The notes under the pieces are model-generated. The model saw only the letters and a list, made by a program, of their open reading frames with translations. It searched no databases and was not told where the DNA came from. This document shows positions 1 through 46,813 of a stretch of 46,813 bases of DNA, piece by piece. Origin of the DNA: an uncultured Candidatus Peribacteria bacterium (lineage in GTDB: Bacteria; Patescibacteriota; Gracilibacteria; UBA1369; PNNO01); the NCBI GenBank assembly GCA_964585825.1, contig CAZPFH010000001.1:1-46813 (forward strand). Direction: 5' to 3'. A program made the translations under genes and the position numbers. How positions within the stretch are numbered: position 1 is the first letter of the stretch; each line of letters begins with the position of its first letter.

Positions 1-120
1 ACCGTCATGGAAATCGAACAAAACAACAACTCGGACACGAATCCGGCTGAGATTGATGCAAGCAGCACAGGCATTCTCGATTGTACTGACGCGTGTGAAT
101 TCTACGTTCTCGTACAATAA
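1..120 (+). CDS. 3' end of an upstream CDS (last 39 codons, ...CEFYVLVQ*), product unknown
   Basis: Frame 1 is open from the window edge to TAA 118-120. A hairpin plus T-run follows directly at 137-179. Confidence 0.35.
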   Translation, partial: TVMEIEQNNNSDTNPAEIDASSTGILDCTDACEFYVLVQ

Positions 121-136
121 AAAAGAATTAAAATTA

Positions 137-179
137 AAGTCGACTTTTCGCTCACCAAAGCTCAAAGTCGGCTTTTTTT
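137..179 (+). terminator. Rho-independent terminator of the upstream gene
   Basis: AAGTCGAC (137-144) pairs with GTCGGCTT (167-174): 8 bp including one G-U, about 22-nt loop. A T7 run follows at 173-179. Confidence 0.5.
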
Positions 180-297
180 ATACCTGAATACGCACGGGCG
201 GTCATAAAGCGAACAAAAATCAAAAAACTTTTCTTTTTTCTGGCAACTTCTTTTGCAATACAGAGCCTCGCTTGAACTGTCTTTTTTGGCTTATTTG

Positions 298-306
298 TGC
301 TAAAAT
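298..306 (+). promoter_or_regulatory. Extended -10 promoter element TGcTAAAAT upstream of the giant gene
   Basis: TG at 298-299 and TAAAAT at 301-306, about 30 nt before ATG 338. No good -35 at 17-nt spacing (TTGAAC at 272-277 is 23 nt away). Confidence 0.3.
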
Positions 307-337
307 ATATAGATTAATATAACGAGCATATGCGCGT

Positions 338-442
338 ATGAAGCACCATTACCTTTATAAAAAATTGCAACGATTTGTGTGCGGAATGCTGATTCCCATG
401 CTTCTTGCAAGTCAGCTTGTTATTCCTTCAACGGTGCATGCT
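338..442 (+). other. Signal peptide of the giant protein (cleavage after VHA, before QF)
   Basis: Basic n-region MKHHYLYKKLQR, hydrophobic core FVCGMLIPMLLASQLVI, then PSTVHA-Q. Confidence 0.7.
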
Positions 443-3400
443 CAATTTGGCAACCAGGAAAATCCCCCAAAACAGGTAACTTCGTTGATAGCTATTGTTG
501 TCGATGAATCATTAATTGAAGATGACACGCCATACGAGGGACTAACGACCGACTATCCGGATGAACTGGGAGCACAAACTCTTCGCGATCGAATTTATCG
601 TTTTGCACGTGATACGCAACTGGCTGATCCTTTTACAAGATCTATTATTCTTCGTGTCGACGAAAATCAAAATCCGCATGATATAGCGCAAGCTTTGGAA
701 ACTCTTTATTTCAAAGGTGATCAAGCGGAAGAAACGGCCAGTCAGCTTGAAGGCGTTATTACCGTGGGAGATGTTCCGTTACCTGTCGTCAATAAAAACG
801 GTTTCCGTTTTGTCAGTATGCTTCCCTATAGCGACTTTGCTGAACCCGCTTATGTGTATAATCCAACAACACGAGAATTTGAATATAATCAGGACACTAT
901 TAATCCCAAGGTTGAAGCATGGCACGGTGTTATAAAATCTCCATCGGCCGAGACTGAAGCAGCTTTTGACTATGCTTCTTATTTCGATAAAAATCATTTA
1001 TTTCATCAAGGCCATCAGGACTTTAACACATTCGATCAAGAATTGCTTTTTGCCGATATGATCTGGGAACAAGAAATGTACGATGAAACTATGGGTACTC
1101 GTTATGAAAACTATATAGAATTCATGGAAGATATTGCATATCGACGATTTTCAAAAGAATTAATCAAAGAAATAATTGGAGAACAGGAAAGCGAAGAAGA
1201 TCTCATTGATGAAGATGGAGACTTCGATCTTGAAAGTCTAAGCAGTCCCGACACTTTTGCAGGCGTTCCGGATGCTCACAGCAAAATTATTCTCATGTCG
1301 TATGTCGCCAAATTTAATGAACTTTTTAAAAATTATTTACAAAAAGCTAATGATTTGGTCGAAGGAACAGGTAGGTATAAAAAATACGATTCTATTGTCA
1401 AACTCATTACAATCAAAGATCTTCATACACAGGAATATCTTCGTATGGTAAACGATGCGGTTGAACGGCGTGTAGACGATATCGTCACGCCGCTACAAGG
1501 AACAATCCCCATTATTGAAACGGCAACCATAGGAGGAACCGTAACATATGATGACGACACAACCGCCAACCTTATCTCATGGAACTTTACCAATAACAAC
1601 ATTCAGTCATATAACGACCCAGTACTGGGAACGTATGACACGGTATACTATTACGGGAAACCCGCTCCATCGTTAGAATCCGCAGAAGAATGCACTCTTT
1701 TTAGAGGAAACGCCGAATTAAACAGACTGTATAACAGGGAAACCGAGGACAATCATAGTAGTGCCGAAGATTATGGATATTGCTATGGAGCAAATGCAGA
1801 AACCCCCGAACGCTGCTTCCCGGACATCGCAAGCAAATGGATTTTCGATGAAGACGGCTCTATGGCAAACGAAGACATTTCCCCGTATGCAAAAGGTATT
1901 GGCGGGTGCTACGATTTTCGTGAAACATCACGATTTAATACTTACTTAAGTGAAGTGGCAAGTTATATACTCGCACTTAGCTTTGCTTCAACAGAAGCTG
2001 AAAAAGATGCCATTCCCCTACCCGGTTCAAAATACAGACCGGTCGAAAATATTACCTTATTGGGGAGTCCGTCTATTTCATTAAAAGATATTCTTGATAT
2101 TTACGGAGGATTTGACGGTAAAGACAATGATGGGGATGGCTCCATTGATGAAGCCGATGAATATAATCTTGATTATAAAATAAATGCAAATGATCCATAT
2201 GAAATCGGGTATAAACTTCTTGGAAACAGAAAAAATTTCTTTGTCATAAACAACCCGCCGTTTGATGGTATAAAACGTATTAATTTACAAATAACTCAAC
2301 AAGCTACTGATTTTAATCAAGGAATTGACAGTATTACTTATCACAAAGAACCTACGGTGGAGACAATACAGCATCATCTTGAAAAAGGAACAATAGACAC
2401 ACTGCCGATAGATGATCCCCGTTACGTTTCATTCGTAGATCAAAACGGCGTGTATCATGAAATTGTATATCCCAATACATTTAAAGCAGACGGTGTTGCA
2501 AACTATCTTCAAGAACTTATAGATCTAGAAGATTATTTGATGCAGCTGCCGGGAGCCAACTCAAGTACCATTGAAGGAGCATTGCAAGATGTATTAGAAG
2601 CGGAAGAAACGAAATATCTCGATACTGAAAAACAGATTATGGATAAAACAAGCTATGAAGAGGCTCGAGATATCATATGGTGGAAAAACGCAACAATCGA
2701 CAAAAAACATATTTATGCATTCAATCGTTATCTTGATAGTTCTTACAACACTTATACCACTGAAAATGAAAATGGCTATGAATACTTCTACTTTACCGCT
2801 GACGGTAATCCTAACGAGGTACATTTTGCACTTAATAAAGACCCTACTATTATTGAGCAAGATCCCGAATGGCTGGATCCGGAATCACAACTGGACCCTT
2901 CACTTGAAGAAACCTTAGAAGACGATGATGATAACGATGCCCTTTCTGAAGCTATTCCTCTTGCCGAATGGATTGTCTACCTGGTGGAATATTTATCGGA
3001 ACTCAGTAAATTGCCGGAGGGACTCAGTTTTCAGCCCGCATGCGGAGATGGACAAAACAATATAGCAACCGCTATTGAAAATCTTACTGATGAAGAAAGA
3101 AAAGAGATTTTTGGTGATTCAAACGAAAATGGCATTCCGGACGGTGCTGAAAACACTACTGTCTTAAAACTGCGTTTTGAAAATAATTCGAACATGATCC
3201 GTACCGGCAGCACTGAGACGTATGATTTACATGTTGAAGCGCAAGATGCAACCGGATTACCAAATTATTTTGATTCATACACGGAACTTTATCTTGTTCT
3301 TTCCGACAATGAGTCGCCAAAAGCACGTATCTATGGGTCAGACAGCGTCAAGCTGGTCAACGGACAAGCTGTCTTTAGCATAAATGCAACCGATATTGCC

Positions 3401-6400
3401 GGTGATTTTACGGCACGTGTTGTCAGTACCAATACGGAAGAAACTATAACTTCAAATGTACTAACCATAACAAGTGAAGCTCGAAGAATTCGACTCTTAA
3501 CTTATGAAACACAACTTTTTGAACCTCCTTCATACGAAGAAGAGATATTAAAAGATTATCTGGTACTGGACGATGATGAAGAAACAATCGCCACAATTGA
3601 TGCAAACACCGGCAAGATCAACATAATCGATTTGGAATATGAAGTTGCGGTATTTGAATCAACGGCCAATCAACCGATGCGTATAGCCATAATCGAAACG
3701 CAATCCGGCAACACTATGGCAAGCGTCTCTCTTGTCCCGGATTTTTCAAGTGAAGATACGGTTACTGTTCGAGACACTGCGTTTACCGACCAATCTTTGA
3801 CTTCAATTGAAGGAGTACAAGTATATGATGTCAATCAAAATGACAATATTGACATTTATAACGACAATGCAGTTGTCTATATTGTCGATAACCGTTCTGA
3901 ATACACAAAGCGCATAGCAAAAATAACACCACAAGGAGACATCTTCTTAGGCGATGAATATTTTATTGATATTGCCAATGAAGAAAATACGGACCAACCT
4001 TACCTTTTTGTACTTGAAGATGCGGCCGGCAACGATATAGTGCAGATTGGTATTGCTTACCGATTAGGATCAATGACTACACACGAAAATCTTATAAGCA
4101 ATATAAACGAAATAATAGACCGCTTTGCAAATATCGCATATGCACAAAGTGCATCGGAAAAAGATACCGACAACGATGGTTTAAACGATCTTGAAGAGTT
4201 TATTTTAAATACAAATCGTATCGACAAAGACACCGATAAAGACGGTTTCAATGATGGCGAGGAAATCACTTATGGCTATGATCCTCTTAAGAAAGACACA
4301 CGCTTATTTACCGATCTTGATCCTCAAGACCCTTCATATGAAGCATTTACCACCTTGCTACTACGTGGCATTATTCAGCAACATCCGGACAATAAGGTTC
4401 GCCCTCAAGACAATATTACCCGTGAAGAATTTGTCCAAATGGTGCTTGGTATTACGTGCACCAACTGCAGTTCATTTTCCGAGCAGACAAAAGAAGAAGT
4501 CGATAATAATTACGATCAAAGTCCTTTCCCGGACAGCGACATTGACCCAAACTACGAATATTGTATCAAAGAAGCAAAAAACATTGACGTTGTCAGCGGT
4601 TATGAAGGCGATCAAGATACCGGATTTTTTAAGCCAAAGTATTATATTAGCAGGGCTGAAGCCACTAAAGTAACATTGGAAGCAGCCGGTATTGATTCAA
4701 CCAAATACATTGATCCCGCTCAGCCATGGTACTACCGATATGTTATGGCTGCGCAGGAAAACAATATTTACCCTCATGCCCTTCCTCAAGAAGGCTTCAG
4801 TACATGGATCCAATCACCAATAACCAGGGCTGAATTCGCTATGATGGTACAAAAAGCCATAAAATCTTTTGATTGCTATGTAATTGACGATGATAATGAC
4901 GGCCTACCAAATAATTTTGAATACTATCAATATAATACCGACCCGAACAGTGCCGACACCGATGGTGGAGGGCTCGATGACTTAGATGAAATATTGCGTA
5001 ATAAAGATCCTTTTGATCCTTCAGACGACCTCCTGCTTGATGATGATAATGACGGCATGACAAATCAATGGGAAGAGCAATACAATCTTGATCCATACGA
5101 TCCCGCTGATGCTTATTTCGATGACGATAATGACGGACTCGTAAATCTAGAAGAATTCAATAACCAAACGGATCCGCTTAACCCCGATACTGATGGAGGA
5201 GGAGTCAATGATGGGGACGAAGTCCTTTTACAAACGACCGATCCGTTAGATTCATCAGATGATCAAGACAATCCTTCGTTGCAATCAGGGATACATGCTT
5301 TCGGTGACATTATACAAGACACTGCATATAGAATTGTTGAGGAAGGCGAAGCTAAAGAAGTGCCAAATTATATTAACAACCTTCCTGCCGATGGAGAAAG
5401 CAGATTATTTCTGGCTGCGGAAATACTTGATGAAAACGGCGACATAAACATTAATGATTCCAGCAGTACGATACAATTCAGCATTGAAGATTCATCTACA
5501 ACAACGGTAGACATTGAACAAAACCAAGTAAAAGCACTGGAGGGCGTTGCATTAACACAGATTTCCTCAACGACAAAAGCGGGACTTGTTGATATCACCG
5601 CAAGTCGTGCCGGGTCTCCTCTCCCGATAGAAACGCATCAAGTGTTTGTAGAGCCTCTTGAACCGGTACAATTGTCAGTCCAAGCACAATCTCCTGTTAT
5701 CAAGGCCGGAGGGCTCTCCAAAACACCGATCACAATAACTCTCAAAGATCGTTACGGCAATATAGTCAACAATGACTTTTACGAAATGACCGTCTGGCAT
5801 GACGGTCCCGGAAGACTCGATCAAGAAGCGGATACTAAAAAAGACATAGACGGCGTCCAATTACAATCGTTTGAAGGGACATTTTATGTCGACCTTTATT
5901 CGGCGGAAGAACCGGGATCAATTATTGTTCACGCAAAAGTAAATGATTTATACAATACGGCGACAGTTGATTCTCTTGAAGATATAGAATTTGAACTTTC
6001 GGCCGATAAAGAAATAATCCGGGCGAATGGCGAAGACAGTGTTATTATAACTGCTCGTGCTGTTGATAGCGAAGGTAAGCGTATTGAACAATTCAGTCAA
6101 TCAATCACTTTTGACCATGAAAGCAAGAATGTTGGAAACTTTATTGGTGAAAAAACAATTCCTATGGAAGAAGGACGCGCTTCAATTGAATTTACATCGT
6201 CCACTAAAAAAGGCCCATTGGAAATCACCGCTTCGGCACCGGGCATTGCCCCCGGAAGACTTACTCTTACAATGCAGGCAAATACACCGGTGAAAATAAA
6301 ATTGCATCCGGCAGATCAAAAGTTTGATGCTTCTTCACTCCAACCAACAGAAATTATAGCAAAATTGTATGATCAATATGATAATTTTGTCGATCATGTA

Positions 6401-9400
6401 GACGATATACCTATTAATTTTCGCATTACAGAAGCTACTCAAAAATATGCAAAAACTGATGGATTAACAGATACTGTAAGTACAGAAGGACAAGCATCGG
6501 GATACATAATAGGCAATGAGATTTCAGGACCGGTTCATGTTATTGCTTCTTCTCCGGGACTTATTTCCGGAACCGTTGAATTACAAGCAATAGAAATTAT
6601 TAGGCAAGAAGAATTTATCGGAGAATCTCCTCATGCACTTTATGGCACCATGCTTGGTGGTGCATACGGCGATACACAAACTGAAAATTATTTGGGAGGA
6701 GAACTGCTTTTCAGGGGAACTCTGCAAGCGATTACAGCTATGACTGTTCCGGCTAAGCTAAACGACTCATTAGTTACCGTTATGCCGCACGGTGGCATCG
6801 ACATCACTAATGAAAACCAAATAGAATCAAAACTTTTACCTTCAAACGGTAGCTTTATACCAAATCGGATTATGCTTTCAACGCCCGATACGCAAAAAGA
6901 TGTTGCAGAAATATACTATCAATATCCGGGTGACCAGTCGGTAAAAATCGTCAATGATACCACTACATTAAGCAACGGAATCTACCTTGTCCCAAAAACC
7001 AATGATCAACAATTTAATTTTAACAAATCAGGCAACAAAGCAAGTATTACAGTAAACGGCCTTGAAGCACTTAGTGTCAGCCAAAATGGCTCTATAACGC
7101 TCAACGATAATAATTTTGTCATAGATGTAAGTAAATCGGGAGGACCATTTCTGACGCTTGATATCGGATATAATAACACTTCGGTGGCACAAATTATATT
7201 CGCAATCAATCTTAACAACGACATTTCTATTGTCGACAACACTTTTGTCTATCAACCGGGATATCCTTATGCTCCAGGTATATATATCAAAGAGCTCCAA
7301 CCGTTCTCGACATATTTTATCGACACTATGTACACCACATCTTCCACTCAAGACCCAAAAGGTGCACATATAGGAAGCGGGGATATTGATATGCCGAGAG
7401 ATAAGGCTCCCGGATTTTCATATACATCGCTTGAAGACGTATATGAATCGTTCGGTGTCGGTTTTGACGGAGATAACAAACATTCTCTTTTCTTTGCGGC
7501 GGGTAACAGCGTCGGGCAATCGTCAAAACCATATGTTTCTGATGCGGCTATTAATCTTGGAGACCCTACTGTTCGCATTAAAAATGAACATCTTGCCGGA
7601 GCATCCGGCTTCACCGACGATGTTGGCAAGCCACTTTATTCATCGCAAGAAACAATACAAGAACTCATGCTCGCCGATTACAATAACGACGGCCTTGACG
7701 ACCTTATTGTAGCTTTTGAAAACGGTAACGTGCGTTTACTTGAAAGACAATTGTCAGCTGAGCCATATGAAGACAAAGGTTTATTGTTAGATCTTGCAAA
7801 TGGCATTTACAGTGCAGCATCAGCCGACTTTAACAATGACGGATATGATGATTTGCTTTTTGCCACACAAGAAAGTTGTATCGGTGATGAAGTATGTATT
7901 TACCTTTTCGAGAACAACGAAGGGGCCCTCAACAGGGTGCATATTCCGCTTGAAATAGAGGATAAAATAAGTTCTCTTATCATTGCCGATGTAAATAATG
8001 ATGATTATCCGGATATCATAACAGCTGAATTTGCAGGCAATATTAGTATATTTTACAACGAAAACGGTCTCATAAATCCTAAAGGTCAACTGCTTGAAAA
8101 TGTCGGCAATCATATTAGTTCCGGAACTGATCTTAAAGAAGAAGTTTTGATTAGTTATGAAGGTATGCCGACCGAGGATGAAACAACACTTGAAGATGAC
8201 TTTGATTATGAATATATACAACTTGAAATAGGTGATCCGTCGGGAAACAATGATGTCGACCCCGCATTACAAGAACAATTAGTAGAACTTGGAGCAGATC
8301 CTGCGGATTTTGCCACTCCGGTTGAAGTTGAATTTATTTATGCAGATGCAGATCCGATTTTCGGTACTGCGGATTCTTCAAAAACAGCAGTTGATGTTAA
8401 CGGATCTTCGTTGGCATTAGACGACAATATTGTTTATACCATTACGCTGACCAACACAAGTGCTAGCGATATAGACAATATTTTCGTCAGTGACATAGCT
8501 CCCGACTTGCTCGAAATAAACAAAGAATCGATTCAGTGTCTGCAATGTGAAGCCCCACCTACCATTCTTGAAACCGATCTTACTTTGAATCCATATGTCA
8601 TTACCGGAATTTCCATACCTGCGGGAGAATCGCGAACAATAACATACGAATCAACGGTTATTTCCGTTCCCGATATTGCTATTGATACAAACAAAAATTA
8701 TGACGTTGAATTCCCAAAAGATGACTATCTTGATATTCATGTACGCCCAGAAAACAACACTTCCGGAAAGATGTTATTCTTTTATTCAGTTTCAAAAAAT
8801 CCGGAAAACGGAAGAATGACATACGGTAAATATGTTGCAGAACCGACACCGAGCGATCCACCCGAATTGCCGTTTGATGATACGGATCTTAATAATAACG
8901 GTATACCCGATGAAATTGAAAATATTGCAAAAGAACAAAAAGAAGGCGACGAAGACGGCGATGGGATCCCAAACAGTTGGGATGAAGTTAATGGTACCCT
9001 GAACGATGTAAAAGATATCGTTTCCAATGCTATTCAAGATTACACCTGTAATGGAGGGTGTCTTCCCGTACCTATGAACAAGGCTTTCTTTGCCCCCGGT
9101 GAAAATAATAATATGGGAGCCAGCGCACCCCCTCCAGATAGCGGCACACCCGTTTTTGTATATGAACCTGTAAAAATATTCTTAAGTCCGACACTGACGG
9201 GTAATCTAGGTAACTCCGTGTGCGTTTCAGGCATGTGTTGGTCCATCACCGTTCCTTTATTACCACCCGATGTATGTGATCAAATAACCGGTGCCTTCGG
9301 TAACGCTATGGCAAACGCAGGCAATGTTGTCAGCTCTTTAGGTTCGAGTACATCTTTATTGGGAGGTGGCAGTGGCCCCGGCGGCGGCCCTTCTGTTTCC

Positions 9401-12400
9401 GGGAGATCAAACAGTGGCGGCGTCACCGGCAGTTCTGTTTTAGGAAATTATCAAGCAAGCGGATCTTCAAAAACAAATTCGCGAATACCCGGTTTCGTCA
9501 ATATTATTGCAGGATGGTTTGCAAAACAACTCGATGAAGTCGTAACAAAGCTCGCCGACTTGCCGGATCTTTACATTTTATACCCTGATCCGAATGCTTT
9601 CACTAGCGGAGTCCCCCCAAAAGCCGATTTCAAGAATCTTTCCGATGTCCTTACATATCTTAATAAATTACCTATTCTTGAAATCGAAGCACGGCCGATC
9701 ACTATTAAAATACCTGCTTTATCGCAAGCAGAAATCGAAAAGATGCAAACAAAGATGAAAAAATGGGTCGCGGACGCCAAAAGAGAGCTCGAAAGAGCAG
9801 AACTCAAATGGCCGTGTAACGCAGATCAAGCAACAAAACAAACCTGTATAAAAGCTGTTGGTGACGTGGAAAACACCATTAACAGTGTCGAAAAAAACAT
9901 AAAAATTCTCGAAGAATATAAACAATTGCCGCGCAAAATCCTCGAATGGCGCGAAATACAAACAAAGTATTTAACCCAGGTTATCTGTTATATCGACACA
10001 ATAATCAATTATATGGGCGGCTACTTTAAAAAACAAATGCTCCGCGTTAAAGGGTGGACGGATTTGATAACTGAAATCAAAGACATATTGGGGATATGGG
10101 AAGAATTGAACAATATGATGAAAGAATATATAAAAAATTGCGACACTTGTACATCGGACAGATACACGCTTTTCCAAACACTTGTTACAACCCTGACAGG
10201 AGCATTGCCTGAAATACCAATTATCCCTTTCCCAAAATGGCCGGATTTCTATTTTGACTTTTCAAAAATACAATTGGGATACAAAATTATTTGGCCCGAT
10301 GTTACGTTTCGTCCTGAAGAGATAATTCTTCCGAATATTCCGCCCCTTACTTTGCCGGACCTACCGCAAATTAATCCACCAATCGACAGTCTTAAAGTAG
10401 GCACAACTTTACCAAGCATACCAACTCTTCCCGAACCGCCAGAACTGCCTGAGCTACCGGACCTGCCTCCTATTCCGATGCCCGAACTGCCGGATATACC
10501 AAAACCACCAAAAATACCGGATATTGCCGGTCCGATAAAATCAGGATTAAGCGCCATAGGCAAAATTATCAAAATTGTCTGCATGTTAAAAAAATCAATA
10601 CTTCCTATTCCTGAATCCAAACTAAAAACACATATTGAAGCATTAACGGCGCGCTCTCTTGATGGAGTTTTCCCTATGGATCTGGCATTCAATTTTCAAT
10701 CACCTTCACTCACCTACCCTTTTGTCGAAAAAATTAAGGTTACCAGTAAAATGGATTTCAGATTGGAAACGGAAAAAATATATGAATCTGTTGAAAACGT
10801 AGCAAAACAATGGAATGAGATTGCAACCGATGTCGCAGAAAAACCACAAGAAGTTTCTGTGCCTGAAGCAGATATAGAAGGAACTCTGACATATGTCATT
10901 ATCAACGAATACCTTAAGGCAATCGCACTCCTGCAACATGCCGCGGATATACAAGAACAGTATATCGACTCTCTGCCGGAATCATATCACCTTATTGCAA
11001 ATCAATCATATATATCTACCGATTCAACAGTACAAAATCGCTCTCTTGAAGATATAAAAACAGCACTAAAAAAAGAAGATTTGCCCGACATCATGAATAC
11101 CAATACGCTGGTAAGTCTGCGACAGGGATTGATAGCATATGTAGATAATCAATCAACGCTCTTATCGGAATATAAATATACTGATATAAAAGAACTCATC
11201 GCCATGGAAGCAAAGGCAACCACATTAGGTGATCATTTAACAAAACGACGAGTAGCAGATCGCAAGCCACAACAAATCTCATATAATCCTCAATCTGAAA
11301 AACAAGAAAGTTTTTCTGAAATACGTGAATATGGAAAACGCTTATTAGCATTAAATACCAATGCCATTTCAGATGCCGTCGTTGACCAGGAAACGGCAAC
11401 CGGAGCACAAAGCGGTCAATCAATCGAAGGCCTTTACGTATATAATGAAGAAACAGGGGTAAATGAGAGAATTCTTATGTATGAAGGAGAAAGTTCATTA
11501 CCAAATCATGCTGTTATCGCAGATATAGACAATGACTCCGATGAAGACATTATTTATTCTTACGGTGGCAACATTTACCTGAAAGAAAACTATGAGAAGC
11601 CAAAAGACAGTATGCATCTTATGTATAACGCAACCAACCCAACAGTATATACCGTTAACGATTTTATACCGGCAAGTGAATCGGTACACGGTTTTGAAAC
11701 GACCTATGATTCAGGAACCTCGACCGACTTCGGCTGGGACAGTACATCATCAGGTTCAATTGCGGGATATGAAATTATTTATAAAGATTCACTAAACGAT
11801 ATGGACAGTACAACCTACACTCCTTCAGATAAAATTGTAGTATTGGAAAACATTGATACAAAAACAACTGTCGGTCGCATAAACAACGATATTGAAATAA
11901 CGGCTGTAGAAGGTTCATTTACAGTTAACGGCGAAACTTCTTCGTATTACGGCTTCGATGACACTATCACGACCGGCGAAGATGCAAATACTCGTGTTGT
12001 CATAACCTTCACCGACAGTAGCCAAGTTATTCTCGGACCAAATACAAGTTTAACCCTCCCATCGTACGAACCGGGCAATTTTGAAATAATCGTTCATTAC
12101 GGGAAAGCAGCGTTTAAAAGCAATTTTTTCACTAATATTTTCTTACAAGAAGGTTCCCGCGTTATTAATGAAGAGGCAGATGTAGTTCTTGAATACAAAA
12201 ATGGAGATATTATAGGACTTGATAAAGAAAGTTATTTCTTCGCCTCAACAAAGAGCGAAGGTATCGGCTACGTCCAAAGTCTTAACGGCAAAGCAACAAT
12301 AAAAACTACTCCTCGTTATACGGTAACATCAAATTCTTCCTCAACTAAAGTTCATAATGGACAAGTTATTCATGTTATGGAAGATAGCGTATTCACACTT

Positions 12401-15247
12401 ACACCTCCGGATAAAAACAAACAAATTCTCACTTTAAGCAAAAACACCATTTTACCTATTTCGACACAGTACGCATATGACCTTACATTACGTGTAGCAT
12501 CGGGAAAAGTGGAAATAATTGATAGTCAATCTCAAGAAATCGTAGAAAAAGAATTATCAGCCGGTATGCTTGTAAGCTTTGGCGACTCCATAACCATGAA
12601 AGAAGGATATAGCACTCTTGCATTTATAAACGGTGCCAGAACATATCTTGGCCCGGAAGACACATTGCAATTAGAAGAACTTGTTGATTCAAGCAATCCC
12701 TTCCTCAGTATAGATATACCTGAAGGAAATTACTACGGACAAATTTATTCTTTTGACGAACAAGGAAATAGGAGCAACCCGTCGGAAGTTGAGTTATTCG
12801 CTCCTCAATTGTGTTCGGACAAACAAAAACCTTATGCGGAAGCCGGAAAATCCGAAAAAGAGGTCATTATTTATCAAACACTGGATATTGATGCATCCAA
12901 ATCATTCGACACCGAAGGAAGTATTACAACATATTATCTGGACATTGATCCGGAAACAGATACTGATAATGATGGAGATAGCACAAATGACATAGATATT
13001 ATTAATGAGCCGAAAAACATTCCGCACTTTCAGCTTGGACCTTTTGAAGAAATAGACACGCATACCATAGTTTTAAATGTTTTGGACGAATCCCAAAACC
13101 GAGGGCAACAAACAATTAATATTAACGTTATCATCCCGACCATTACCCTTGACAACGCATCGGCCACAGAAGAAGTGATTACCGGATCCATAGATCCCGT
13201 AGCACAAGATATCCCTCTTGCGCTCATTCGAAATCGAGATGGATTACAAACACAACTTATAACCGAAGAAGCAAATGAAAACGGTATGTATCTAACAGAT
13301 GAAAAAGGCGAGTTCAGTATTCAAAAACTCATTTTTGAAGATACGTTGCTCCTTCGCAATATAGATGGTGATATTATAGCTGAAATAGACGACAAAACAG
13401 GAAGAATAACTATTGTTGACGAGCGCTATTATGTCGATGTGTTGGAAGCGATGCCCCCATCTATGCCAACACGACTTGTTGTAAAAGAAAAATTAACCGA
13501 CTTATTGCTTCTCACTATTTTGCTAATCCCGGATCAAAACACTGATGTAACCATTGATGATAACCAAATCAATTACACCAATGAAACGGTTGAAGAATTT
13601 GAAGGCGTACATATTAAAGATAGCAATATAAATGACACTTTAAACTTAAAACCATTACCGGCTTCAGATCCGAATTTTACCGGAGCCGCTGAGCTTATCG
13701 ACACGTCGACAGACACTCGAATGTCTATTATAGATTCCGGCGGCAATGTCTACTTCTTTGATGAAAAACTTGACTTGCAAATGAAAGCAGCAGGGCAAGC
13801 TGACCCTCTAACAATAGAAATGCTTTATGAAGGGTCGGTTATAAATGAAATGTATTTTGCCATTAACAATAATCGTCCGGCTGAAATTATGGATCGAGAC
13901 GAACTGGATATACCTTCTGAAGGAGACAAGATGTCAGATCAAGATAATGATGGTATGCCGGATTATTTTGAGTTCATGTATGGCTTTGATGCACTCGACC
14001 CAAAAGATGCGCTGCTTGATAGTGACGGTGACGGATTATCTAATCTCGAGGAATTTCGATTGGGAACCAATCCGCATAATGCCGATTCGGATAATGACGG
14101 CTATAGCGATAGCGAAGAAGTTGCTTTTGGAAAAGATCCAACAAAACCGGCAATATCACCGTTTGATGATGTTAACCCTGATCACCCCTATTATGATGCC
14201 ATCTTAGATTTATCACAAAAAAATATATTACGTGCAACAAATGAAAATGGAGGAATATATTTTAATCCGGACACCTTTATTGCCAGAAAAGATTTTACTG
14301 ACATTATCTTGAAAATGCTTTGTATTATACCGCGACCGGAAAGTTATCAGCCACCATCTCTTTTCTCAGACATCACGTACTCGGAAACAGATTATTATTA
14401 CGCAGTAATAAAAGAAGCTGTTTATCAAGGCTTCGTTACGGGATATTTAGGAGAAATTGATGCGGCAACAGGGCTTTCCCCATTCAAACCTGATATTAGT
14501 ATTTCTCGAGCGGAAGCTGTAAAAATTGTATTGGAAGCTCTGGAAAAACAAAAAATTATCACATTACGTGGCATAACTGAAATCGATAATTCCCCATGGT
14601 ATACGCCATATATGCACATAGCACAAGATTTGACACCGATATTGCTTGAAGAAAGTGCTGTTAATGAAACTTATATTGTTACACCCGAAGAAGCGCAGTC
14701 TCCAAACAAACCAATTACCCGAGCAGAATTTGTCGCTATGGCTGACCGAGTATTAAAGGCTTTTGATTGCTATGATATTGATGATGACGGCGATGGTATG
14801 CCAAGTGTGTGGGAATTGGATAATGGACTTAATCCGTTCGATCCAAGTAATGCCACAAACGATCCCGATAATGACGGGTTAACTAATCTGGATGAATATC
14901 GTTTCGGTACCAACCCATTTGACCCCGACACCGATGATGGTGGTATAATGGATGGAATAGAGGTTGAAAGAGGGACCGACCCTCTAGACCCTTCAGACGA
15001 CTTGCCTGACGCAGACGAAGATCTAATCGATCCTTCAGATGACCCGTCTGCTGAAGACACCGATCCGAGAAGTGGCCTTGAAGAAGGCATCTATATACTA
15101 ACTGAGCCATGCAATTCATGTCCATGTATATCAGCAGTCGATCACAAAGCAGATCTGATTCCGGGAGATATTTTCTTTACCGTTATAGGTACACCCGATC
15201 TCTCTACAATATTTACCAAAAGTAACGAACTCATTTATGAAAAATAA
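338..15247 (+). CDS. Giant (4969 aa) secreted, cell-wall-anchored mosaic surface protein (putative adhesin or appendage protein)
   Basis: Uninterrupted 14.9-kb ORF with ATG start and an N-terminal signal peptide. It carries multiple recognisable extracellular modules (TSP3, SLH, Ig-like, FG-GAP, DUF11-like, PKD-like). No internal TM helix was seen. Confidence 0.9.
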   Translation: MKHHYLYKKLQRFVCGMLIPMLLASQLVIPSTVHAQFGNQENPPKQVTSLIAIVVDESLIEDDTPYEGLTTDYPDELGAQTLRDRIYRFARDTQLADPFTRSIILRVDENQNPHDIAQALETLYFKGDQAEETASQLEGVITVGDVPLPVVNKNGFRFVSMLPYSDFAEPAYVYNPTTREFEYNQDTINPKVEAWHGVIKSPSAETEAAFDYASYFDKNHLFHQGHQDFNTFDQELLFADMIWEQEMYDETMGTRYENYIEFMEDIAYRRFSKELIKEIIGEQESEEDLIDEDGDFDLESLSSPDTFAGVPDAHSKIILMSYVAKFNELFKNYLQKANDLVEGTGRYKKYDSIVKLITIKDLHTQEYLRMVNDAVERRVDDIVTPLQGTIPIIETATIGGTVTYDDDTTANLISWNFTNNNIQSYNDPVLGTYDTVYYYGKPAPSLESAEECTLFRGNAELNRLYNRETEDNHSSAEDYGYCYGANAETPERCFPDIASKWIFDEDGSMANEDISPYAKGIGGCYDFRETSRFNTYLSEVASYILALSFASTEAEKDAIPLPGSKYRPVENITLLGSPSISLKDILDIYGGFDGKDNDGDGSIDEADEYNLDYKINANDPYEIGYKLLGNRKNFFVINNPPFDGIKRINLQITQQATDFNQGIDSITYHKEPTVETIQHHLEKGTIDTLPIDDPRYVSFVDQNGVYHEIVYPNTFKADGVANYLQELIDLEDYLMQLPGANSSTIEGALQDVLEAEETKYLDTEKQIMDKTSYEEARDIIWWKNATIDKKHIYAFNRYLDSSYNTYTTENENGYEYFYFTADGNPNEVHFALNKDPTIIEQDPEWLDPESQLDPSLEETLEDDDDNDALSEAIPLAEWIVYLVEYLSELSKLPEGLSFQPACGDGQNNIATAIENLTDEERKEIFGDSNENGIPDGAENTTVLKLRFENNSNMIRTGSTETYDLHVEAQDATGLPNYFDSYTELYLVLSDNESPKARIYGSDSVKLVNGQAVFSINATDIAGDFTARVVSTNTEETITSNVLTITSEARRIRLLTYETQLFEPPSYEEEILKDYLVLDDDEETIATIDANTGKINIIDLEYEVAVFESTANQPMRIAIIETQSGNTMASVSLVPDFSSEDTVTVRDTAFTDQSLTSIEGVQVYDVNQNDNIDIYNDNAVVYIVDNRSEYTKRIAKITPQGDIFLGDEYFIDIANEENTDQPYLFVLEDAAGNDIVQIGIAYRLGSMTTHENLISNINEIIDRFANIAYAQSASEKDTDNDGLNDLEEFILNTNRIDKDTDKDGFNDGEEITYGYDPLKKDTRLFTDLDPQDPSYEAFTTLLLRGIIQQHPDNKVRPQDNITREEFVQMVLGITCTNCSSFSEQTKEEVDNNYDQSPFPDSDIDPNYEYCIKEAKNIDVVSGYEGDQDTGFFKPKYYISRAEATKVTLEAAGIDSTKYIDPAQPWYYRYVMAAQENNIYPHALPQEGFSTWIQSPITRAEFAMMVQKAIKSFDCYVIDDDNDGLPNNFEYYQYNTDPNSADTDGGGLDDLDEILRNKDPFDPSDDLLLDDDNDGMTNQWEEQYNLDPYDPADAYFDDDNDGLVNLEEFNNQTDPLNPDTDGGGVNDGDEVLLQTTDPLDSSDDQDNPSLQSGIHAFGDIIQDTAYRIVEEGEAKEVPNYINNLPADGESRLFLAAEILDENGDININDSSSTIQFSIEDSSTTTVDIEQNQVKALEGVALTQISSTTKAGLVDITASRAGSPLPIETHQVFVEPLEPVQLSVQAQSPVIKAGGLSKTPITITLKDRYGNIVNNDFYEMTVWHDGPGRLDQEADTKKDIDGVQLQSFEGTFYVDLYSAEEPGSIIVHAKVNDLYNTATVDSLEDIEFELSADKEIIRANGEDSVIITARAVDSEGKRIEQFSQSITFDHESKNVGNFIGEKTIPMEEGRASIEFTSSTKKGPLEITASAPGIAPGRLTLTMQANTPVKIKLHPADQKFDASSLQPTEIIAKLYDQYDNFVDHVDDIPINFRITEATQKYAKTDGLTDTVSTEGQASGYIIGNEISGPVHVIASSPGLISGTVELQAIEIIRQEEFIGESPHALYGTMLGGAYGDTQTENYLGGELLFRGTLQAITAMTVPAKLNDSLVTVMPHGGIDITNENQIESKLLPSNGSFIPNRIMLSTPDTQKDVAEIYYQYPGDQSVKIVNDTTTLSNGIYLVPKTNDQQFNFNKSGNKASITVNGLEALSVSQNGSITLNDNNFVIDVSKSGGPFLTLDIGYNNTSVAQIIFAINLNNDISIVDNTFVYQPGYPYAPGIYIKELQPFSTYFIDTMYTTSSTQDPKGAHIGSGDIDMPRDKAPGFSYTSLEDVYESFGVGFDGDNKHSLFFAAGNSVGQSSKPYVSDAAINLGDPTVRIKNEHLAGASGFTDDVGKPLYSSQETIQELMLADYNNDGLDDLIVAFENGNVRLLERQLSAEPYEDKGLLLDLANGIYSAASADFNNDGYDDLLFATQESCIGDEVCIYLFENNEGALNRVHIPLEIEDKISSLIIADVNNDDYPDIITAEFAGNISIFYNENGLINPKGQLLENVGNHISSGTDLKEEVLISYEGMPTEDETTLEDDFDYEYIQLEIGDPSGNNDVDPALQEQLVELGADPADFATPVEVEFIYADADPIFGTADSSKTAVDVNGSSLALDDNIVYTITLTNTSASDIDNIFVSDIAPDLLEINKESIQCLQCEAPPTILETDLTLNPYVITGISIPAGESRTITYESTVISVPDIAIDTNKNYDVEFPKDDYLDIHVRPENNTSGKMLFFYSVSKNPENGRMTYGKYVAEPTPSDPPELPFDDTDLNNNGIPDEIENIAKEQKEGDEDGDGIPNSWDEVNGTLNDVKDIVSNAIQDYTCNGGCLPVPMNKAFFAPGENNNMGASAPPPDSGTPVFVYEPVKIFLSPTLTGNLGNSVCVSGMCWSITVPLLPPDVCDQITGAFGNAMANAGNVVSSLGSSTSLLGGGSGPGGGPSVSGRSNSGGVTGSSVLGNYQASGSSKTNSRIPGFVNIIAGWFAKQLDEVVTKLADLPDLYILYPDPNAFTSGVPPKADFKNLSDVLTYLNKLPILEIEARPITIKIPALSQAEIEKMQTKMKKWVADAKRELERAELKWPCNADQATKQTCIKAVGDVENTINSVEKNIKILEEYKQLPRKILEWREIQTKYLTQVICYIDTIINYMGGYFKKQMLRVKGWTDLITEIKDILGIWEELNNMMKEYIKNCDTCTSDRYTLFQTLVTTLTGALPEIPIIPFPKWPDFYFDFSKIQLGYKIIWPDVTFRPEEIILPNIPPLTLPDLPQINPPIDSLKVGTTLPSIPTLPEPPELPELPDLPPIPMPELPDIPKPPKIPDIAGPIKSGLSAIGKIIKIVCMLKKSILPIPESKLKTHIEALTARSLDGVFPMDLAFNFQSPSLTYPFVEKIKVTSKMDFRLETEKIYESVENVAKQWNEIATDVAEKPQEVSVPEADIEGTLTYVIINEYLKAIALLQHAADIQEQYIDSLPESYHLIANQSYISTDSTVQNRSLEDIKTALKKEDLPDIMNTNTLVSLRQGLIAYVDNQSTLLSEYKYTDIKELIAMEAKATTLGDHLTKRRVADRKPQQISYNPQSEKQESFSEIREYGKRLLALNTNAISDAVVDQETATGAQSGQSIEGLYVYNEETGVNERILMYEGESSLPNHAVIADIDNDSDEDIIYSYGGNIYLKENYEKPKDSMHLMYNATNPTVYTVNDFIPASESVHGFETTYDSGTSTDFGWDSTSSGSIAGYEIIYKDSLNDMDSTTYTPSDKIVVLENIDTKTTVGRINNDIEITAVEGSFTVNGETSSYYGFDDTITTGEDANTRVVITFTDSSQVILGPNTSLTLPSYEPGNFEIIVHYGKAAFKSNFFTNIFLQEGSRVINEEADVVLEYKNGDIIGLDKESYFFASTKSEGIGYVQSLNGKATIKTTPRYTVTSNSSSTKVHNGQVIHVMEDSVFTLTPPDKNKQILTLSKNTILPISTQYAYDLTLRVASGKVEIIDSQSQEIVEKELSAGMLVSFGDSITMKEGYSTLAFINGARTYLGPEDTLQLEELVDSSNPFLSIDIPEGNYYGQIYSFDEQGNRSNPSEVELFAPQLCSDKQKPYAEAGKSEKEVIIYQTLDIDASKSFDTEGSITTYYLDIDPETDTDNDGDSTNDIDIINEPKNIPHFQLGPFEEIDTHTIVLNVLDESQNRGQQTININVIIPTITLDNASATEEVITGSIDPVAQDIPLALIRNRDGLQTQLITEEANENGMYLTDEKGEFSIQKLIFEDTLLLRNIDGDIIAEIDDKTGRITIVDERYYVDVLEAMPPSMPTRLVVKEKLTDLLLLTILLIPDQNTDVTIDDNQINYTNETVEEFEGVHIKDSNINDTLNLKPLPASDPNFTGAAELIDTSTDTRMSIIDSGGNVYFFDEKLDLQMKAAGQADPLTIEMLYEGSVINEMYFAINNNRPAEIMDRDELDIPSEGDKMSDQDNDGMPDYFEFMYGFDALDPKDALLDSDGDGLSNLEEFRLGTNPHNADSDNDGYSDSEEVAFGKDPTKPAISPFDDVNPDHPYYDAILDLSQKNILRATNENGGIYFNPDTFIARKDFTDIILKMLCIIPRPESYQPPSLFSDITYSETDYYYAVIKEAVYQGFVTGYLGEIDAATGLSPFKPDISISRAEAVKIVLEALEKQKIITLRGITEIDNSPWYTPYMHIAQDLTPILLEESAVNETYIVTPEEAQSPNKPITRAEFVAMADRVLKAFDCYDIDDDGDGMPSVWELDNGLNPFDPSNATNDPDNDGLTNLDEYRFGTNPFDPDTDDGGIMDGIEVERGTDPLDPSDDLPDADEDLIDPSDDPSAEDTDPRSGLEEGIYILTEPCNSCPCISAVDHKADLIPGDIFFTVIGTPDLSTIFTKSNELIYEK
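3150..3480 (+). other. Isolated Ig-like (Big_1/invasin-like) domain
   Basis: TVLKLRFENNSNMIRTGSTETYDLHVEAQDATG...VKLVNGQAVFSINATDIAGDFTARVVS follows the pattern of bacterial Ig-like group 1 domains. Confidence 0.4.
4163..5270 (+). repeat. Cassette A: TSP3 repeats, then 3 SLH-like domains, then TSP3 repeats
   Basis: DTDNDGLNDLEE and DTDKDGFNDGEE are D-x-D-x-DG-x-x-D Ca-binding repeats. Three SLH-like units follow (F-x-D...ITREEFVQMVLGI; ...ISRAEATKVTLEAAGI; ...ITRAEFAMMVQKAI). Then come KSFDCY and five more DDDNDG / DTDGGG repeats. Confidence 0.7.
5381..6595 (+). repeat. Array of four tandem Ig-like (Big_1-type) domains
   Basis: Four units of about 100 aa each. They contain ADGESRLFLAAEILDENG, AGGLSKTPITITLKDRYGN, ANGEDSVIITARAVDSEGK and DASSLQPTEIIAKLYDQYDN, each ending in a ...ITAS / HAKV / IASSPG strand. 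Confidence 0.65.
7673..8070 (+). repeat. Three FG-GAP/VCBS-type repeats
   Basis: ADYNNDGLDDLIVAFENGNV, ADFNNDGYDDLLFATQ, ADVNNDDYPDIITAEFAGNISIFYNENG. Confidence 0.65.
8381..8660 (+). other. DUF11-like (conserved repeat) beta-sandwich domain
   Basis: KTAVDVNGSSLALDDNIVYTITLTNTSASDIDNIFVSDIAPDLLEI...ISIPAGESRTITYESTV. Confidence 0.5.
9331..9475 (+). repeat. Gly/Ser-rich low-complexity linker
   Basis: VVSSLGSSTSLLGGGSGPGGGPSVSGRSNSGGVTGSSVLGNYQASGSS. Confidence 0.8.
10331..10525 (+). repeat. Proline-rich (D/E)-L-P periodic segment (polyproline-II-like spacer)
   Basis: PNIPPLTLPDLPQINPP...LPSIPTLPEPPELPELPDLPPIPMPELPDIPKPPKIPD. Confidence 0.8.
12826..13130 (+). other. PKD-like domain
   Basis: KPYAEAGKSEKEVIIYQTLDIDASKSFDTEGSITTYYLDID...HTIVLNVLDESQNRGQQTININV fits the P-x-A-x-AG...LD-x-S-x-S-x-D-x-x-G-x-I-x-x-Y pattern. 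Confidence 0.5.
13937..15070 (+). repeat. Cassette B: TSP3 repeats, then 3 SLH-like domains, then TSP3 repeats (paralog of cassette A)
   Basis: DQDNDGMPDYFE, DSDGDGLSNLEE and DSDNDGYSDSEE come first. SLH-like units follow (FDDVNPDHPYYDAILDL...ARKDFTDIILKML; FSDITYSE...ISRAEAVKIVLEAL; ...ITRAEFVAMADRVL). Then come KAFDCY and DDDGDG / DPDNDG / DPDTDDGG. The 15-nt string CTTTTGATTGCTATG is shared with cassette A (4866-4880 and 14760-14774). Confidence 0.7.
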
Positions 15248-15785
15248 TCGCATACCAAGTATCATCGCTATTCTAATTACTGTAGTATTCTCGTTTCATA
15301 CGGGAATAGTACATGCCCAAGAATCAGATTTAAGTACTAAAGATACGAAATGTGTTGAAGAAATGAAACCGTTCATGGAAGAGAAAACAACTGAATTTCG
15401 TGAATATCTAACGCAACATTTTCAAAGTAAAAAAACAAACACTTCACTTCTTGATCTGGCTTTAAAGCGATTTGAGCTCTACAAAAAAGACCTTCGCGAT
15501 AAATATAAAACATACTTCGCCGAAACCGGAAAAGCCATTTTCAGTGAAACGCACGACAATTTATCATGTAAAAAGAAAATGGATGAAGAAATTCAAACAA
15601 TGGAATTGTTGTTAAAAAGCTACTATAAACAAACATCAAATATTAAAACAAGCACCGCATACATGACAAAATTGCAGCAAATAAACAAAAAACTAGACAC
15701 ATTGGTTTTTAATATCACTCAAATGTTGGGCAAATGGAATTCGCTGGAAAATCGCATTCCATGTTTCGTTAAACAATGCTTATGA
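15237..15785 (+). CDS. Small secreted helical protein P1 (182 aa), C-terminus ...PCFVKQCL*
   Basis: The ATG overlaps the giant gene's end by 11 nt. Signal peptide IPSIIAILITVVFSFHTGIVHA-QE. K/E-rich helical composition with 4 Cys in the mature part. Confidence 0.75.
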   Translation: MKNNRIPSIIAILITVVFSFHTGIVHAQESDLSTKDTKCVEEMKPFMEEKTTEFREYLTQHFQSKKTNTSLLDLALKRFELYKKDLRDKYKTYFAETGKAIFSETHDNLSCKKKMDEEIQTMELLLKSYYKQTSNIKTSTAYMTKLQQINKKLDTLVFNITQMLGKWNSLENRIPCFVKQCL

Positions 15786-16405
15786 AAAACACAATAAAAA
15801 AATGTCTACAAATCGGCATTCTTATCATAACAGTGAGTCTATTCATCTGTTATGCATCGATCATATCACGTGCGAATTCAACTATAAATCCGTACGATAC
15901 ACCGGATAAAACCATTCAAGAAGTTGAGAAATCTTATCATAAACGTATTAATGAAATATTTAACGCCAAGTTAACTCTTTTAAAGCAAGGAGAAGATGGT
16001 AATGGTACAACCGAAATACCAAAAAATGATGAATGTAGCGAAAACAACTACAGTACTTATTGTTTAGCTATGACAGTCGCCAAAGAATATGATCTCTATA
16101 ATGCCGCCCTCGGGAAAAGGAAGGCGGTTACAAATCCGCAAGAAGAAGAAACCGTTGATCAATTGGCACTTCGTACTATCGCCGAACACAATGAAATAAA
16201 AAATGAACTTGATAGATCAAAAAAAGCCCTTGATATAAGCATAAAGACGTATGATGAGCTTTTAGCTGCTTACCGTATGCATTTGCAATATGAAAAAATT
16301 ATTGAAAGTATAACAAAATATAATAAAAAGCTCATTGAGTTCCGGGAAGAAGTTGACAAATTACCCGGAAAATTCATTGATGCTACCACAACACAATGCA
16401 CCTAA
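15782..16405 (+). CDS. Small secreted or membrane-anchored helical protein P2 (about 207 aa), C-terminus ...TTTQCT*
   Basis: ATG 15782 overlaps the P1 stop as ATGA. The track's ATG 15776 lies inside the P1 Gln-Cys codons CAATGC. Hydrophobic N-terminus IGILIITVSLFICYASII. Confidence 0.7.
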   Translation: MKNTIKKCLQIGILIITVSLFICYASIISRANSTINPYDTPDKTIQEVEKSYHKRINEIFNAKLTLLKQGEDGNGTTEIPKNDECSENNYSTYCLAMTVAKEYDLYNAALGKRKAVTNPQEEETVDQLALRTIAEHNEIKNELDRSKKALDISIKTYDELLAAYRMHLQYEKIIESITKYNKKLIEFREEVDKLPGKFIDATTTQCT

Positions 16406-16410
16406 TAACT

Positions 16411-17886
16411 ATGAAAAAAATACTGCAATACATATCGATCATCTTTATTTACTCGTTTATTAGCATAAATGCAGCTTGTGCTGCCACAAGTCCCGTTGAT
16501 GAACTTATTGAGGAGTTTGAAGGTAAATCCAAAACAGCGCTTGCACAAGACATGTATCTGCAGATCTATAAAGATATAAATGATAAACCTAAAGAACAAG
16601 CTGCTAAAAACGTTTCCAGCACTTATTCAATGACTGAAGATCAAATCAATAAGCTTGTTCAAGAAGGAGATTTATCGGCTATTATAAAAGATGATAAAAA
16701 CGCGGATCTAAACAAAGTACTGTTACAATACCAGAAAATAGCAAATGATTACCAACGTACTTTAGAAACGGAAAATATCCGCAGTGAACTTACTATGGAA
16801 ACAAAGCCAAGCGAAGTATTCATGGATGGAGACACATCAAACTCAGAATTTGATATATTATATGATCTAACAATTATTGAAGTTATTTTATTTAATGAAG
16901 CCTCAACTAGTGAATTTGGCGGACAATTTACGGCCCCGGATTTTAATTTTACCGATGAAGAAGAAAAGAAGTTGATTGAAGAACTATTTGATACAACCTC
17001 AACGGATCAAACAACTCAACAAAGCGCTACCCAGAGCGATAACAGCTTTTCCGCTTTACAATGTTTAGGCGAAGAATCAGCGCTTAATGAAGCGCTTTCC
17101 GAATATGAAGATAGACAGAAAACAAACGGTGAAGAAGGAGATTCGTCCAATGAAGACTATCAAGGAGATGAGCCTGTAAATGCGGAAAACTTTCCAAAAG
17201 CGGAAAGCGATCCATGGCCATCAAAATATTTATGTCCTGACGGCGCCTTTTACTGCATAGATATCTCTTTCGATTTAAAAGCGGCAAAAGCACACGGAAA
17301 AACGGATAATTGCATTGCATGTCATGTGCAAAAAATAAATGAATCACTCGATAAATTATTAAGCAAACCTCTATCGGCAAACAAATTAACAGGAAACCTC
17401 TTAGAAGTACCAAAATGTAAGGCCTCGTATAGCAATATACCGGTAAATATGAATATTATTTTGCTTGCGGTTACACCTCCGCGACAAGCAAATCAAGATA
17501 AATATGTAAAATTGGATATCAATAAAGAATGGATAAATCTAAAAGAACGACTTAATGTCTTTTTCTACAATACTGACAACCCTCCACCCGAAACCAAACT
17601 TGAAGATAGAAGTGTCAAAGAGGCACTTCAAGCCGCACCCGATAATCCAAGCCTTAACAATGTTTCGTTACGAGCTTCCAATAGAACACAGCAAACACAA
17701 GAAAAAGTTACCGAAAATGCGGAGACAAAAAAACAAGAGAACAGGACGGAACTGAACAATACTGAATATCAAATGGTTATTAATGAAATGGAAACAATGA
17801 AGCAATCTTTTCAAACTATATTAACGAAATTAAAAGAAATGAAAAAGCCATGCAACAATATCGCCAATAAATCTTATTGCCAATAA
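16411..17886 (+). CDS. Secreted protein P3 (about 491 aa, possibly a lipoprotein), C-terminus ...PCNNIANKSYCQ*
   Basis: ATG 16411 gives MKKILQYISIIFIYSFISINAAC-A, a signal peptide with a non-canonical lipobox-like INAAC. The track's ATG 16396 again lies inside CAATGC of P2. An acidic T/Q-rich middle is followed by a Cys-rich block containing CIACH. Confidence 0.7.
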   Translation: MKKILQYISIIFIYSFISINAACAATSPVDELIEEFEGKSKTALAQDMYLQIYKDINDKPKEQAAKNVSSTYSMTEDQINKLVQEGDLSAIIKDDKNADLNKVLLQYQKIANDYQRTLETENIRSELTMETKPSEVFMDGDTSNSEFDILYDLTIIEVILFNEASTSEFGGQFTAPDFNFTDEEEKKLIEELFDTTSTDQTTQQSATQSDNSFSALQCLGEESALNEALSEYEDRQKTNGEEGDSSNEDYQGDEPVNAENFPKAESDPWPSKYLCPDGAFYCIDISFDLKAAKAHGKTDNCIACHVQKINESLDKLLSKPLSANKLTGNLLEVPKCKASYSNIPVNMNIILLAVTPPRQANQDKYVKLDINKEWINLKERLNVFFYNTDNPPPETKLEDRSVKEALQAAPDNPSLNNVSLRASNRTQQTQEKVTENAETKKQENRTELNNTEYQMVINEMETMKQSFQTILTKLKEMKKPCNNIANKSYCQ

Positions 17887-17889
17887 TAT

Positions 17890-18915
17890 ATGAAAAAAAG
17901 CATCATACGAAAAATAGGAACCATAGGAATACTTTTAATAGTAAGCGTTGCAACTCTGGGTACGGAACATGTTCGTGCACAAGAAACAACAATCTCATTA
18001 AACACTTCTTGCTTTACCGAATGGGATACGTTTATTTCTTCAACAATTTCCGTTGATGAGTTTTTAGAATACTGGACCGACATCCTGATCCGATATAATC
18101 GAAACACATGTTATTACATGGATATACAATATGTACTTAAGCAAATTGATACAACTCGTTCAGCCCTTCGCAAAGCCATTTTAGCATGTGACGATGACCA
18201 AGTTGGACCACTCAAAACACGTTTTTACGAATTGAAGTTAGAACTTGATTACCTGCGCTTATTTGTTTCTTTTGCAGATAAAGGAGGAAGACTTATTTCG
18301 GAAGAAAAAGTTTATAAACAATTAAAAGAAAAATATGTTGATACGGGTCTTGATTTTACCAAAGAAGAATTCGATATATTGTTCGACCGCTATCAAACAA
18401 AATATAAAGGAAACTTCTCATCAATATATCAGAGGTGTAGTGACGGAAGCATAAAGCAACTTGTAGACAGATGGGATAAACTTGTCGAGACCTTGAAATC
18501 AATGCAAGCAAGTTCAAAAGCGGTTAAAGCAGATTTCGACAGGGCGATTAACAAGCCGCCGCAAGGTATGCAGAATTTTATAAAAAATCTCGAACAAGCG
18601 CAAAAAGAATCAATAGAAGCACAAAAAAATCCTGAAGAAATTTTCAATCAAACAACGCAGGAAACCGGAACCGAACCAACTATTGATCAACTTACCGTTG
18701 CAATAGAAGAAAACAAACAAGATTATCAAGAAAAAATACAACAGGCGTCGTTAACCGCAAAATACGAAGCCTTGTATAAACATGGTGGAGATAGCCTTGC
18801 CGAGAGCTATGAAAAGGTATTAAAGGATCTTGATAAGATAGTAAAAGACTCTTACAAGCCACTGGAAGACCTTAAGCGATGTGCTAAAGAGTCTGCCGAT
18901 CGACAATGCCAATAG
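17890..18915 (+). CDS. Small secreted helical protein P4 (341 aa), C-terminus ...RCAKESADRQCQ*
   Basis: The ATG is 3 nt after the P3 stop. Signal peptide IGILLIVSVATLGTEHVRA-QE. 6 Cys in the mature part. The operon terminator follows. Confidence 0.75.
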   Translation: MKKSIIRKIGTIGILLIVSVATLGTEHVRAQETTISLNTSCFTEWDTFISSTISVDEFLEYWTDILIRYNRNTCYYMDIQYVLKQIDTTRSALRKAILACDDDQVGPLKTRFYELKLELDYLRLFVSFADKGGRLISEEKVYKQLKEKYVDTGLDFTKEEFDILFDRYQTKYKGNFSSIYQRCSDGSIKQLVDRWDKLVETLKSMQASSKAVKADFDRAINKPPQGMQNFIKNLEQAQKESIEAQKNPEEIFNQTTQETGTEPTIDQLTVAIEENKQDYQEKIQQASLTAKYEALYKHGGDSLAESYEKVLKDLDKIVKDSYKPLEDLKRCAKESADRQCQ

Positions 18916-18918
18916 CAC

Positions 18919-18956
18919 AAAAAACTCCCGAAGGAATGTTGTGGGGAGTTTTTTGC
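18919..18956. terminator. Bidirectional rho-independent terminator between convergent operons
   Basis: AAAACTCCC (18921-18929) pairs with GGGAGTTTT (18944-18952) around a 14-nt loop. It is flanked by an A-run on the left and a T-run on the right, so it reads as hairpin plus U-run on both strands. Confidence 0.7.
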
Positions 18957-19001
18957 TAAGGCTTTTCTAGGGCTTGTATTTTAAGAGGTCGTATTACAAT
19001 G

Positions 19002-19172
19002 TTAACGATGCACTAACGCCAAAATAGTTCCTTTCAGTTTCGTTTTTATCAAATGGTCACGCTGTGGTCTATTTAATTTGCAATTAATGTCAGTGATGTC
19101 TGTCTTACAATAAGGACAGATATCGCGATGGCTCGAAACAGCTTTACCGCAACTGATACAATTGAAGATCAT
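19002..19172 (-). CDS. Small zinc-ribbon protein (56 aa), absent from the ORF track
   Basis: ATG at 19172 (minus), 10 nt after the HTH gene's TGA. Translation: MIFNCISCGKAVSSHRDICPYCKTDITDINCKLNRPQRDHLIKTKLKGTILALVHR*. It has two CxxC knuckles (C5/C8 and C19/C22) and ends just before the bidirectional terminator. Confidence 0.5.
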   Translation of the reverse strand: MIFNCISCGKAVSSHRDICPYCKTDITDINCKLNRPQRDHLIKTKLKGTILALVHR

Positions 19173-19182
19173 AGTAGGATTT

Positions 19183-19497
19183 TCACTCTAAGATATAATG
19201 GTCGCTTTGATTTTCCGGCATAGTTGTTGTTACTTCTTCTTGTACTTCTTCATTGTTTTCTTCTTTCTTAGGTGTTTCACTTTTTTTAGGTTCTTTAGAA
19301 GCTATGGATCTTTCTTCGAGAAACCGCTCAACATCTCTTTCACGTATCCTCCATACTCTTCCCAGCTTTATACCTTTAAGTTTCCCTGCTTTCAAATATT
19401 TCAAAACAGTAAAAGTGTGCACCTGGAGGATTTTAGAAACCTGCTCTGAGGTAAGTAATTTATCGGGTATCAATTTAATAAATTTAATTCTGGACAA
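19183..19497 (-). CDS. Excisionase/MerR-type helix-turn-helix DNA-binding protein with an acidic/lysine-rich tail
   Basis: LLTSEQVSKILQVHTFTVLKYLKAGKLKGIKLGRVWRIRERDVERFLEE matches the excisionase-family HTH pattern. The start is TTG (19497) or the in-frame TTG at 19473; there is no ATG. Confidence 0.75.
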   Translation of the reverse strand: MSRIKFIKLIPDKLLTSEQVSKILQVHTFTVLKYLKAGKLKGIKLGRVWRIRERDVERFLEERSIASKEPKKSETPKKEENNEEVQEEVTTTMPENQSDHYILE

Positions 19498-19517
19498 AAT
19501 AAATAAATTCTACTTAA

Positions 19518-19546
19518 ATCTTACCACTTTTAGCAAATTCCTTCAA
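19518..19546 (-). promoter_or_regulatory. Sigma70-type promoter for the HTH/zinc-ribbon pair
   Basis: On the minus strand: TTGAAG, a 17-nt spacer ending in TGg, then TAAGAT. It lies about 20 nt upstream of the TTG start. Confidence 0.4.
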
Positions 19547-19661
19547 GTTTTATACAACATGCCTAAATTTCAAAAAGCGTTATTATATATATCATAACTT
19601 AAGTCATTTTTCAATAGTTTTGGCAAGCTTATTTTAATTTACTTTAACTTTACCCCCTTTC

Positions 19662-19691
19662 ATTAAACTTTATTAAACTTAATTAAACTTT
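19662..19691. repeat. Three tandem copies of the 10-bp unit ATTAAACTTW
   Basis: ATTAAACTT occurs at 19662, 19672 and 19682, with a degenerate ACTTTAACTT at 19641-19650. It sits in the AT-rich spacer between the uvrA stop and the HTH promoter. Confidence 0.6.
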
Positions 19692-19881
19692 ATCGAATTT
19701 CCTCTATTTTTACGCTAAAAAGGCAAATATGGACACTCTTGAGTAATTTTGTCGTCTTAAGTAAATTAAATGGCTTATAAAGAAGCGTTTGTTGAAATCG
19801 CCAACGACATTTTGGCAAGCAAGGTGCATTCAAAATAACACATCGCAAAAAGAAATGATGACAAACCTTATATTATTCCTT

Positions 19882-22770
19882 CTATAAATATTTTTTTAGC
19901 CATTCACCTGTATACGACCCTTTTACCTTTGCAACCTCTTCAGGAGTTCCTGTGGCAATTACTTTACCGCCCTCATCGCCCCCATTGGGTCCAAGATCTA
20001 TAATGTGATCTACGGACTTTATAACATCTAAATTATGCTCGATAGTTAAAACCGTATTCCCTTTTTCGACAAGTCGTTTTAACACTTCGAGCAATTTCTT
20101 GACATCATCAAAGTGTAAACCGGTTGTAGGCTCATCAAGAACATAAAATGTCTTTCCGGTTGATCGCTTGCAAAGCTCAGATGACAATTTTATACGCTGC
20201 GCTTCACCACCCGAAAGCGTTGTTGCCGATTGACCGAGATGAATATATCCCAGTCCGACCTCGCTCAAGGTTTTGAGTTTCGTTTTAACGGAAGGTATTG
20301 CCTTAAAAAACTCTAAAGCCTCATCTACCGTCATAGAAAGCACATCGGAAATATTTTTCCCACGGTAAGTAATTTCCAAAGCTTCCTTATTATATCGCTT
20401 ACCGTTACATACATCACATGTGACAAATAAATCGGGGAGAAAGTGCATTTCAATTTTCTTCATACCATCTCCATTACATGCCTCACAACGGCCACCTTTA
20501 ACATTAAAGCTAAATCGCCCGGCCTTGTATCCGCGCATTCGCGCTTCAGGCGTATTTGCAAAAAGATCACGAATGTCTGTGAACACACCTGTATATGTTG
20601 CCGGATTAGAACGAGGCGTTCTTCCTATAGGAGACTGGTCAATATTGATAATCTTATCAATATGCTTAATATTCTTTATTTCACCATGTCTACCCGGTCT
20701 TGCTTTTGAGCCATTAATAACGCGGCCCATCTCTCTAACTAAAATATCATTAATTAATGTTGATTTACCCGAACCCGAAACACCTGTAATTCCTATAAAA
20801 ACCCCCAATGGCAATTCAATGTCGATATTTTTCAAATTATGCTCATGAGCATCTTTGATATAAATTTTCTTTCCATTTCCCTTTCGTCGTTTTTTGGGCA
20901 CAGATATCTCTTTTTCTCCGGACAAATATTGTCCTGTAACCGAATTGGGGTTTTTCATGATATCTTGCGGTGTGCCTTGAGCAATAACTTCTCCTCCGTG
21001 TTTACCCGCTCCCGGGCCAATATCAAGAATATGGTCGGCCTGAAGCATAGTATCGATATCATGCTCAACAACGATAACCGTATTTCCAAGATCTCGAAGA
21101 GAAACAAGGGTCTTAATAAGCTTATCGTTGTCATTTTGATGCAAACCTATAGATGGTTCATCAAGAACATATAAAACCCCGGATAGACGCGATCCTATTT
21201 GCGTTGCCAAACGAATACGTTGCGCCTCACCACCCGAAAGAGTGTTTGCCGCTCTATTAAGGGTTAAATAGCTCAATCCAACATTTTCAAGAAAAGATAA
21301 CCTGCTCGAAATTTCCTTTAATATTTGTTTAGCAATTTTTTGCTTCATTTTGTTTAACGAAAGATGCTGAAAAAAATCAATTGCCTCTTTTATCGACATA
21401 TTGGTCACTTCAATAATTGATTTTTCCCCGACTAAAACCGCTAAAGCCTCTGCACGCAATCTATTCCCTTTGCATTCGGGACAATCTAAAATACGCATAA
21501 ATTGTTCGATTTTCTTTCTAATGTAATCAGAATCCGTTTCACGGTAACGCCGTTCCAGGTTTGGAATAACGCCCTCAAATGTTGTTTTATATTCTCCGGA
21601 GAAAGCAGATCCCTCTTCGTTACGCTTAATAGCGACATTATATTTTTTTTCTCCTGTTCCATATAAAATTATTTGTATGATATCATCGCTCAACTTCCCA
21701 ACCGGAGTACTCATTGAAAAATTATACGCCTTAGCTACCGCCTCAAGTATACGATTGTACCATGACAAATGCGATGTTGTAGCCGACCATGGTGTTATAG
21801 CACCTTCGGCAAGTGTTAATTTTTTATTCGGCAATACAAGCTCCGGATCTATTTCAAGCTTGGTTCCTAACCCATGGCATGTTTTACACGCGCCATGTGG
21901 GGAATTAAATGAAAAAGTACGTGGTGAAATTTCCGAAATATTAATATTGCACGCATCACACGCAAAAAGTTCAGAATATGTTTCTATTTCACCTGAATCC
22001 TTGTCCATTACCATCATAAGGCCTTCTCCGTATTTAAGTGCCACTTCGACCGAATCTGCCAAGCGTGTTCTGTCCGGATTAGGCACCTCTATCTCTTCTC
22101 CGGAAGATAATTTTTTTGTTATTTCCTTGAAATTTTTCACGACCAATCTATCTACAACTATTTCTATAGAATGCCCTTTGTTTTCATCTAAATCGGGGAT
22201 ATTTAGTACATTAACCACTTCGCCATCAACACGCACGCGCACAAAACCGTCATTCTTAATCTTTTCGAATACTTTTTGATGCTGACCCTTCTTGTCACGG
22301 ATAACAGGCGCTAACAGCATTATTTTCTTACCCTCGGGCATTTCAGCTATAGTGTCGACAATTTGAGATACATTTTGTCTACTAATTGGCTCGCCACACT
22401 TCGGACAATGAGGATCCCCAACTTTCGCATATAAAAGTCGTAAAAAGTCATAAAGTTCCGTAACCGTTCCCACTGTCGATCGCGGATTTCGCGATGATGT
22501 CTTTTGATCAATGGAAATTGCAGGAGACAAGCCTTCTATTGAATCGACTTCGGGCTTTTCCATAAGCTGTAAAAATTGACGCGCATATGTCGACAAACTT
22601 TCAACATACCTCCTTTGCCCTTCGGCATAAATAGTATCAAATGCTAATGAAGATTTTCCCGATCCGCTTAAACCGGTCATAACAACCAATTTGTTTTTCG
22701 GAATTTCAACGCTCAAATTCTGCAAATTGTGAATTTTAGCTCCTTTAACAACAATTTTATCAATTACCAT
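19882..22770 (-). CDS. uvrA: Excinuclease ABC subunit A
   Basis: 962 aa. Two ABC modules: Walker [10 protein letters not shown] and [18 protein letters not shown] signature twice. CxxC zinc modules (CPKCGE, CDACN, CKTCHG, CPECKG, CEACNG, CDVCNG). Confidence 0.97.
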
Positions 22771-22871
22771 CGTATTTTGTTATACTTATTAAACTGGTTC
22801 GCACAAAAAAAGTGCAGCAGTCAAAATATCATAATCATGCTAACAAATCAAGTTTTCAGTAATATTTCTTA

Positions 22872-23717
22872 TTAAATTCTACCCCACTGCTTCAAACACT
22901 CTTTTTTATGCAACAAATAATTCAATACCATATATCCACCGAATAAAAACGGTATAATGAGAAACGACCATCCCATTTCGAGGAAAATATTAAATACCGC
23001 ATGTAAAATACTGGCTAACAAAAGCCCTTCAAGGATTTTTTCATCTTTAAATAATGTTGCTTTTTTAATATGAAAATGCGCATGGAACCATTTTAAGAGC
23101 GGATGTCTTTTCTTTCGCATTTCATCTTTTAATTCCTGATCGGCAAAATGAGCAATCCCGTAGTAATAACCAAAAATACCCGAAAACATAACATGAGCAA
23201 ATGTTGAAAAAAGCGATCTGAAGATAAAAGGAAATAAAAGTTGTTCAAAACCACGAATATGAATAATATTATAAAAATAAATAATATTCTCTATAAAAGC
23301 GAACCCGAGAGCGGCAATAATAGCAAATTCGATCACATCATCCACGCTTTTAAAGATTTTCACGTCTGCAACGCGTACCGCGACAATCTTAGAAATCTCT
23401 TCTATAACGCCAACAAGCATAAAAGTTACAACAATTGAAAACGGCACAAAAACAAAAGTGGAAAACCCCAATAAATCAGCTTGAATATTACGAGTCCAAA
23501 TGAAAGCATTTATCCACGGGAAAAAATTCCATGAAAACTTATATACAAGAAGAGGTATGACCGACAAAACCCCCGCAACAAAGGTAATAATAACATATTT
23601 CTCTTTTTCGGGATGCTTACGATAAAAATGATATCCCCACAAAAAAATTGGGACAAACGAAAGTAAGGAGGCAATCAAGAGTACTGCTATTTTTGTTGTG
23701 AGGACAATATTTCCCAT
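22872..23717 (-). CDS. prsW: PrsW-family intramembrane metalloprotease
   Basis: Polytopic membrane protein with the motifs EEISK (EExxK), FAFIENIIY, HVMFSG and HAVFN (HxxxN). Confidence 0.7.
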   Translation of the reverse strand: MGNIVLTTKIAVLLIASLLSFVPIFLWGYHFYRKHPEKEKYVIITFVAGVLSVIPLLVYKFSWNFFPWINAFIWTRNIQADLLGFSTFVFVPFSIVVTFMLVGVIEEISKIVAVRVADVKIFKSVDDVIEFAIIAALGFAFIENIIYFYNIIHIRGFEQLLFPFIFRSLFSTFAHVMFSGIFGYYYGIAHFADQELKDEMRKKRHPLLKWFHAHFHIKKATLFKDEKILEGLLLASILHAVFNIFLEMGWSFLIIPFLFGGYMVLNYLLHKKECLKQWGRI

Positions 23718-23799
23718 GAATTATGCACTAATTACTATGTATATTATAACATGTTTTCGCCTTTCTGGCCAACGCGCCCTCTCTTTGCTGATCACTATA

Positions 23800-24888
23800 T
23801 CAGCACCTTGTTCCTTCTTTTATTTCAATAATACGTGCATCGTCAATAGGGAAATCATGATGTGTTGTTGTCACAAAAGACTGATATCCACTTATAACCT
23901 TTATCAAAGCCTTTTGTCGCTTTTTATCCAGTTCGGAAAACACATCATCAAGCAATAAAATAGGATTATTACCCGTTTGTTTTTTCAGAAATTCAATTTC
24001 AACCAATTTTAAAGCAATAAGCAGGGTTCTCATCTCCCCCCTCGAAGCAAACTCACTTACATTTTTCTTATCAAAAAAGAAATGTAAATCATCGCGATGA
24101 GGACCTTTTCTTGTTTGCTGATAGCGTAAATCGCCTGATCGGCAATTCTGTAACAGAGAAAGATAGTGCTCTTTTTGTGTTGGCACTTCGCCGAATGAAC
24201 AGTGCATCTCAATGGCAATTTGCTGATCGGTCTCCGCAATATTATTATATCTTTGCGATAAAATAGTATTATAATAGTCAACAAATTCACTTCTTTTACG
24301 ATAAACATAAGATCCGTATTCAGCAATTTTATCATCCCATACCAATAATTCTTCCAAAGAAGCGTTACCTTCATCTATTAGCGCCAATATTTTATTTCGC
24401 TGCTTAATCAAACGATTATAATTTATCAATGAATCAAAGTAGAGCGGATCGGTCTGTGACAAAACGCTATTAATATATTTTCGCCGTAACGAAGGAGACA
24501 AATAAAGCATATTAAGATCTTCCGGCTGAAAAAGAACACTGTTAAGTTGTCCGATGAAATCTTTTATCGGTACATCAACACCATTTTTTCGTAGATTTTT
24601 TTTGTCTACAGGCGCAAGACTAACAAAAAACTCCAGCGACAAAGGCACATTGTCGACACGTACGGTGCCTACGGTCCTCATATAGTCTTGTTCCCACTGA
24701 ATAAGAGCATGATGATGGACAGTACGAAACGATTTAGCCATAGACAATAGTAAAATGGCCTCCAAAAAATTGGTTTTTCCTTGTGCGTTATCACCTATAA
24801 TCAGATGTACGCGTTCATCGGCATTAAATGATAACTCCAATTGCCGATAATTTCTAAATTGTTCCAGTTGAATTTTCTCCAGCCACAT
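23800..24888 (-). CDS. recF: DNA replication and repair protein RecF
   Basis: N-terminus MWLEKIQLEQFRNY, Walker A GDNAQGKTNFLEAI, signature SRGEMRTLLIALKL, Walker B PILLLDDVFSELD. Confidence 0.95.
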   Translation of the reverse strand: MWLEKIQLEQFRNYRQLELSFNADERVHLIIGDNAQGKTNFLEAILLLSMAKSFRTVHHHALIQWEQDYMRTVGTVRVDNVPLSLEFFVSLAPVDKKNLRKNGVDVPIKDFIGQLNSVLFQPEDLNMLYLSPSLRRKYINSVLSQTDPLYFDSLINYNRLIKQRNKILALIDEGNASLEELLVWDDKIAEYGSYVYRKRSEFVDYYNTILSQRYNNIAETDQQIAIEMHCSFGEVPTQKEHYLSLLQNCRSGDLRYQQTRKGPHRDDLHFFFDKKNVSEFASRGEMRTLLIALKLVEIEFLKKQTGNNPILLLDDVFSELDKKRQKALIKVISGYQSFVTTTHHDFPIDDARIIEIKEGTRC

Positions 24889-24929
24889 AGGTAAAACTTA
24901 ATCTACTGCATAATAACAAAGTGCGCGTA

Positions 24930-24958
24930 TTGACTCAATAGTGCACTTTGTCTATTGT
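24930..24958 (+). promoter_or_regulatory. Putative sigma70 promoter of thrS
   Basis: TTGACT (24930-24935), 17-nt spacer, TATTGT (24953-24958), 35 nt before the ATG. It lies within the inverted repeat AAAGTGC/GCACTTT. Confidence 0.35.
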
Positions 24959-24993
24959 TAGTAACGGAAATAATCACTTGACCTTACTTTATT

Positions 24994-26775
24994 ATGGCTA
25001 AAAAGACTTCTGCCAAGCCGGATATAGAAAAAATGAGGCATTCATGCGCACACGTGCTTGCACAGGCGGTTTTGCAAATGTTTCCCGAAGCAAAGCTCGG
25101 TTTCGGACCGGCAATTGAAAACGGTTTTTACTATGATTTTGAGCTGCCCCGCACGCTTATCCCTGAAGACTTACCTCTTTTGGAAAAGAAAATGAAACAC
25201 ATCATTAAGCAAAATCAGAAGTTTAAAATGATGGAAAAGCCTATTGATAAATCGATTACATTTTTGAAAAAGATTAATCAAGATTATAAAGCGGAAGCTG
25301 CACACGACCTACAAAAAGAAGGTTTTGACAGCATTACATTCTACGAAAATATAAATCAAAAAGGCGAAGGCACCTTTGTTGATATGTGTGAAGGCCCTCA
25401 TCTGGAAAGTTCCGGGAAAATAGGGGCCTTTAAATTAACACATACAGCCGGTGCTTATTGGCGCGGAGATGAAAAAAGACCTATGCTGCAACGTATTTAC
25501 GGCGTTTGTTTTGCGACAAAAGAAGAGCTTAATACGTATTTAAAACAACTTGAAGAAGCCAAAAAACGTGACCACAGACGGCTTGGAACCGATCTTGACC
25601 TTTTCATGTTCGATGAAGAGGTAGGCGCGGGTCTTCCGTTATGGCTGCCAAAGGGGGCCTACGTACGACATAAAATCATGGATTTTGCCTTTAACACCTA
25701 CTTGGCAAACGGTTATGAACCGGTATGTACCCCTCATATTGCCAATGTTGCATTATGGAATCATTCCGGCCATTTGGACTTTTACGGAGATAGCATGTAT
25801 GGATCGCTTACGATTGATGAAGATGAATATCGATTAAAACCAATGAATTGTCCCTTACACGTTAAAATGTATAACGCCTCTATGCGCAGTTATCGCGATT
25901 TACCGTTTAGATGGACGGAAATGGGTACCGTCTATCGTTACGAACGAAGCGGGACGCTTCACGGCCTCACACGGGTACGAGGATTCACACAAGATGACGC
26001 GCATATTATCTGCAGACCGGATCAACTGAAAGAAGAACTTGAAAAAGCACTTGATTTAACGCTCTATATTTTAAATACATTCGGTTTCAAAGATATTGAA
26101 ATGAATGTAAGTGTCCGTGATCCGGAAAATAAAGATAAGTTCATTGGAGAAGATGATCGATGGGAACAAGCGGAAAACACATTAAAAGAAGTTTTGGAAA
26201 AATCCGGATTTAAAGATTATGTATACGATATTGGAGGAGCCGTTTTCTACGGCCCAAAAATCGATGTTAAAGTAGCCGACTCAATAGGTAGAAAATGGCA
26301 GCTTTCAACTATTCAATTCGATTTCAATCTTCCTTCTAGATTTGGAATGACTTACGTGGGAGAAGATGGAGAGGATCATACCCCGTTTATGATTCACAGA
26401 GCTTTACTGGGCTCTCTTGAACGCTTTATTGGTGTTTTGATTGAGCACTACGGAGGTGCCTTCCCGGCATGGCTGGCCCCAACACCAATCGTCTTCGTTC
26501 CGGTTGCGGAAACACATGAAGCTTATGCGCAAAAAATGCTTGAGAAGTTTAAAGAAGCGGGCATAAAGGCAGAGATTTACCTTTCGGATGACACATTGGG
26601 GAAACGAATCAGGAATGCGGAAATGAAAAAAATACCGTACATGGCCGTTGTCGGTGACAAGGAAGTAAAAGCAAAAAGTCTTGCCATTCGCAGCTATAAA
26701 ACGAAAAAACAAGAAACCGTTAAGGCCGATAAATTCTTATCTACTCTTCAAAAAGAGATAGCTGATCGTGCTTAG
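24994..26775 (+). CDS. thrS: Threonine--tRNA ligase (lacks the N-terminal TGS domain)
   Basis: 593 aa. It starts directly at the editing-domain motif MRHSCAHVLAQA. It has a class II core (FRWTEMGTVYRYERSGTLHGLTRVRGFTQDDAHI) and a C-terminal anticodon-binding domain. Confidence 0.95.
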   Translation: MAKKTSAKPDIEKMRHSCAHVLAQAVLQMFPEAKLGFGPAIENGFYYDFELPRTLIPEDLPLLEKKMKHIIKQNQKFKMMEKPIDKSITFLKKINQDYKAEAAHDLQKEGFDSITFYENINQKGEGTFVDMCEGPHLESSGKIGAFKLTHTAGAYWRGDEKRPMLQRIYGVCFATKEELNTYLKQLEEAKKRDHRRLGTDLDLFMFDEEVGAGLPLWLPKGAYVRHKIMDFAFNTYLANGYEPVCTPHIANVALWNHSGHLDFYGDSMYGSLTIDEDEYRLKPMNCPLHVKMYNASMRSYRDLPFRWTEMGTVYRYERSGTLHGLTRVRGFTQDDAHIICRPDQLKEELEKALDLTLYILNTFGFKDIEMNVSVRDPENKDKFIGEDDRWEQAENTLKEVLEKSGFKDYVYDIGGAVFYGPKIDVKVADSIGRKWQLSTIQFDFNLPSRFGMTYVGEDGEDHTPFMIHRALLGSLERFIGVLIEHYGGAFPAWLAPTPIVFVPVAETHEAYAQKMLEKFKEAGIKAEIYLSDDTLGKRIRNAEMKKIPYMAVVGDKEVKAKSLAIRSYKTKKQETVKADKFLSTLQKEIADRA

Positions 26776-28873
26776 AAACTTCAGTTTCTTCAACATCAGG
26801 CTCAGGAGGAGCAAGGTATGAATCTTTGATAGTTTGCAATTTGGCAAGTAAGCCGGATGGTCCTTTGTGAGCTATAAAATAAATTTCTTCCAATAAGCCC
26901 CGAATAGCAGAATATTGTTCTTGATTATATTCAAGTAATTGATGTATTGATGCGTAATCTTCAAATTCTTCTTGCAAATCGCTTATCCTCGCAAATATAT
27001 CTGTTAATTCAACCACTTGCGAACCGGAAAGCATTTTATGTAAAGAATATATTTTGCGTACCAATGCATCATCTTTAATTTTTTCACCATATCGACAACA
27101 CAAATAGTAACTTTTTCGATTTAAGTAATGTGCTTTCAATTTATTCAGGTAAATCTCTATCTCCTCTAAGGCTTGTGTTATTTTTTTCCCTGCAGATCGC
27201 CGTTGCAATAATTCTACAATAATCTCTTGTGTTTGCTGATTGTTGGTTGTTAATCTATCAATGATTTTTTTTGCCACCATTTCTTTCATAAACGGTACTT
27301 TTTGCATTTTAGCTCCAAAAGTTATCTCGGCAAGTTCACGCATCTCCGGTGCATCGTGAGGAAACGCATATCGATTTACAAAAACATCACACAGATTAAG
27401 CGTATCGGCGGCAAAATTAATTCCTACACCAAGCACCTTTTGCGCCTTTAAAATTTTCTTTCTGCGATATTCGGCAACATCAGCTTCATAACTTCCTTCC
27501 GGCACATGACACAAAGCCTGACACTCATACATATATGACTTTGATTTTTCCCTCAAGCCTCCGTCGGCATGCCGATCAACAAAAACAGATCCTTTCCATT
27601 GAAGAGCCCGATGAATCCGTCCACTTTTTTCATTAATGCCGTAACCGGTATTAATCGAATTGCGTACATTTCGCTTATCAACCGTTGTACCAAAACGCAT
27701 CATAACTATTGCTAAAAACTTTGTCGCAGAGGCAATTTCAGCAACTTCAACAGGTACATTTTTATAGTGCGGATGCGAATTACGCGGATCTTCAAGCAAG
27801 TAACCTCTGAATCTATGTCTATCCGAGGTTGTATGTGCGTGCGGAGCAACATCATCATTTAATAATTTCGTGATAAATTTAAGGTATTCACTTTCGGGAT
27901 CTTTTGAATTAAAATCGATTTTATTGAGAATCAAACTGTTGGGTCCTATTTTGCCATCTTCTGTCGGATTAACCAAAACCGCATCACCACCCAAATCGAC
28001 ACAAATATCTCCTATACGTCTTCGTATTTCCTTCATCACCATATTGGTTTCTTTACGACAAATCGTGCCATCAATCATATGAATGGCATACATAAGACTT
28101 GCCTTAACAAAGGCTCCATGTTTTTTCTCCCAACTGCTAACCGTATCTCCACGTTCTTCATGCCATACTTTCTGCAATACGCTCAAATCGTTGTTTTGTT
28201 CAATATTCTCACAAAAATAAACCGTATTGTCATCTGTAAAAAGCTTCGATACTTGATTTGCTTTCTCTGCACAATATTCAAGTTGTTCTACAGCCTCTTC
28301 TTTTGTCAAATCTTCACTTTCAACGGCACTATGCCACAATTCGACCAAATCAACCGATTTAATCGCTGTTTCTCGTAAAAGTAAGTTTGTAACATACGGT
28401 TGAATAGGATTTGGCCATACATATGACATAAGCGCGTCAGCCAAGTCGGAATAATCATCTTCGGAATAACTCACCGTGCGCTGCATAGTTGTACATATGC
28501 GCTCAACAAGAGCTTTTAATTGATCACGTAACAACCGGTATGAAGGAATTTCATCACGCAAGTAAGAAAATGTTTCTTTTGCATATGTGGGGACAATATC
28601 AAAAAATTTCAATGATGTCGGCCGATCGTCTTTTTTTGTTATCAGTGATCTATTTAACAGTTCTTCTCTAAGGGATTTAGTAAATTGCTTAAAATCTCGT
28701 AAATCTTTTTCATTTTTCTTCTCCGCAGCACGAGTAGAGCAATTCACTACATCAATCGCATTTTGCATTGGTAAATCTCTGGACATATCCGGATAATCAA
28801 TCATTTTACATTCAAGAGGCTCAGAACCTGAGGCCCGGTCGATTATAGCAGATGTATCTTCTTTGTCACGCAT
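26741..28873 (-). CDS. Large soluble ORFan (about 710 aa) ending in ...DQLSLFEE*; last gene of the ORFan operon
   Basis: Long ORF with no signal peptide or TM helix. The track start 28882 is TTG; the first ATG is 28873 (MRDKEDTS...). The 3' end overlaps thrS by 35 nt, tail to tail. Confidence 0.75.
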   Translation of the reverse strand: MRDKEDTSAIIDRASGSEPLECKMIDYPDMSRDLPMQNAIDVVNCSTRAAEKKNEKDLRDFKQFTKSLREELLNRSLITKKDDRPTSLKFFDIVPTYAKETFSYLRDEIPSYRLLRDQLKALVERICTTMQRTVSYSEDDYSDLADALMSYVWPNPIQPYVTNLLLRETAIKSVDLVELWHSAVESEDLTKEEAVEQLEYCAEKANQVSKLFTDDNTVYFCENIEQNNDLSVLQKVWHEERGDTVSSWEKKHGAFVKASLMYAIHMIDGTICRKETNMVMKEIRRRIGDICVDLGGDAVLVNPTEDGKIGPNSLILNKIDFNSKDPESEYLKFITKLLNDDVAPHAHTTSDRHRFRGYLLEDPRNSHPHYKNVPVEVAEIASATKFLAIVMMRFGTTVDKRNVRNSINTGYGINEKSGRIHRALQWKGSVFVDRHADGGLREKSKSYMYECQALCHVPEGSYEADVAEYRRKKILKAQKVLGVGINFAADTLNLCDVFVNRYAFPHDAPEMRELAEITFGAKMQKVPFMKEMVAKKIIDRLTTNNQQTQEIIVELLQRRSAGKKITQALEEIEIYLNKLKAHYLNRKSYYLCCRYGEKIKDDALVRKIYSLHKMLSGSQVVELTDIFARISDLQEEFEDYASIHQLLEYNQEQYSAIRGLLEEIYFIAHKGPSGLLAKLQTIKDSYLAPPEPDVEETEVSKHDQLSLFEE

Positions 28874-28880
28874 AAACCCC

Positions 28881-28920
28881 AAAAAAAAGAAATAGGAACC
28901 TATTGTAACATTATAGGCCT
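28881..28920 (-). terminator. Hairpin plus T-run between the 1233-aa and 713-aa genes (internal terminator or attenuator candidate)
   Basis: On the minus strand, AGGCCTAT, a 9-nt loop, then ATAGG-TT-CCT (8 bp with a 2-nt bulge), followed by ATTTCTTTTTTTT. It begins 5 nt after the upstream stop. Confidence 0.4.
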
Positions 28921-28925
28921 ATTTG

Positions 28926-31900
28926 TCAAGCCGCTCGTTTACCTTTGTCTTCGTCGGGCAACGATGAACTGACCGCTTCCGGATCATACTCATACATTCG
29001 TGCTTTATTTCTAAACAAATCTTCCTTTGTTGCACCAATAGATGTTTCTATTAAGAACTTATGATTTTTAATAATATCGATCATTTTTTCTCCGGTAAAT
29101 CTATCCTTTTTATTATCGGGAACCTGATCTTCGTGGATCATTTTTTCAAATCGTGCGCCAAAAAATTCTATAGCAGATTCAGGGGCTCCTTTTTTAAACG
29201 GTGACTCTGTAATCTCGGGATCTTTTCCATGGCCATATGCATTCGCAATCTCTTGTATCAAGCCTTTCATTTCTTCCTGATACCGACGTAGAGGTCTGTT
29301 TGCATCCCATACGCAGCCGGTCTGGTAATCACTCGAGCTCAGTCGCTGCAATGCCGCCCCACGCTTTTTACGGTAGCGATTATCCAAAATTCCATCGAAA
29401 TGTATATACGACTTAAACGCCGTAATCAATTTTTGCAAGTATGCACTTGAGAACCCAACCTCACCGCTTTGTTCATAATATTTTTCCTTATCATGTTGAT
29501 CAACAAGAGCTTGCATACGCATTCCAAAACCAACATACCCATTTTTATATCCCTGAATTGTAAACTTTTTCGTATCACCACCTGTTGATGCGCATATGGA
29601 TTCAATTTCGGATTCTTTCAAATTAGGAATAATGTATGGCGAATCATCATGATCCATATTTTGCGCATTTCTAATACCTTTTTCCAAACGGTTCTGCACC
29701 GCATCTGTTGTTAATATAGTATTTGTCAAGAAAGCTTCAACATCATCTTCCGGAGCAAAAAATCCTTTTGCATGTCCATCCCCCACCCATTCGGAAACCA
29801 ATCTGTCAAAATCTGATCTAACAAACGGCCGAGGTTCGTTATCTGCATTAACCAAAAAATCTCCTGTAAAAAAGTCTCGTTTCGGGTCACTGTTACTTGC
29901 ACTGAAAAAATCCAATGCAGGGAATTGATTTGAATATTTACTAACAAAGCGCCCTACACGCTCCCATCCCAGAATAGTTTTTCCATCAGGATTTTTTGCG
30001 TTTACTCCCATCAAAAGATAATAAATTTTATCTTTACCCGATGCTTTTCCCGCTTCGATAATAAATCGCAACATACCTTCATATTCAGTCGGATCGATCC
30101 ATTCTCCATGCATATGACGAGTCAACATATTTGAAAGTTCTTTTGAAATACCACCGACATTTTTCGGATCATTCTCAAGCTCTTCACCTTTATTATAAGA
30201 TTCTTGTATAGCGCTTTCTATAGCCCCATCACTTTGGCGCTTCCATCCGACATATGAACCTTCACCCCAAATAGAATCCATTGAATCCTGCAAGAAATCC
30301 ATAACGTTTTTCCCTTCAAGAGGTTCTCCGTTAAACATTCCGCTTCCTTTTTCGAATTTCTTATATGGATCACCAGCCGGGATAGGAAGTTTATGATTAA
30401 TATCCGCAAATTTATTAAGCGTATGATACAACTCCTTGCTATCCCATCGAATCATTCCCTTTTCAGCCAACACATTCAAACATGCTTTTGCCTGATCTTG
30501 ATTATCGGTGCTATATAACGTTTCTTCAATTTGAGGCACGCCCCATTGGTCCATCGCTTCTTTAAACTGACTAACCTCTTCGGTTTCGGCCTGCTGATTA
30601 ATTCGATCAAATTCCGTTCCAAACCATGGAATGTGTTTACCTACTTCGGAATATCTCGATTTCTGCCTGCGTTGCCAGTTACGAGTATAATATTCCCACC
30701 CGCTTTGAAACATTTTAAAGACATCATCCAATCGTAACCACTGCGTATCACGAAGCCACTGTGCAATTTTACTGTAACTTTGTTTCTCCACACCAACCGA
30801 TTTATCTTCTCTGAATTTCACTTCGGGCTCAAAAATACCTTTAATTCCTTTTTCGCGGAGCTTTTGCAACGTGTCCCTCCATGTTCCGGTTTCCTGAAAA
30901 TATTCAATCGTTTTTTGCGCATCTTCCTTGGCACGTTCACGCGATTTTTTTCCCGCATTAAAATACAGTTCCATTTTTTTAGCCTCCAAATCGGGATCGA
31001 ACGGCTCAATATCGTTTTCATATACCCATCGTAAGAACTGCGGAAATGTAAATTTTCTTTTATTTTTAAGTTGAATTTCACCTTTTAATTCATCAACATA
31101 CTCCACTTCAAAAAGAGGATTTCCGGGAGCATCCGCATGCAAAATTTCTCCGGGTTCCATTTTTATAGGCATATGGCAGTCTTTTTGTCTTTTATAGTTT
31201 TTATTCATATACTCATAATGCTCATGCAGTCGATCAAGCAATGTCGAAAATCGCATTTTCGGTACCGGCCTAAAACGGTTCATCCATTTTGCAAATTCAC
31301 CAAGAGTAAAATCATCCTTATATTCATGATCAGACAGATCCGGACTATCATAAAACGAGCGATATAAAACTTTCTTATCAAGTTTCACGCCATAGTCATC
31401 AATTGAAACAACTTTAACCTTTTGCACATCTGCATATGGTTTATTTGTTTTCGGATCAATAGTCATCACATCATACTCAAGCGTATCCCCCGCCTTAACG
31501 GTTATATTCATTTCGTTCAAATGAGAGATATTGTTCGACAATTCCTTTTGTTTTTTAACAACCGGCTTTATATCATGCAAATTCACAAAATCACGTAATC
31601 TGTTGGTAGACATGCGATGCACACGTCCGGTCCCTTTTTCCTCAAGAGCAACCCATACGCCACTCATTAAGATTTTTTCTTCATCTTTTTTATTTTCCGG
31701 ATCAGGATTGCGTTTTTGATCAACAAAGACTTCTTTAATTATCCATCTCCGAGGATATTCTTCGATAAACGGGCTATCTTCTTCAAATCCTTTTTTCATT
31801 CGCAATCCTAAGCCTTTTAGCTCCTGTCCTTCTCGAAGCGGGATACCCGCTCGTCGACCTGCGGAACGAATCATTCTCTCTTGAATTGCCTTCCGTTGAA

Positions 31901-32627
31901 ACGTTTTATGCATATCCCACATAACTTCACGCACACCATCAATTACTTTCAACATTGCAAATTCGTTTATTGCTATTTGATGTGCATGTTCGGCGAGATT
32001 ATGCGCACATTCTTTAATTTTATGAATATCGGGCGCTTTATCGCTTTTTCTTTTCCAAATATTAATAATGCTTTGCCGGATAGCGCTTTCTGTATCGGAC
32101 GGCATCATTGATGAATTAAACTCGTCATTATTACGCAATTGATTTTTCCCGAATTCGGGAACCGTTCTGTAAACGGTTTGCCATAATTCTTCTTTCGACT
32201 GATTATCAATCTTGCCCATTTTTCCAATCAAGTCATCAATTGAATCGTTAACCTTCTCTTCCAATTCTTCCAATACGGGATAATAATCATTGACTACTTC
32301 ACGAGCCTTTTGCAATTTTTCCGGATCTATATCGGCCGGAAATTCATATTCCCATGTATCAAGTACTGTATGTGCCTTTTCAGCGGTTCGAACCGTAATT
32401 CTATCGATCTCATTTTCTTCTGCCGTTGAAGCATCGTTTTTCTCCTTTTCTTTCTGTTGCTCAGCACGCTCGTTTTGCTCAGCTTGCGTTGAGGAATCAA
32501 TGTCGGCTTTGTTATCATCCTTTTCAGCTGCAAAAAAGACTATACGTCGCTCCTCCCACCATGGAGAAGCAGTAGTATAACAATGGCTTAACAAATCCGG
32601 TTTTTGCTCACTGTATAATCGTTTCAT
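28926..32627 (-). CDS. Very large soluble ORFan (1233 aa)
   Basis: ATG start, no signal peptide or TM helix. Acidic low-complexity stretch near the N-terminus (EQNERAEQQKEKEKNDAS). No catalytic or P-loop motif found by eye. Confidence 0.8.
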   Translation of the reverse strand: MKRLYSEQKPDLLSHCYTTASPWWEERRIVFFAAEKDDNKADIDSSTQAEQNERAEQQKEKEKNDASTAEENEIDRITVRTAEKAHTVLDTWEYEFPADIDPEKLQKAREVVNDYYPVLEELEEKVNDSIDDLIGKMGKIDNQSKEELWQTVYRTVPEFGKNQLRNNDEFNSSMMPSDTESAIRQSIINIWKRKSDKAPDIHKIKECAHNLAEHAHQIAINEFAMLKVIDGVREVMWDMHKTFQRKAIQERMIRSAGRRAGIPLREGQELKGLGLRMKKGFEEDSPFIEEYPRRWIIKEVFVDQKRNPDPENKKDEEKILMSGVWVALEEKGTGRVHRMSTNRLRDFVNLHDIKPVVKKQKELSNNISHLNEMNITVKAGDTLEYDVMTIDPKTNKPYADVQKVKVVSIDDYGVKLDKKVLYRSFYDSPDLSDHEYKDDFTLGEFAKWMNRFRPVPKMRFSTLLDRLHEHYEYMNKNYKRQKDCHMPIKMEPGEILHADAPGNPLFEVEYVDELKGEIQLKNKRKFTFPQFLRWVYENDIEPFDPDLEAKKMELYFNAGKKSRERAKEDAQKTIEYFQETGTWRDTLQKLREKGIKGIFEPEVKFREDKSVGVEKQSYSKIAQWLRDTQWLRLDDVFKMFQSGWEYYTRNWQRRQKSRYSEVGKHIPWFGTEFDRINQQAETEEVSQFKEAMDQWGVPQIEETLYSTDNQDQAKACLNVLAEKGMIRWDSKELYHTLNKFADINHKLPIPAGDPYKKFEKGSGMFNGEPLEGKNVMDFLQDSMDSIWGEGSYVGWKRQSDGAIESAIQESYNKGEELENDPKNVGGISKELSNMLTRHMHGEWIDPTEYEGMLRFIIEAGKASGKDKIYYLLMGVNAKNPDGKTILGWERVGRFVSKYSNQFPALDFFSASNSDPKRDFFTGDFLVNADNEPRPFVRSDFDRLVSEWVGDGHAKGFFAPEDDVEAFLTNTILTTDAVQNRLEKGIRNAQNMDHDDSPYIIPNLKESEIESICASTGGDTKKFTIQGYKNGYVGFGMRMQALVDQHDKEKYYEQSGEVGFSSAYLQKLITAFKSYIHFDGILDNRYRKKRGAALQRLSSSDYQTGCVWDANRPLRRYQEEMKGLIQEIANAYGHGKDPEITESPFKKGAPESAIEFFGARFEKMIHEDQVPDNKKDRFTGEKMIDIIKNHKFLIETSIGATKEDLFRNKARMYEYDPEAVSSSLPDEDKGKRAA

Positions 32628-32663
32628 GATTTATCTTTGACAGATTATGTTTTTGTTATTTTA

Positions 32664-34943
32664 TTAAAGCTTGACCAATTTTGCAACCTTATTTGATTTA
32701 CCCACAATATCTTCGGCTTTGTCTCCGGCAGCTTTTTTAAATACTTGCCCGAGAATTTCTTTTCGTTTGTCATCATCCGTAATTTTAGTTTTCAAAGCGG
32801 TATCTGCAGCTGCAAGTTTTTTCTCAAGATCCTGCACTTGCGTTGTATCGTTCACGTCTTTTACCGATTGTGCGGAAGTTCGTACTTGTGTGAGTTGCGG
32901 ACTGGCCGTGTTGATCTTTTGCAATCGCCCAAGTTCATCCTTGTGATCTTTTTGTATTTGAGCATCAATTTTATTTACTTCATCAGTGTTTCCTGATGCT
33001 GCTGCATTAATGCGACGTTCTTGTAAATTTTTCAGATCTTCACTTACCTCAACACCATTTTGTTTAGCGGTGGTAACCGTCGACGTCGGATTTGACGCAT
33101 TGACTTGTGTAGGTGCGCCGCCCGCTGCTGCTCCACCTGCTGCCCCGCCACCTGCTCCCGTCCCTGGCGGCGTTGGGCGGTTGCGTTGCGACGACGTTCT
33201 GCTTGGCGCAACAGCTTGCATCGCTCTGGAATTTTTTATTTTTTGTATAGTGGTAGGACTTAATTTACCTTGCGCAAATTGCTTTCGTTCTTCTTTGCTT
33301 AATTTTCCTAACACTCCCTCTGCTAAACGAGATTGTCCCGGTATTCCCTTTCTTTCTTTCCATTCTTGTAACATTTTATATGCTTCACGTTGCCCCGAAC
33401 GTGTTTGCAACCCACTCAATACAGCTCGACGCCCTTCTTCCGGCGTACTTTTTTTCGACCTTGCAACATTTCTAATTTCTCGCAAAGACATATTCGGGCT
33501 TTCCTTTTGCGCACCATATTTTTTCTCTAAATCTTCAAAAGGTTGTCTGATTCTTCCCATAGCTTGTTTATAAGACTCTCCTTTCCCTCCTGGTCCTGAT
33601 GGAATAATTGGCACTAATTTAAGCAAGTTGGTAGCTCCACGCCCCATTGCCCCAACTTTTTCTTTAATACCTGCTGTAAACCGTTCCGCAATAGTTCCTT
33701 CGGCAGCGGCAAATACGCCCACCCATACAACGGCAACCGCAGCAAAAGCAATAATCATAGATTGCAAATCTGAAATACCAGATGCTTCCACCTTCACCAT
33801 ATTAAATGCTGTTGATAACGAGATGTCGTTTTCGGTCCCTGCATTCTTGAAGGCATCAAGGATCAAGTAACCGATAGTCAATGGCACACCCATTAAAAAC
33901 GGTGCAAACGCATTTTTGAAAAACTTATTCTGCAATTCTCCGCCCGCACTTGGAATCAAATTAGGAATAACAAGCGCTAAGGCAATAAATGGGGAAAGTG
34001 CTATAAACAGCCACAGTGCAACCAAACGTGCTAACAATACAACAAACAATGCTATATATGCAGCGCCGTACACAACGTATAAAATAACGGAAAAAAGCAA
34101 GTTAAAGGCTAAACTCGACAAATCCTTGCTGGCGGCCGCGCTTACCTTATCAACATCCAACACGTTCATAAACTGAATAGCCATAACCAATCCGGCATTA
34201 CGAGAATTATATCGAGCAAAAAACTTCTTTCCGGCATCCTGCAACGTATAGCTTCCCCCCTCAAGTGAACATAAAATATTTTCTTTCTTTCCCGCCTCTT
34301 CTTTACTGAATCTTTGTTCAAATTCTTTTTCATTGCCATAATATGCCGTACAAATTTTCTTAACCATTTCCTTATCTTTTACGGTACAATTTTCCGCTTT
34401 TTGATCTTCACATTCTAAAATTTCCGGATTAACTCCGGTACTTATAGTGCTCGGAAGTGTAAATACAGCCGTAGTAGCTACATTTGTAACATCAAGAATC
34501 ACCTTCATTCCAATATATGAGAAATTAACCGCTATCAACGCTATCGCAAATTTAGGTAAAAATGTTTTAATTGCATACTCGCTATCCGGCTTAATGGCCA
34601 AAACATTGAACAGAGCAACACCCAGCAAAATAATGACAAACCCAATATTCACAATATTTCTCATTTGCACCCATACCTGCAATAAACGTTCTTCCATACC
34701 GTAACCAAACAATATATCGTTATTAAGCAATCCTCCTATAGCAAGAAACATCGGCCATAAAATTCGTTGCAATACTTTTAACACCACTGTTAAAAATTGC
34801 CCGAACTTTCCTAAGAATTCACCCAATACGCCACTCATTTGTCCGGTCACACTCTGAGCAAACGCCGTCAAAGGGAATGCCAGAAGAATAATAAGCACAA
34901 GGATCAGTATGTATTTAAGTTTTATTTTTGGTTTTCTTTTCAT
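32664..34943 (-). CDS. Polytopic membrane protein (759 aa) with a signal peptide, about 8 TM helices, a 4-Cys loop and a roughly 330-aa disordered tail; VirB6/TrbL-like topology
   Basis: Signal peptide KYILILVLIILLAFPLTAFA-Q. TM runs include IVNIGFVIILLGVALFNVLAI, FAIALIAVNFSYIGMKVIL, LLFSVILYVVYGAAYIALFVVLLARLVALWLFIALSPFIALALVI and MIIAFAAVAVVWVGVFAAA. The tail contains PTPPGTGAGGGAAGGAAAGGAP. Confidence 0.8.
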   Translation of the reverse strand: MKRKPKIKLKYILILVLIILLAFPLTAFAQSVTGQMSGVLGEFLGKFGQFLTVVLKVLQRILWPMFLAIGGLLNNDILFGYGMEERLLQVWVQMRNIVNIGFVIILLGVALFNVLAIKPDSEYAIKTFLPKFAIALIAVNFSYIGMKVILDVTNVATTAVFTLPSTISTGVNPEILECEDQKAENCTVKDKEMVKKICTAYYGNEKEFEQRFSKEEAGKKENILCSLEGGSYTLQDAGKKFFARYNSRNAGLVMAIQFMNVLDVDKVSAAASKDLSSLAFNLLFSVILYVVYGAAYIALFVVLLARLVALWLFIALSPFIALALVIPNLIPSAGGELQNKFFKNAFAPFLMGVPLTIGYLILDAFKNAGTENDISLSTAFNMVKVEASGISDLQSMIIAFAAVAVVWVGVFAAAEGTIAERFTAGIKEKVGAMGRGATNLLKLVPIIPSGPGGKGESYKQAMGRIRQPFEDLEKKYGAQKESPNMSLREIRNVARSKKSTPEEGRRAVLSGLQTRSGQREAYKMLQEWKERKGIPGQSRLAEGVLGKLSKEERKQFAQGKLSPTTIQKIKNSRAMQAVAPSRTSSQRNRPTPPGTGAGGGAAGGAAAGGAPTQVNASNPTSTVTTAKQNGVEVSEDLKNLQERRINAAASGNTDEVNKIDAQIQKDHKDELGRLQKINTASPQLTQVRTSAQSVKDVNDTTQVQDLEKKLAAADTALKTKITDDDKRKEILGQVFKKAAGDKAEDIVGKSNKVAKLVKL

Positions 34944-34967
34944 GAATACGTAATAATGAATAAATAA

Positions 34968-36422
34968 TTAGCTGAAAATCGAGAACGCACCGGCCAACCC
35001 AATCGTCCCTCCGATACCGGCGAAATACCATTTGGCAACTTTGAAAATCAGGCTTTTTTGTTTTTTTTCATGTTCTTTCTTGAGATCTCCGGGGCTTTTT
35101 CTTTTTTTACCTCTCAATTGAGCAGTCCCTTTTTGCTTTTCTTCATCTCTTTTACGCAACCTTGCTTCCAATTCCCTTTTAGATTGCATAACAGATTGTT
35201 GATATTGACGTTGCTGTTTTGTTATTTTGGTTTCCTCGGTTTCCTCTTTAGAAGAACCTTTTTCCCCAATTATAGGTATGTACGGCGGCGGCATCACACC
35301 CTCTTTCGGAGCAGAAACAGTTGCTTGCCCGGGAACAAAACCTGTGATTTTCCTATTTTCCGGCAATGAAACGGGTCTGCGATCTCCTTGTATTTTTCTT
35401 CCCGTGATCGGTATATCAAATAGCTTTGCACCGCGAGGCCCCGCTTTGCGAGAGTACACCTCTTGTGCTGATATATTTTTGCCAAATGTCGATTGCAGTT
35501 CATTTTCCTCAACAAAAAATTTCTTATCGGGATTATCTGCAAATGTCATGCGATACATTCGTTTTCCCGGCTTTTTCACATCGAATTCAATACGAAGACG
35601 TGTGTTGTTCTTATCTTGCACAAAACCGCGTGCTATGCCGTTAGCGTCTATATTCATGCGCGCTTCAACATACAATCCGTTTCGCTCGAGCTTCTTTTCA
35701 TCTCCAATAGCTTGTTTATTCCATAACACTTGTTGTACTTGCTGCATGCTTGAACTTGTTTCCTGCCTGTTTTCATCAACGGTTAAGGGATTGAACATAA
35801 ACATCCGCGTTTCCCCCGAAGTGGTTTCTTCCGTTTTATGTTCTGCAAGAAGCTGAGCAGTTTGCTCAACATTTCCCAATGCTCTGGCAATTTTTTTATC
35901 CGACAAATAATCAAATTCTCCATTTTCTTTTCGTGCAAGAGCCAATTTCCCTTCTTCCAATGCCGCTTTATTTTCAGCCGCTTCTTCTTCGGAAATATTA
36001 CCAAGCAATCGTTTATGATGTATTTCACGATTTATCAAAGCATCTTCCAAACTATTAACTGCATAAAATGCAAGTTTTTCCAAATTTTTCCGTGCATCTT
36101 TCGAAAAAGTGCCGGTTTTTTCATCAGGCAACATACGGAATGAAAGCTTTGCATCACTGCTATTTGCCACTAGTTTTTGGCGATCTACGAAGTCACTGAA
36201 TTCTCGCCAAAAAACTTTTCGCAAATCCGCATCTTTTTGCAAAATAGTTCCCGTATCCTGAAAATAATAATCTTCCAACCCTTGTCTTTCATCGGGACGA
36301 AGCACCTTGTCAAAACGAAACATTTTTTGTAATCGTGGATCATTCGGCAAATTACCCAGAATTTTATTCTGAATATACGGTAATAAGAACGAATTTACGA
36401 ATCCTGAACCGAGTTGCTGCAT
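34968..36422 (-). CDS. Tail-anchored ORFan (484 aa)
   Basis: Soluble N-terminal roughly 400 aa, a K/E/Q-rich linker, and a single C-terminal hydrophobic helix VAKWYFAGIGGTIGLAGAFSIFS*. Confidence 0.75.
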   Translation of the reverse strand: MQQLGSGFVNSFLLPYIQNKILGNLPNDPRLQKMFRFDKVLRPDERQGLEDYYFQDTGTILQKDADLRKVFWREFSDFVDRQKLVANSSDAKLSFRMLPDEKTGTFSKDARKNLEKLAFYAVNSLEDALINREIHHKRLLGNISEEEAAENKAALEEGKLALARKENGEFDYLSDKKIARALGNVEQTAQLLAEHKTEETTSGETRMFMFNPLTVDENRQETSSSMQQVQQVLWNKQAIGDEKKLERNGLYVEARMNIDANGIARGFVQDKNNTRLRIEFDVKKPGKRMYRMTFADNPDKKFFVEENELQSTFGKNISAQEVYSRKAGPRGAKLFDIPITGRKIQGDRRPVSLPENRKITGFVPGQATVSAPKEGVMPPPYIPIIGEKGSSKEETEETKITKQQRQYQQSVMQSKRELEARLRKRDEEKQKGTAQLRGKKRKSPGDLKKEHEKKQKSLIFKVAKWYFAGIGGTIGLAGAFSIFS

Positions 36423-36436
36423 TATTTAATATATTA

Positions 36437-38131
36437 TTATGTTTGTTTTGATTTCTTTTTTGGCTTAGCACGCATAGCGGTCGGTTTTGATCGTACTCCT
36501 TGCCTGTACAAGAAAAGATCATGATATTTCACATTACGTTTTGTTGTTTTTCTATAAAATGCGGCCGTTGTGTTTATTCCCAAACTATAAGCCGCTAAAG
36601 TACTGTCAAATATCATTTGTTCAACGGCGGCTTTTCCATACAGACGTTTTGCTTCTCGTAACCGTGTTGCTCCACGCTTATTTCCTCGAGTACGTTCAAC
36701 GTATTCCAAAAGCTCTTCGTATAGTCCTTTTTGCGGATCATTTTTTATTTTTTCTCTCTGTTTTGTGGTAAGCATTTCAGACTTAAGCTTAGTACGATCA
36801 AAGCGTTTTTTTGAATAAAAGCCCCATAAATCATCGAAACCTTTATTGTTTAAAAGCCAATCTTCTATAACCGTGTGATCCGCACAATTAGAAGCTAAAC
36901 GTTTCATATGGTCATCTTGTTTTTCCGCTTTCTCGCTGGTTCCAAACGGATTATCGAGACGTCTTGGCTTTGAGATGAATTTATCAAAAACACCCACACC
37001 TTTTCCGGGATGCAAAGAACCACTAAATGCATGATATCCTCCGGCAGCCACACCGGCACTCAGCAAAAAATACGGACTTTTCAACCCATTGAAATATCGC
37101 CCTATTCCTTTTCCATCGCTAATACCCGCCATATAATTCGTAAACATTCCCAATGCCCCTATGCCGGTAACAATCGCAGCTCCGATTGATTTTCTGTTCA
37201 AAATACGTTCAGCAGCATTTATTGCCAATGGATTTTGTAGATTTTTCCGTATTTCTTCTGTTAAAATACGCGACTGTCTTCGTCTTTCACGAATCAATTT
37301 TTCTTCTTTTTTGGATCGCACATAATTCGAGCCTGTAACTTCAGTCATGAAAACTTCATGCTGCTTTAAACTTATAACATTGGCTTGTACCATTTGATCG
37401 GCAAGTTTTCCGGATTCATTACTTCCATATCGATCATTAAATTCACGCAACAACTGCATTCGCTGATGTGGATTCATCATTCGTACAAAAAAAGCGCTGG
37501 CGCTCAATTTCAGTTGCGTAGCCGAAGTAGAAATTTTCATTTTAGCAGATTTGATATTTTTGCATAAAACATCCCAATCTTCCTTTCTCAAAGTATCTTT
37601 TTGGATATGTGCAAAAATTTCACCGATTTTAATATTTTTACTATATAAATTGGAAATATTATCAAGCAATGTATAAAAATAGGCATAATCGCCAACTTCT
37701 ATTTTCCCGTTGTAGCCGGCTAAACATCGTACAGCATAGAGCACCGCTTGTTGATATCTGGTTATGTTTTCTTTAGCCTGCTCAGTTTCTGTTTTAACAC
37801 GCTCCAAAAAACGAGCGTAATCCTCTTTATTGTCATATGAGGCAAACATATCATGTAATTTCTCGAGGACTCCTTCCTGCTGCTTTTTCAATTTCTTTTC
37901 AACAATTTCTTCAAATCTTTTTTGGCGCAAGCTGGGTCTGTCACCGCCTTTATCACGAGCACCCAATGTCATTTTATTCATCTCTATTTTAAGCTTTCGA
38001 AGACTTTCTTTTGTATGCTCTTTTATAGCTTCTTTAACTTGCTTTCCGGTTTCCAAATGTCGTTTTTGATACTTTTCAGAAACATTTCCCGCAGTCGAAC
38101 TTGGCCTGTTTCTTTTTGACGGATTAGCCAT
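36437..38131 (-). CDS. ORFan (564 aa) with a central Gly-rich TM hairpin
   Basis: Basic, coiled-coil-like N-terminus. Hydrophobic segments IGAAIVTGIGALGMFTNYMAGI and YFLLSAGVAAGGYHAF. Basic C-terminus. Confidence 0.75.
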   Translation of the reverse strand: MANPSKRNRPSSTAGNVSEKYQKRHLETGKQVKEAIKEHTKESLRKLKIEMNKMTLGARDKGGDRPSLRQKRFEEIVEKKLKKQQEGVLEKLHDMFASYDNKEDYARFLERVKTETEQAKENITRYQQAVLYAVRCLAGYNGKIEVGDYAYFYTLLDNISNLYSKNIKIGEIFAHIQKDTLRKEDWDVLCKNIKSAKMKISTSATQLKLSASAFFVRMMNPHQRMQLLREFNDRYGSNESGKLADQMVQANVISLKQHEVFMTEVTGSNYVRSKKEEKLIRERRRQSRILTEEIRKNLQNPLAINAAERILNRKSIGAAIVTGIGALGMFTNYMAGISDGKGIGRYFNGLKSPYFLLSAGVAAGGYHAFSGSLHPGKGVGVFDKFISKPRRLDNPFGTSEKAEKQDDHMKRLASNCADHTVIEDWLLNNKGFDDLWGFYSKKRFDRTKLKSEMLTTKQREKIKNDPQKGLYEELLEYVERTRGNKRGATRLREAKRLYGKAAVEQMIFDSTLAAYSLGINTTAAFYRKTTKRNVKYHDLFLYRQGVRSKPTAMRAKPKKKSKQT

Positions 38132-38133
38132 AA

Positions 38134-38631
38134 TTATAATTTAAATACGCGAATAAGTGCATCGACAGCCGACTCTTCTTTCCCTTCTTCCTCCCGTATT
38201 TGAGAGCAAAGATATTCTCTTAATTCTACAGGATCTTGATCACCCAATTGAATTGCAATATCAGGCAAAACACGGGAATTTGATCTCAAATTAAGAGTCT
38301 TAACCATCGGTGGTTTATAAATAATCCAAAATGATTTGATATTTTGATAGGGATACTCTTTATCACCCACTTTTATCCCTTTTGCAGAAACGATTACTTC
38401 AATATGCTTTGGCATATTTCCATGCTGCCAAACATACACGGCTGACAGCAATATAAGAGCAATCAACAATGTCCAATTACTCGTTGCAATAGCATAAATA
38501 CACAACAAAAAATCAGCAATTCCCGCTGCCAAAAACCACTTCCACCCTTTTTCGTGCTGCACGTATTCCGGTGCTTCCCACCGAATATTATTGCTTTGAA
38601 TATAATCTGTTTTTTTTGTTTCGTTTTCCAT
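38134..38631 (-). CDS. Small membrane protein (165 aa): W-E-A-P-E-Y N-terminus, TM hairpin, soluble C-terminal domain
   Basis: RWEAPEYVQHEKGWKWFLAAGIADFLLCIYAIATSNWTLLIALILLSAVYVW. Its stop lies 2 nt before the next ATG. Confidence 0.7.
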   Translation of the reverse strand: MENETKKTDYIQSNNIRWEAPEYVQHEKGWKWFLAAGIADFLLCIYAIATSNWTLLIALILLSAVYVWQHGNMPKHIEVIVSAKGIKVGDKEYPYQNIKSFWIIYKPPMVKTLNLRSNSRVLPDIAIQLGDQDPVELREYLCSQIREEEGKEESAVDALIRVFKL

Positions 38632-38659
38632 CGCTAACTTTTATTTTTATTTTCCTATT

Positions 38660-38688
38660 ATTTTAGCATAAAATAGCGAACAATTCAA
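38660..38688 (-). promoter_or_regulatory. Sigma70-type promoter of the six-gene ORFan operon
   Basis: On the minus strand: TTGAAT, a 17-nt spacer ending in TGc, then TAAAAT. It lies about 29 nt upstream of ATG 38631 and downstream of the purL stop. Confidence 0.45.
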
Positions 38689-38730
38689 TGTTCACCATGC
38701 TTTGTTTTTACTCATTCTACAAGAAACAGC

Positions 38731-41094
38731 CTACAATTTTTCTCGCAAACCTTCCCACCATGCTTTTTTCGCTTTATTAAGCGGGATGTCAACGACCGTT
38801 TTTTTATCGCGTATTATTTCGATTGATTCTTTGTCTGTCACTTCGCCAATACAAGCATAATCGGTTAGTTCATACTTTTTCATTAAATCAACAAAATCAT
38901 TTTCTTTCTCCGTTGGCACTTCAAGGACAAATCCGCCGGTTTCCGAAAACAACAGTTGATATACTCTAAGATCATCTTCACTCATGTCATCCAATAAAAC
39001 AGAAACTCCTTTTTTCCCTTCAGCTCTGCCACCCAAAGCCATTTCAGCAAGCGTAATGGCAACACCTCCTTCAGATATATCGTGAGCTGCGACAACAAAA
39101 CCTTCGTTAATAGCGTCAATCACTGCATATAGTTGTTTTTTTACTTCGGTCAGCTGAGGTTTTGGTATATTTGCACCAAGATGACCTTTAAGATTGTAAT
39201 ATTCACTTCCGCCAAGTTCATTTTTTCGCTTTCCAATAAGATATAACTTGTTTCCTTTGTTTACGAGCTGCATAGTAACCGCTTTATCATAATCATCTAT
39301 TTTTCCGGCACATGAGATAATTGCAGATGGAGGGATAGCACCACTTGCGCTTTGATTATACAAACTTACATTCCCCGAAATAACCGGCATCGGACTATCA
39401 GGATAATCTTTAAGCGGTAAGCCGTTACATGCATCAACAATACCTTTCACCCCTTGCACAAATTCCCACATTTGCGTTGGTTGCTCAGGATTTCCATAAT
39501 TCAAACAATCCGTTATTCCGATAGGACGCGCACCAACCGCGGCAACATTTCTCATCGCTTCAACAACCGCATTTTGAGCTTGGTAATACGGGTCTATTTT
39601 TCCATATCGAGCATTACCGTCAGCTGTTAAAGCAACTCCGATTTTTTTATACCGATCGGGAACATCTTCGCCAAGCAATGGAGCAAGAACACCGGCATCG
39701 GCTTCCCCCGATTCAATAACCGTGTCTCCACGAACCTGCTTATCATATCGTTCATAAACCGGCCTGCGTGAGGCTATGTTTTCCGACGAAAGCAATCTCA
39801 AAAATTCTTCACTATAATCACTTTGCTCTTCTACTTCAGGCTCTTTAAGATTCACTTCTTTCGGCTTAACATCGCGTTCATACTGTATTCCTTCGGTAAT
39901 ATCAACGGCCTGTGCATCACATTCCTTTTCTCCGTTGTACCATATGGTAAAATTCCCTTTTCGCACTTTTCCAACCTTGACTGCTTGCGCATTTTCCGCA
40001 ACAGAAGGCAAATTCCACTTCTTATTATAATGATCTGTAATCAAATCCGTTAAATCCGGGTGACACATCCATGCAAACCGTTCTTGCGTCTCTGAACATG
40101 CAATAACCGACGGATGCAACCCTTCCATCCCAATATGTATCTTCCCCAGATCGATGTCGGCTCCATAACCACGCTTTGCTACCTGTTCAACAGTTGAACA
40201 CACATTGCCTCCGGCACCGTGATCTTTAAACGAAACTTTATCAAGAACTCCTTTTTCTTTTAAAATACGGAACAAATCATAGGTGCTTACCAATAAATGC
40301 CTTTTTAAAAACGGATTTGGTTCTTGTACGGCTCCTTTATTGGCTTCCTTATCTTTTTCATCCAATTCAATGGAAGCAAAAGCCGCACCGCCCATTCCGC
40401 TGTTATCGGTCGGCTTACCCACGATAATAATGTCATATCCTACTTCCGCCGCTTCTTTGGGAACGTACGAATGAATTAATTCAGATTCTTTAACCATGCC
40501 GTATGCAGCAACATTTACCAAACAATTATCATTATATTGCTTGTCAAAATATATATCTCCTCCAAGATTTGGAATTCCCAAAGGATTGCCGTATCCGGCA
40601 ATACCGGAAACCACTCCTTCAGCTATTCTTCGTGAATTATTACTTTCTATATCACCAAAACGAAGCGGATCAAGTGTCCCAATAACTTTACCTCCCATAC
40701 AAGCAACGTCACGAACAATCCCTCCAATACCCGTTGCGGCACCTTCAAACGGTACAATTTGCGAAGGATGATTGTGGCTTTCATGAGCCATAATCAGCCC
40801 ATATCGTTCTCCATCAATTTCAGCTATTTCAACAACTCCCGCATCTTCAACAGGACCCAAAATAACATTGGGGGCTGTGGTGGGTAGCGTTTTTAAATAT
40901 TTTTTCGTACTTCTATACGCACAATGTTCGCTACACTGGATACCAAATAAAATTGCTTCCGTAAGCGTAACCGGCCGTCCCAAAATACCTTCAATTTTCT
41001 TTGCCTCTTCTACTGATAATCCGATTTTGTTCTCCTTTAGAACGGTTGTGATCTCATCATCGGACATCGATGAAAATTGAAATGTCTGCGGCAT
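38731..41094 (-). CDS. purL: Phosphoribosylformylglycinamidine synthase subunit PurL (FGAM synthase II)
   Basis: 787 aa. Motifs SEHCAYRS, AHESHNHPSQIVPFEGAATGIGGIVRDV, and a duplicated AIR-synthase-like fold. Confidence 0.95.
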   Translation of the reverse strand: MPQTFQFSSMSDDEITTVLKENKIGLSVEEAKKIEGILGRPVTLTEAILFGIQCSEHCAYRSTKKYLKTLPTTAPNVILGPVEDAGVVEIAEIDGERYGLIMAHESHNHPSQIVPFEGAATGIGGIVRDVACMGGKVIGTLDPLRFGDIESNNSRRIAEGVVSGIAGYGNPLGIPNLGGDIYFDKQYNDNCLVNVAAYGMVKESELIHSYVPKEAAEVGYDIIIVGKPTDNSGMGGAAFASIELDEKDKEANKGAVQEPNPFLKRHLLVSTYDLFRILKEKGVLDKVSFKDHGAGGNVCSTVEQVAKRGYGADIDLGKIHIGMEGLHPSVIACSETQERFAWMCHPDLTDLITDHYNKKWNLPSVAENAQAVKVGKVRKGNFTIWYNGEKECDAQAVDITEGIQYERDVKPKEVNLKEPEVEEQSDYSEEFLRLLSSENIASRRPVYERYDKQVRGDTVIESGEADAGVLAPLLGEDVPDRYKKIGVALTADGNARYGKIDPYYQAQNAVVEAMRNVAAVGARPIGITDCLNYGNPEQPTQMWEFVQGVKGIVDACNGLPLKDYPDSPMPVISGNVSLYNQSASGAIPPSAIISCAGKIDDYDKAVTMQLVNKGNKLYLIGKRKNELGGSEYYNLKGHLGANIPKPQLTEVKKQLYAVIDAINEGFVVAAHDISEGGVAITLAEMALGGRAEGKKGVSVLLDDMSEDDLRVYQLLFSETGGFVLEVPTEKENDFVDLMKKYELTDYACIGEVTDKESIEIIRDKKTVVDIPLNKAKKAWWEGLREKL

Positions 41095-41111
41095 ATTGTG
41101 GGAATATTAAA

Positions 41112-41327
41112 TTATCGTACGAATGAGATAAGTGCCATGAAACGAGCACGTTTAATCGCTCGCGCAAGCATTTTCTGATGTCTTAAACATACACCGGAGT
41201 AATACTTGGGCACAATCTTCGAATACTTTGTGGTAAACGGTACAAGCGTCTTAATATTCTTATAATCAATATAGTCGGCTTTAGCGTCACAGAATTCACA
41301 AGTTTTATTATATTTATTACGAGCCAT
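41112..41327 (-). CDS. rpsR: 30S ribosomal protein S18
   Basis: CEFCDAKADYIDYKNIKTL...KIVPKYYSGVCLRHQKMLARAIKRARFMALISFV. Confidence 0.95.
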   Translation of the reverse strand: MARNKYNKTCEFCDAKADYIDYKNIKTLVPFTTKYSKIVPKYYSGVCLRHQKMLARAIKRARFMALISFVR

Positions 41328-41353
41328 AATGATAAATAGTTAATCGATAAGAA

Positions 41354-41983
41354 TTAAATGTTGATATTGATATCCGGATCATCCAGTATGCTTTCCAGCT
41401 CAGAATCAAGATCCGAAATATCCATTGCCTTTTTCTTTTCTTCTTTGTCATCTTTTGCAGCCTCTTCTTTAGGTTCTTCCTTTTTAGCCGGTTTTTCTTC
41501 AGCCTTTTCTTCAGTTTTCTTCTCAGCCTTAGGTTCAGGTTTCTTTTCAACCTTCGGCTCCACCTCTTTTTTTACTTTCTTTGAAGAAGTCTTCGACGAT
41601 GAAGATTTTTTCTTCGGTTCAGTTTCTTTATCAGCGCGATGAGTTCTTCTGTCACCTTCTTTTAACTCAAGTTCTGATAATTTTTTAATTTCATAATGCT
41701 TCGGACTTTTTACCACCAGATGCCTCAAAACAACGTTGTTAAGAAGCAATTCTTCTTCCATTTCCGCAATTTTTTTCGGATCTGAAAGAGTGAAATAATA
41801 AATAACATAATAGCCTTTATCATATTTTTTTATGGTAAAAGCAAGGTCGCGAACATCCCAAAGATCCTCATGGTAAATCTCTCCGGTAGAATCCTTGATA
41901 AGTCCTTTAATTTCTTTGAGCTGCTTATCGATATCATCTTGAGAAAGATCAGGTTTTAATATAAGCATGAGCTCATATTTCAC
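41354..41983 (-). CDS. rpsF: 30S ribosomal protein S6 with a roughly 110-aa K/E-rich C-terminal extension
   Basis: S6 core (V/M)KYELMLILKPDLS...WDVRDLAFTIKKYDKGYYVIYYF. GTG at 41983 is preceded by GGAGA, 4 nt upstream, and gives the canonical S6 N-terminus. The track start 42058 would add 25 atypical residues. Confidence 0.85.
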   Translation of the reverse strand: MKYELMLILKPDLSQDDIDKQLKEIKGLIKDSTGEIYHEDLWDVRDLAFTIKKYDKGYYVIYYFTLSDPKKIAEMEEELLLNNVVLRHLVVKSPKHYEIKKLSELELKEGDRRTHRADKETEPKKKSSSSKTSSKKVKKEVEPKVEKKPEPKAEKKTEEKAEEKPAKKEEPKEEAAKDDKEEKKKAMDISDLDSELESILDDPDININI

Positions 41984-42150
41984 TTGATCTCCAGCTGAAG
42001 CAGCTTCGTTTTCCTTTGTTGAAGGCATACTTAATCGGGTTAGTGAAGCCCTCGTCATTTCTCAGCGAGAGCAAAAGTAATAAAAAAGCACGGGAAGATT
42101 ATCAAATCCCCCTCTATATATCAAGTTTTTATTTTATCATTTTAAGTATT

Positions 42151-42969
42151 TCAGATTGAAAATATGACACTAATCGTTCCAATCACAAATAAATAGTATG
42201 CAAAAATATTTAATGAGTGTCTCTTTAAGAATTTCATCAAGAAGTAAACCGAAATAAAACCGGCTACGGCAGATGCAATAAAGCCTATTATTAAGGAGAA
42301 AAATTCAACATTTAGTCCCGTACCGGCTTTGAATTCTTTAATACCTGTTAACAACCCGGCTCCAAAAATCGCCGGCAGAGCCAGTAAAAAGGAAAAACGA
42401 GCTGCTCTTTCCCGACTCATTCCCTGAAATAAACCCGCCGCAATAGTTGAACCGGATCTGGAAACCCCGGGAATTAATGCTGCAGATTGAGCGATTCCGA
42501 TAAAAACCGCCTTTTTCCAGTTCAATCCTTGTTCTTTTTTAATTTTTTTTGATGCCCATTCGGCCAAAATAAATACTTCCCCAACAATAATCATCCATAA
42601 ACCAACATATAACGTACTCCTGAAAATAAAATCTATTGCGTCTTCCAAAAACAAACCAACTAAAACAGCAGGAACAGTACCAATCAAAATATAGCCGATC
42701 ATATTTTGATATTCTTTTGTATCCGATGATTTCTTCATCAAACCGATATATGAAAATAATCCTCTGAAAAGACCAATAATATCTTTCCAAAAATAAACAA
42801 TAATTGCGGCAAATGTCCCCAAATGCACGACAACATCAAAACTTTTCAGAGCCTCAACTTCCAAGCCGAGCAAAGATTCCCCCAACACCAAATGCCCTGA
42901 GGAAGAAATAGGAAGAAATTCGGTAATTCCTTGTAATACACCTAAAAATAGTGCTTCGCCGTAACCCAT
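42151..42969 (-). CDS. uppP: Undecaprenyl-diphosphate phosphatase (BacA/UppP)
   Basis: GVLQGITEFLPISSSGHL and PGVSRSGSTIAAG motifs in a polytopic protein. Confidence 0.93.
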   Translation of the reverse strand: MGYGEALFLGVLQGITEFLPISSSGHLVLGESLLGLEVEALKSFDVVVHLGTFAAIIVYFWKDIIGLFRGLFSYIGLMKKSSDTKEYQNMIGYILIGTVPAVLVGLFLEDAIDFIFRSTLYVGLWMIIVGEVFILAEWASKKIKKEQGLNWKKAVFIGIAQSAALIPGVSRSGSTIAAGLFQGMSRERAARFSFLLALPAIFGAGLLTGIKEFKAGTGLNVEFFSLIIGFIASAVAGFISVYFLMKFLKRHSLNIFAYYLFVIGTISVIFSI

Positions 42970-42972
42970 ATA

Positions 42973-44538
42973 CTAATGCTTAAATGATCTAATGCCGGTG
43001 AACACCATCGACATTCCAAGTTCATCTACGCGCTTTATAACTTGTTCATCGCGAATAGAGCCTCCCGGCTGAATAATAGCTTTTATACCTGCCTTATGTG
43101 CTTGCTCCACACCATCGGGAAACGGAAAAAAGGCATCGGATGCCATAACGGAACCCTTTACTCGATCACCACCTTTTCGACTGGCAATAGTAACCGCATC
43201 AACACGAGCCATCTGCCCCGCTCCTATTCCGGTTGTAACCAAATCTTTCACAAAAACAACTGAATTTGATTTAACATGTTTAACCACATTTCGCGCAAAG
43301 AGCATATCAAGCATTTGTTTTTTTGTAGGCTTTTTCTTGCTTACTACTTTAAGATCTTTCTTTAATACTTTTCGTGTATCCGCATGTTGAATTAAAATGC
43401 CACCGGCTACTTTTTTTATATCGATCTTTTCCGGATCACGATAGAGCTTACCGGTTTCAAGTAAACGAAGATTTTTTCGTTTCGATAATTTACTTAAAGC
43501 ACCTTTTGTAAATTTTGGCGCAACAATGATCTCAACAAACATTTTATTTTTCTTGATATAATCGGCAATTTTTTCATTACAAGTTCGATTCATGGCAATA
43601 ACGCAACCAAACGCCGACATAGGATCGACTTTATGAGCTTTTTCAAACGCATCTTCAATTTTAGTCGCAGAAGCAACGCCGCACGGATTAGTGTGCTTTA
43701 CAATGTTCACAACAGGCAGATCAAAATCTTTTACCAATTCCAAAGCGGCATCAGTATCGATAATATTGTTATACGATAATTGCTTCCCCTGAAGAATCTT
43801 GGCATTGGTAACATTCGGTTGATAATTATCCGGATTACGGAAAAATACAGCTTTTTGATGAGGATTTTCACCATATCGCAAACTCATTTGCTTTACATAA
43901 TGTAAGTCAAGTAATTCGGCTTCACCAAGTTCCTGTCTAAAATAATTACTAATCGCCTGATCGTAATTACAAGTCATATCGAAAGCCTTCAAGGCCAACT
44001 TTTTGCGCATTTCGTCATCGACATATCCTTCCGATTTAAGATGATTTACGATTTCTTGATAGTCCAAGGGGTCAACCACAACAGTCGTGTATCCAAAGTT
44101 CTTTGCCGCAGCACGAATAAGAGTCGGACCTCCTATATCAATATTTTCAATAATTTCTTCTTCATTGGCTCCTTTTTTGGCAGCGGTATCTTCAAATCTA
44201 TATAAGTTAACCACCACCATATCAATTAATTTAATATCATTTTCAACAACTTCTTCCATATGTTTTTCACTATTACGAAGGGCTAAAATACCTCCGTAAA
44301 CCTTTGGGTGCAAGGTTTTAACTCGTCCATCCATCATTTCTGGAAACTTTGTATATGATGCAATATCAATCACATTAACATTATTTCGTTTCAATAATGA
44401 TGCCGTTCCGCCGGTTGAAATAATTTCAACTCCCATTTCTTGCAATTTTTTTGCAAACGGAACCAATCCATCTTTATTTGTAACGCTAATAAGCGCACGC
44501 CTAACAGGATAATGTGTTTTTTGCTTGTCTTTATTCAT
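42973..44538 (-). CDS. purH: Bifunctional AICAR formyltransferase / IMP cyclohydrolase
   Basis: N-terminal MGS-like domain RALISVTNKDGLVPFAKKLQEMGVEIISTGGTA. C-terminal AICARFT domain (GAGQMARVDAV, ASDAFFPF). Confidence 0.95.
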   Translation of the reverse strand: MNKDKQKTHYPVRRALISVTNKDGLVPFAKKLQEMGVEIISTGGTASLLKRNNVNVIDIASYTKFPEMMDGRVKTLHPKVYGGILALRNSEKHMEEVVENDIKLIDMVVVNLYRFEDTAAKKGANEEEIIENIDIGGPTLIRAAAKNFGYTTVVVDPLDYQEIVNHLKSEGYVDDEMRKKLALKAFDMTCNYDQAISNYFRQELGEAELLDLHYVKQMSLRYGENPHQKAVFFRNPDNYQPNVTNAKILQGKQLSYNNIIDTDAALELVKDFDLPVVNIVKHTNPCGVASATKIEDAFEKAHKVDPMSAFGCVIAMNRTCNEKIADYIKKNKMFVEIIVAPKFTKGALSKLSKRKNLRLLETGKLYRDPEKIDIKKVAGGILIQHADTRKVLKKDLKVVSKKKPTKKQMLDMLFARNVVKHVKSNSVVFVKDLVTTGIGAGQMARVDAVTIASRKGGDRVKGSVMASDAFFPFPDGVEQAHKAGIKAIIQPGGSIRDEQVIKRVDELGMSMVFTGIRSFKH

Positions 44539-44821
44539 GACGTTTATGCTTTACAGGATCAAAACCGCCCTCGTTCCAAGGATTGCATCGCAGAACCCTC
44601 CATCCACCTTTTAAAAGACCTATGATTACTCCGTATTCTCGCACCGCTTCAAACATATATTGAGAACAGGTCGGATGAAACTTGCAATATCCATGAGGAA
44701 ACAGTTTCCTCAGAGGACCATGATCAAGAGAAAGAGTTTTTTGATACAATTTTATTAGAGAACACACGACAAAACGTGGAAAATACCAAATCCATTTTAT
44801 TATCTTCTTGAGTATTGTCAT
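44531..44821 (-). CDS. yidD: Membrane protein insertion efficiency factor YidD
   Basis: YQKTLS...CKFHPTCSQYMFEAVREYGVIIGLLKGGWRVLRCNPW..GGFDPV. The first ATG is 44821; the track start 44842 is GTG. The stop overlaps the purH ATG by 8 nt. Confidence 0.85.
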   Translation of the reverse strand: MTILKKIIKWIWYFPRFVVCSLIKLYQKTLSLDHGPLRKLFPHGYCKFHPTCSQYMFEAVREYGVIIGLLKGGWRVLRCNPWNEGGFDPVKHKRHE

Positions 44822-44889
44822 GGCATGGGAAAATAAACCCACAAGGAATCTTAGGTTATGAAATTGCTCAAGTCAACGTGTAATTCTTC

Positions 44890-45930
44890 TTACCAATAGT
44901 ATGAAGGAACTTGTTTAACACCGTTAACACGAACTTCAAAATGTAAGTGGATACCGGTAACTCCATACACTCGTCCGGTATTACCCATTCGTCCGATAAC
45001 TTCACCTTGGGTAACGTATTGTCCATTTGAAACCGTTAAGTAATCAAGGTGTGCATACAATGTTTGCATACCGTTGCCATGATCAACGATAACATGGTTT
45101 CCGTAGCCGCCACCCCACGTTCCGGATGATGCTTTTATTACAGTTCCGGCTGCAGCAGACCATACTGGAGGTTTACTTCTATCCGCTATATCAACCGCAC
45201 GGTGATATGAATAATAACCTTGTGTAACACTTCCACGCGTCGGATAAATAATTGACTTGCCTGCAGCGGGCGTTGTTGCTGTATCTTGAAGAGCAACACG
45301 TGTTGTCGTTGCTGTTCTTACAACAGACTCATCACGATACTGCGGCGTTGTAACAACAGGAGCCGGTGGGGCCAGTTGTTCTCCACCCGGCACAAAAACC
45401 GAATCACCGCTAGTAATACTTTGTCCTTCGAGCCCATTTTGTTTAATGATAGTATCAGCTTCGACCTCATATAATGCTGCAATTTTATCGACAGTTTGTC
45501 CACTCTTTACTTTATGTGACACTCCGTCAACCGGAGGAATAATCAATTCCTGTCCAACTTTCAACACGCTTGATTTACCCATATCATTTTCCCACATCAG
45601 GGTTGATGTTTTTAGTCCATAATTTTCAGCAATTACAGAAAGTGTTTCTCCACTTTCAACCGTATGCTTTATTTTGTCACTCATCTCACTTCTGTCAGCT
45701 TGACCTGTTTGCGGATTCACCGGCACCAAGAATCCCGAATCATCTGCAACGATAGTTGGCGCAATCATCGGATAAGCTATTTGCTCCATTGCAAGATCTG
45801 ATTCCGAAAACGCAATATTAGGTGTAAACGAAGTAATTATTACAAAAAACACCATAAAACCAAGTGCACGTTTATATATTTGTTTTGGAGCAACAGGTTT
45901 ATGTGAAGAAACCGAACGCTTCACCGTCAT
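44890..45930 (-). CDS. Membrane-anchored LysM (x2) / M23 family metallopeptidase
   Basis: N-terminal anchor ALGFMVFFVIITSF. LysM units HTVESGETLSVIAENYG and HKVKSGQTVDKIAALYE. M23 motifs HRAVDIA, GNHVIVDHGNGMQTLYAHL and GIHLHFEV. Confidence 0.9.
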   Translation of the reverse strand: MTVKRSVSSHKPVAPKQIYKRALGFMVFFVIITSFTPNIAFSESDLAMEQIAYPMIAPTIVADDSGFLVPVNPQTGQADRSEMSDKIKHTVESGETLSVIAENYGLKTSTLMWENDMGKSSVLKVGQELIIPPVDGVSHKVKSGQTVDKIAALYEVEADTIIKQNGLEGQSITSGDSVFVPGGEQLAPPAPVVTTPQYRDESVVRTATTTRVALQDTATTPAAGKSIIYPTRGSVTQGYYSYHRAVDIADRSKPPVWSAAAGTVIKASSGTWGGGYGNHVIVDHGNGMQTLYAHLDYLTVSNGQYVTQGEVIGRMGNTGRVYGVTGIHLHFEVRVNGVKQVPSYYW

Positions 45931-46084
45931 CGGGTTGCGTGCAGCTTTTTTATTAAATGTCGAAATCAGACTACCAATAGAGGCAAGTTTTCGAATACTT
46001 CTTCGATGTCGCCTTTTACGAGCAACTCTATTGACAGCTATTTTTCCAGTATATGTATTTATAGGTGTATTTCCTTGTAATTAA

Positions 46085-46260
46085 CATCGAGGAGGACAAG
46101 CTTCTTTCTTAATCGTTATACATAAGCATCCTCACGATGCGGCAGACAGCGCCGTATGTAACAACCAGGTCGCAACGGTATCAGAGTTTACGATCGATAG
46201 CAATCGATTGTCAAGTGATTCACCTTTTCCCTCAAACACAAGGGACAAGCTAAACCGGTA
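46085..46260 (-). ncRNA. Candidate structured RNA element (5' leader of the M23 peptidase gene, or an independent small RNA); class unknown
   Basis: A visibly GC-richer island inside an AT-rich 650-bp intergenic region. It has nested helices (CATCG-GAGGA...TCCTC-CGATG at 46085-46139, CGGC...GCCG at 46140-46154, the CAATCGATTG palindrome). A TATAAT (minus strand) sits at 46263-46268, just upstream. No start-codon-bearing ORF. Confidence 0.2.
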
Positions 46261-46301
46261 TCATTATATAGACTTAATGTAAGGCAAAAAAAGCTTTAAC
46301 C

Positions 46302-46408
46302 TTGACCGAAACGGTAAATATACTTTAATTTTAGCAAGCTTTTTATTCATTTTTTGACGAAACACCTGTTTTACCCCTTTTGAAAGGGCTTTAAAGGGCT
46401 TGACGAAA
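46302..46408. promoter_or_regulatory. Repeated TTGAC(C)GAAA boxes in the divergent M23 / purP intergenic region
   Basis: TTGACCGAAA at 46302-46311, TTGACGAAA at 46354-46362 and TTGACGAAA at 46400-46408, with a degenerate TTGACCGGA at 46455-46463. There is also a tandem AAAGGGCTT at 46383-46391 and 46393-46401. Confidence 0.3.
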
Positions 46409-46521
46409 TCATTTTTAGCATTTTTTTACACCCTATGCCATTTTTGAAAAATATTTGACCGGATATCTGTTTATTTTATAAATACACATTCGCGTGCACG
46501 AAAAGTATCTTGAGAAAAACA

Positions 46522-46550
46522 TTGTTAAGAGATCATCACTGTACTATAAT
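46522..46550 (+). promoter_or_regulatory. Sigma70-type promoter of purP
   Basis: TTGTTA (46522-46527), 17-nt spacer, TATAAT (46545-46550), about 30 nt before ATG 46582. Confidence 0.45.
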
Positions 46551-46581
46551 GAGCAAAATATGAATTTAATACACTCTATCT

Positions 46582-46813
46582 ATGCCATCTATACAAAACT
46601 ACAAAATCGCAACGCTTGGGAGTCACAGCGCTCTTCAAATCCTTAAAGGTGCAAAAGACGAAGGATTCGAAACTATTTGTATTTGTATGAAGGGAAGAAG
46701 CAAACCCTATAAAAGTTATAAAGTGGCTGACACCATAATCGAAATTGATAAATTTGATGAATTTTTCAAACTGCAAGAAGAATTGATAAAACAAAACGTA
46801 ATTCTAATCCCTC
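46582..46813 (+). CDS. purP: 5' part of an archaeal-type FAICAR synthetase (PurP, ATP-grasp, formate-dependent); runs off the window
   Basis: MPSIQNYKIATLGSHSALQILKGAKDEGFETICICMKGRSKPYKSYKVADTIIEIDKFDEF...NVILIP. This closely follows the PurP N-terminal signature I recall from Methanocaldococcus (ITIATLGSHTSLHILKGAKLEGFSTVCITMKGRDVPYKRFKVAD...). It is open to the window end. It is not in the ORF track, which lists only the antisense shadow at 46576-46794. Confidence 0.8.
   Translation, partial: MPSIQNYKIATLGSHSALQILKGAKDEGFETICICMKGRSKPYKSYKVADTIIEIDKFDEFFKLQEELIKQNVILIP

Follow-up and report, generated by a model that had tools for sequence, protein, structure and literature searches.

A conserved five-gene operon of Peregrinibacteria encodes a putative surface assembly of a giant SLH-bearing protein and four small secreted ones

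An operon on the chromosome of a member of the Peregrinibacteria (CPR) carries five forward-strand ORFs for proteins of 4969, 182, 207, 491, and 341 aa, and on balance we lean towards reading these products as components of a single protein assembly that lies outside the cell, is tethered to its wall, and probably serves attachment or contact. Peregrinibacteria are tiny, uncultured, and probably host-dependent bacteria. The operon lies in the window, by which we mean the whole stretch of 46,813 nucleotides that was analysed, and comprises a giant gene followed by four small genes, P1 to P4, with these coordinates and flanking signals:

338-15247, + strand: giant gene, 4969 aa; signal peptide at residues 1-36
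15237-15785, + strand: P1, 182 aa, secreted; invariant C39, C111, and C181, the last being the penultimate residue
15782-16405, + strand: P2, 207 aa (209 from 15776), secreted; motifs NYSTYC and KFIDATTxxC-x
16411-17886, + strand: P3, 491 aa (496 from the ATG at 16396), secreted; penultimate Cys
17890-18915, + strand: P4, 341 aa, secreted; six invariant Cys, one of them penultimate
18913-18958, + strand: intrinsic terminator at the 3' end of the operon; hairpin of -17.8 kcal/mol, z -3.4, with flanking A- and T-runs
136-180, + strand: terminator of the upstream gene, hairpin (about 136-175) and T-run; -17.6 kcal/mol, z -5.4
298-306, + strand: candidate promoter, an extended -10-like element TGCTAAAAT read from the sequence

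The genes are packed with almost no space between them. Read base by base, the TAA of the giant gene (15245-15247) overlaps the coding start of P1 (ATG 15237), P1 and P2 share an ATGA overlap (15782-15785), and the start codons of P3 (ATG 16411) and P4 (ATG 17890) are preceded by gaps of 5 and 3 nt. An earlier reading of this DNA, hereafter the initial annotation, had described the same five same-strand ORFs, whose coordinates the ORF listing returned exactly, and the same overlaps and gaps, all of which were reproduced. Its strong terminator after P4 was likewise recovered as the hairpin at 18913-18958 with the T-run behind it. On the 5' side, the operon is isolated by the terminator of the upstream gene, whose hairpin (136-175) was matched in folding by none of 200 shuffles. 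The promoter proposed at 298-306 fared less well: the element is present but has no -35, for which reason it is missing from the list of the consensus promoter scan, and since that scan found no excess of promoter-like sites around the operon over shuffles, the promoter is plausible but unsupported. The description of the operon as self-contained applies to its transcription signals only; other parts of the genome must provide the SLH ligand as well as the functions for export, disulfide formation, and the cleavage of signal peptides.

The arrangement is not peculiar to this genome. Wherever a related locus offers enough sequence, which is the case for about 20 distinct loci, the order giant-P1-P2-P3-P4 is invariant. 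The four small genes lie directly 3' of the giant gene in the window, as they do in each of the standard-code loci that we examined, and in nearly all relatives the junctions are overlaps or gaps of at most about 10 nt, the exception being a 121-nt P2-P3 gap in L007. Within the clade of the window, the locus occurs in single copy, is core-like, and keeps its synteny with housekeeping genes. In two distant loci the surroundings differ: L027, whose central module (see below) is 39% identical, has a pilin gene upstream and an unrelated gene downstream, and L028, at 28% identity and with a giant devoid of SLH, is flanked by Peripla_BP_6 and ApbE genes. Since the order is kept in both despite unrelated flanks, the unit travels irrespective of the genes around it. 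Synteny with a giant gene, on which the initial annotation had made its proposal depend, is thus invariant and persists in changed neighbourhoods. In L028, P2 is the only small protein detectable by HMM. A TGA-recoded locus, L024, encodes a collinear giant orthologue of 4069 aa followed by a Der GTPase gene, with no adjacent P1-P4, which means that a giant can exist without partners alongside; these could lie elsewhere in that genome.

P1-P4 evolve under strong purifying selection, with dN/dS values of 0.08 (P1), 0.07 (P2), 0.08-0.10 (P3), and 0.09 (P4), compared with 0.06 for the tail of the giant. We collected 22 distinct P1 orthologues and 37 P3 homologues, among them an identical 491-aa P3 (P0001); the exact P4 protein was also found on a Logan contig. 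P3 is retained down to an identity of 23-35% (alignment A4), with a conserved DGDTSNSxFD motif and the core CPDGAFFC...DNCxACH...PKCK, so that the small ORFs are both conserved and, with dN/dS of 0.07-0.10, selected, two points that the initial annotation had put up for refutation. Nor was its proposal refuted by a match to a characterised family: searches of P1-P4 against Pfam, NCBIfam, PHROGs, and PADLOC gave only sub-threshold noise of the coiled-coil type (ZorA tail, tape-measure protein, UPF0242), the counterparts from L027 and L028 had no Pfam family match above threshold, and the profiles A1-A4 had no real match in the PDB, the similarity to a designed armadillo repeat being compositional. 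An AlphaFold2 model of P3 from 26 sequences (pLDDT 53, pTM 0.24) was too poor for a fold search. Among the small proteins themselves, hhalign gave a probability of 74% for P1 and the N-terminus of P4, in an alignment that includes the signal peptides, and below 7% for each of P1-P2, P2-P4, and P3-P4. The idea that P1-P4 are split-off pieces of the giant was rejected because all comparisons with any 600-aa block of the giant family remained below 9% probability. A reading of the P3 motif CIACH as the haem site of a c-type cytochrome was also dismissed: both Cys of this CXXCH are invariant among 26 homologues, but three of them (P0032, P0034, and P0035) have Thr or Ser in place of the His, the motif is absent from the L028 counterpart, and P3 has no cytochrome match in Pfam.

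A Cys within five residues of the C-terminus is kept in nearly all P1-P4. In P1, P2, and P4 it is found in every Peregrinibacteria orthologue and in L027, and in P3 it is conserved except in one clade. That clade has also lost the neighbouring P1 Cys; the correlated loss amounts to a single evolutionary event. Mature P2 has three conserved Cys, an odd number (alignments A2 and A5). In L028 the only detectable small protein, P2, has no terminal Cys, and the proposed disulfide linkage would therefore not be universal.

Such cysteines could serve thiol-disulfide exchange, and it is conceivable that P1-P4 are dedicated extracellular assembly factors, i.e., folding chaperones or disulfide or maturation helpers, which act on the 550-kDa giant after its Sec export without entering the final structure. 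One P1-P4 set per giant, always downstream, would fit, as would the helical nature of these proteins, which have no recognisable binding domains, and a monoderm cell presumably has no other obvious means of folding such a large exported protein. We nevertheless regard this explanation as unlikely, since four different, non-paralogous proteins whose translation is tightly coupled look more like stoichiometric partners than like catalysts, P3, at about 490 aa, possesses a Cys-knotted core of its own that is strongly conserved, and no thioredoxin-like CxxC or fold is found, the sole CxxC, in the P3 CxxCH, not being of the thioredoxin type. P1-P4 are presumably subunits of the giant's structure and not its assembly factors.

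All five products start with a signal peptide, as initially annotated: each N-terminus shows a basic n-region, a hydrophobic h-region, and an A-x-A-type site, and the orthologues do likewise. The V-[HR]-A-Q cleavage context said to be shared by three of them does occur in the window (VHAQ, VHAQ, and VRAQ) but is not conserved in orthologues and is incidental. Nor are the lipobox-like Cys in the signal peptides of P2 and P3 conserved in orthologues, and a classification of these two as lipoproteins was discarded. In the giant, the signal peptide is the sole hydrophobic segment (19-mer at residues 12-15) and no membrane segment is present; once it is cleaved, the giant is predicted to be fully extracellular. 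Its domains are arranged as follows:

446-1717, + strand, residues 37-460: N-terminal domain; invariant motifs ALExLY, GxxPxP, HGVI, and FDKNH (alignment A8)
4025-5287, + strand, residues 1230-1650: cassette 1, TSP3-SLH-TSP3; TSP3_bac 60.2 bits, SLH 52.8 bits
5285-6637, + strand, residues about 1650-2100: Ig-like (Big_1/Invasin_D3-type) array, by Pfam
7655-8317, + strand, residues about 2440-2660: FG-GAP beta-propeller region; FG-GAP_3 45.8 bits, FG-GAP 24.3
8393-8665, + strand, residues 2686-2776: DUF11/CLIPPER-type repeat; 25.5 bits against a cut-off of 24.6; TIGR01451
8990-10912, + strand, residues 2885-3525: central module, family-defining
13805-15037, + strand, residues 4490-4900: cassette 2, TSP3-SLH-TSP3; TSP3_bac 73.6 bits, SLH 36.1 bits
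15050-15244, + strand, residues 4905-4969: C-terminal domain; motif EGxY...CxxCPC...ADxxPGD

Pfam families above their gathering scores were TSP3_bac, SLH (in both cassettes), Big_1/Invasin_D3/Glyco_hydro2_C5, FG-GAP_3, and DUF11, the Ig-like array scoring 86.7 bits with Glyco_hydro2_C5 (three stretches), 50.9 with Invasin_D3, and 37.8 with Big_1. The mosaic first described for the giant is recovered to this extent, but the PKD-like module was not detected by Pfam. Both SLH cassettes clear the PF00395 cut-off of 20.8 bits, and a weak PDB match links the giant to the SLH protein 8bz2. Two SLH triplets had been claimed, and they are plausible, as the TSP3 runs lie about 200 aa apart, but Pfam resolves only two stretches in cassette 1 and one in cassette 2. 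No CsaB, which is associated with the pyruvylated secondary wall polymer ligand, is encoded in the 47-kb window. The N-terminal domain occurs in 40 of 43 family giants and is collinear with that of L024. Its profile A8 had no sequence match in the PDB; we take it as a lead only that the domain may resemble a gingipain/C25-like fold, with GDxPxP ... HG motifs. In line with the initial annotation, none of the five products matched an enzyme, transporter, sortase, usher, or ATPase family, but because some 2000 residues, including the central module and the N-terminal domain, have no assigned fold, the absence of an enzyme is unproven.

The window's giant is SLH-anchored by these scores, but the anchor is not a constant of its relatives. 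Cassette 1 is restricted to a clade of giants of at least 5000 aa, cassette 2 is the widespread wall anchor of the family (38 of the 43 giants sampled), and some members, e.g., L024 and L028, have neither, which makes the SLH anchor an accessory of the family and not its core. This distribution bears on whether the assembly is a structural element of the envelope, an S-layer-like coat or a wall-spanning scaffold, in place of a host-contact device, and together with the adhesin-typical Ig-like, FG-GAP, and DUF11 modules it makes such a role quite improbable; S-layer proteins are also usually far smaller and self-assemble without four partners. Speaking for an envelope element are the SLH anchoring itself, typical of S-layer and S-layer-associated proteins, two cassettes that would lay the giant along the wall, the core-like standing of the locus described above, and S-layer genes reported in Peribacteria (PMC4736985).

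What defines the family is the central module, which is rich in Cys and Pro. It contains a CxxxC and long helical hairpins that carry Cys pairs, together with an invariant CxxC, a tract rich in PxLP, and a conserved Cys that stands alone. Its alignments contain invariant Cys and Pro columns, the lone Cys being among the invariant ones. A phmmer search with giant residues 3095-3760 returned 424 cluster representatives (E<=1e-3), of which 253 reached E<=1e-30, and family members are mostly 3,500-6,000 aa long, which places the window's giant in a large, unannotated family. The family came from the exhaustive HMMER search; word-index searches gave one short protein among the matches listed for residues 2880-3480 and four short proteins for residues 37-640, with no full-length giants in either case. 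The AlphaFold2 model of the module is of moderate confidence (pLDDT 68), and Foldseek searches of PDB and BFVD with this model yielded nothing beyond generic long-helix matches (best E 0.14 and 0.034). Segments of the window's giant match 43 full-length giants in the same order, so the architecture is collinear: N-terminal domain, Ig, propeller, (DUF11), central module, beta-rich region, (SLH), and C-terminal domain. The latter is present in 37 of the 43 and was seen in the translations of L027 and L028.

A big exported protein followed by small ORFs superficially resembles a CDI/Rhs locus, and P1-P4 might then be independent secreted effectors or toxin/immunity-type cargo that are merely co-transcribed with a giant delivery protein. 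We consider this very improbable, given that the C-terminal domain is conserved and not polymorphic, that P1-P4 are conserved, selected, and fixed in number and order, that each of them has a signal peptide, which sets them apart from cytoplasmic immunity proteins, and that no toxin, Rhs/YD, or defence family was matched. As a polymorphic toxin locus proper, the operon was rejected on the same conserved C-terminus and on downstream proteins that are secreted, conserved, and in fixed order.

For the favoured reading, that of a wall-tethered assembly, several known systems offer partial parallels. In Mycoplasma pneumoniae, the P1 adhesin is co-transcribed with P40/P90 and forms with it one surface complex needed for attachment. 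This is likewise a large adhesin with co-transcribed accessory proteins in a host-dependent bacterium with a reduced genome, but it is not known to share sequence or domain similarity with our operon, is anchored in the membrane and not by SLH, and has another number of partners. S-layer proteins and cellulosome scaffoldins (OlpB/SdbA) resemble the giant in non-covalent SLH attachment to a wall polymer and in Ca-binding, Asp-rich repeats, and scaffoldins are also huge modular extracellular scaffolds recruiting secreted proteins, recruitment being our proposal in the present case. The giant, however, has no cohesin, dockerin, or enzymes, four fixed small helical partners take the place of a variable enzyme set, and, in contrast to SLH-anchored surface proteins of monoderms, part of its family dispenses with SLH. 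RTX/LapA adhesins and sortase or chaperone-usher pili are giant or polymeric surface adhesion structures from compact operons as well. Unlike type I adhesins, the giant, whose host we take to be a monoderm CPR bacterium, has a cleavable N-terminal Sec signal and no ABC/MFP/TolC genes beside it, and neither RTX (HemolysinCabind) matches nor T1SS genes occur in the window. Sortase pili differ in that the giant is accompanied by no sortase and has neither an LPXTG-type C-terminal anchor nor a C-terminal hydrophobic segment; chaperone-usher and type IV pili differ in that no usher, chaperone, or prepilin motif is found here. Sortase, usher, chaperone, and type IV pilus families were absent from the five products and the rest of the window (Pfam and NCBIfam).

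Closest by descent and content are giants of CPR bacteria. Vampirococcus lugosii (Absconditabacteria) encodes ten giant cell-surface proteins of 1392-4163 aa, and those with DUF11/integrin-type domains have been proposed as host-attachment factors (PMC8080830). They are extracellular proteins of a sister CPR lineage with DUF11, integrin/FG-GAP-type, and Ig-like domains, but are described by domain content only, with no small-gene set or central module reported (PMC8080830). The recoded L024 orthologue, collinear with the window's giant, is a further point in common but lacks SLH cassettes and adjacent P1-P4. Within the same phylum, 'Candidatus Peribacter riflensis' has large extracellular, partly Cys-rich proteins (PMC4736985), and Peregrinibacteria are unusually rich in huge proteins lacking functional assignment (PMC11573180). 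These are very large, secreted, thought to mediate attachment, and without COG or function; compared by description, they differ in that no five-gene unit, small secreted proteins, or central module was described (PMC4736985, PMC11573180). Our literature searches found no description of a giant-P1-P2-P3-P4 operon.

The initial annotation had seen here an extracellular structure belonging to no known secretion or pilus system. Conservation, purifying selection, invariant synteny, and the lack of a family match indicate a conserved secreted module that is not a recognisable secretion or pilus system, while the adhesin or appendage with subunits is our inference. In the assembly that we propose, the five genes would be transcribed together with coupled translation, and all products would leave the cell by Sec and lose their signal peptides to signal peptidase I. 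The SLH cassettes, each flanked by Ca-binding TSP3 repeats, would tie the giant to a wall polymer, in this case at two points, and the Ig-like, beta-propeller, and DUF11 modules would face outward as binding surfaces. P1-P4, small and mainly helical, would dock on the giant, the likeliest site being the Cys- and Pro-rich central module, and disulfides via their near-C-terminal Cys would probably lock them in place. We infer the physical association of the five products, their disulfide linkage, and the docking site; the finished structure most likely serves to attach the bacterium to another cell or a surface, or to bring it into contact with one, judging from domain types and analogy, as would be expected for a host-dependent CPR bacterium. 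A bolder version, which we entertain only tentatively, is that the giant and P1-P4 form an undescribed multi-subunit, disulfide-locked surface organelle for recognising, holding, or breaching hosts, which would be confined to the Peregrinibacteria/Gracilibacteria branch of the CPR and have as its basis a central module and four partners that match no known fold.

CPR/Patescibacteria make up a large share of bacterial diversity, and to our knowledge, little is understood of how they attach to and exploit their hosts beyond the type IV pili of Saccharibacteria. The locus turns one of the unassigned giants of Peregrinibacteria into a defined system, with more than 400 sequence clusters, a diagnostic central module, and four secreted, co-translated partners that form an invariant set, and it yields the predictions of a disulfide-linked complex, an SLH tether, and docking on the central module. 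Should P1-P4 prove to be chaperones instead, the locus would still represent a new way for a monoderm cell to assemble an exported protein of 550 kDa. If the proposed assembly is true, the operon would be a marker for a lineage-specific surface structure and would provide four new protein families and one new module for structural study.

We lean towards reading the products of this operon as a secreted, wall-tethered, multi-subunit surface assembly, in which the first gene product, a 4969-aa surface protein (the giant), would provide the scaffold and binding surface and the four small secreted proteins encoded downstream (P1-P4) would be its stoichiometric partners. ORF calling placed the five same-strand genes exactly where the initial annotation had put them, and reading base by base bore out its claim of overlapping or near-zero spacing at all four junctions: the stop of the giant overlaps the start of P1 by 11 nt, ATGA is common to the end of P1 and the start of P2, and gaps of 5 nt and 3 nt separate P2 from P3 and P3 from P4, respectively.

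Features of the operon and its borders
~136-175: separate terminator of the upstream gene, from hairpin folding
338-15247, + strand: giant gene, ORF of 4969 aa
15237-15785, + strand: P1, ORF of 182 aa
15782-16405, + strand: P2, ORF of 207 aa
16411-17886, + strand: P3, ORF of 491 aa
17890-18915, + strand: P4, ORF of 341 aa
18913-18958, + strand: terminator hairpin with T-run at the 3' end of the operon, -17.8 kcal/mol, z -3.4

The strong terminator proposed after P4 was thereby recovered, and all five N-termini carry the typical Sec signal peptide expected of them; the giant has no hydrophobic segment besides it. The promoter-like element TGCTAAAAT can indeed be read at 298-306, but statistically it is unsupported: a consensus scan found promoter-like matches in this region to be no more frequent than in shuffles.

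No characterised family could be assigned to P1-P4, for which Pfam, NCBIfam, PHROGs, PADLOC and PDB sequences gave no significant match, as the initial annotation required. P3 has 37 homologues, all of them "hypothetical" and from Patescibacteria-type sources, and a P3 profile scan of species-representative genomes recovered 14 loci, five labelled Peregrinibacteria or Peribacteria and nine only "Patescibacteria group bacterium", "bacterium" or "uncultured bacterium", which places the host among CPR bacteria of the Peregrinibacteria type. The small ORFs also withstood a check of conservation and selection: orthologues from related loci are strongly conserved, each protein with its own invariant motifs and cysteines, and a Nei-Gojobori script gave, against the nearest relative (~80% amino-acid identity), dN/dS ratios of 0.07-0.10 (P1 0.08, P2 0.07, P3 0.08-0.10, P4 0.09) and of 0.06 for the C-terminal part of the giant, all only approximate because dS is 1.2-1.7. 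Among the pairs compared with hhalign, no paralogy was detectable within P1-P4, the sole pair with a probability of 74% being P1 and the N-terminus of P4, in an alignment that takes in the signal peptides; no segment of the giant proved paralogous to them either. The AlphaFold model of P3 was too poor for use.

The expected synteny was found in every contig with a P3 or P2 homologue and enough sequence, the order giant-P1-P2-P3-P4 being fixed and the junctions overlapping or nearly abutting. Since the unit always precedes an HTH_17 gene and then UvrA in the close clade, backbone synteny alone could explain its conservation there. This objection is removed by two distant relatives, L027 and L028, which were reached through the giant and in which the order of the unit is kept. 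L027 encodes a giant of 4223 aa (39% identity in the central module) and recognisable P1-P4 after an inserted ORF, with a pilin gene upstream of the unit, which therefore tolerates insertion but retains its order. The inserted ORF (14998-16179 of L027, 393 aa) is unrelated and has neither a signal peptide nor a Pfam match. In L028, four coupled ORFs of 232, 237, 485 and 460 aa, with secreted, Cys-rich products, come after a giant of 3990 aa (28% identity, no SLH or TSP3 match); among them the P2 counterpart alone was detectable by HMM (E = 6e-6), and the unit is flanked by Peripla_BP_6 and ApbE genes. The unit of five genes is thus kept irrespective of its neighbours. With partners that are fixed, secreted and conserved, and a giant whose C-terminus is conserved, it is most improbable that P1-P4 represent independent effectors or a toxin/immunity arrangement.

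The one exception is the contig L024, where the giant is followed by a Der GTPase gene and P1-P4 do not adjoin. Its giant, collinear with that of the window and free of SLH cassettes, emerges at 195-12404 when five called genes are merged into one 4069-aa ORF with TGA read through (L025 and L026 are listed with this contig). Gly is the residue most often aligned with the 15 in-frame TGA codons of L024, in keeping with genetic code 25 (Gracilibacteria/Absconditabacteria), and because the organism is TGA-recoded, gene calls for its giant are fragmented in the public collection.

The remainder of the window (GC content ~39%) is ordinary cellular chromosome, encoding UvrA, PrsW, RecF, ThrRS, PurL, S6, BacA, PurH and an M23/LysM peptidase. 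The HTH_17 (excisionase/MerR-like) gene, of 104 aa, lies at 19183-19497 on the - strand and converges on P4; its position before UvrA is kept in all Peregrinibacteria loci and is not found in L027 or L028. Upstream of it, an AT-rich 380-nt spacer (19500-19880) carries short TTAAACTT-type direct and palindromic repeats. Six consecutive ORFs without a Pfam match occupy 26741-38631 (- strand), encoding proteins of 713 aa, 1233 aa, 759 aa (several membrane passes and a Gly/Ala/Pro tail), 484 aa (C-terminal TM), 564 aa (internal TMs) and 165 aa (two TMs), and may form a second lineage-specific membrane machine. At the position of the 1233-aa gene, related loci have genes of 1227 aa (L002, after ThrRS) and 709 aa (L005), orthology being assumed from position.

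Among the modules formerly listed for the giant, all but the PKD-like one, which was not detected, exceeded the curated Pfam cut-offs: TSP3_bac and SLH in two cassettes (TSP3-SLH-TSP3, residues ~1230-1650 and ~4490-4900), an Ig-like array (Big_1, Invasin_D3, Glyco_hydro2_C5), FG-GAP repeats and one DUF11 repeat. About half of the protein, including an N-terminal domain (37-460) and the central region (2885-3760), has no Pfam assignment. The NCBIfam model "Amuc_1099 family pilus-like system protein" reached 50.6 bits (cut-off 50) in the TSP3-repeat region (window 14711-14929, giant residues 4792-4864), and the Myxococcus cohesion and gliding proteins MtsD and CglD match the same repeats far below cut-offs; these matches most likely reflect shared Ca-binding repeats, not functional homology.

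Searched exhaustively with HMMER, residues 3095-3760 delimited a giant family of 424 cluster representatives at E<=1e-3 (253 at E<=1e-30), named, where at all, "hypothetical protein" or "uncharacterized repeat protein (TIGR01451 family)". Most members have 3,500-6,000 aa, with the central module about two-thirds along their length, and segment-wise comparison of the window's giant with 43 full-length members revealed a single collinear architecture. Of these 43, 38 carry the C-terminal SLH cassette, and cassette 1 is confined to a clade of giants of at least 5000 aa that includes the window's; given this uneven distribution, SLH anchoring is an add-on and the rest of the architecture the conserved core. 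In the Cys/Pro-rich central module, which defines the family, the motifs CxxxC and CxxC are invariant, as are certain Trp, Pro and Glu positions; the module also has additional conserved Cys and a PxLP-rich tract. Its AlphaFold2 model (33 sequences), of moderate confidence (pLDDT 68, 80-90 in the helical core; pTM 0.47), predicts long helical hairpins and small beta-sheets, and gave no significant Foldseek match in PDB (best E 0.14) or BFVD (best E 0.034).

In P1, P2 and P4, a Cys lies no more than five residues from the C-terminus, both in L027 and in each of the 20-odd Peregrinibacteria orthologues; the P2 counterpart of L028 has none there. That of P3 is also kept, except in the clade of L007, L035 and L036 (listed also with L023 and L037), where P3 lacks the penultimate Cys and the C-x4-C pair at the C-terminus of P1 is without its first Cys (PC to PG); this correlated loss, a single event in one clade, gives a weak hint that the two C-termini are disulfide partners or neighbours. 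Together with the odd number of conserved Cys in mature P2 (three), these patterns suggest, without proving, intermolecular disulfides among the operon products. That P1-P4 are instead dedicated extracellular assembly factors seems to us unlikely. P3 also contains CIACH (residues 301-305, window 17311-17325), the canonical c-type haem attachment motif, with both Cys invariant; a conserved haem site was rejected, as 3 of 26 homologues have Thr or Ser in place of His and the L028 counterpart lacks the motif, which is probably a structural Cys pair.

The giant belongs to a known broad kind, the SLH-anchored or otherwise surface-exposed giant adhesins, and unexplained huge proteins were already noted in Peregrinibacteria (PMC11573180); the invariant four-gene partner set, the central module and the extent of the family were not found described in the literature searched. 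The locus lacks the defining features of sortase systems, chaperone-usher systems, type IV pili and T1SS adhesins, as well as those of polymorphic toxin loci. A distinct, lineage-specific surface organelle is a tentative possibility. An envelope scaffold in place of a contact device would be a decidedly unlikely role. For the surface assembly that we favour, contact with cells or surfaces is the likely function, which fits a like role suggested in the sister lineage Absconditabacteria for its giant surface proteins (PMC8080830) and is in line with a proposal on large extracellular proteins of Peribacteria (PMC4736985).

Follow-up and report, generated by a model that had tools for sequence, protein, structure and literature searches.

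The C-terminal cysteine residues of four small proteins, here termed P1 to P4, covary between the proteins, and, judged from sequence, their most likely role is to join the four chains covalently into a single complex rather than to staple each chain to itself. The proteins are encoded side by side in the analyzed window, a stretch of 46,813 nucleotides from an uncultured Candidatus Peribacteria bacterium. We consider it fairly probable that the cysteines form an interchain disulfide knot that closes a heteromeric helical bundle at its C-terminal ends.

Operon organization and the four small proteins

P1 to P4 are encoded by four adjacent small genes on the plus strand (15237..18915), which form one translationally coupled operon with the upstream gene for a giant surface protein:

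338..15247, + strand, giant secreted protein, 4,969 aa, operon gene 1 (ORF, Pfam matches)
15110..15127, + strand, EPCNSCPC cysteine cluster of the giant protein (invariant cysteines)
15237..15785, + strand, P1, 182 aa, helical protein behind a putative Sec-type signal peptide (ORF)
15782..16405, + strand, P2, 207 aa, helical protein behind a putative signal peptide (true start 15782)
16411..17886, + strand, P3, 491 aa, putative signal peptide and long C-terminal helix (true start 16411)
17890..18915, + strand, P4, 341 aa, putative signal peptide, helical N-terminal domain and long C-terminal helix (ORF)
18918..18955, no strand assigned, A-tract, 12-bp hairpin and U-tract after P4 (sequence, fold energy)

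Adjacent genes either overlap or are separated by 3 to 5 nt; the stop of the giant gene and the start of P1 overlap by 11 nt, and the ATG of P2 overlaps the P1 stop in the sequence ATGA. The hairpin downstream of P4 (fold energy -16.5 kcal/mol, z -3.4) is probably a bidirectional intrinsic terminator ending the operon. A simple terminator scan was blind to it because its loop is longer than 8 nt. The cassette was shown to be conserved throughout Peregrinibacteria/Peribacteria, recurring at about 90 loci with synteny kept in L001 to L093; at 58 loci the gene end adjacent to P1 belongs to a gene of >1,500 aa. P1 was present at 71 of the loci searched, and the P3 family comprised 482 representatives at E<1e-3. 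No known family was matched by any of P1 to P4. Their signal peptides were judged by eye.

The first-pass annotation had pointed out that all four proteins end in Cys-X-stop, and these ORFs and termini were confirmed. P1 ends in RIPCFVKQCL (tail IP-C176-FVKQ-C181-L-stop), P2 in DATTTQCT (tail KFIDATTTQ-C206-T-stop), P3 in KPCNNIANKSYCQ (tail P-C481-x8-C490-Q-stop) and P4 in KRCAKESADRQCQ (tail C331-x8-C340-Q-stop). The ATGs at 15776 and 16396 indeed lie within CAATGC, and the cysteine counts given for the mature proteins P1 to P4 (4, 3, 8, and 6, respectively) were correct. Since cysteine accounts for 0.88% of the residues in the proteins of the window, the probability that four consecutive genes all have a cysteine at position -2 is about 6e-9, which excludes chance. 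Outside the tails, P1 has the near-invariant C39 and C111, P2 an internal C85-x8-C94, P3 six core cysteines (218, 275, 282, 301, 304, 336), and the N-terminal domain of P4 the covarying intrachain pairs C41-C100 and C74-C183.

Covariation of cysteines between proteins

The codons of the putative and tentative partners are located as follows:

15762..15764, + strand, P1 Cys176, putative partner P3 Cys490
17878..17880, + strand, P3 Cys490, putative partner P1 Cys176
17851..17853, + strand, P3 Cys481, putative partner P4 Cys331
18880..18882, + strand, P4 Cys331, putative partner P3 Cys481
15777..15779, + strand, P1 Cys181, putative partner P4 Cys340
18907..18909, + strand, P4 Cys340, putative partner P1 Cys181
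16397..16399, + strand, P2 Cys206, tentative partner P3 Cys336
17416..17418, + strand, P3 Cys336 (TGNLxExxKCK motif, conserved), tentative partner P2 Cys206

Changes were mapped by Fitch parsimony on a neighbor-joining tree with the last 25 residues left out, and the patterns were compared with simulations in which the same number of changes was placed randomly in 300,000 trials. P1-C176 and P3-C490 were both present in 40 genomes and both absent in 23, with no discordant case; their three independent, coincident changes on the tree (2 to 4 in bootstraps) were reproduced by 0/300,000 random placements. For P3-C481 and P4-C331, 46 genomes had both and 21 neither, with four independent, coincident changes (4 to 5 in all bootstraps) and again 0/300,000 in simulation. 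The only discordant locus of this pair, L062, carries an in-frame TAG in P4 and is an artefact. P1-C181 and P4-C340 occurred together in 60 genomes, with two having neither and none discordant; here a single coincident change was found in the L067 clade, with which L091 agrees (simulation p about 0.027). In total, the tail pairs showed 3, 4, and 1 changes, 8/8 of which fell on the same branches.

P2-C206 and P3-C336 were both present in 65 genomes without discordance (p about 0.014). The sole double loss was found in L075, where P2 ends in SSQVP and the KCK of P3 is changed to KYK. This pair and P1-C181/P4-C340 rest on one evolutionary event each. The odd cysteine of P2 had been proposed to be free for an intermolecular bond, which fits these data, but its assignment to P3-C336 depends on a single genome.

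All six tail cysteines were scorable at 60 loci, and this matrix contained only five patterns, each a union taken from three cross-protein pairs. All three pairs were present at 38 loci, P1-C176/P3-C490 was missing at six, P3-C481/P4-C331 at two, both of these at 13, and all three at one. An orphan tail cysteine was not found at any of the 60 loci, and the later loci L089 and L091 were consistent with these patterns. An unbiased all-against-all scan of every cysteine column in the giant protein and P1 to P4 ranked P1:176/P3:490 first and recovered the four cross-protein pairs, none of them with more than one discordance, together with the positive controls, i.e., the intrachain pairs P4 41-100 and P4 74-183 and the CxxC of P3.

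The first-pass annotation had considered a disulfide-stapled fold common to a paralog family, in which the tail cysteines would bond each chain to itself. This explanation is not supported, as within-chain tail pairs do not covary: they share 0 to 1 changes, compared to 8/8 for the cross-chain pairs. Many genomes contain one cysteine of a within-chain pair alone, with its cross-protein partner present too, and in L064, L072, and L089 P3 has only the last of its tail cysteines and P1 has both. In genomes lacking both P1-C176/P3-C490 and P3-C481/P4-C331, the only remaining tail cysteines reside on two different proteins, P1 and P4, which makes an intrachain bond impossible there. Common ancestry of P3 and P4 was not supported (hhalign 31% or less); there is moderate evidence only for P1 and P2 being distant paralogs (hhalign 80%, E 1.4e-5 with signal peptides removed). 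The alternative proposal of a covalent assembly signal is supported by the cross-protein covariation, and no sign of an attachment or sorting signal was found.

Conservation of the terminal cysteines

The presence of Cys-X-stop in all four proteins is specific to the subclade of the window (L001 to L007, P3 identity at least 42%); order-wide, the position of the tail cysteine drifts. The last cysteine of P1 was followed by one residue in 18, two in 6, three in 36, and four in 5 cases (n=69), and 4/69 proteins had no tail cysteine. In P4 it was followed by 0 to 5 residues and absent in 4/75. Both proteins mostly keep a cysteine within 0 to 5 residues of the C-terminus. P3 had a penultimate cysteine in 42/73 and no terminal cysteine in 30/73 cases, and only P2 is strictly penultimate order-wide (73/74). 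Homologs without the penultimate cysteine, which had been named as evidence against its significance, do exist for distant P3, P1, and P4, but they do not refute it, as these losses are the informative signal. The glutamine preceding the terminal cysteine is conserved only in P4 ([KR]QC).

Structure predictions and proposed complex

AF2 predicted, with low confidence, a helix at residues 415-485 of P3 (pLDDT 53.5) and at residues 265-340 of P4 (pLDDT 59.1). The latter continues through both tail cysteines, placing C331 and C340 (i, i+9) on opposite sides. All four C-terminal regions showed a hydrophobic periodicity peak of 3.40 to 3.55 residues. P3 and P4 have the x8 spacing in common, which would place the partner cysteines at equal heights. 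A proline directly precedes the first tail cysteine in P1, P3, and P4, and the tails may therefore not continue the coiled coil. Cysteine parity is not closed, since the invariant P3 residues 218, 275, and 282 leave one over.

In the proposed interchain knot, P1 to P4 would each be exported by Sec, their C-terminal amphipathic helices would pack as a parallel heteromeric bundle, and the chain ends would then be closed covalently by interchain disulfides. P3 and P4 would lie in register, directly joined by P3-C481 to P4-C331. Nine residues on, the C-x4-C motif of P1 would act as a clasp linking their last cysteines via P3-C490 to P1-C176 and P1-C181 to P4-C340, giving a closed P3-P4-P1 ring with three bonds. 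The lone penultimate cysteine of P2 would be bound, tentatively, to P3-C336, a probable bond. The four chains would thereby make up a covalent 1:1:1:1 heterotetramer at the cell surface. Such a knot would be analogous, not homologous, to those of laminin and fibrinogen.

The giant protein contains SLH, bacterial TSP3, FG-GAP, Big_1/invasin, and DUF11 domains (Pfam). Its EPCNSCPC cluster, already noted in the first-pass annotation, was confirmed, and the three cysteines were invariant in 48/48 relatives. The all-against-all scan found no covarying partner for them, no cysteine in the last 2,400 residues covaried with P1 to P4, and homology of the giant protein to P1 to P4 was not found; the tie between them is the operon only. 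A guess from this linkage is that the heterotetramer most likely serves this SLH/FG-GAP/TSP3 adhesin-like protein as an accessory module, a stalk or an anchor. Large cysteine-rich extracellular proteins and a disulfide-forming protein have been reported for Peribacteria genomes (PMC4736985).

Conservation of the Chain-End Cysteines

The four small secreted helical proteins encoded at 15237..18915 on the + strand, P1 to P4 (182, 207, 491 and 341 aa), all end in Cys-X-stop, exactly as the first-pass annotation had given their termini. With Cys making up 0.88% of the residues in the proteins of the window, the expectation for four consecutive penultimate Cys is about 6e-9, and their presence in four adjacent genes is not a chance effect. 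Within the subclade of the window, all four proteins end in Cys-X-stop and their Cys counts (4, 3, 8, and 6) are invariant; for P4, 14 close homologs were found, in all of which the six Cys are invariant. Order-wide, the penultimate Cys of P2 is present in 73 of 74 sequences and the C-x8-C-X-stop of P3 in 42 of 73, the others having the first Cys only, the last Cys only, or neither. The last Cys of P1 and P4 is followed by 0 to 5 residues, except in a few sequences that have no such Cys. Hence, what is general is a Cys at the chain end, and its exact penultimate position is specific to the clade.

Operon and Gene Layout

The following features of the window were located around the P1 to P4 genes.

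Features of the giant gene, P1 to P4 and their 3' flank
338..15247, + strand: giant ORF (4,969 aa) with SLH, bacterial TSP3, FG-GAP, Big_1/invasin and DUF11 domains
15237, + strand: start ATG of P1, overlapping the last 11 nt of the giant gene
15782, + strand: start ATG of P2, overlapping the P1 stop codon (ATGA)
16411, + strand: start of P3, 5 nt past the P2 stop codon
17311..17325, + strand: C301-x2-C304-H of P3, its CxxC near-invariant (72/73)
17890, + strand: start of P4, 3 nt past the P3 stop codon
18918..18955, between the convergent P4 and zinc-ribbon genes: A-tract, hairpin with a 12-bp stem, and U-tract (-16.5 kcal/mol, z -3.4)
19002..19497, - strand: 56-aa zinc-ribbon ORF and HTH_17 gene, convergent to P4

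Based on the tight junctions and the hairpin after P4, which has a 14-nt loop and for that reason escaped the consensus terminator scan, the five genes of this cassette (the giant gene and P1 to P4) look like one translationally coupled operon. By eye, the leaders of P1 to P4 are basic, then hydrophobic, then AxA-like. The HTH_17 gene lies 3' of P4 in every related locus of sufficient length, short contigs included, and may encode a dedicated regulator.

Protein Families and Distribution of the Cassette

No significant match to P1 to P4 was obtained in Pfam, NCBIfam, PHROG, PADLOC or the PDB sequences. The sub-threshold matches in Pfam, NCBIfam, PHROGs and PADLOC (ZorA tail, tape measure, MakE) were dismissed as coiled-coil noise, and those of the P3 and P4 profiles to PDB sequences (designed armadillo repeats, apolipoprotein A-I) as compositional noise. 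Pairwise BLASTP among the four proteins revealed no similarity. With signal peptides removed, P1 and P2 were aligned by hhalign with a probability of 80% (E 1.4e-5), colinear up to the C-terminus, which suggests that these two, alone among the four, are probably distant paralogs. A similarity between P1 and the N-terminus of P4 (hhalign 92%) dropped to 1.4% once the signal peptides were removed and was discarded.

Homology searches placed the window in Candidatus Peregrinibacteria, and the P3 profile matched 482 representative proteins (E<1e-3) in a set of 1.84 billion. Genome contexts were analyzed for 9 loci (exact look-up), 72 GTDB species genomes, 9 metagenome contigs and 3 further look-ups. 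The block order common to the loci is giant gene, P1, P2, P3, P4 and the convergent HTH_17 gene, usually followed by UvrA, PrsW, RecF and ThrRS. HMMs built from the first loci recovered P1 in 71, P2 in 74, P3 in 82, and P4 in 78 loci, and all four small genes occur together in more than 70. Nearly all records with the cassette carry the label Peregrinibacteria, Peribacteria, Gracilibacteria or unspecified Patescibacteria. The contigs of two loci (L054 and L080) belong to metagenome-assembled genomes labelled Nitrospirae and Oceanicoccus and are most likely mis-binned Peregrinibacteria contigs. In another locus (L003:1..7378), the giant gene is represented by two predicted ORFs of 2815 and 1613 aa and may be split or frameshifted. 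A description of the cassette was not found in the searched literature.

Covariation of the Tail Cysteines Between Proteins

For the comparison of loci, the tail Cys were named C1a and C1b (P1 residues 176 and 181), C2 (P2 residue 206), C3a and C3b (P3 residues 481 and 490), and C4a and C4b (P4 residues 331 and 340). In 60 loci, all six tail Cys of P1, P3 and P4 could be scored.

Patterns of the six tail Cys in the 60 scored loci
All six present: 38 loci
C1a and C3b absent: 6 loci
C1a, C3b, C3a and C4a absent: 13 loci
C3a and C4a absent: 2 loci
All six absent: 1 locus

Only these five patterns occur, and in each of them the Cys are present or absent as entire cross-protein pairs (C1a-C3b, C3a-C4a, C1b-C4b); an orphan tail Cys was found in none of the 60 loci. 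Loci added later agree, one lacking only C3a and C4a (L089) and one lacking all six (L091). Two seeming exceptions were traced to artefacts. A P4 ortholog without tail Cys (L062) contains an in-frame TAG (L062:2780..2790), beyond which the frame goes on to a normal C-x8-C tail with both Cys; the TAG may stem from a sequencing error, mark a pseudogene or be recoded. A P3-P4 "fusion" (L039) spans a scaffold gap (run of N).

In an unbiased scan, all 78 Cys-containing alignment columns of P1 to P4 and the last 2,400 residues of the giant protein were compared with one another.

Cross-protein Cys pairs from the scan of 78 columns
P1 176 and P3 490: both present 40, neither 23, discordant 0; ranked first overall
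P3 481 and P4 331: both present 46, neither 21, discordant 1 (L062)
P1 181 and P4 340: both present 60, neither 2, discordant 0
P2 206 and P3 336: both present 65, neither 1, discordant 0

The same scan returned plausible intrachain pairs that serve as positive controls (P4 41-100, P4 74-183, P3 301-304, and several in the giant protein). In a single clade (L021-L027 and L046), P2 and P3 together gained two additional Cys each; with a single clade, intrachain and interchain pairing of these are indistinguishable.

Independence of the Cysteine Losses

The number of independent events was estimated on an NJ tree of the concatenated P1 to P4 alignment without the last 25 residues. Fitch parsimony assigned three changes each to C1a and C3b, four each to C3a and C4a, and one each to C1b and C4b. 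The cross-chain partners changed on the same branches every time (8/8), and in 39 bootstrap trees there were 2 to 4 changes for C1a and 4 to 5 for C3a. When the same number of changes was placed randomly on the tree, weighted by branch length, the partner pattern was reproduced in 0 of 300,000 trials each for C1a-C3b and C3a-C4a and in 2.7% of the trials for C1b-C4b. The pair of P2-206 and P3-336 comes from a single genome (L075), where KCK of P3 is changed to KYK alongside a change of the P2 end from QC-x-stop to QVP-stop. Each of these losses is otherwise unique among about 74 genomes, so that their chance co-occurrence is about 1/74. Two of the four pairs (P1-181/P4-340 and P2-206/P3-336) rest on single events.

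These data bear on the possibility that each protein closes its own C-terminal loop (C-x4-C in P1, C-x8-C in P3 and P4) as a fold-stabilizing staple, similar to that of type IV pilins, the P2 Cys remaining free. The P1, P3 and P4 tails of the window and of 38 of the 60 scored loci each have both Cys at short spacing, and the C-x8-C spacing shared by P3 and P4 resembles a common motif. However, in 22 of the 60 loci a within-chain pair is reduced to a single Cys, always with a matching state of the cross-chain partner; on the tree, 0 to 1 changes are common to the two Cys of a within-chain tail pair, compared with 8/8 for the cross-chain pairs, and an AF2 model of P4 (low confidence) has both tail Cys in one helix. 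We therefore disfavor such own-chain loops and consider them improbable. Likewise, the proposal of the first-pass annotation that the termini might form an intrachain staple common to a paralog family found no support in the within-chain tail pairs. The covalent assembly that it had proposed as an alternative is supported by the cross-protein covariation, strongly albeit indirectly.

The terminal Cys might also be a site at which the chain is modified, for example by lipidation or as a thioester, or is attached to the cell wall, the giant protein or a host cell, with the covariation reflecting shared lineage history. The P2 tail fits this best, as its Cys is strictly penultimate in 73/74 sequences within a conserved F-I-D-A-T-T-x-x-C-x-stop, which resembles a recognition motif more closely than do the other three tails. 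On the other hand, no known sorting or lipidation signal fits, there being no C-terminal hydrophobic helix, CaaX spacing or lipobox, and the spacing between Cys and chain end varies in P1 and P4 (0 to 5 residues). Identical presence and absence over 2 to 5 independent events would not be expected from lineage history alone, and the loss of the P2 Cys in L075 coincides with that of P3-C336, not with that of a Cys in the last 2,400 residues of the giant protein. We thus regard a modification or attachment site as unlikely.

A Putative Interchain Disulfide Knot

Provided that all lineages pair their Cys in the same way, the pattern in which only C1b and C4b are left fixes a bond between P1 and P4, the pattern that adds C3a and C4a to these fixes one between P3 and P4, and the pattern with C1a, C1b, C3b and C4b fixes one between P1 and P3. 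On this assumption, the unique consistent solution would be a three-bond ring of P1-176/P3-490, P3-481/P4-331 and P4-340/P1-181. Such a ring would be geometrically coherent. As P3 and P4 both have the x8 spacing, their first Cys would face one another if the two chains ran parallel and in register; their last Cys would lie one level further and might be bridged by the short C-x4-C tail of P1. AF2 predicted long C-terminal helices for P3 (residues 415-485) and P4 (residues 265-340) in weak models (pLDDT below 50 to 65). The predicted P4 helix runs, at low confidence, through both tail Cys, with i and i+9 on opposite faces. In the four C-terminal regions, the strongest periodicity of mean hydrophobicity was 3.40 to 3.55 residues. 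A disulfide-forming protein has been reported for Peribacteria (PMC4736985). The Cys-pair logic, the geometry, the helices and the export of the proteins together support a reading of the P1 to P4 termini as an interchain disulfide knot that would close a heteromeric helical bundle.

Cross-protein covariation of clustered Cys would likewise be given by a metal ion or cluster bound jointly by the tail Cys of several chains at the bundle end without any disulfides. Such a site is very unlikely in our view, as losses occur strictly two at a time and in defined pairs, the number of ligands would decrease stepwise from 6 to 4 to 2, and the 13 loci with only two Cys would have no stable metal site. 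Furthermore, no His, Asp or other ligand covaries, and exported proteins (signal peptides assigned by eye) favor disulfides.

Besides the Cys of the proposed knot, three invariant Cys of P3 (218, 275, and 282) leave its Cys parity odd. With pLDDT values of 53.5 for P3 and 59.1 for P4, the AF2 models are too poor for a confident fold assignment. Our best guess is that P1 to P4 serve the giant adhesin-like protein as an accessory module, a stalk or an anchor, a link drawn from the operon structure alone. The possibility that the giant protein itself holds a P-like module was rejected at hhalign probabilities below 3%, and it does not appear to supply a partner Cys, since no Cys in its last 2,400 residues covaries with P1 to P4. 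Over these residues, 13 Cys (residues 2904-4930) are invariant in 48/48 relatives, including the C-terminal CxxCxC (15110..15127). Its lone variable Cys 2908 and 3217 have no covarying partner.

Comparison With Known Systems

Several known systems were considered for the chain ends. CaaX/CC/CXC prenylation is cytosolic and has a fixed Cys distance; it was rejected, as P1 to P4 have Sec-type leaders (by eye) and 0 to 5 residues follow the last Cys in P1 and P4. C-terminal sorting signals (LPXTG/sortase, PEP-CTERM, GlyGly-CTERM, MYXO-CTERM and similar), in which a signature motif precedes a hydrophobic helix and a basic tail, were discarded because the stop codon follows 0 to 5 residues after the Cys, with no hydrophobic segment and no NCBIfam or Pfam match. 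Lipoproteins, which have a lipobox with Cys at +1 of the mature chain, were also rejected: the Cys in the leader of P3 (NAACAA) is missing in orthologs (QTASAA), and the cleavage region of P1, P2 and P4 contains no Cys. Type IV pilins have a class III prepilin leader and, in the D-region, a Cys pair near the C-terminus that forms an intrachain loop. They resemble P1 to P4 as secreted subunits of surface structures with a Cys pair close to the C-terminus, but the K/R-rich, hydrophobic, AxA leaders are not of the class III type and the within-chain tail pairs do not covary.

A c-type cytochrome site at C301-x2-C304-H of P3 was excluded, as the His is replaced by Glu in a whole clade (CIACE, CIQCE). 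Both Cys are Ser in one locus (L036), as expected of a disulfide pair, and the motif is probably a vicinal disulfide or redox motif. Alpha pore-forming toxins of the ClyA/Hbl/MakE type were dismissed, the sole match being NCBIfam MakE at E 0.26. A Foldseek search of the low-confidence P4 model against the PDB gave no match below E 0.9, which is a weak negative.

By mechanism, the nearest analogues would be the fibrinogen rings and the C-terminal disulfide of laminin. No homology to either was detected: searches of Pfam, NCBIfam, PHROG, PADLOC and PDB sequences yielded nothing above low-complexity helical noise. As in these proteins, several different secreted chains are made together, here from a single operon whose genes overlap or are 3 to 5 nt apart. 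In the fibrinogen rings, each chain has two closely spaced Cys bonded to different neighbors, and the ring proposed for P1, P3 and P4 would have the same topology. The disulfide rings of fibrinogen flank its coiled coils (PMC5713436). In contrast, P1 to P4 are bacterial, share no sequence or domain homology with fibrinogen, have spacings of x4 and x8 instead of x3, and would have a ring at the extreme C-termini only, with the fourth chain, P2, attached elsewhere and the pairs of the ring lost one after another in many lineages. Laminin, an extracellular coiled coil of three different chains, has a beta1-gamma1 disulfide near the C-termini, up to which the beta1 helix is continuous (PMC5343747). 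Unlike the proposed ring, it has one bond between two of three chains, and it belongs to the eukaryotic matrix; its LG, LN and LE domains are absent here and there is no homology.

Large, very Cys-rich extracellular proteins of Peribacteria, averaging 1,655 aa, were reported by Anantharaman et al. (2016; PMC4736985). These share with the present proteins the lineage, export, Cys content, surface location, FG-GAP annotations and a presumed role in attachment, whereas a cassette of a giant and four small genes, terminal Cys or interchain bonding were not part of that report (PMC4736985).

Implications for the Peregrinibacterial Cell Surface

The results define an order-wide conserved five-gene surface operon and four unannotated protein families. 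From sequence alone, they yield a specific, inferred wiring diagram of which Cys bonds which across four proteins, and this diagram can be tested directly and cheaply, which makes the putative complex experimentally tractable. Covariation of Cys presence and absence between neighboring genes pointed to a quaternary structure despite poor AlphaFold models. To our knowledge, a covalent interchain knot has so far been known solely from animal matrix and clotting proteins, and we rate the one proposed here as a variant of a known structural principle in unannotated families of an uncultured lineage. The Peregrinibacteria are uncultured, probably host-dependent members of the CPR with an unusual wealth of huge uncharacterised proteins (PMC11573180, PMC4736985). 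We tentatively consider it possible, though doubtful, that the giant gene and P1 to P4 encode a lineage-defining extracellular apparatus of the Peregrinibacteria, in which a disulfide-ringed heterotetrameric stalk carries or anchors an adhesin of about 5,000 residues to hold host cells. If true, such an apparatus would constitute a novel type of bacterial surface organelle with a covalent interchain knot as its basis, the knot having been simplified stepwise in some lineages.

Elsewhere in the window, six consecutive large ORFs on the - strand (26741..38631; 713, 1233, 759, 484, 564, and 165 aa) have no Pfam match and represent another uncharacterised conserved block, the first two being syntenic in relatives.

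Follow-up and report, generated by a model that had tools for sequence, protein, structure and literature searches.

VirB6/TrbL proteins are polytopic inner-membrane platform proteins of type IV secretion systems (T4SS), machines that export DNA and proteins; examples are TrwI of R388, ConG of ICEBs1 and, in Rickettsia, the enlarged RvhB6 paralogues. In many TrbL proteins a Gly/Ala/Pro-rich linker leads into a long C-terminal extension. The T4SS of Patescibacteria is akin to the MPF-FATA conjugation machinery of monoderms (PMC12102498). In the class Gracilibacteria the T4SS genes are dispersed, and VirB6 homologues are reported absent, "suggesting extreme sequence divergence" (PMC12102498). 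A highly diverged VirB6, encoded at a distance from virB4, would be compatible with this. Neither "VirB" nor "conjugat" occurs in the Peribacteria genome paper of 2016. Here we describe a block of genes from an uncultured Candidatus Peribacteria bacterium, one of whose products may be related to VirB6 at the level of predicted fold.

The window (the whole stretch of 46,813 nt that was analyzed) contains six ORFs on the minus strand at 26741-38631, here called g1 to g6. The ORF calls agree with the first-pass annotation, including the gaps of 2, 14, 24, 36 and 43-52 nt from g1 to g6, of which those within g1-g5 (2-36 nt) correspond to operon packing. The features of the block are collected in Table 1. 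The block had also been described as wedged between purL and thrS in a co-directional run: purL does lie upstream on the same strand, both in the window and in relatives, but thrS is on the plus strand, convergent with g6 and overlapping its 3' end by 35 nt, and thus falls outside any co-directional run.

Table 1. Features of the g1-g6 block, with positions in the window.
Feature	Nucleotides	Residues	Strand	Remarks
Promoter-like site upstream of g1	38660-38688		minus	TTGAAT-17-TAAAAT, TG-extended, 9/12
g1	38134-38631		minus	165 aa
g1 TM hairpin	38428-38544	30-68	minus	hydropathy
g2	36437-38131		minus	564 aa
g2 Gly-rich TM hairpin	37016-37192	~314-372	minus	hydropathy
g3	34968-36422		minus	484 aa
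g3 tail anchor	34971-35039	~462-484	minus	hydropathy
g4	32664-34943		minus	759 aa
g4 signal peptide		1-29	minus
g4 helical TM core		36-443	minus
g4 loop domain	34128-34442	168-272	minus	invariant C198 and C225
g4 tail helical domains		487-575 and 619-756	minus	AlphaFold2, pLDDT about 93-97
g4 Gly/Ala/Pro linker		about 578-614	minus	sole disordered part of tail
g5	28926-32627		minus	1233 aa
g5 three small beta-barrel + helix repeats	30996-31823	~269-544	minus
g5 all-alpha conserved core	29028-30785	~615-1200	minus
g5 D-H-D-D motif	29643-29654	992-995	minus
Promoter-like site in g5-g6 spacer	28902-28929		minus	TTGACA-16-TACAAT, TG-extended, 11/12, best of region
g6, TTG start	26741-28882		minus	713 aa
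g6, ATG start at 28873	26741-28873		minus	710 aa; start used by orthologues

The order and orientation of g1-g5 are kept in more than 20 loci of Peregrinibacteria/Peribacteria, which are ultra-small bacteria, on contigs that include one of 356 kb and others in the 1.2-1.4 Mb range (1.20 and 1.37 Mb), and the order g1-slot 2-slot 3-g4-g5 is found in every recovered locus with enough flanking sequence to show it. The block is almost always tail-to-tail with thrS, and its position beside thrS-recF-PrsW-uvrA is unchanged in relatives down to ~30-35% identity. The upstream neighbor changes among relatives (purL, rpsF, proB or an HNH insertion), so that the block behaves as a unit. All five genes are under strong purifying selection, with dN/dS = 0.08-0.12 in comparison with a relative 79-85% identical at the protein level. 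The earlier view of a six-gene operon therefore holds for g1-g5, which are syntenic in all the relatives found and constitute the conserved unit, but not for g6, whose slot is variable or empty.

This accessory slot is occupied in the window, in L001, L003/L011 and L017, and at 25% identity in L002, by a soluble protein of ~710 aa encoded between g5 and thrS (type A). In L006 and L007 it holds instead an unrelated protein (type B) that matches the Pfam RelA_SpoT domain PF04607 (E 4e-8, 33.9 bits, cut-off 27); one relative has an added IS200 there, and the gene is absent in L005, L008, L010, L015 and L019-L023. Types A and B have no relationship detectable by hhalign (probability 0.2-0.3%); an E-x-Q...A-E-Y likeness seen by eye between them was aligned by hhalign with a probability of 0.3%. 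The identification of the window g6 as a RelA/SpoT nucleotide pyrophosphokinase was considered and rejected, as neither this protein nor its type-A orthologues match PF04607 at E<=0.1-1. The promoter-like site upstream of g1, proposed previously as the block's own promoter, does exist, but such sites occur in the region at chance level (44 found vs 42.4 +/- 7.2 expected by shuffling), and it is thus only a candidate. From the 11/12 site in the spacer, with which such a reading fits, g6 is probably transcribed separately from a promoter of its own.

None of the six products has a significant match in Pfam, NCBIfam, PHROGs or PADLOC, and the sensitive profile searches suggested at the outset assigned no block product to a known family; profile searches of PDB sequences also gave no significant match for the block products, g2, g3, g5 and g6 among them. 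The label of ORFans fits in that no product has a curated family, but it does not fit the 549 unannotated representative clusters of g5 (at E<=1e-3) or the at least 49 relatives of g4. Likewise, no enzyme is recognizable among the six block products of the window, as the first-pass annotation had stated, although a RelA_SpoT domain appears, as noted, in the sixth slot of two relatives. The reported lack of a Walker A P-loop needs a similar qualification: the pattern [AG]xxxxGK[ST] occurs twice, at residue 877 of g5 and residue 743 of g4, but in homologues of these proteins the segment reads GRT, GET or HET, and since neither Lys is conserved there is no credible P-loop.

Hydropathy shows the g1 and g2 hairpins as well as the g3 tail anchor, in agreement with the membrane association originally assigned to the block products. 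g1 is the best-conserved of the small members (55-76% identity in a six-way alignment); it has an N-terminal W-E-A-P-E-Y motif, followed by the TM hairpin and a soluble domain of ~95 aa, and an HMM still recognizes it at the loci furthest removed (L008, L009, L020, L022). Its Pfam matches are all sub-threshold (DUF6232, E 0.0012). g2, which consists of a basic helical N-terminal region of ~310 aa, the Gly-rich hairpin and a C-terminal domain of ~190 aa, evolves fast, with 34-62% identity inside the clade; in distant loci the slot-2 protein can no longer be recognized as g2 by sequence, and yet it retains a central Gly/Ala-rich hairpin. g3 is also fast-evolving, and is soluble, with a low-complexity basic linker before its Gly-rich C-terminal anchor; despite diverged sequences, the slot-3 proteins of L008, L010, L020 and L022 keep the anchor. 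In slots 2 and 3 the hydropathy anchors are thus conserved where the sequence is not.

The N-terminus of g5 is acidic and helical. If g5 has a metal-binding or catalytic site, the best candidate is the D-H-D-D motif in its conserved core, judging from the conservation among 40 diverse family members: D992 and D995 are invariant, while H993 and D994 are at least 90% conserved; K714, D784, R980 and E672/E681/E683 are conserved to a similar degree. No Pfam family recurs in the same 40 members. The AlphaFold2 model of g5, derived from an alignment of 7 sequences, is too poor to interpret (pLDDT 58), and the Foldseek search with it returned weak tandem-Tudor and alpha-solenoid matches, with nothing stronger.

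The model of g4, based on 48 homologues, is better (pLDDT 79.3), and both the model and the hydropathy profile contain a pattern of TM helices with a central loop. Five polar residues inside the membrane (R95, N99, N140, D151, R306) are invariant in the 48 homologues. The loop had been described as external, with four cysteines; two of them (C198 and C225) are invariant in the same homologues and the other two are not, and residues 275-325 can be taken as one long helix or as two TM helices, on which the side of the membrane assigned to the loop depends. The 330-aa disordered tail of the first-pass annotation is contradicted by the AlphaFold2 model, which places two helical domains there and confines the disorder to the linker between them. 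Foldseek searches of BFVD gave as best match gp153 of Bacillus phage G (E 0.019, probability 1.00, TMt 0.58, where TMt is the TM-score normalized to the target), in addition to an entry named "TrbL/VirB6 plasmid conjugal transfer protein" (E 0.022, probability 0.91) and a second TrbL entry (probability 0.38, E 2.1). Chains 8rtd_L and 8rtd_H of the R388 T4SS are among the few PDB matches with a non-trivial probability, which at ~0.2 is not significant. All these E-values are at or above 0.019, and thus above the 0.001 line, and Foldseek easily returns false matches between all-helical membrane bundles. Sequence comparisons found no link of g4 to VirB6: the Pfam TrbL/VirB6 model (PF04610) is matched at E<=1 by 0 of the 48 family members, NCBIfam and PHROGs show no recurrent T4SS family among them, and hhalign gives no match to VirB6 of A. 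tumefaciens. In favor of a T4SS connection, though weakly, TrbC/VirB2 is the Pfam family matched by the largest number of members, 3 of the 48.

The surroundings of the block were searched for the partners of a T4SS. No match to the VirB4, T4CP, VirB3 or VirB8 families was found within +/-10 kb at any locus examined, and none to AAA_10/CagE/VirB4-type Pfam families on the called genes within +/-10 kb in L001-L010 or in the six window products; Pfam and NCBIfam identified no VirB3-like or VirB8-like partner, coupling protein or relaxase in g1-g6 or their neighbors.

With these results in hand, we tentatively favor, without considering it probable, the interpretation of the block as a membrane platform that is inherited vertically and centered on a VirB6-like g4. 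The g1-g5 genes would be a Peregrinibacteria/Peribacteria-wide operon for a complex of the cytoplasmic membrane, as their operon structure suggests, organized round g4, a polytopic protein of apparently TrbL/VirB6-like architecture with charged and polar invariant residues in its TM helices. By means of their minimal anchors (the hairpin of g1, the central hairpin of g2, the tail anchor of g3) the three smaller proteins would be held at the cytoplasmic face, where they may recruit the cytosolic g5. The most likely role of such a complex would be that of a platform for translocation or exchange, derived from or convergent with the T4SS inner-membrane core; an energizing ATPase, if any, would be encoded elsewhere.

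A different possibility, which we hold to be doubtful but deserving of serious attention, is that the block specifies a complex of the envelope or of cell biology that is peculiar to the lineage and has no relation to type IV secretion (for example a transporter, an ion-driven stator, a machine that handles lipids or polymers, or a scaffold for division or shape), in which g4 would be a channel or transporter resembling VirB6 only as helical bundles generically do, and its tail, together with g2 and g3, would provide membrane-shaping or scaffolding helices. The invariant residues in the TM helices of g4 are likelier in transporters or stators than in a passive scaffold, and the failure of every T4SS-directed sequence test, the lack of T4SS partners nearby, the core-genome position and the strong purifying selection all agree with such a complex. 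The tail of g4 also has weak F-BAR/BAR-type matches (PACSIN, E 0.03; eisosome Lsp1/Pil1, probability 0.18; ACAP4 BAR), but for coiled coils such matches do not rise above noise; moreover, family-model searches match no member to a transporter, stator, flippase or divisome family, and the two best fold matches of g4, like one further match, are of the VirB6/TrbL type or uncharacterized.

The variability of the slot after g5 (type A, type B with RelA_SpoT, an added IS200, or nothing) recalls polymorphic-toxin loci, and would be explained if the block were a delivery system with the sixth gene as its cargo of lineage-specific effectors. RelA/SpoT-fold enzymes do serve as toxins (toxSAS, and the T6SS effector Tas1), and g2 and g3 show the fast evolution that is frequent among host-contact proteins. 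We nevertheless regard this explanation as improbable: many genomes lack the sixth gene, on which the machine therefore cannot depend; types A and B show no relationship by hhalign; g6 seems to be served by a promoter of its own; the RelA_SpoT protein could simply make alarmone as a housekeeping synthetase; the overlap of thrS with the end of g6 leaves no immunity-like small ORF behind it; and in dN/dS g2 and g3 are no higher than the remaining genes. The idea that the block is left over from an integrated conjugative element, prophage or defense island comes close to being refuted. The fold matches of g4 are to phage-encoded and conjugation-type proteins, and some relatives have IS200 and HNH insertions at the block edges, but the conserved place by thrS-recF-PrsW-uvrA, the uniform G+C and host-like composition, the dN/dS of ~0.1, the absence from the locus of integrase, relaxase and flanking repeats and from the region of tRNA and Rfam matches, the lack of PADLOC and PHROG matches, and the absence of relatives from phage, plasmid and IMG/VR viral-contig collections all speak against it. 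The same evidence supports the original proposal of a lineage-specific, vertically inherited core module rather than a defense or mobile island.

The first proposal of an undescribed system agrees with the absence of a curated family for any product, but given the fold-level link of g4 to TrbL/VirB6 the block could descend, with much divergence, from a system of a known type. The boldest version, a membrane machine universal in Peregrinibacteria/Peribacteria in which a VirB6-like channel has been rebuilt with four lineage-specific proteins in place of the canonical T4SS partners, seems to us rather unlikely. If it were true, reduced and probably host-dependent cells would rely on such a machine to carry macromolecules or metabolites through their envelope, with a new ATPase-independent drive or a remote ATPase to power it, and g5, cytosolic and 1200 aa long with its D-H-D-D site, would be its enzyme or adaptor.

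Several described systems resemble parts of the block. Small alarmone synthetases and toxSAS share the PF04607 domain with the type-B slot protein of L006/L007, while the type-A protein of the window does not match it. g1 is similar to VirB3 in size and in its TM hairpin, but matches no VirB3/PrgI model. gp153 of phage G (UniProt G3MBL9) is the best structural match to g4, its TM-score being normalized to a target of 319 aa; it is, however, an uncharacterized phage membrane protein of less than half the length of g4, with 11% identity, and phage-borne, whereas g4 belongs to the cellular core genome. The T4SS described in Patescibacteria (PMC12102498) occurs in the same superphylum as the hosts of the block, but its profiles (VirB4, TrsD, PrgI/VirB3, VirB2) match no block gene; in comparison with T4SSs in general, VirB4, VirB3, VirB8 and the coupling protein are missing from the neighborhood, and g1, g2, g3 and g5 correspond to no known part. 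From VirB6/TrbL (PF04610) itself g4 differs in its chromosomal core location, away from any mobile element, and in having no sequence-profile match and no significant Foldseek E-value; it appears to resemble these proteins in the signal peptide or N-out start, the multi-helix TM core, the large central loop, and the long C-terminal extension behind a Gly/Ala/Pro-rich linker.

The first-pass annotation had claimed a six-gene membrane operon of ORFans between purL and thrS, and ORF calls recovered six minus-strand ORFs exactly where they had been proposed, separated by gaps of 2, 14, 24, 36 and 43-52 nt. They are listed in the table below as g1 to g6; the start codon indicated for g6 is the likely one because orthologues align from the fourth residue of the ORF.

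Coordinates of the six ORFs in the window
ORF	Coordinates	Strand	Product
g1	38134-38631	-	165 aa
g2	36437-38131	-	564 aa
g3	34968-36422	-	484 aa
g4	32664-34943	-	759 aa
g5	28926-32627	-	1233 aa
g6	26741-28882	-	likely ATG start at 28873, giving 710 aa

Base composition is uniform across the window, in which searches for tRNA genes and Rfam matches found none. The neighbours of the block are housekeeping genes: upstream, and on the strand of the block, purL, rpsF, uppP, purH and an M23/LysM peptidase; downstream, thrS, recF, a PrsW protease and uvrA. The co-directional run of genes described previously does not hold at the thrS end: thrS is on the plus strand, convergent with g6, and the two genes overlap tail-to-tail by 35 nt (26741-26775), which leaves no space for intrinsic terminators between them. 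Relatives lacking g6 show a like arrangement, with g5 abutting or overlapping thrS. The site TTGAAT-17-TAAAAT, proposed as the promoter of the block, is indeed present, but promoter-like sites are no commoner in the region than in shuffled sequences (44 versus 42.4 ± 7.2). In this 15-kb region, the sigma-70-like site that scores highest (11/12) is TTGACA-16-TACAAT, which has a TG upstream; it is located in the g5-g6 spacer, at 28902-28929 on the minus strand. A hairpin with a 10-bp stem and a T-rich tract, flagged as terminator-like, lies between purL and g1 (38673-38698, minus strand), where it overlaps the -35 element of the proposed promoter; it might terminate the purL transcript.

Two word-indexed searches with g5 returned the same 10 relatives. 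When 1.84 billion cluster representatives were searched exhaustively with an HMM, 549 matched at E<=1e-3, of which 194 at E<=1e-30, with a common core corresponding to g5 residues ~615-1200. At least 49 relatives were found for g4 (about 640-820 aa, with one partial sequence of 493 aa), at identities down to 32%. All named sources are MAGs or SAGs of Peregrinibacteria, Peribacteria, "Gracilibacteria" or Patescibacteria. Related loci are numbered L001 to L023; a scan for such loci used a 9-sequence alignment, as a 16-sequence alignment had no usable conserved stretch. In all loci with enough flanking sequence, among them a contig of 356 kb and the larger JGI Ga0233431_1000001 of 1.20 Mb and OY969931.1 of 1.37 Mb, the gene order is g1, a protein of ~490-610 aa, a protein of ~270-500 aa, g4 and g5, and in nearly all of them a convergent thrS follows, and then recF, PrsW and uvrA. 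The upstream neighbour differs between loci (purL, rpsF, proB or an inserted HNH-endonuclease-like ORF), and thus the five genes move as a block. An additional conserved gene upstream of g1 was considered and rejected, the upstream ORFs being proB, rpsF or HNH insertions. In distant loci the proteins of the second and third slots are unrecognizable by BLAST or HMM; those of slot 2 keep the central Gly/Ala-rich hydrophobic hairpin, and those of slot 3 the C-terminal Gly-rich anchor. The most distant g4 occurs in a different context, adjoining gyrA (L009, 5834-12307), and is preceded there by g1, by a protein of 1008 aa whose central part has hydrophobic hairpins, and by a 187-aa basic protein; no g5 is found nearby, and the locus includes 1.2 kb devoid of long ORFs.

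With respect to L013, a relative 79-85% identical at the protein level, dN/dS is 0.08-0.12 for g1-g5. No relatives were found in phage, plasmid or IMG/VR collections. Taken together, synteny, dN/dS and the lack of relatives in these collections bear out the earlier view of a vertically inherited core of real genes, as opposed to a mobile or defence island. Every Peregrinibacteria/Peribacteria relative that was recovered has the block, which occupies ~12 kb of a 1.2-1.4 Mb genome: its presence in all of them, its size and the strong purifying selection make it almost certain that the block matters to the cell.

Of the six-gene unit originally proposed, five genes constitute the core and g6 does not, as its slot differs or is empty among relatives. 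The kind of g6 protein encoded in the window (type A) was found in L001, L003/L011 and L017. L002 has it too, with 25% identity and parted from g5 by an IS200 transposase. In L006 (9852-11387) and L007 (11606-13177) the slot contains unrelated proteins of 511-523 aa (type B), which match Pfam RelA_SpoT in their C-terminal half (E = 4e-8, which passes the gathering score, and 6e-4), and whose N-terminal ~300 aa are of no recognized type; these could be housekeeping alarmone synthetases or toxin-like enzymes. In L005, L008, L010, L015 and L019-L023 thrS comes directly after g5. The possibility that type A is a diverged RelA/SpoT enzyme was not supported, since hhalign detected no relationship between types A and B with either full or trimmed alignments (probability 0.2-0.3%); a match of an E-x-Q...A-E-Y motif noticed by eye in the two types was reproduced by the aligner, without statistical support. 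The variability of the slot and the strong promoter-like site in the spacer that precedes it make g6 an accessory gene, which may be unrelated to the block.

Small mobile genes border the block in relatives (L002 10484-10930, L010 5301-6251, L019 859-1863); an IS200/Y1 transposase is located between g5 and g6 in L002, HNH-endonuclease-like ORFs occur between purL and g1, and the borders of the block appear to be permissive insertion points. Elsewhere in the window, a single plus-strand ORF of 4969 aa (338-15247) combines an SLH domain, FG-GAP and TSP3 repeats, and the Ig-like domains Big_1, Invasin_D3 and GH2_C5, and probably encodes a giant surface adhesin anchored to the cell wall; in L008, recF is followed by a similar protein, >4000 aa long, that has SLH and Big_5 domains. 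Directly after the giant gene, four overlapping or abutting plus-strand ORFs of 182, 209, 496 and 341 aa (15237-18915), none of which has a match in Pfam, represent a second conserved unknown cluster: a gene of 341-344 aa adjoins uvrA and an HTH_17 gene at the same position in L001, L005, L019 and L023.

At the level of sequence, g1-g6 are without known family, in agreement with the first-pass annotation: Pfam, NCBIfam, PHROGs and PADLOC gave nothing significant, and profile searches of all PDB sequences, including those with the deep profiles A8 (the g4 family) and A13, gave only coiled-coil noise. Likewise, no recurrent family was recognized when 48 g4 homologues were searched singly against Pfam, NCBIfam and PHROGs, or 40 diverse g5 homologues against Pfam. 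The reported lack of a P-loop holds in substance, as two strings fit the Walker A pattern and their Lys is unconserved in both families.

Four of the five core products have membrane anchors; the fifth, g5, is large and cytosolic. The most conserved small member of the block is g1, with a W-E-A-P-E-Y motif, a TM hairpin and a soluble domain of ~95 aa. The basic, helical g2 protein contains a Gly-rich hairpin (~314-372) and has a C-terminal domain that is conserved; the soluble g3 protein has a basic linker of low complexity as well as a tail anchor. In g5 an acidic N-terminus is followed by a long helix, three repeats (each a small beta-barrel and then an "F..F..W" helix) and an all-alpha end region. 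Among 40 diverse members K714, G724, D784, G860, G874, R980, D992, D995 and G1033 are invariant, and H993, D994, E672, E681 and E683 nearly so; residues 992-995 thus define a D-H-D-D motif. With no more than seven usable sequences, the AlphaFold2 model of g5 residues 200-1233 is poor (pLDDT 58), and the Foldseek matches of this poor model, to tandem Tudor/SAWADEE (probability <=0.54) and alpha-solenoids (<=0.69), indicate fold class only and are of no further use.

The AlphaFold2 model of g4 was obtained with 48 homologues (mean pLDDT 79). It predicts a signal peptide and then three long helices (36-73, 83-114 and 125-167); a loop domain of mixed alpha/beta structure with two invariant cysteines comes next (168-272), and there are further helices at 275-325, 333-369, 390-414 and 420-443. 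The disordered tail of 330 aa that had been ascribed to this protein is contradicted by helical domains at 487-575 and 619-756 (pLDDT ~93-97), which would be joined by a disordered Gly/Ala/Pro linker (578-614). Invariant residues of g4 include R95, N99, N140, D151 and R306, all within hydrophobic helices. We take this architecture (signal peptide, polytopic core, central loop, and a Gly/Ala/Pro linker leading to a C-terminal extension) to fit TrbL/VirB6. A Foldseek search of the PDB gave nothing significant (best E = 1.5); among the few matches that reach a probability near 0.2 are 8rtd_L and 8rtd_H, from the R388 type IV secretion stalk/inner-membrane complex. Among predicted viral structures, Bacillus phage G gp153 ranks first (probability 1.00 at E = 0.019, with a TM-score of 0.58 normalised to the target). 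Next comes a protein annotated as "TrbL/VirB6 plasmid conjugal transfer protein", with a probability of 0.91 at E = 0.022, and another TrbL entry has a probability of 0.38. The Pfam family with the largest number of g4 members matching it, if weakly, is the T4SS pilin TrbC/VirB2 (3/48, best E = 0.016). In a 2025 survey of T4SSs in Patescibacteria, VirB6 homologues are "absent" from class Gracilibacteria, "suggesting extreme sequence divergence", and T4SS genes are dispersed in this class (PMC12102498).

These resemblances have to be set against several differences. No sequence profile connects g4 with VirB6/TrbL, the Foldseek E-values are above 0.001, and no VirB4, VirB3, VirB8 or coupling protein is found within 10 kb of the block in any locus. 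The g4 profile has no hhalign match to A. tumefaciens VirB6, which itself matches no PDB chain by phmmer; a VirB6 profile from plasmids was dropped, tblastn having reached only Rhizobiaceae relatives. The 2016 Peribacteria genome paper makes no mention of "VirB" or "conjugat". In a 2025 survey of T4SSs in Patescibacteria, VirB6 homologues are "absent" from class Gracilibacteria, "suggesting extreme sequence divergence", and T4SS genes are dispersed in this class (PMC12102498).

Five genes that are co-oriented, tightly packed, co-conserved and strongly constrained can be interpreted in more than one way. A VirB6-like platform, to which the TrbL/VirB6 matches of g4 point, is quite possible, and we adopt this reading tentatively. 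The products would assemble around g4 at the cytoplasmic face of the membrane, where g4 would provide an oligomeric platform or conduit that resembles VirB6 and is polar inside; g5 would be tethered by g1, g2 and g3, and its conserved acidic site may bind, or act on, whatever is handled. An unrelated lineage-specific transporter, stator or scaffold complex, for which the differences from VirB6 would speak and the TrbL matches would not, is only slightly less likely. Delivery of effectors with g6 as the cargo would suit the changing content of the slot and fit poorly the loci in which it is empty; we consider it improbable. That the block is the remnant of a mobile element is highly improbable in view of its synteny, its dN/dS values and the lack of phage and plasmid relatives.

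Bacteria that belong to the Candidate Phyla Radiation are thought to live off other cells, and their envelope machinery is little known. Should the core prove to be a highly divergent VirB6, it would provide a component that, according to a report, cannot be detected in part of the Patescibacteria, and show the extent to which the type IV secretion scaffold can be rebuilt; if not, the block would represent a new membrane system comprising five protein families that lack annotation, one of them with >500 sequence clusters. Either way, structure prediction, metaproteomics and cryo-ET have defined targets in g4, the D-H-D-D region of g5 and the conserved anchors of g1-g3. The genomes of these bacteria commonly contain conserved unknown operons; this block is a good target because of its presence in every recovered relative, its size and the lead provided by g4.

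Measured against curated knowledge, the block is far from every described system: none of the features that define a known system was found at the level of the whole block, and its sole link to known biology is the sub-significant fold resemblance of one component, as predicted by its model. Extreme divergents of known families are frequent among the proteins of these bacteria, and with deeper structure work the block could come to be classed as a radical variant of the T4SS.
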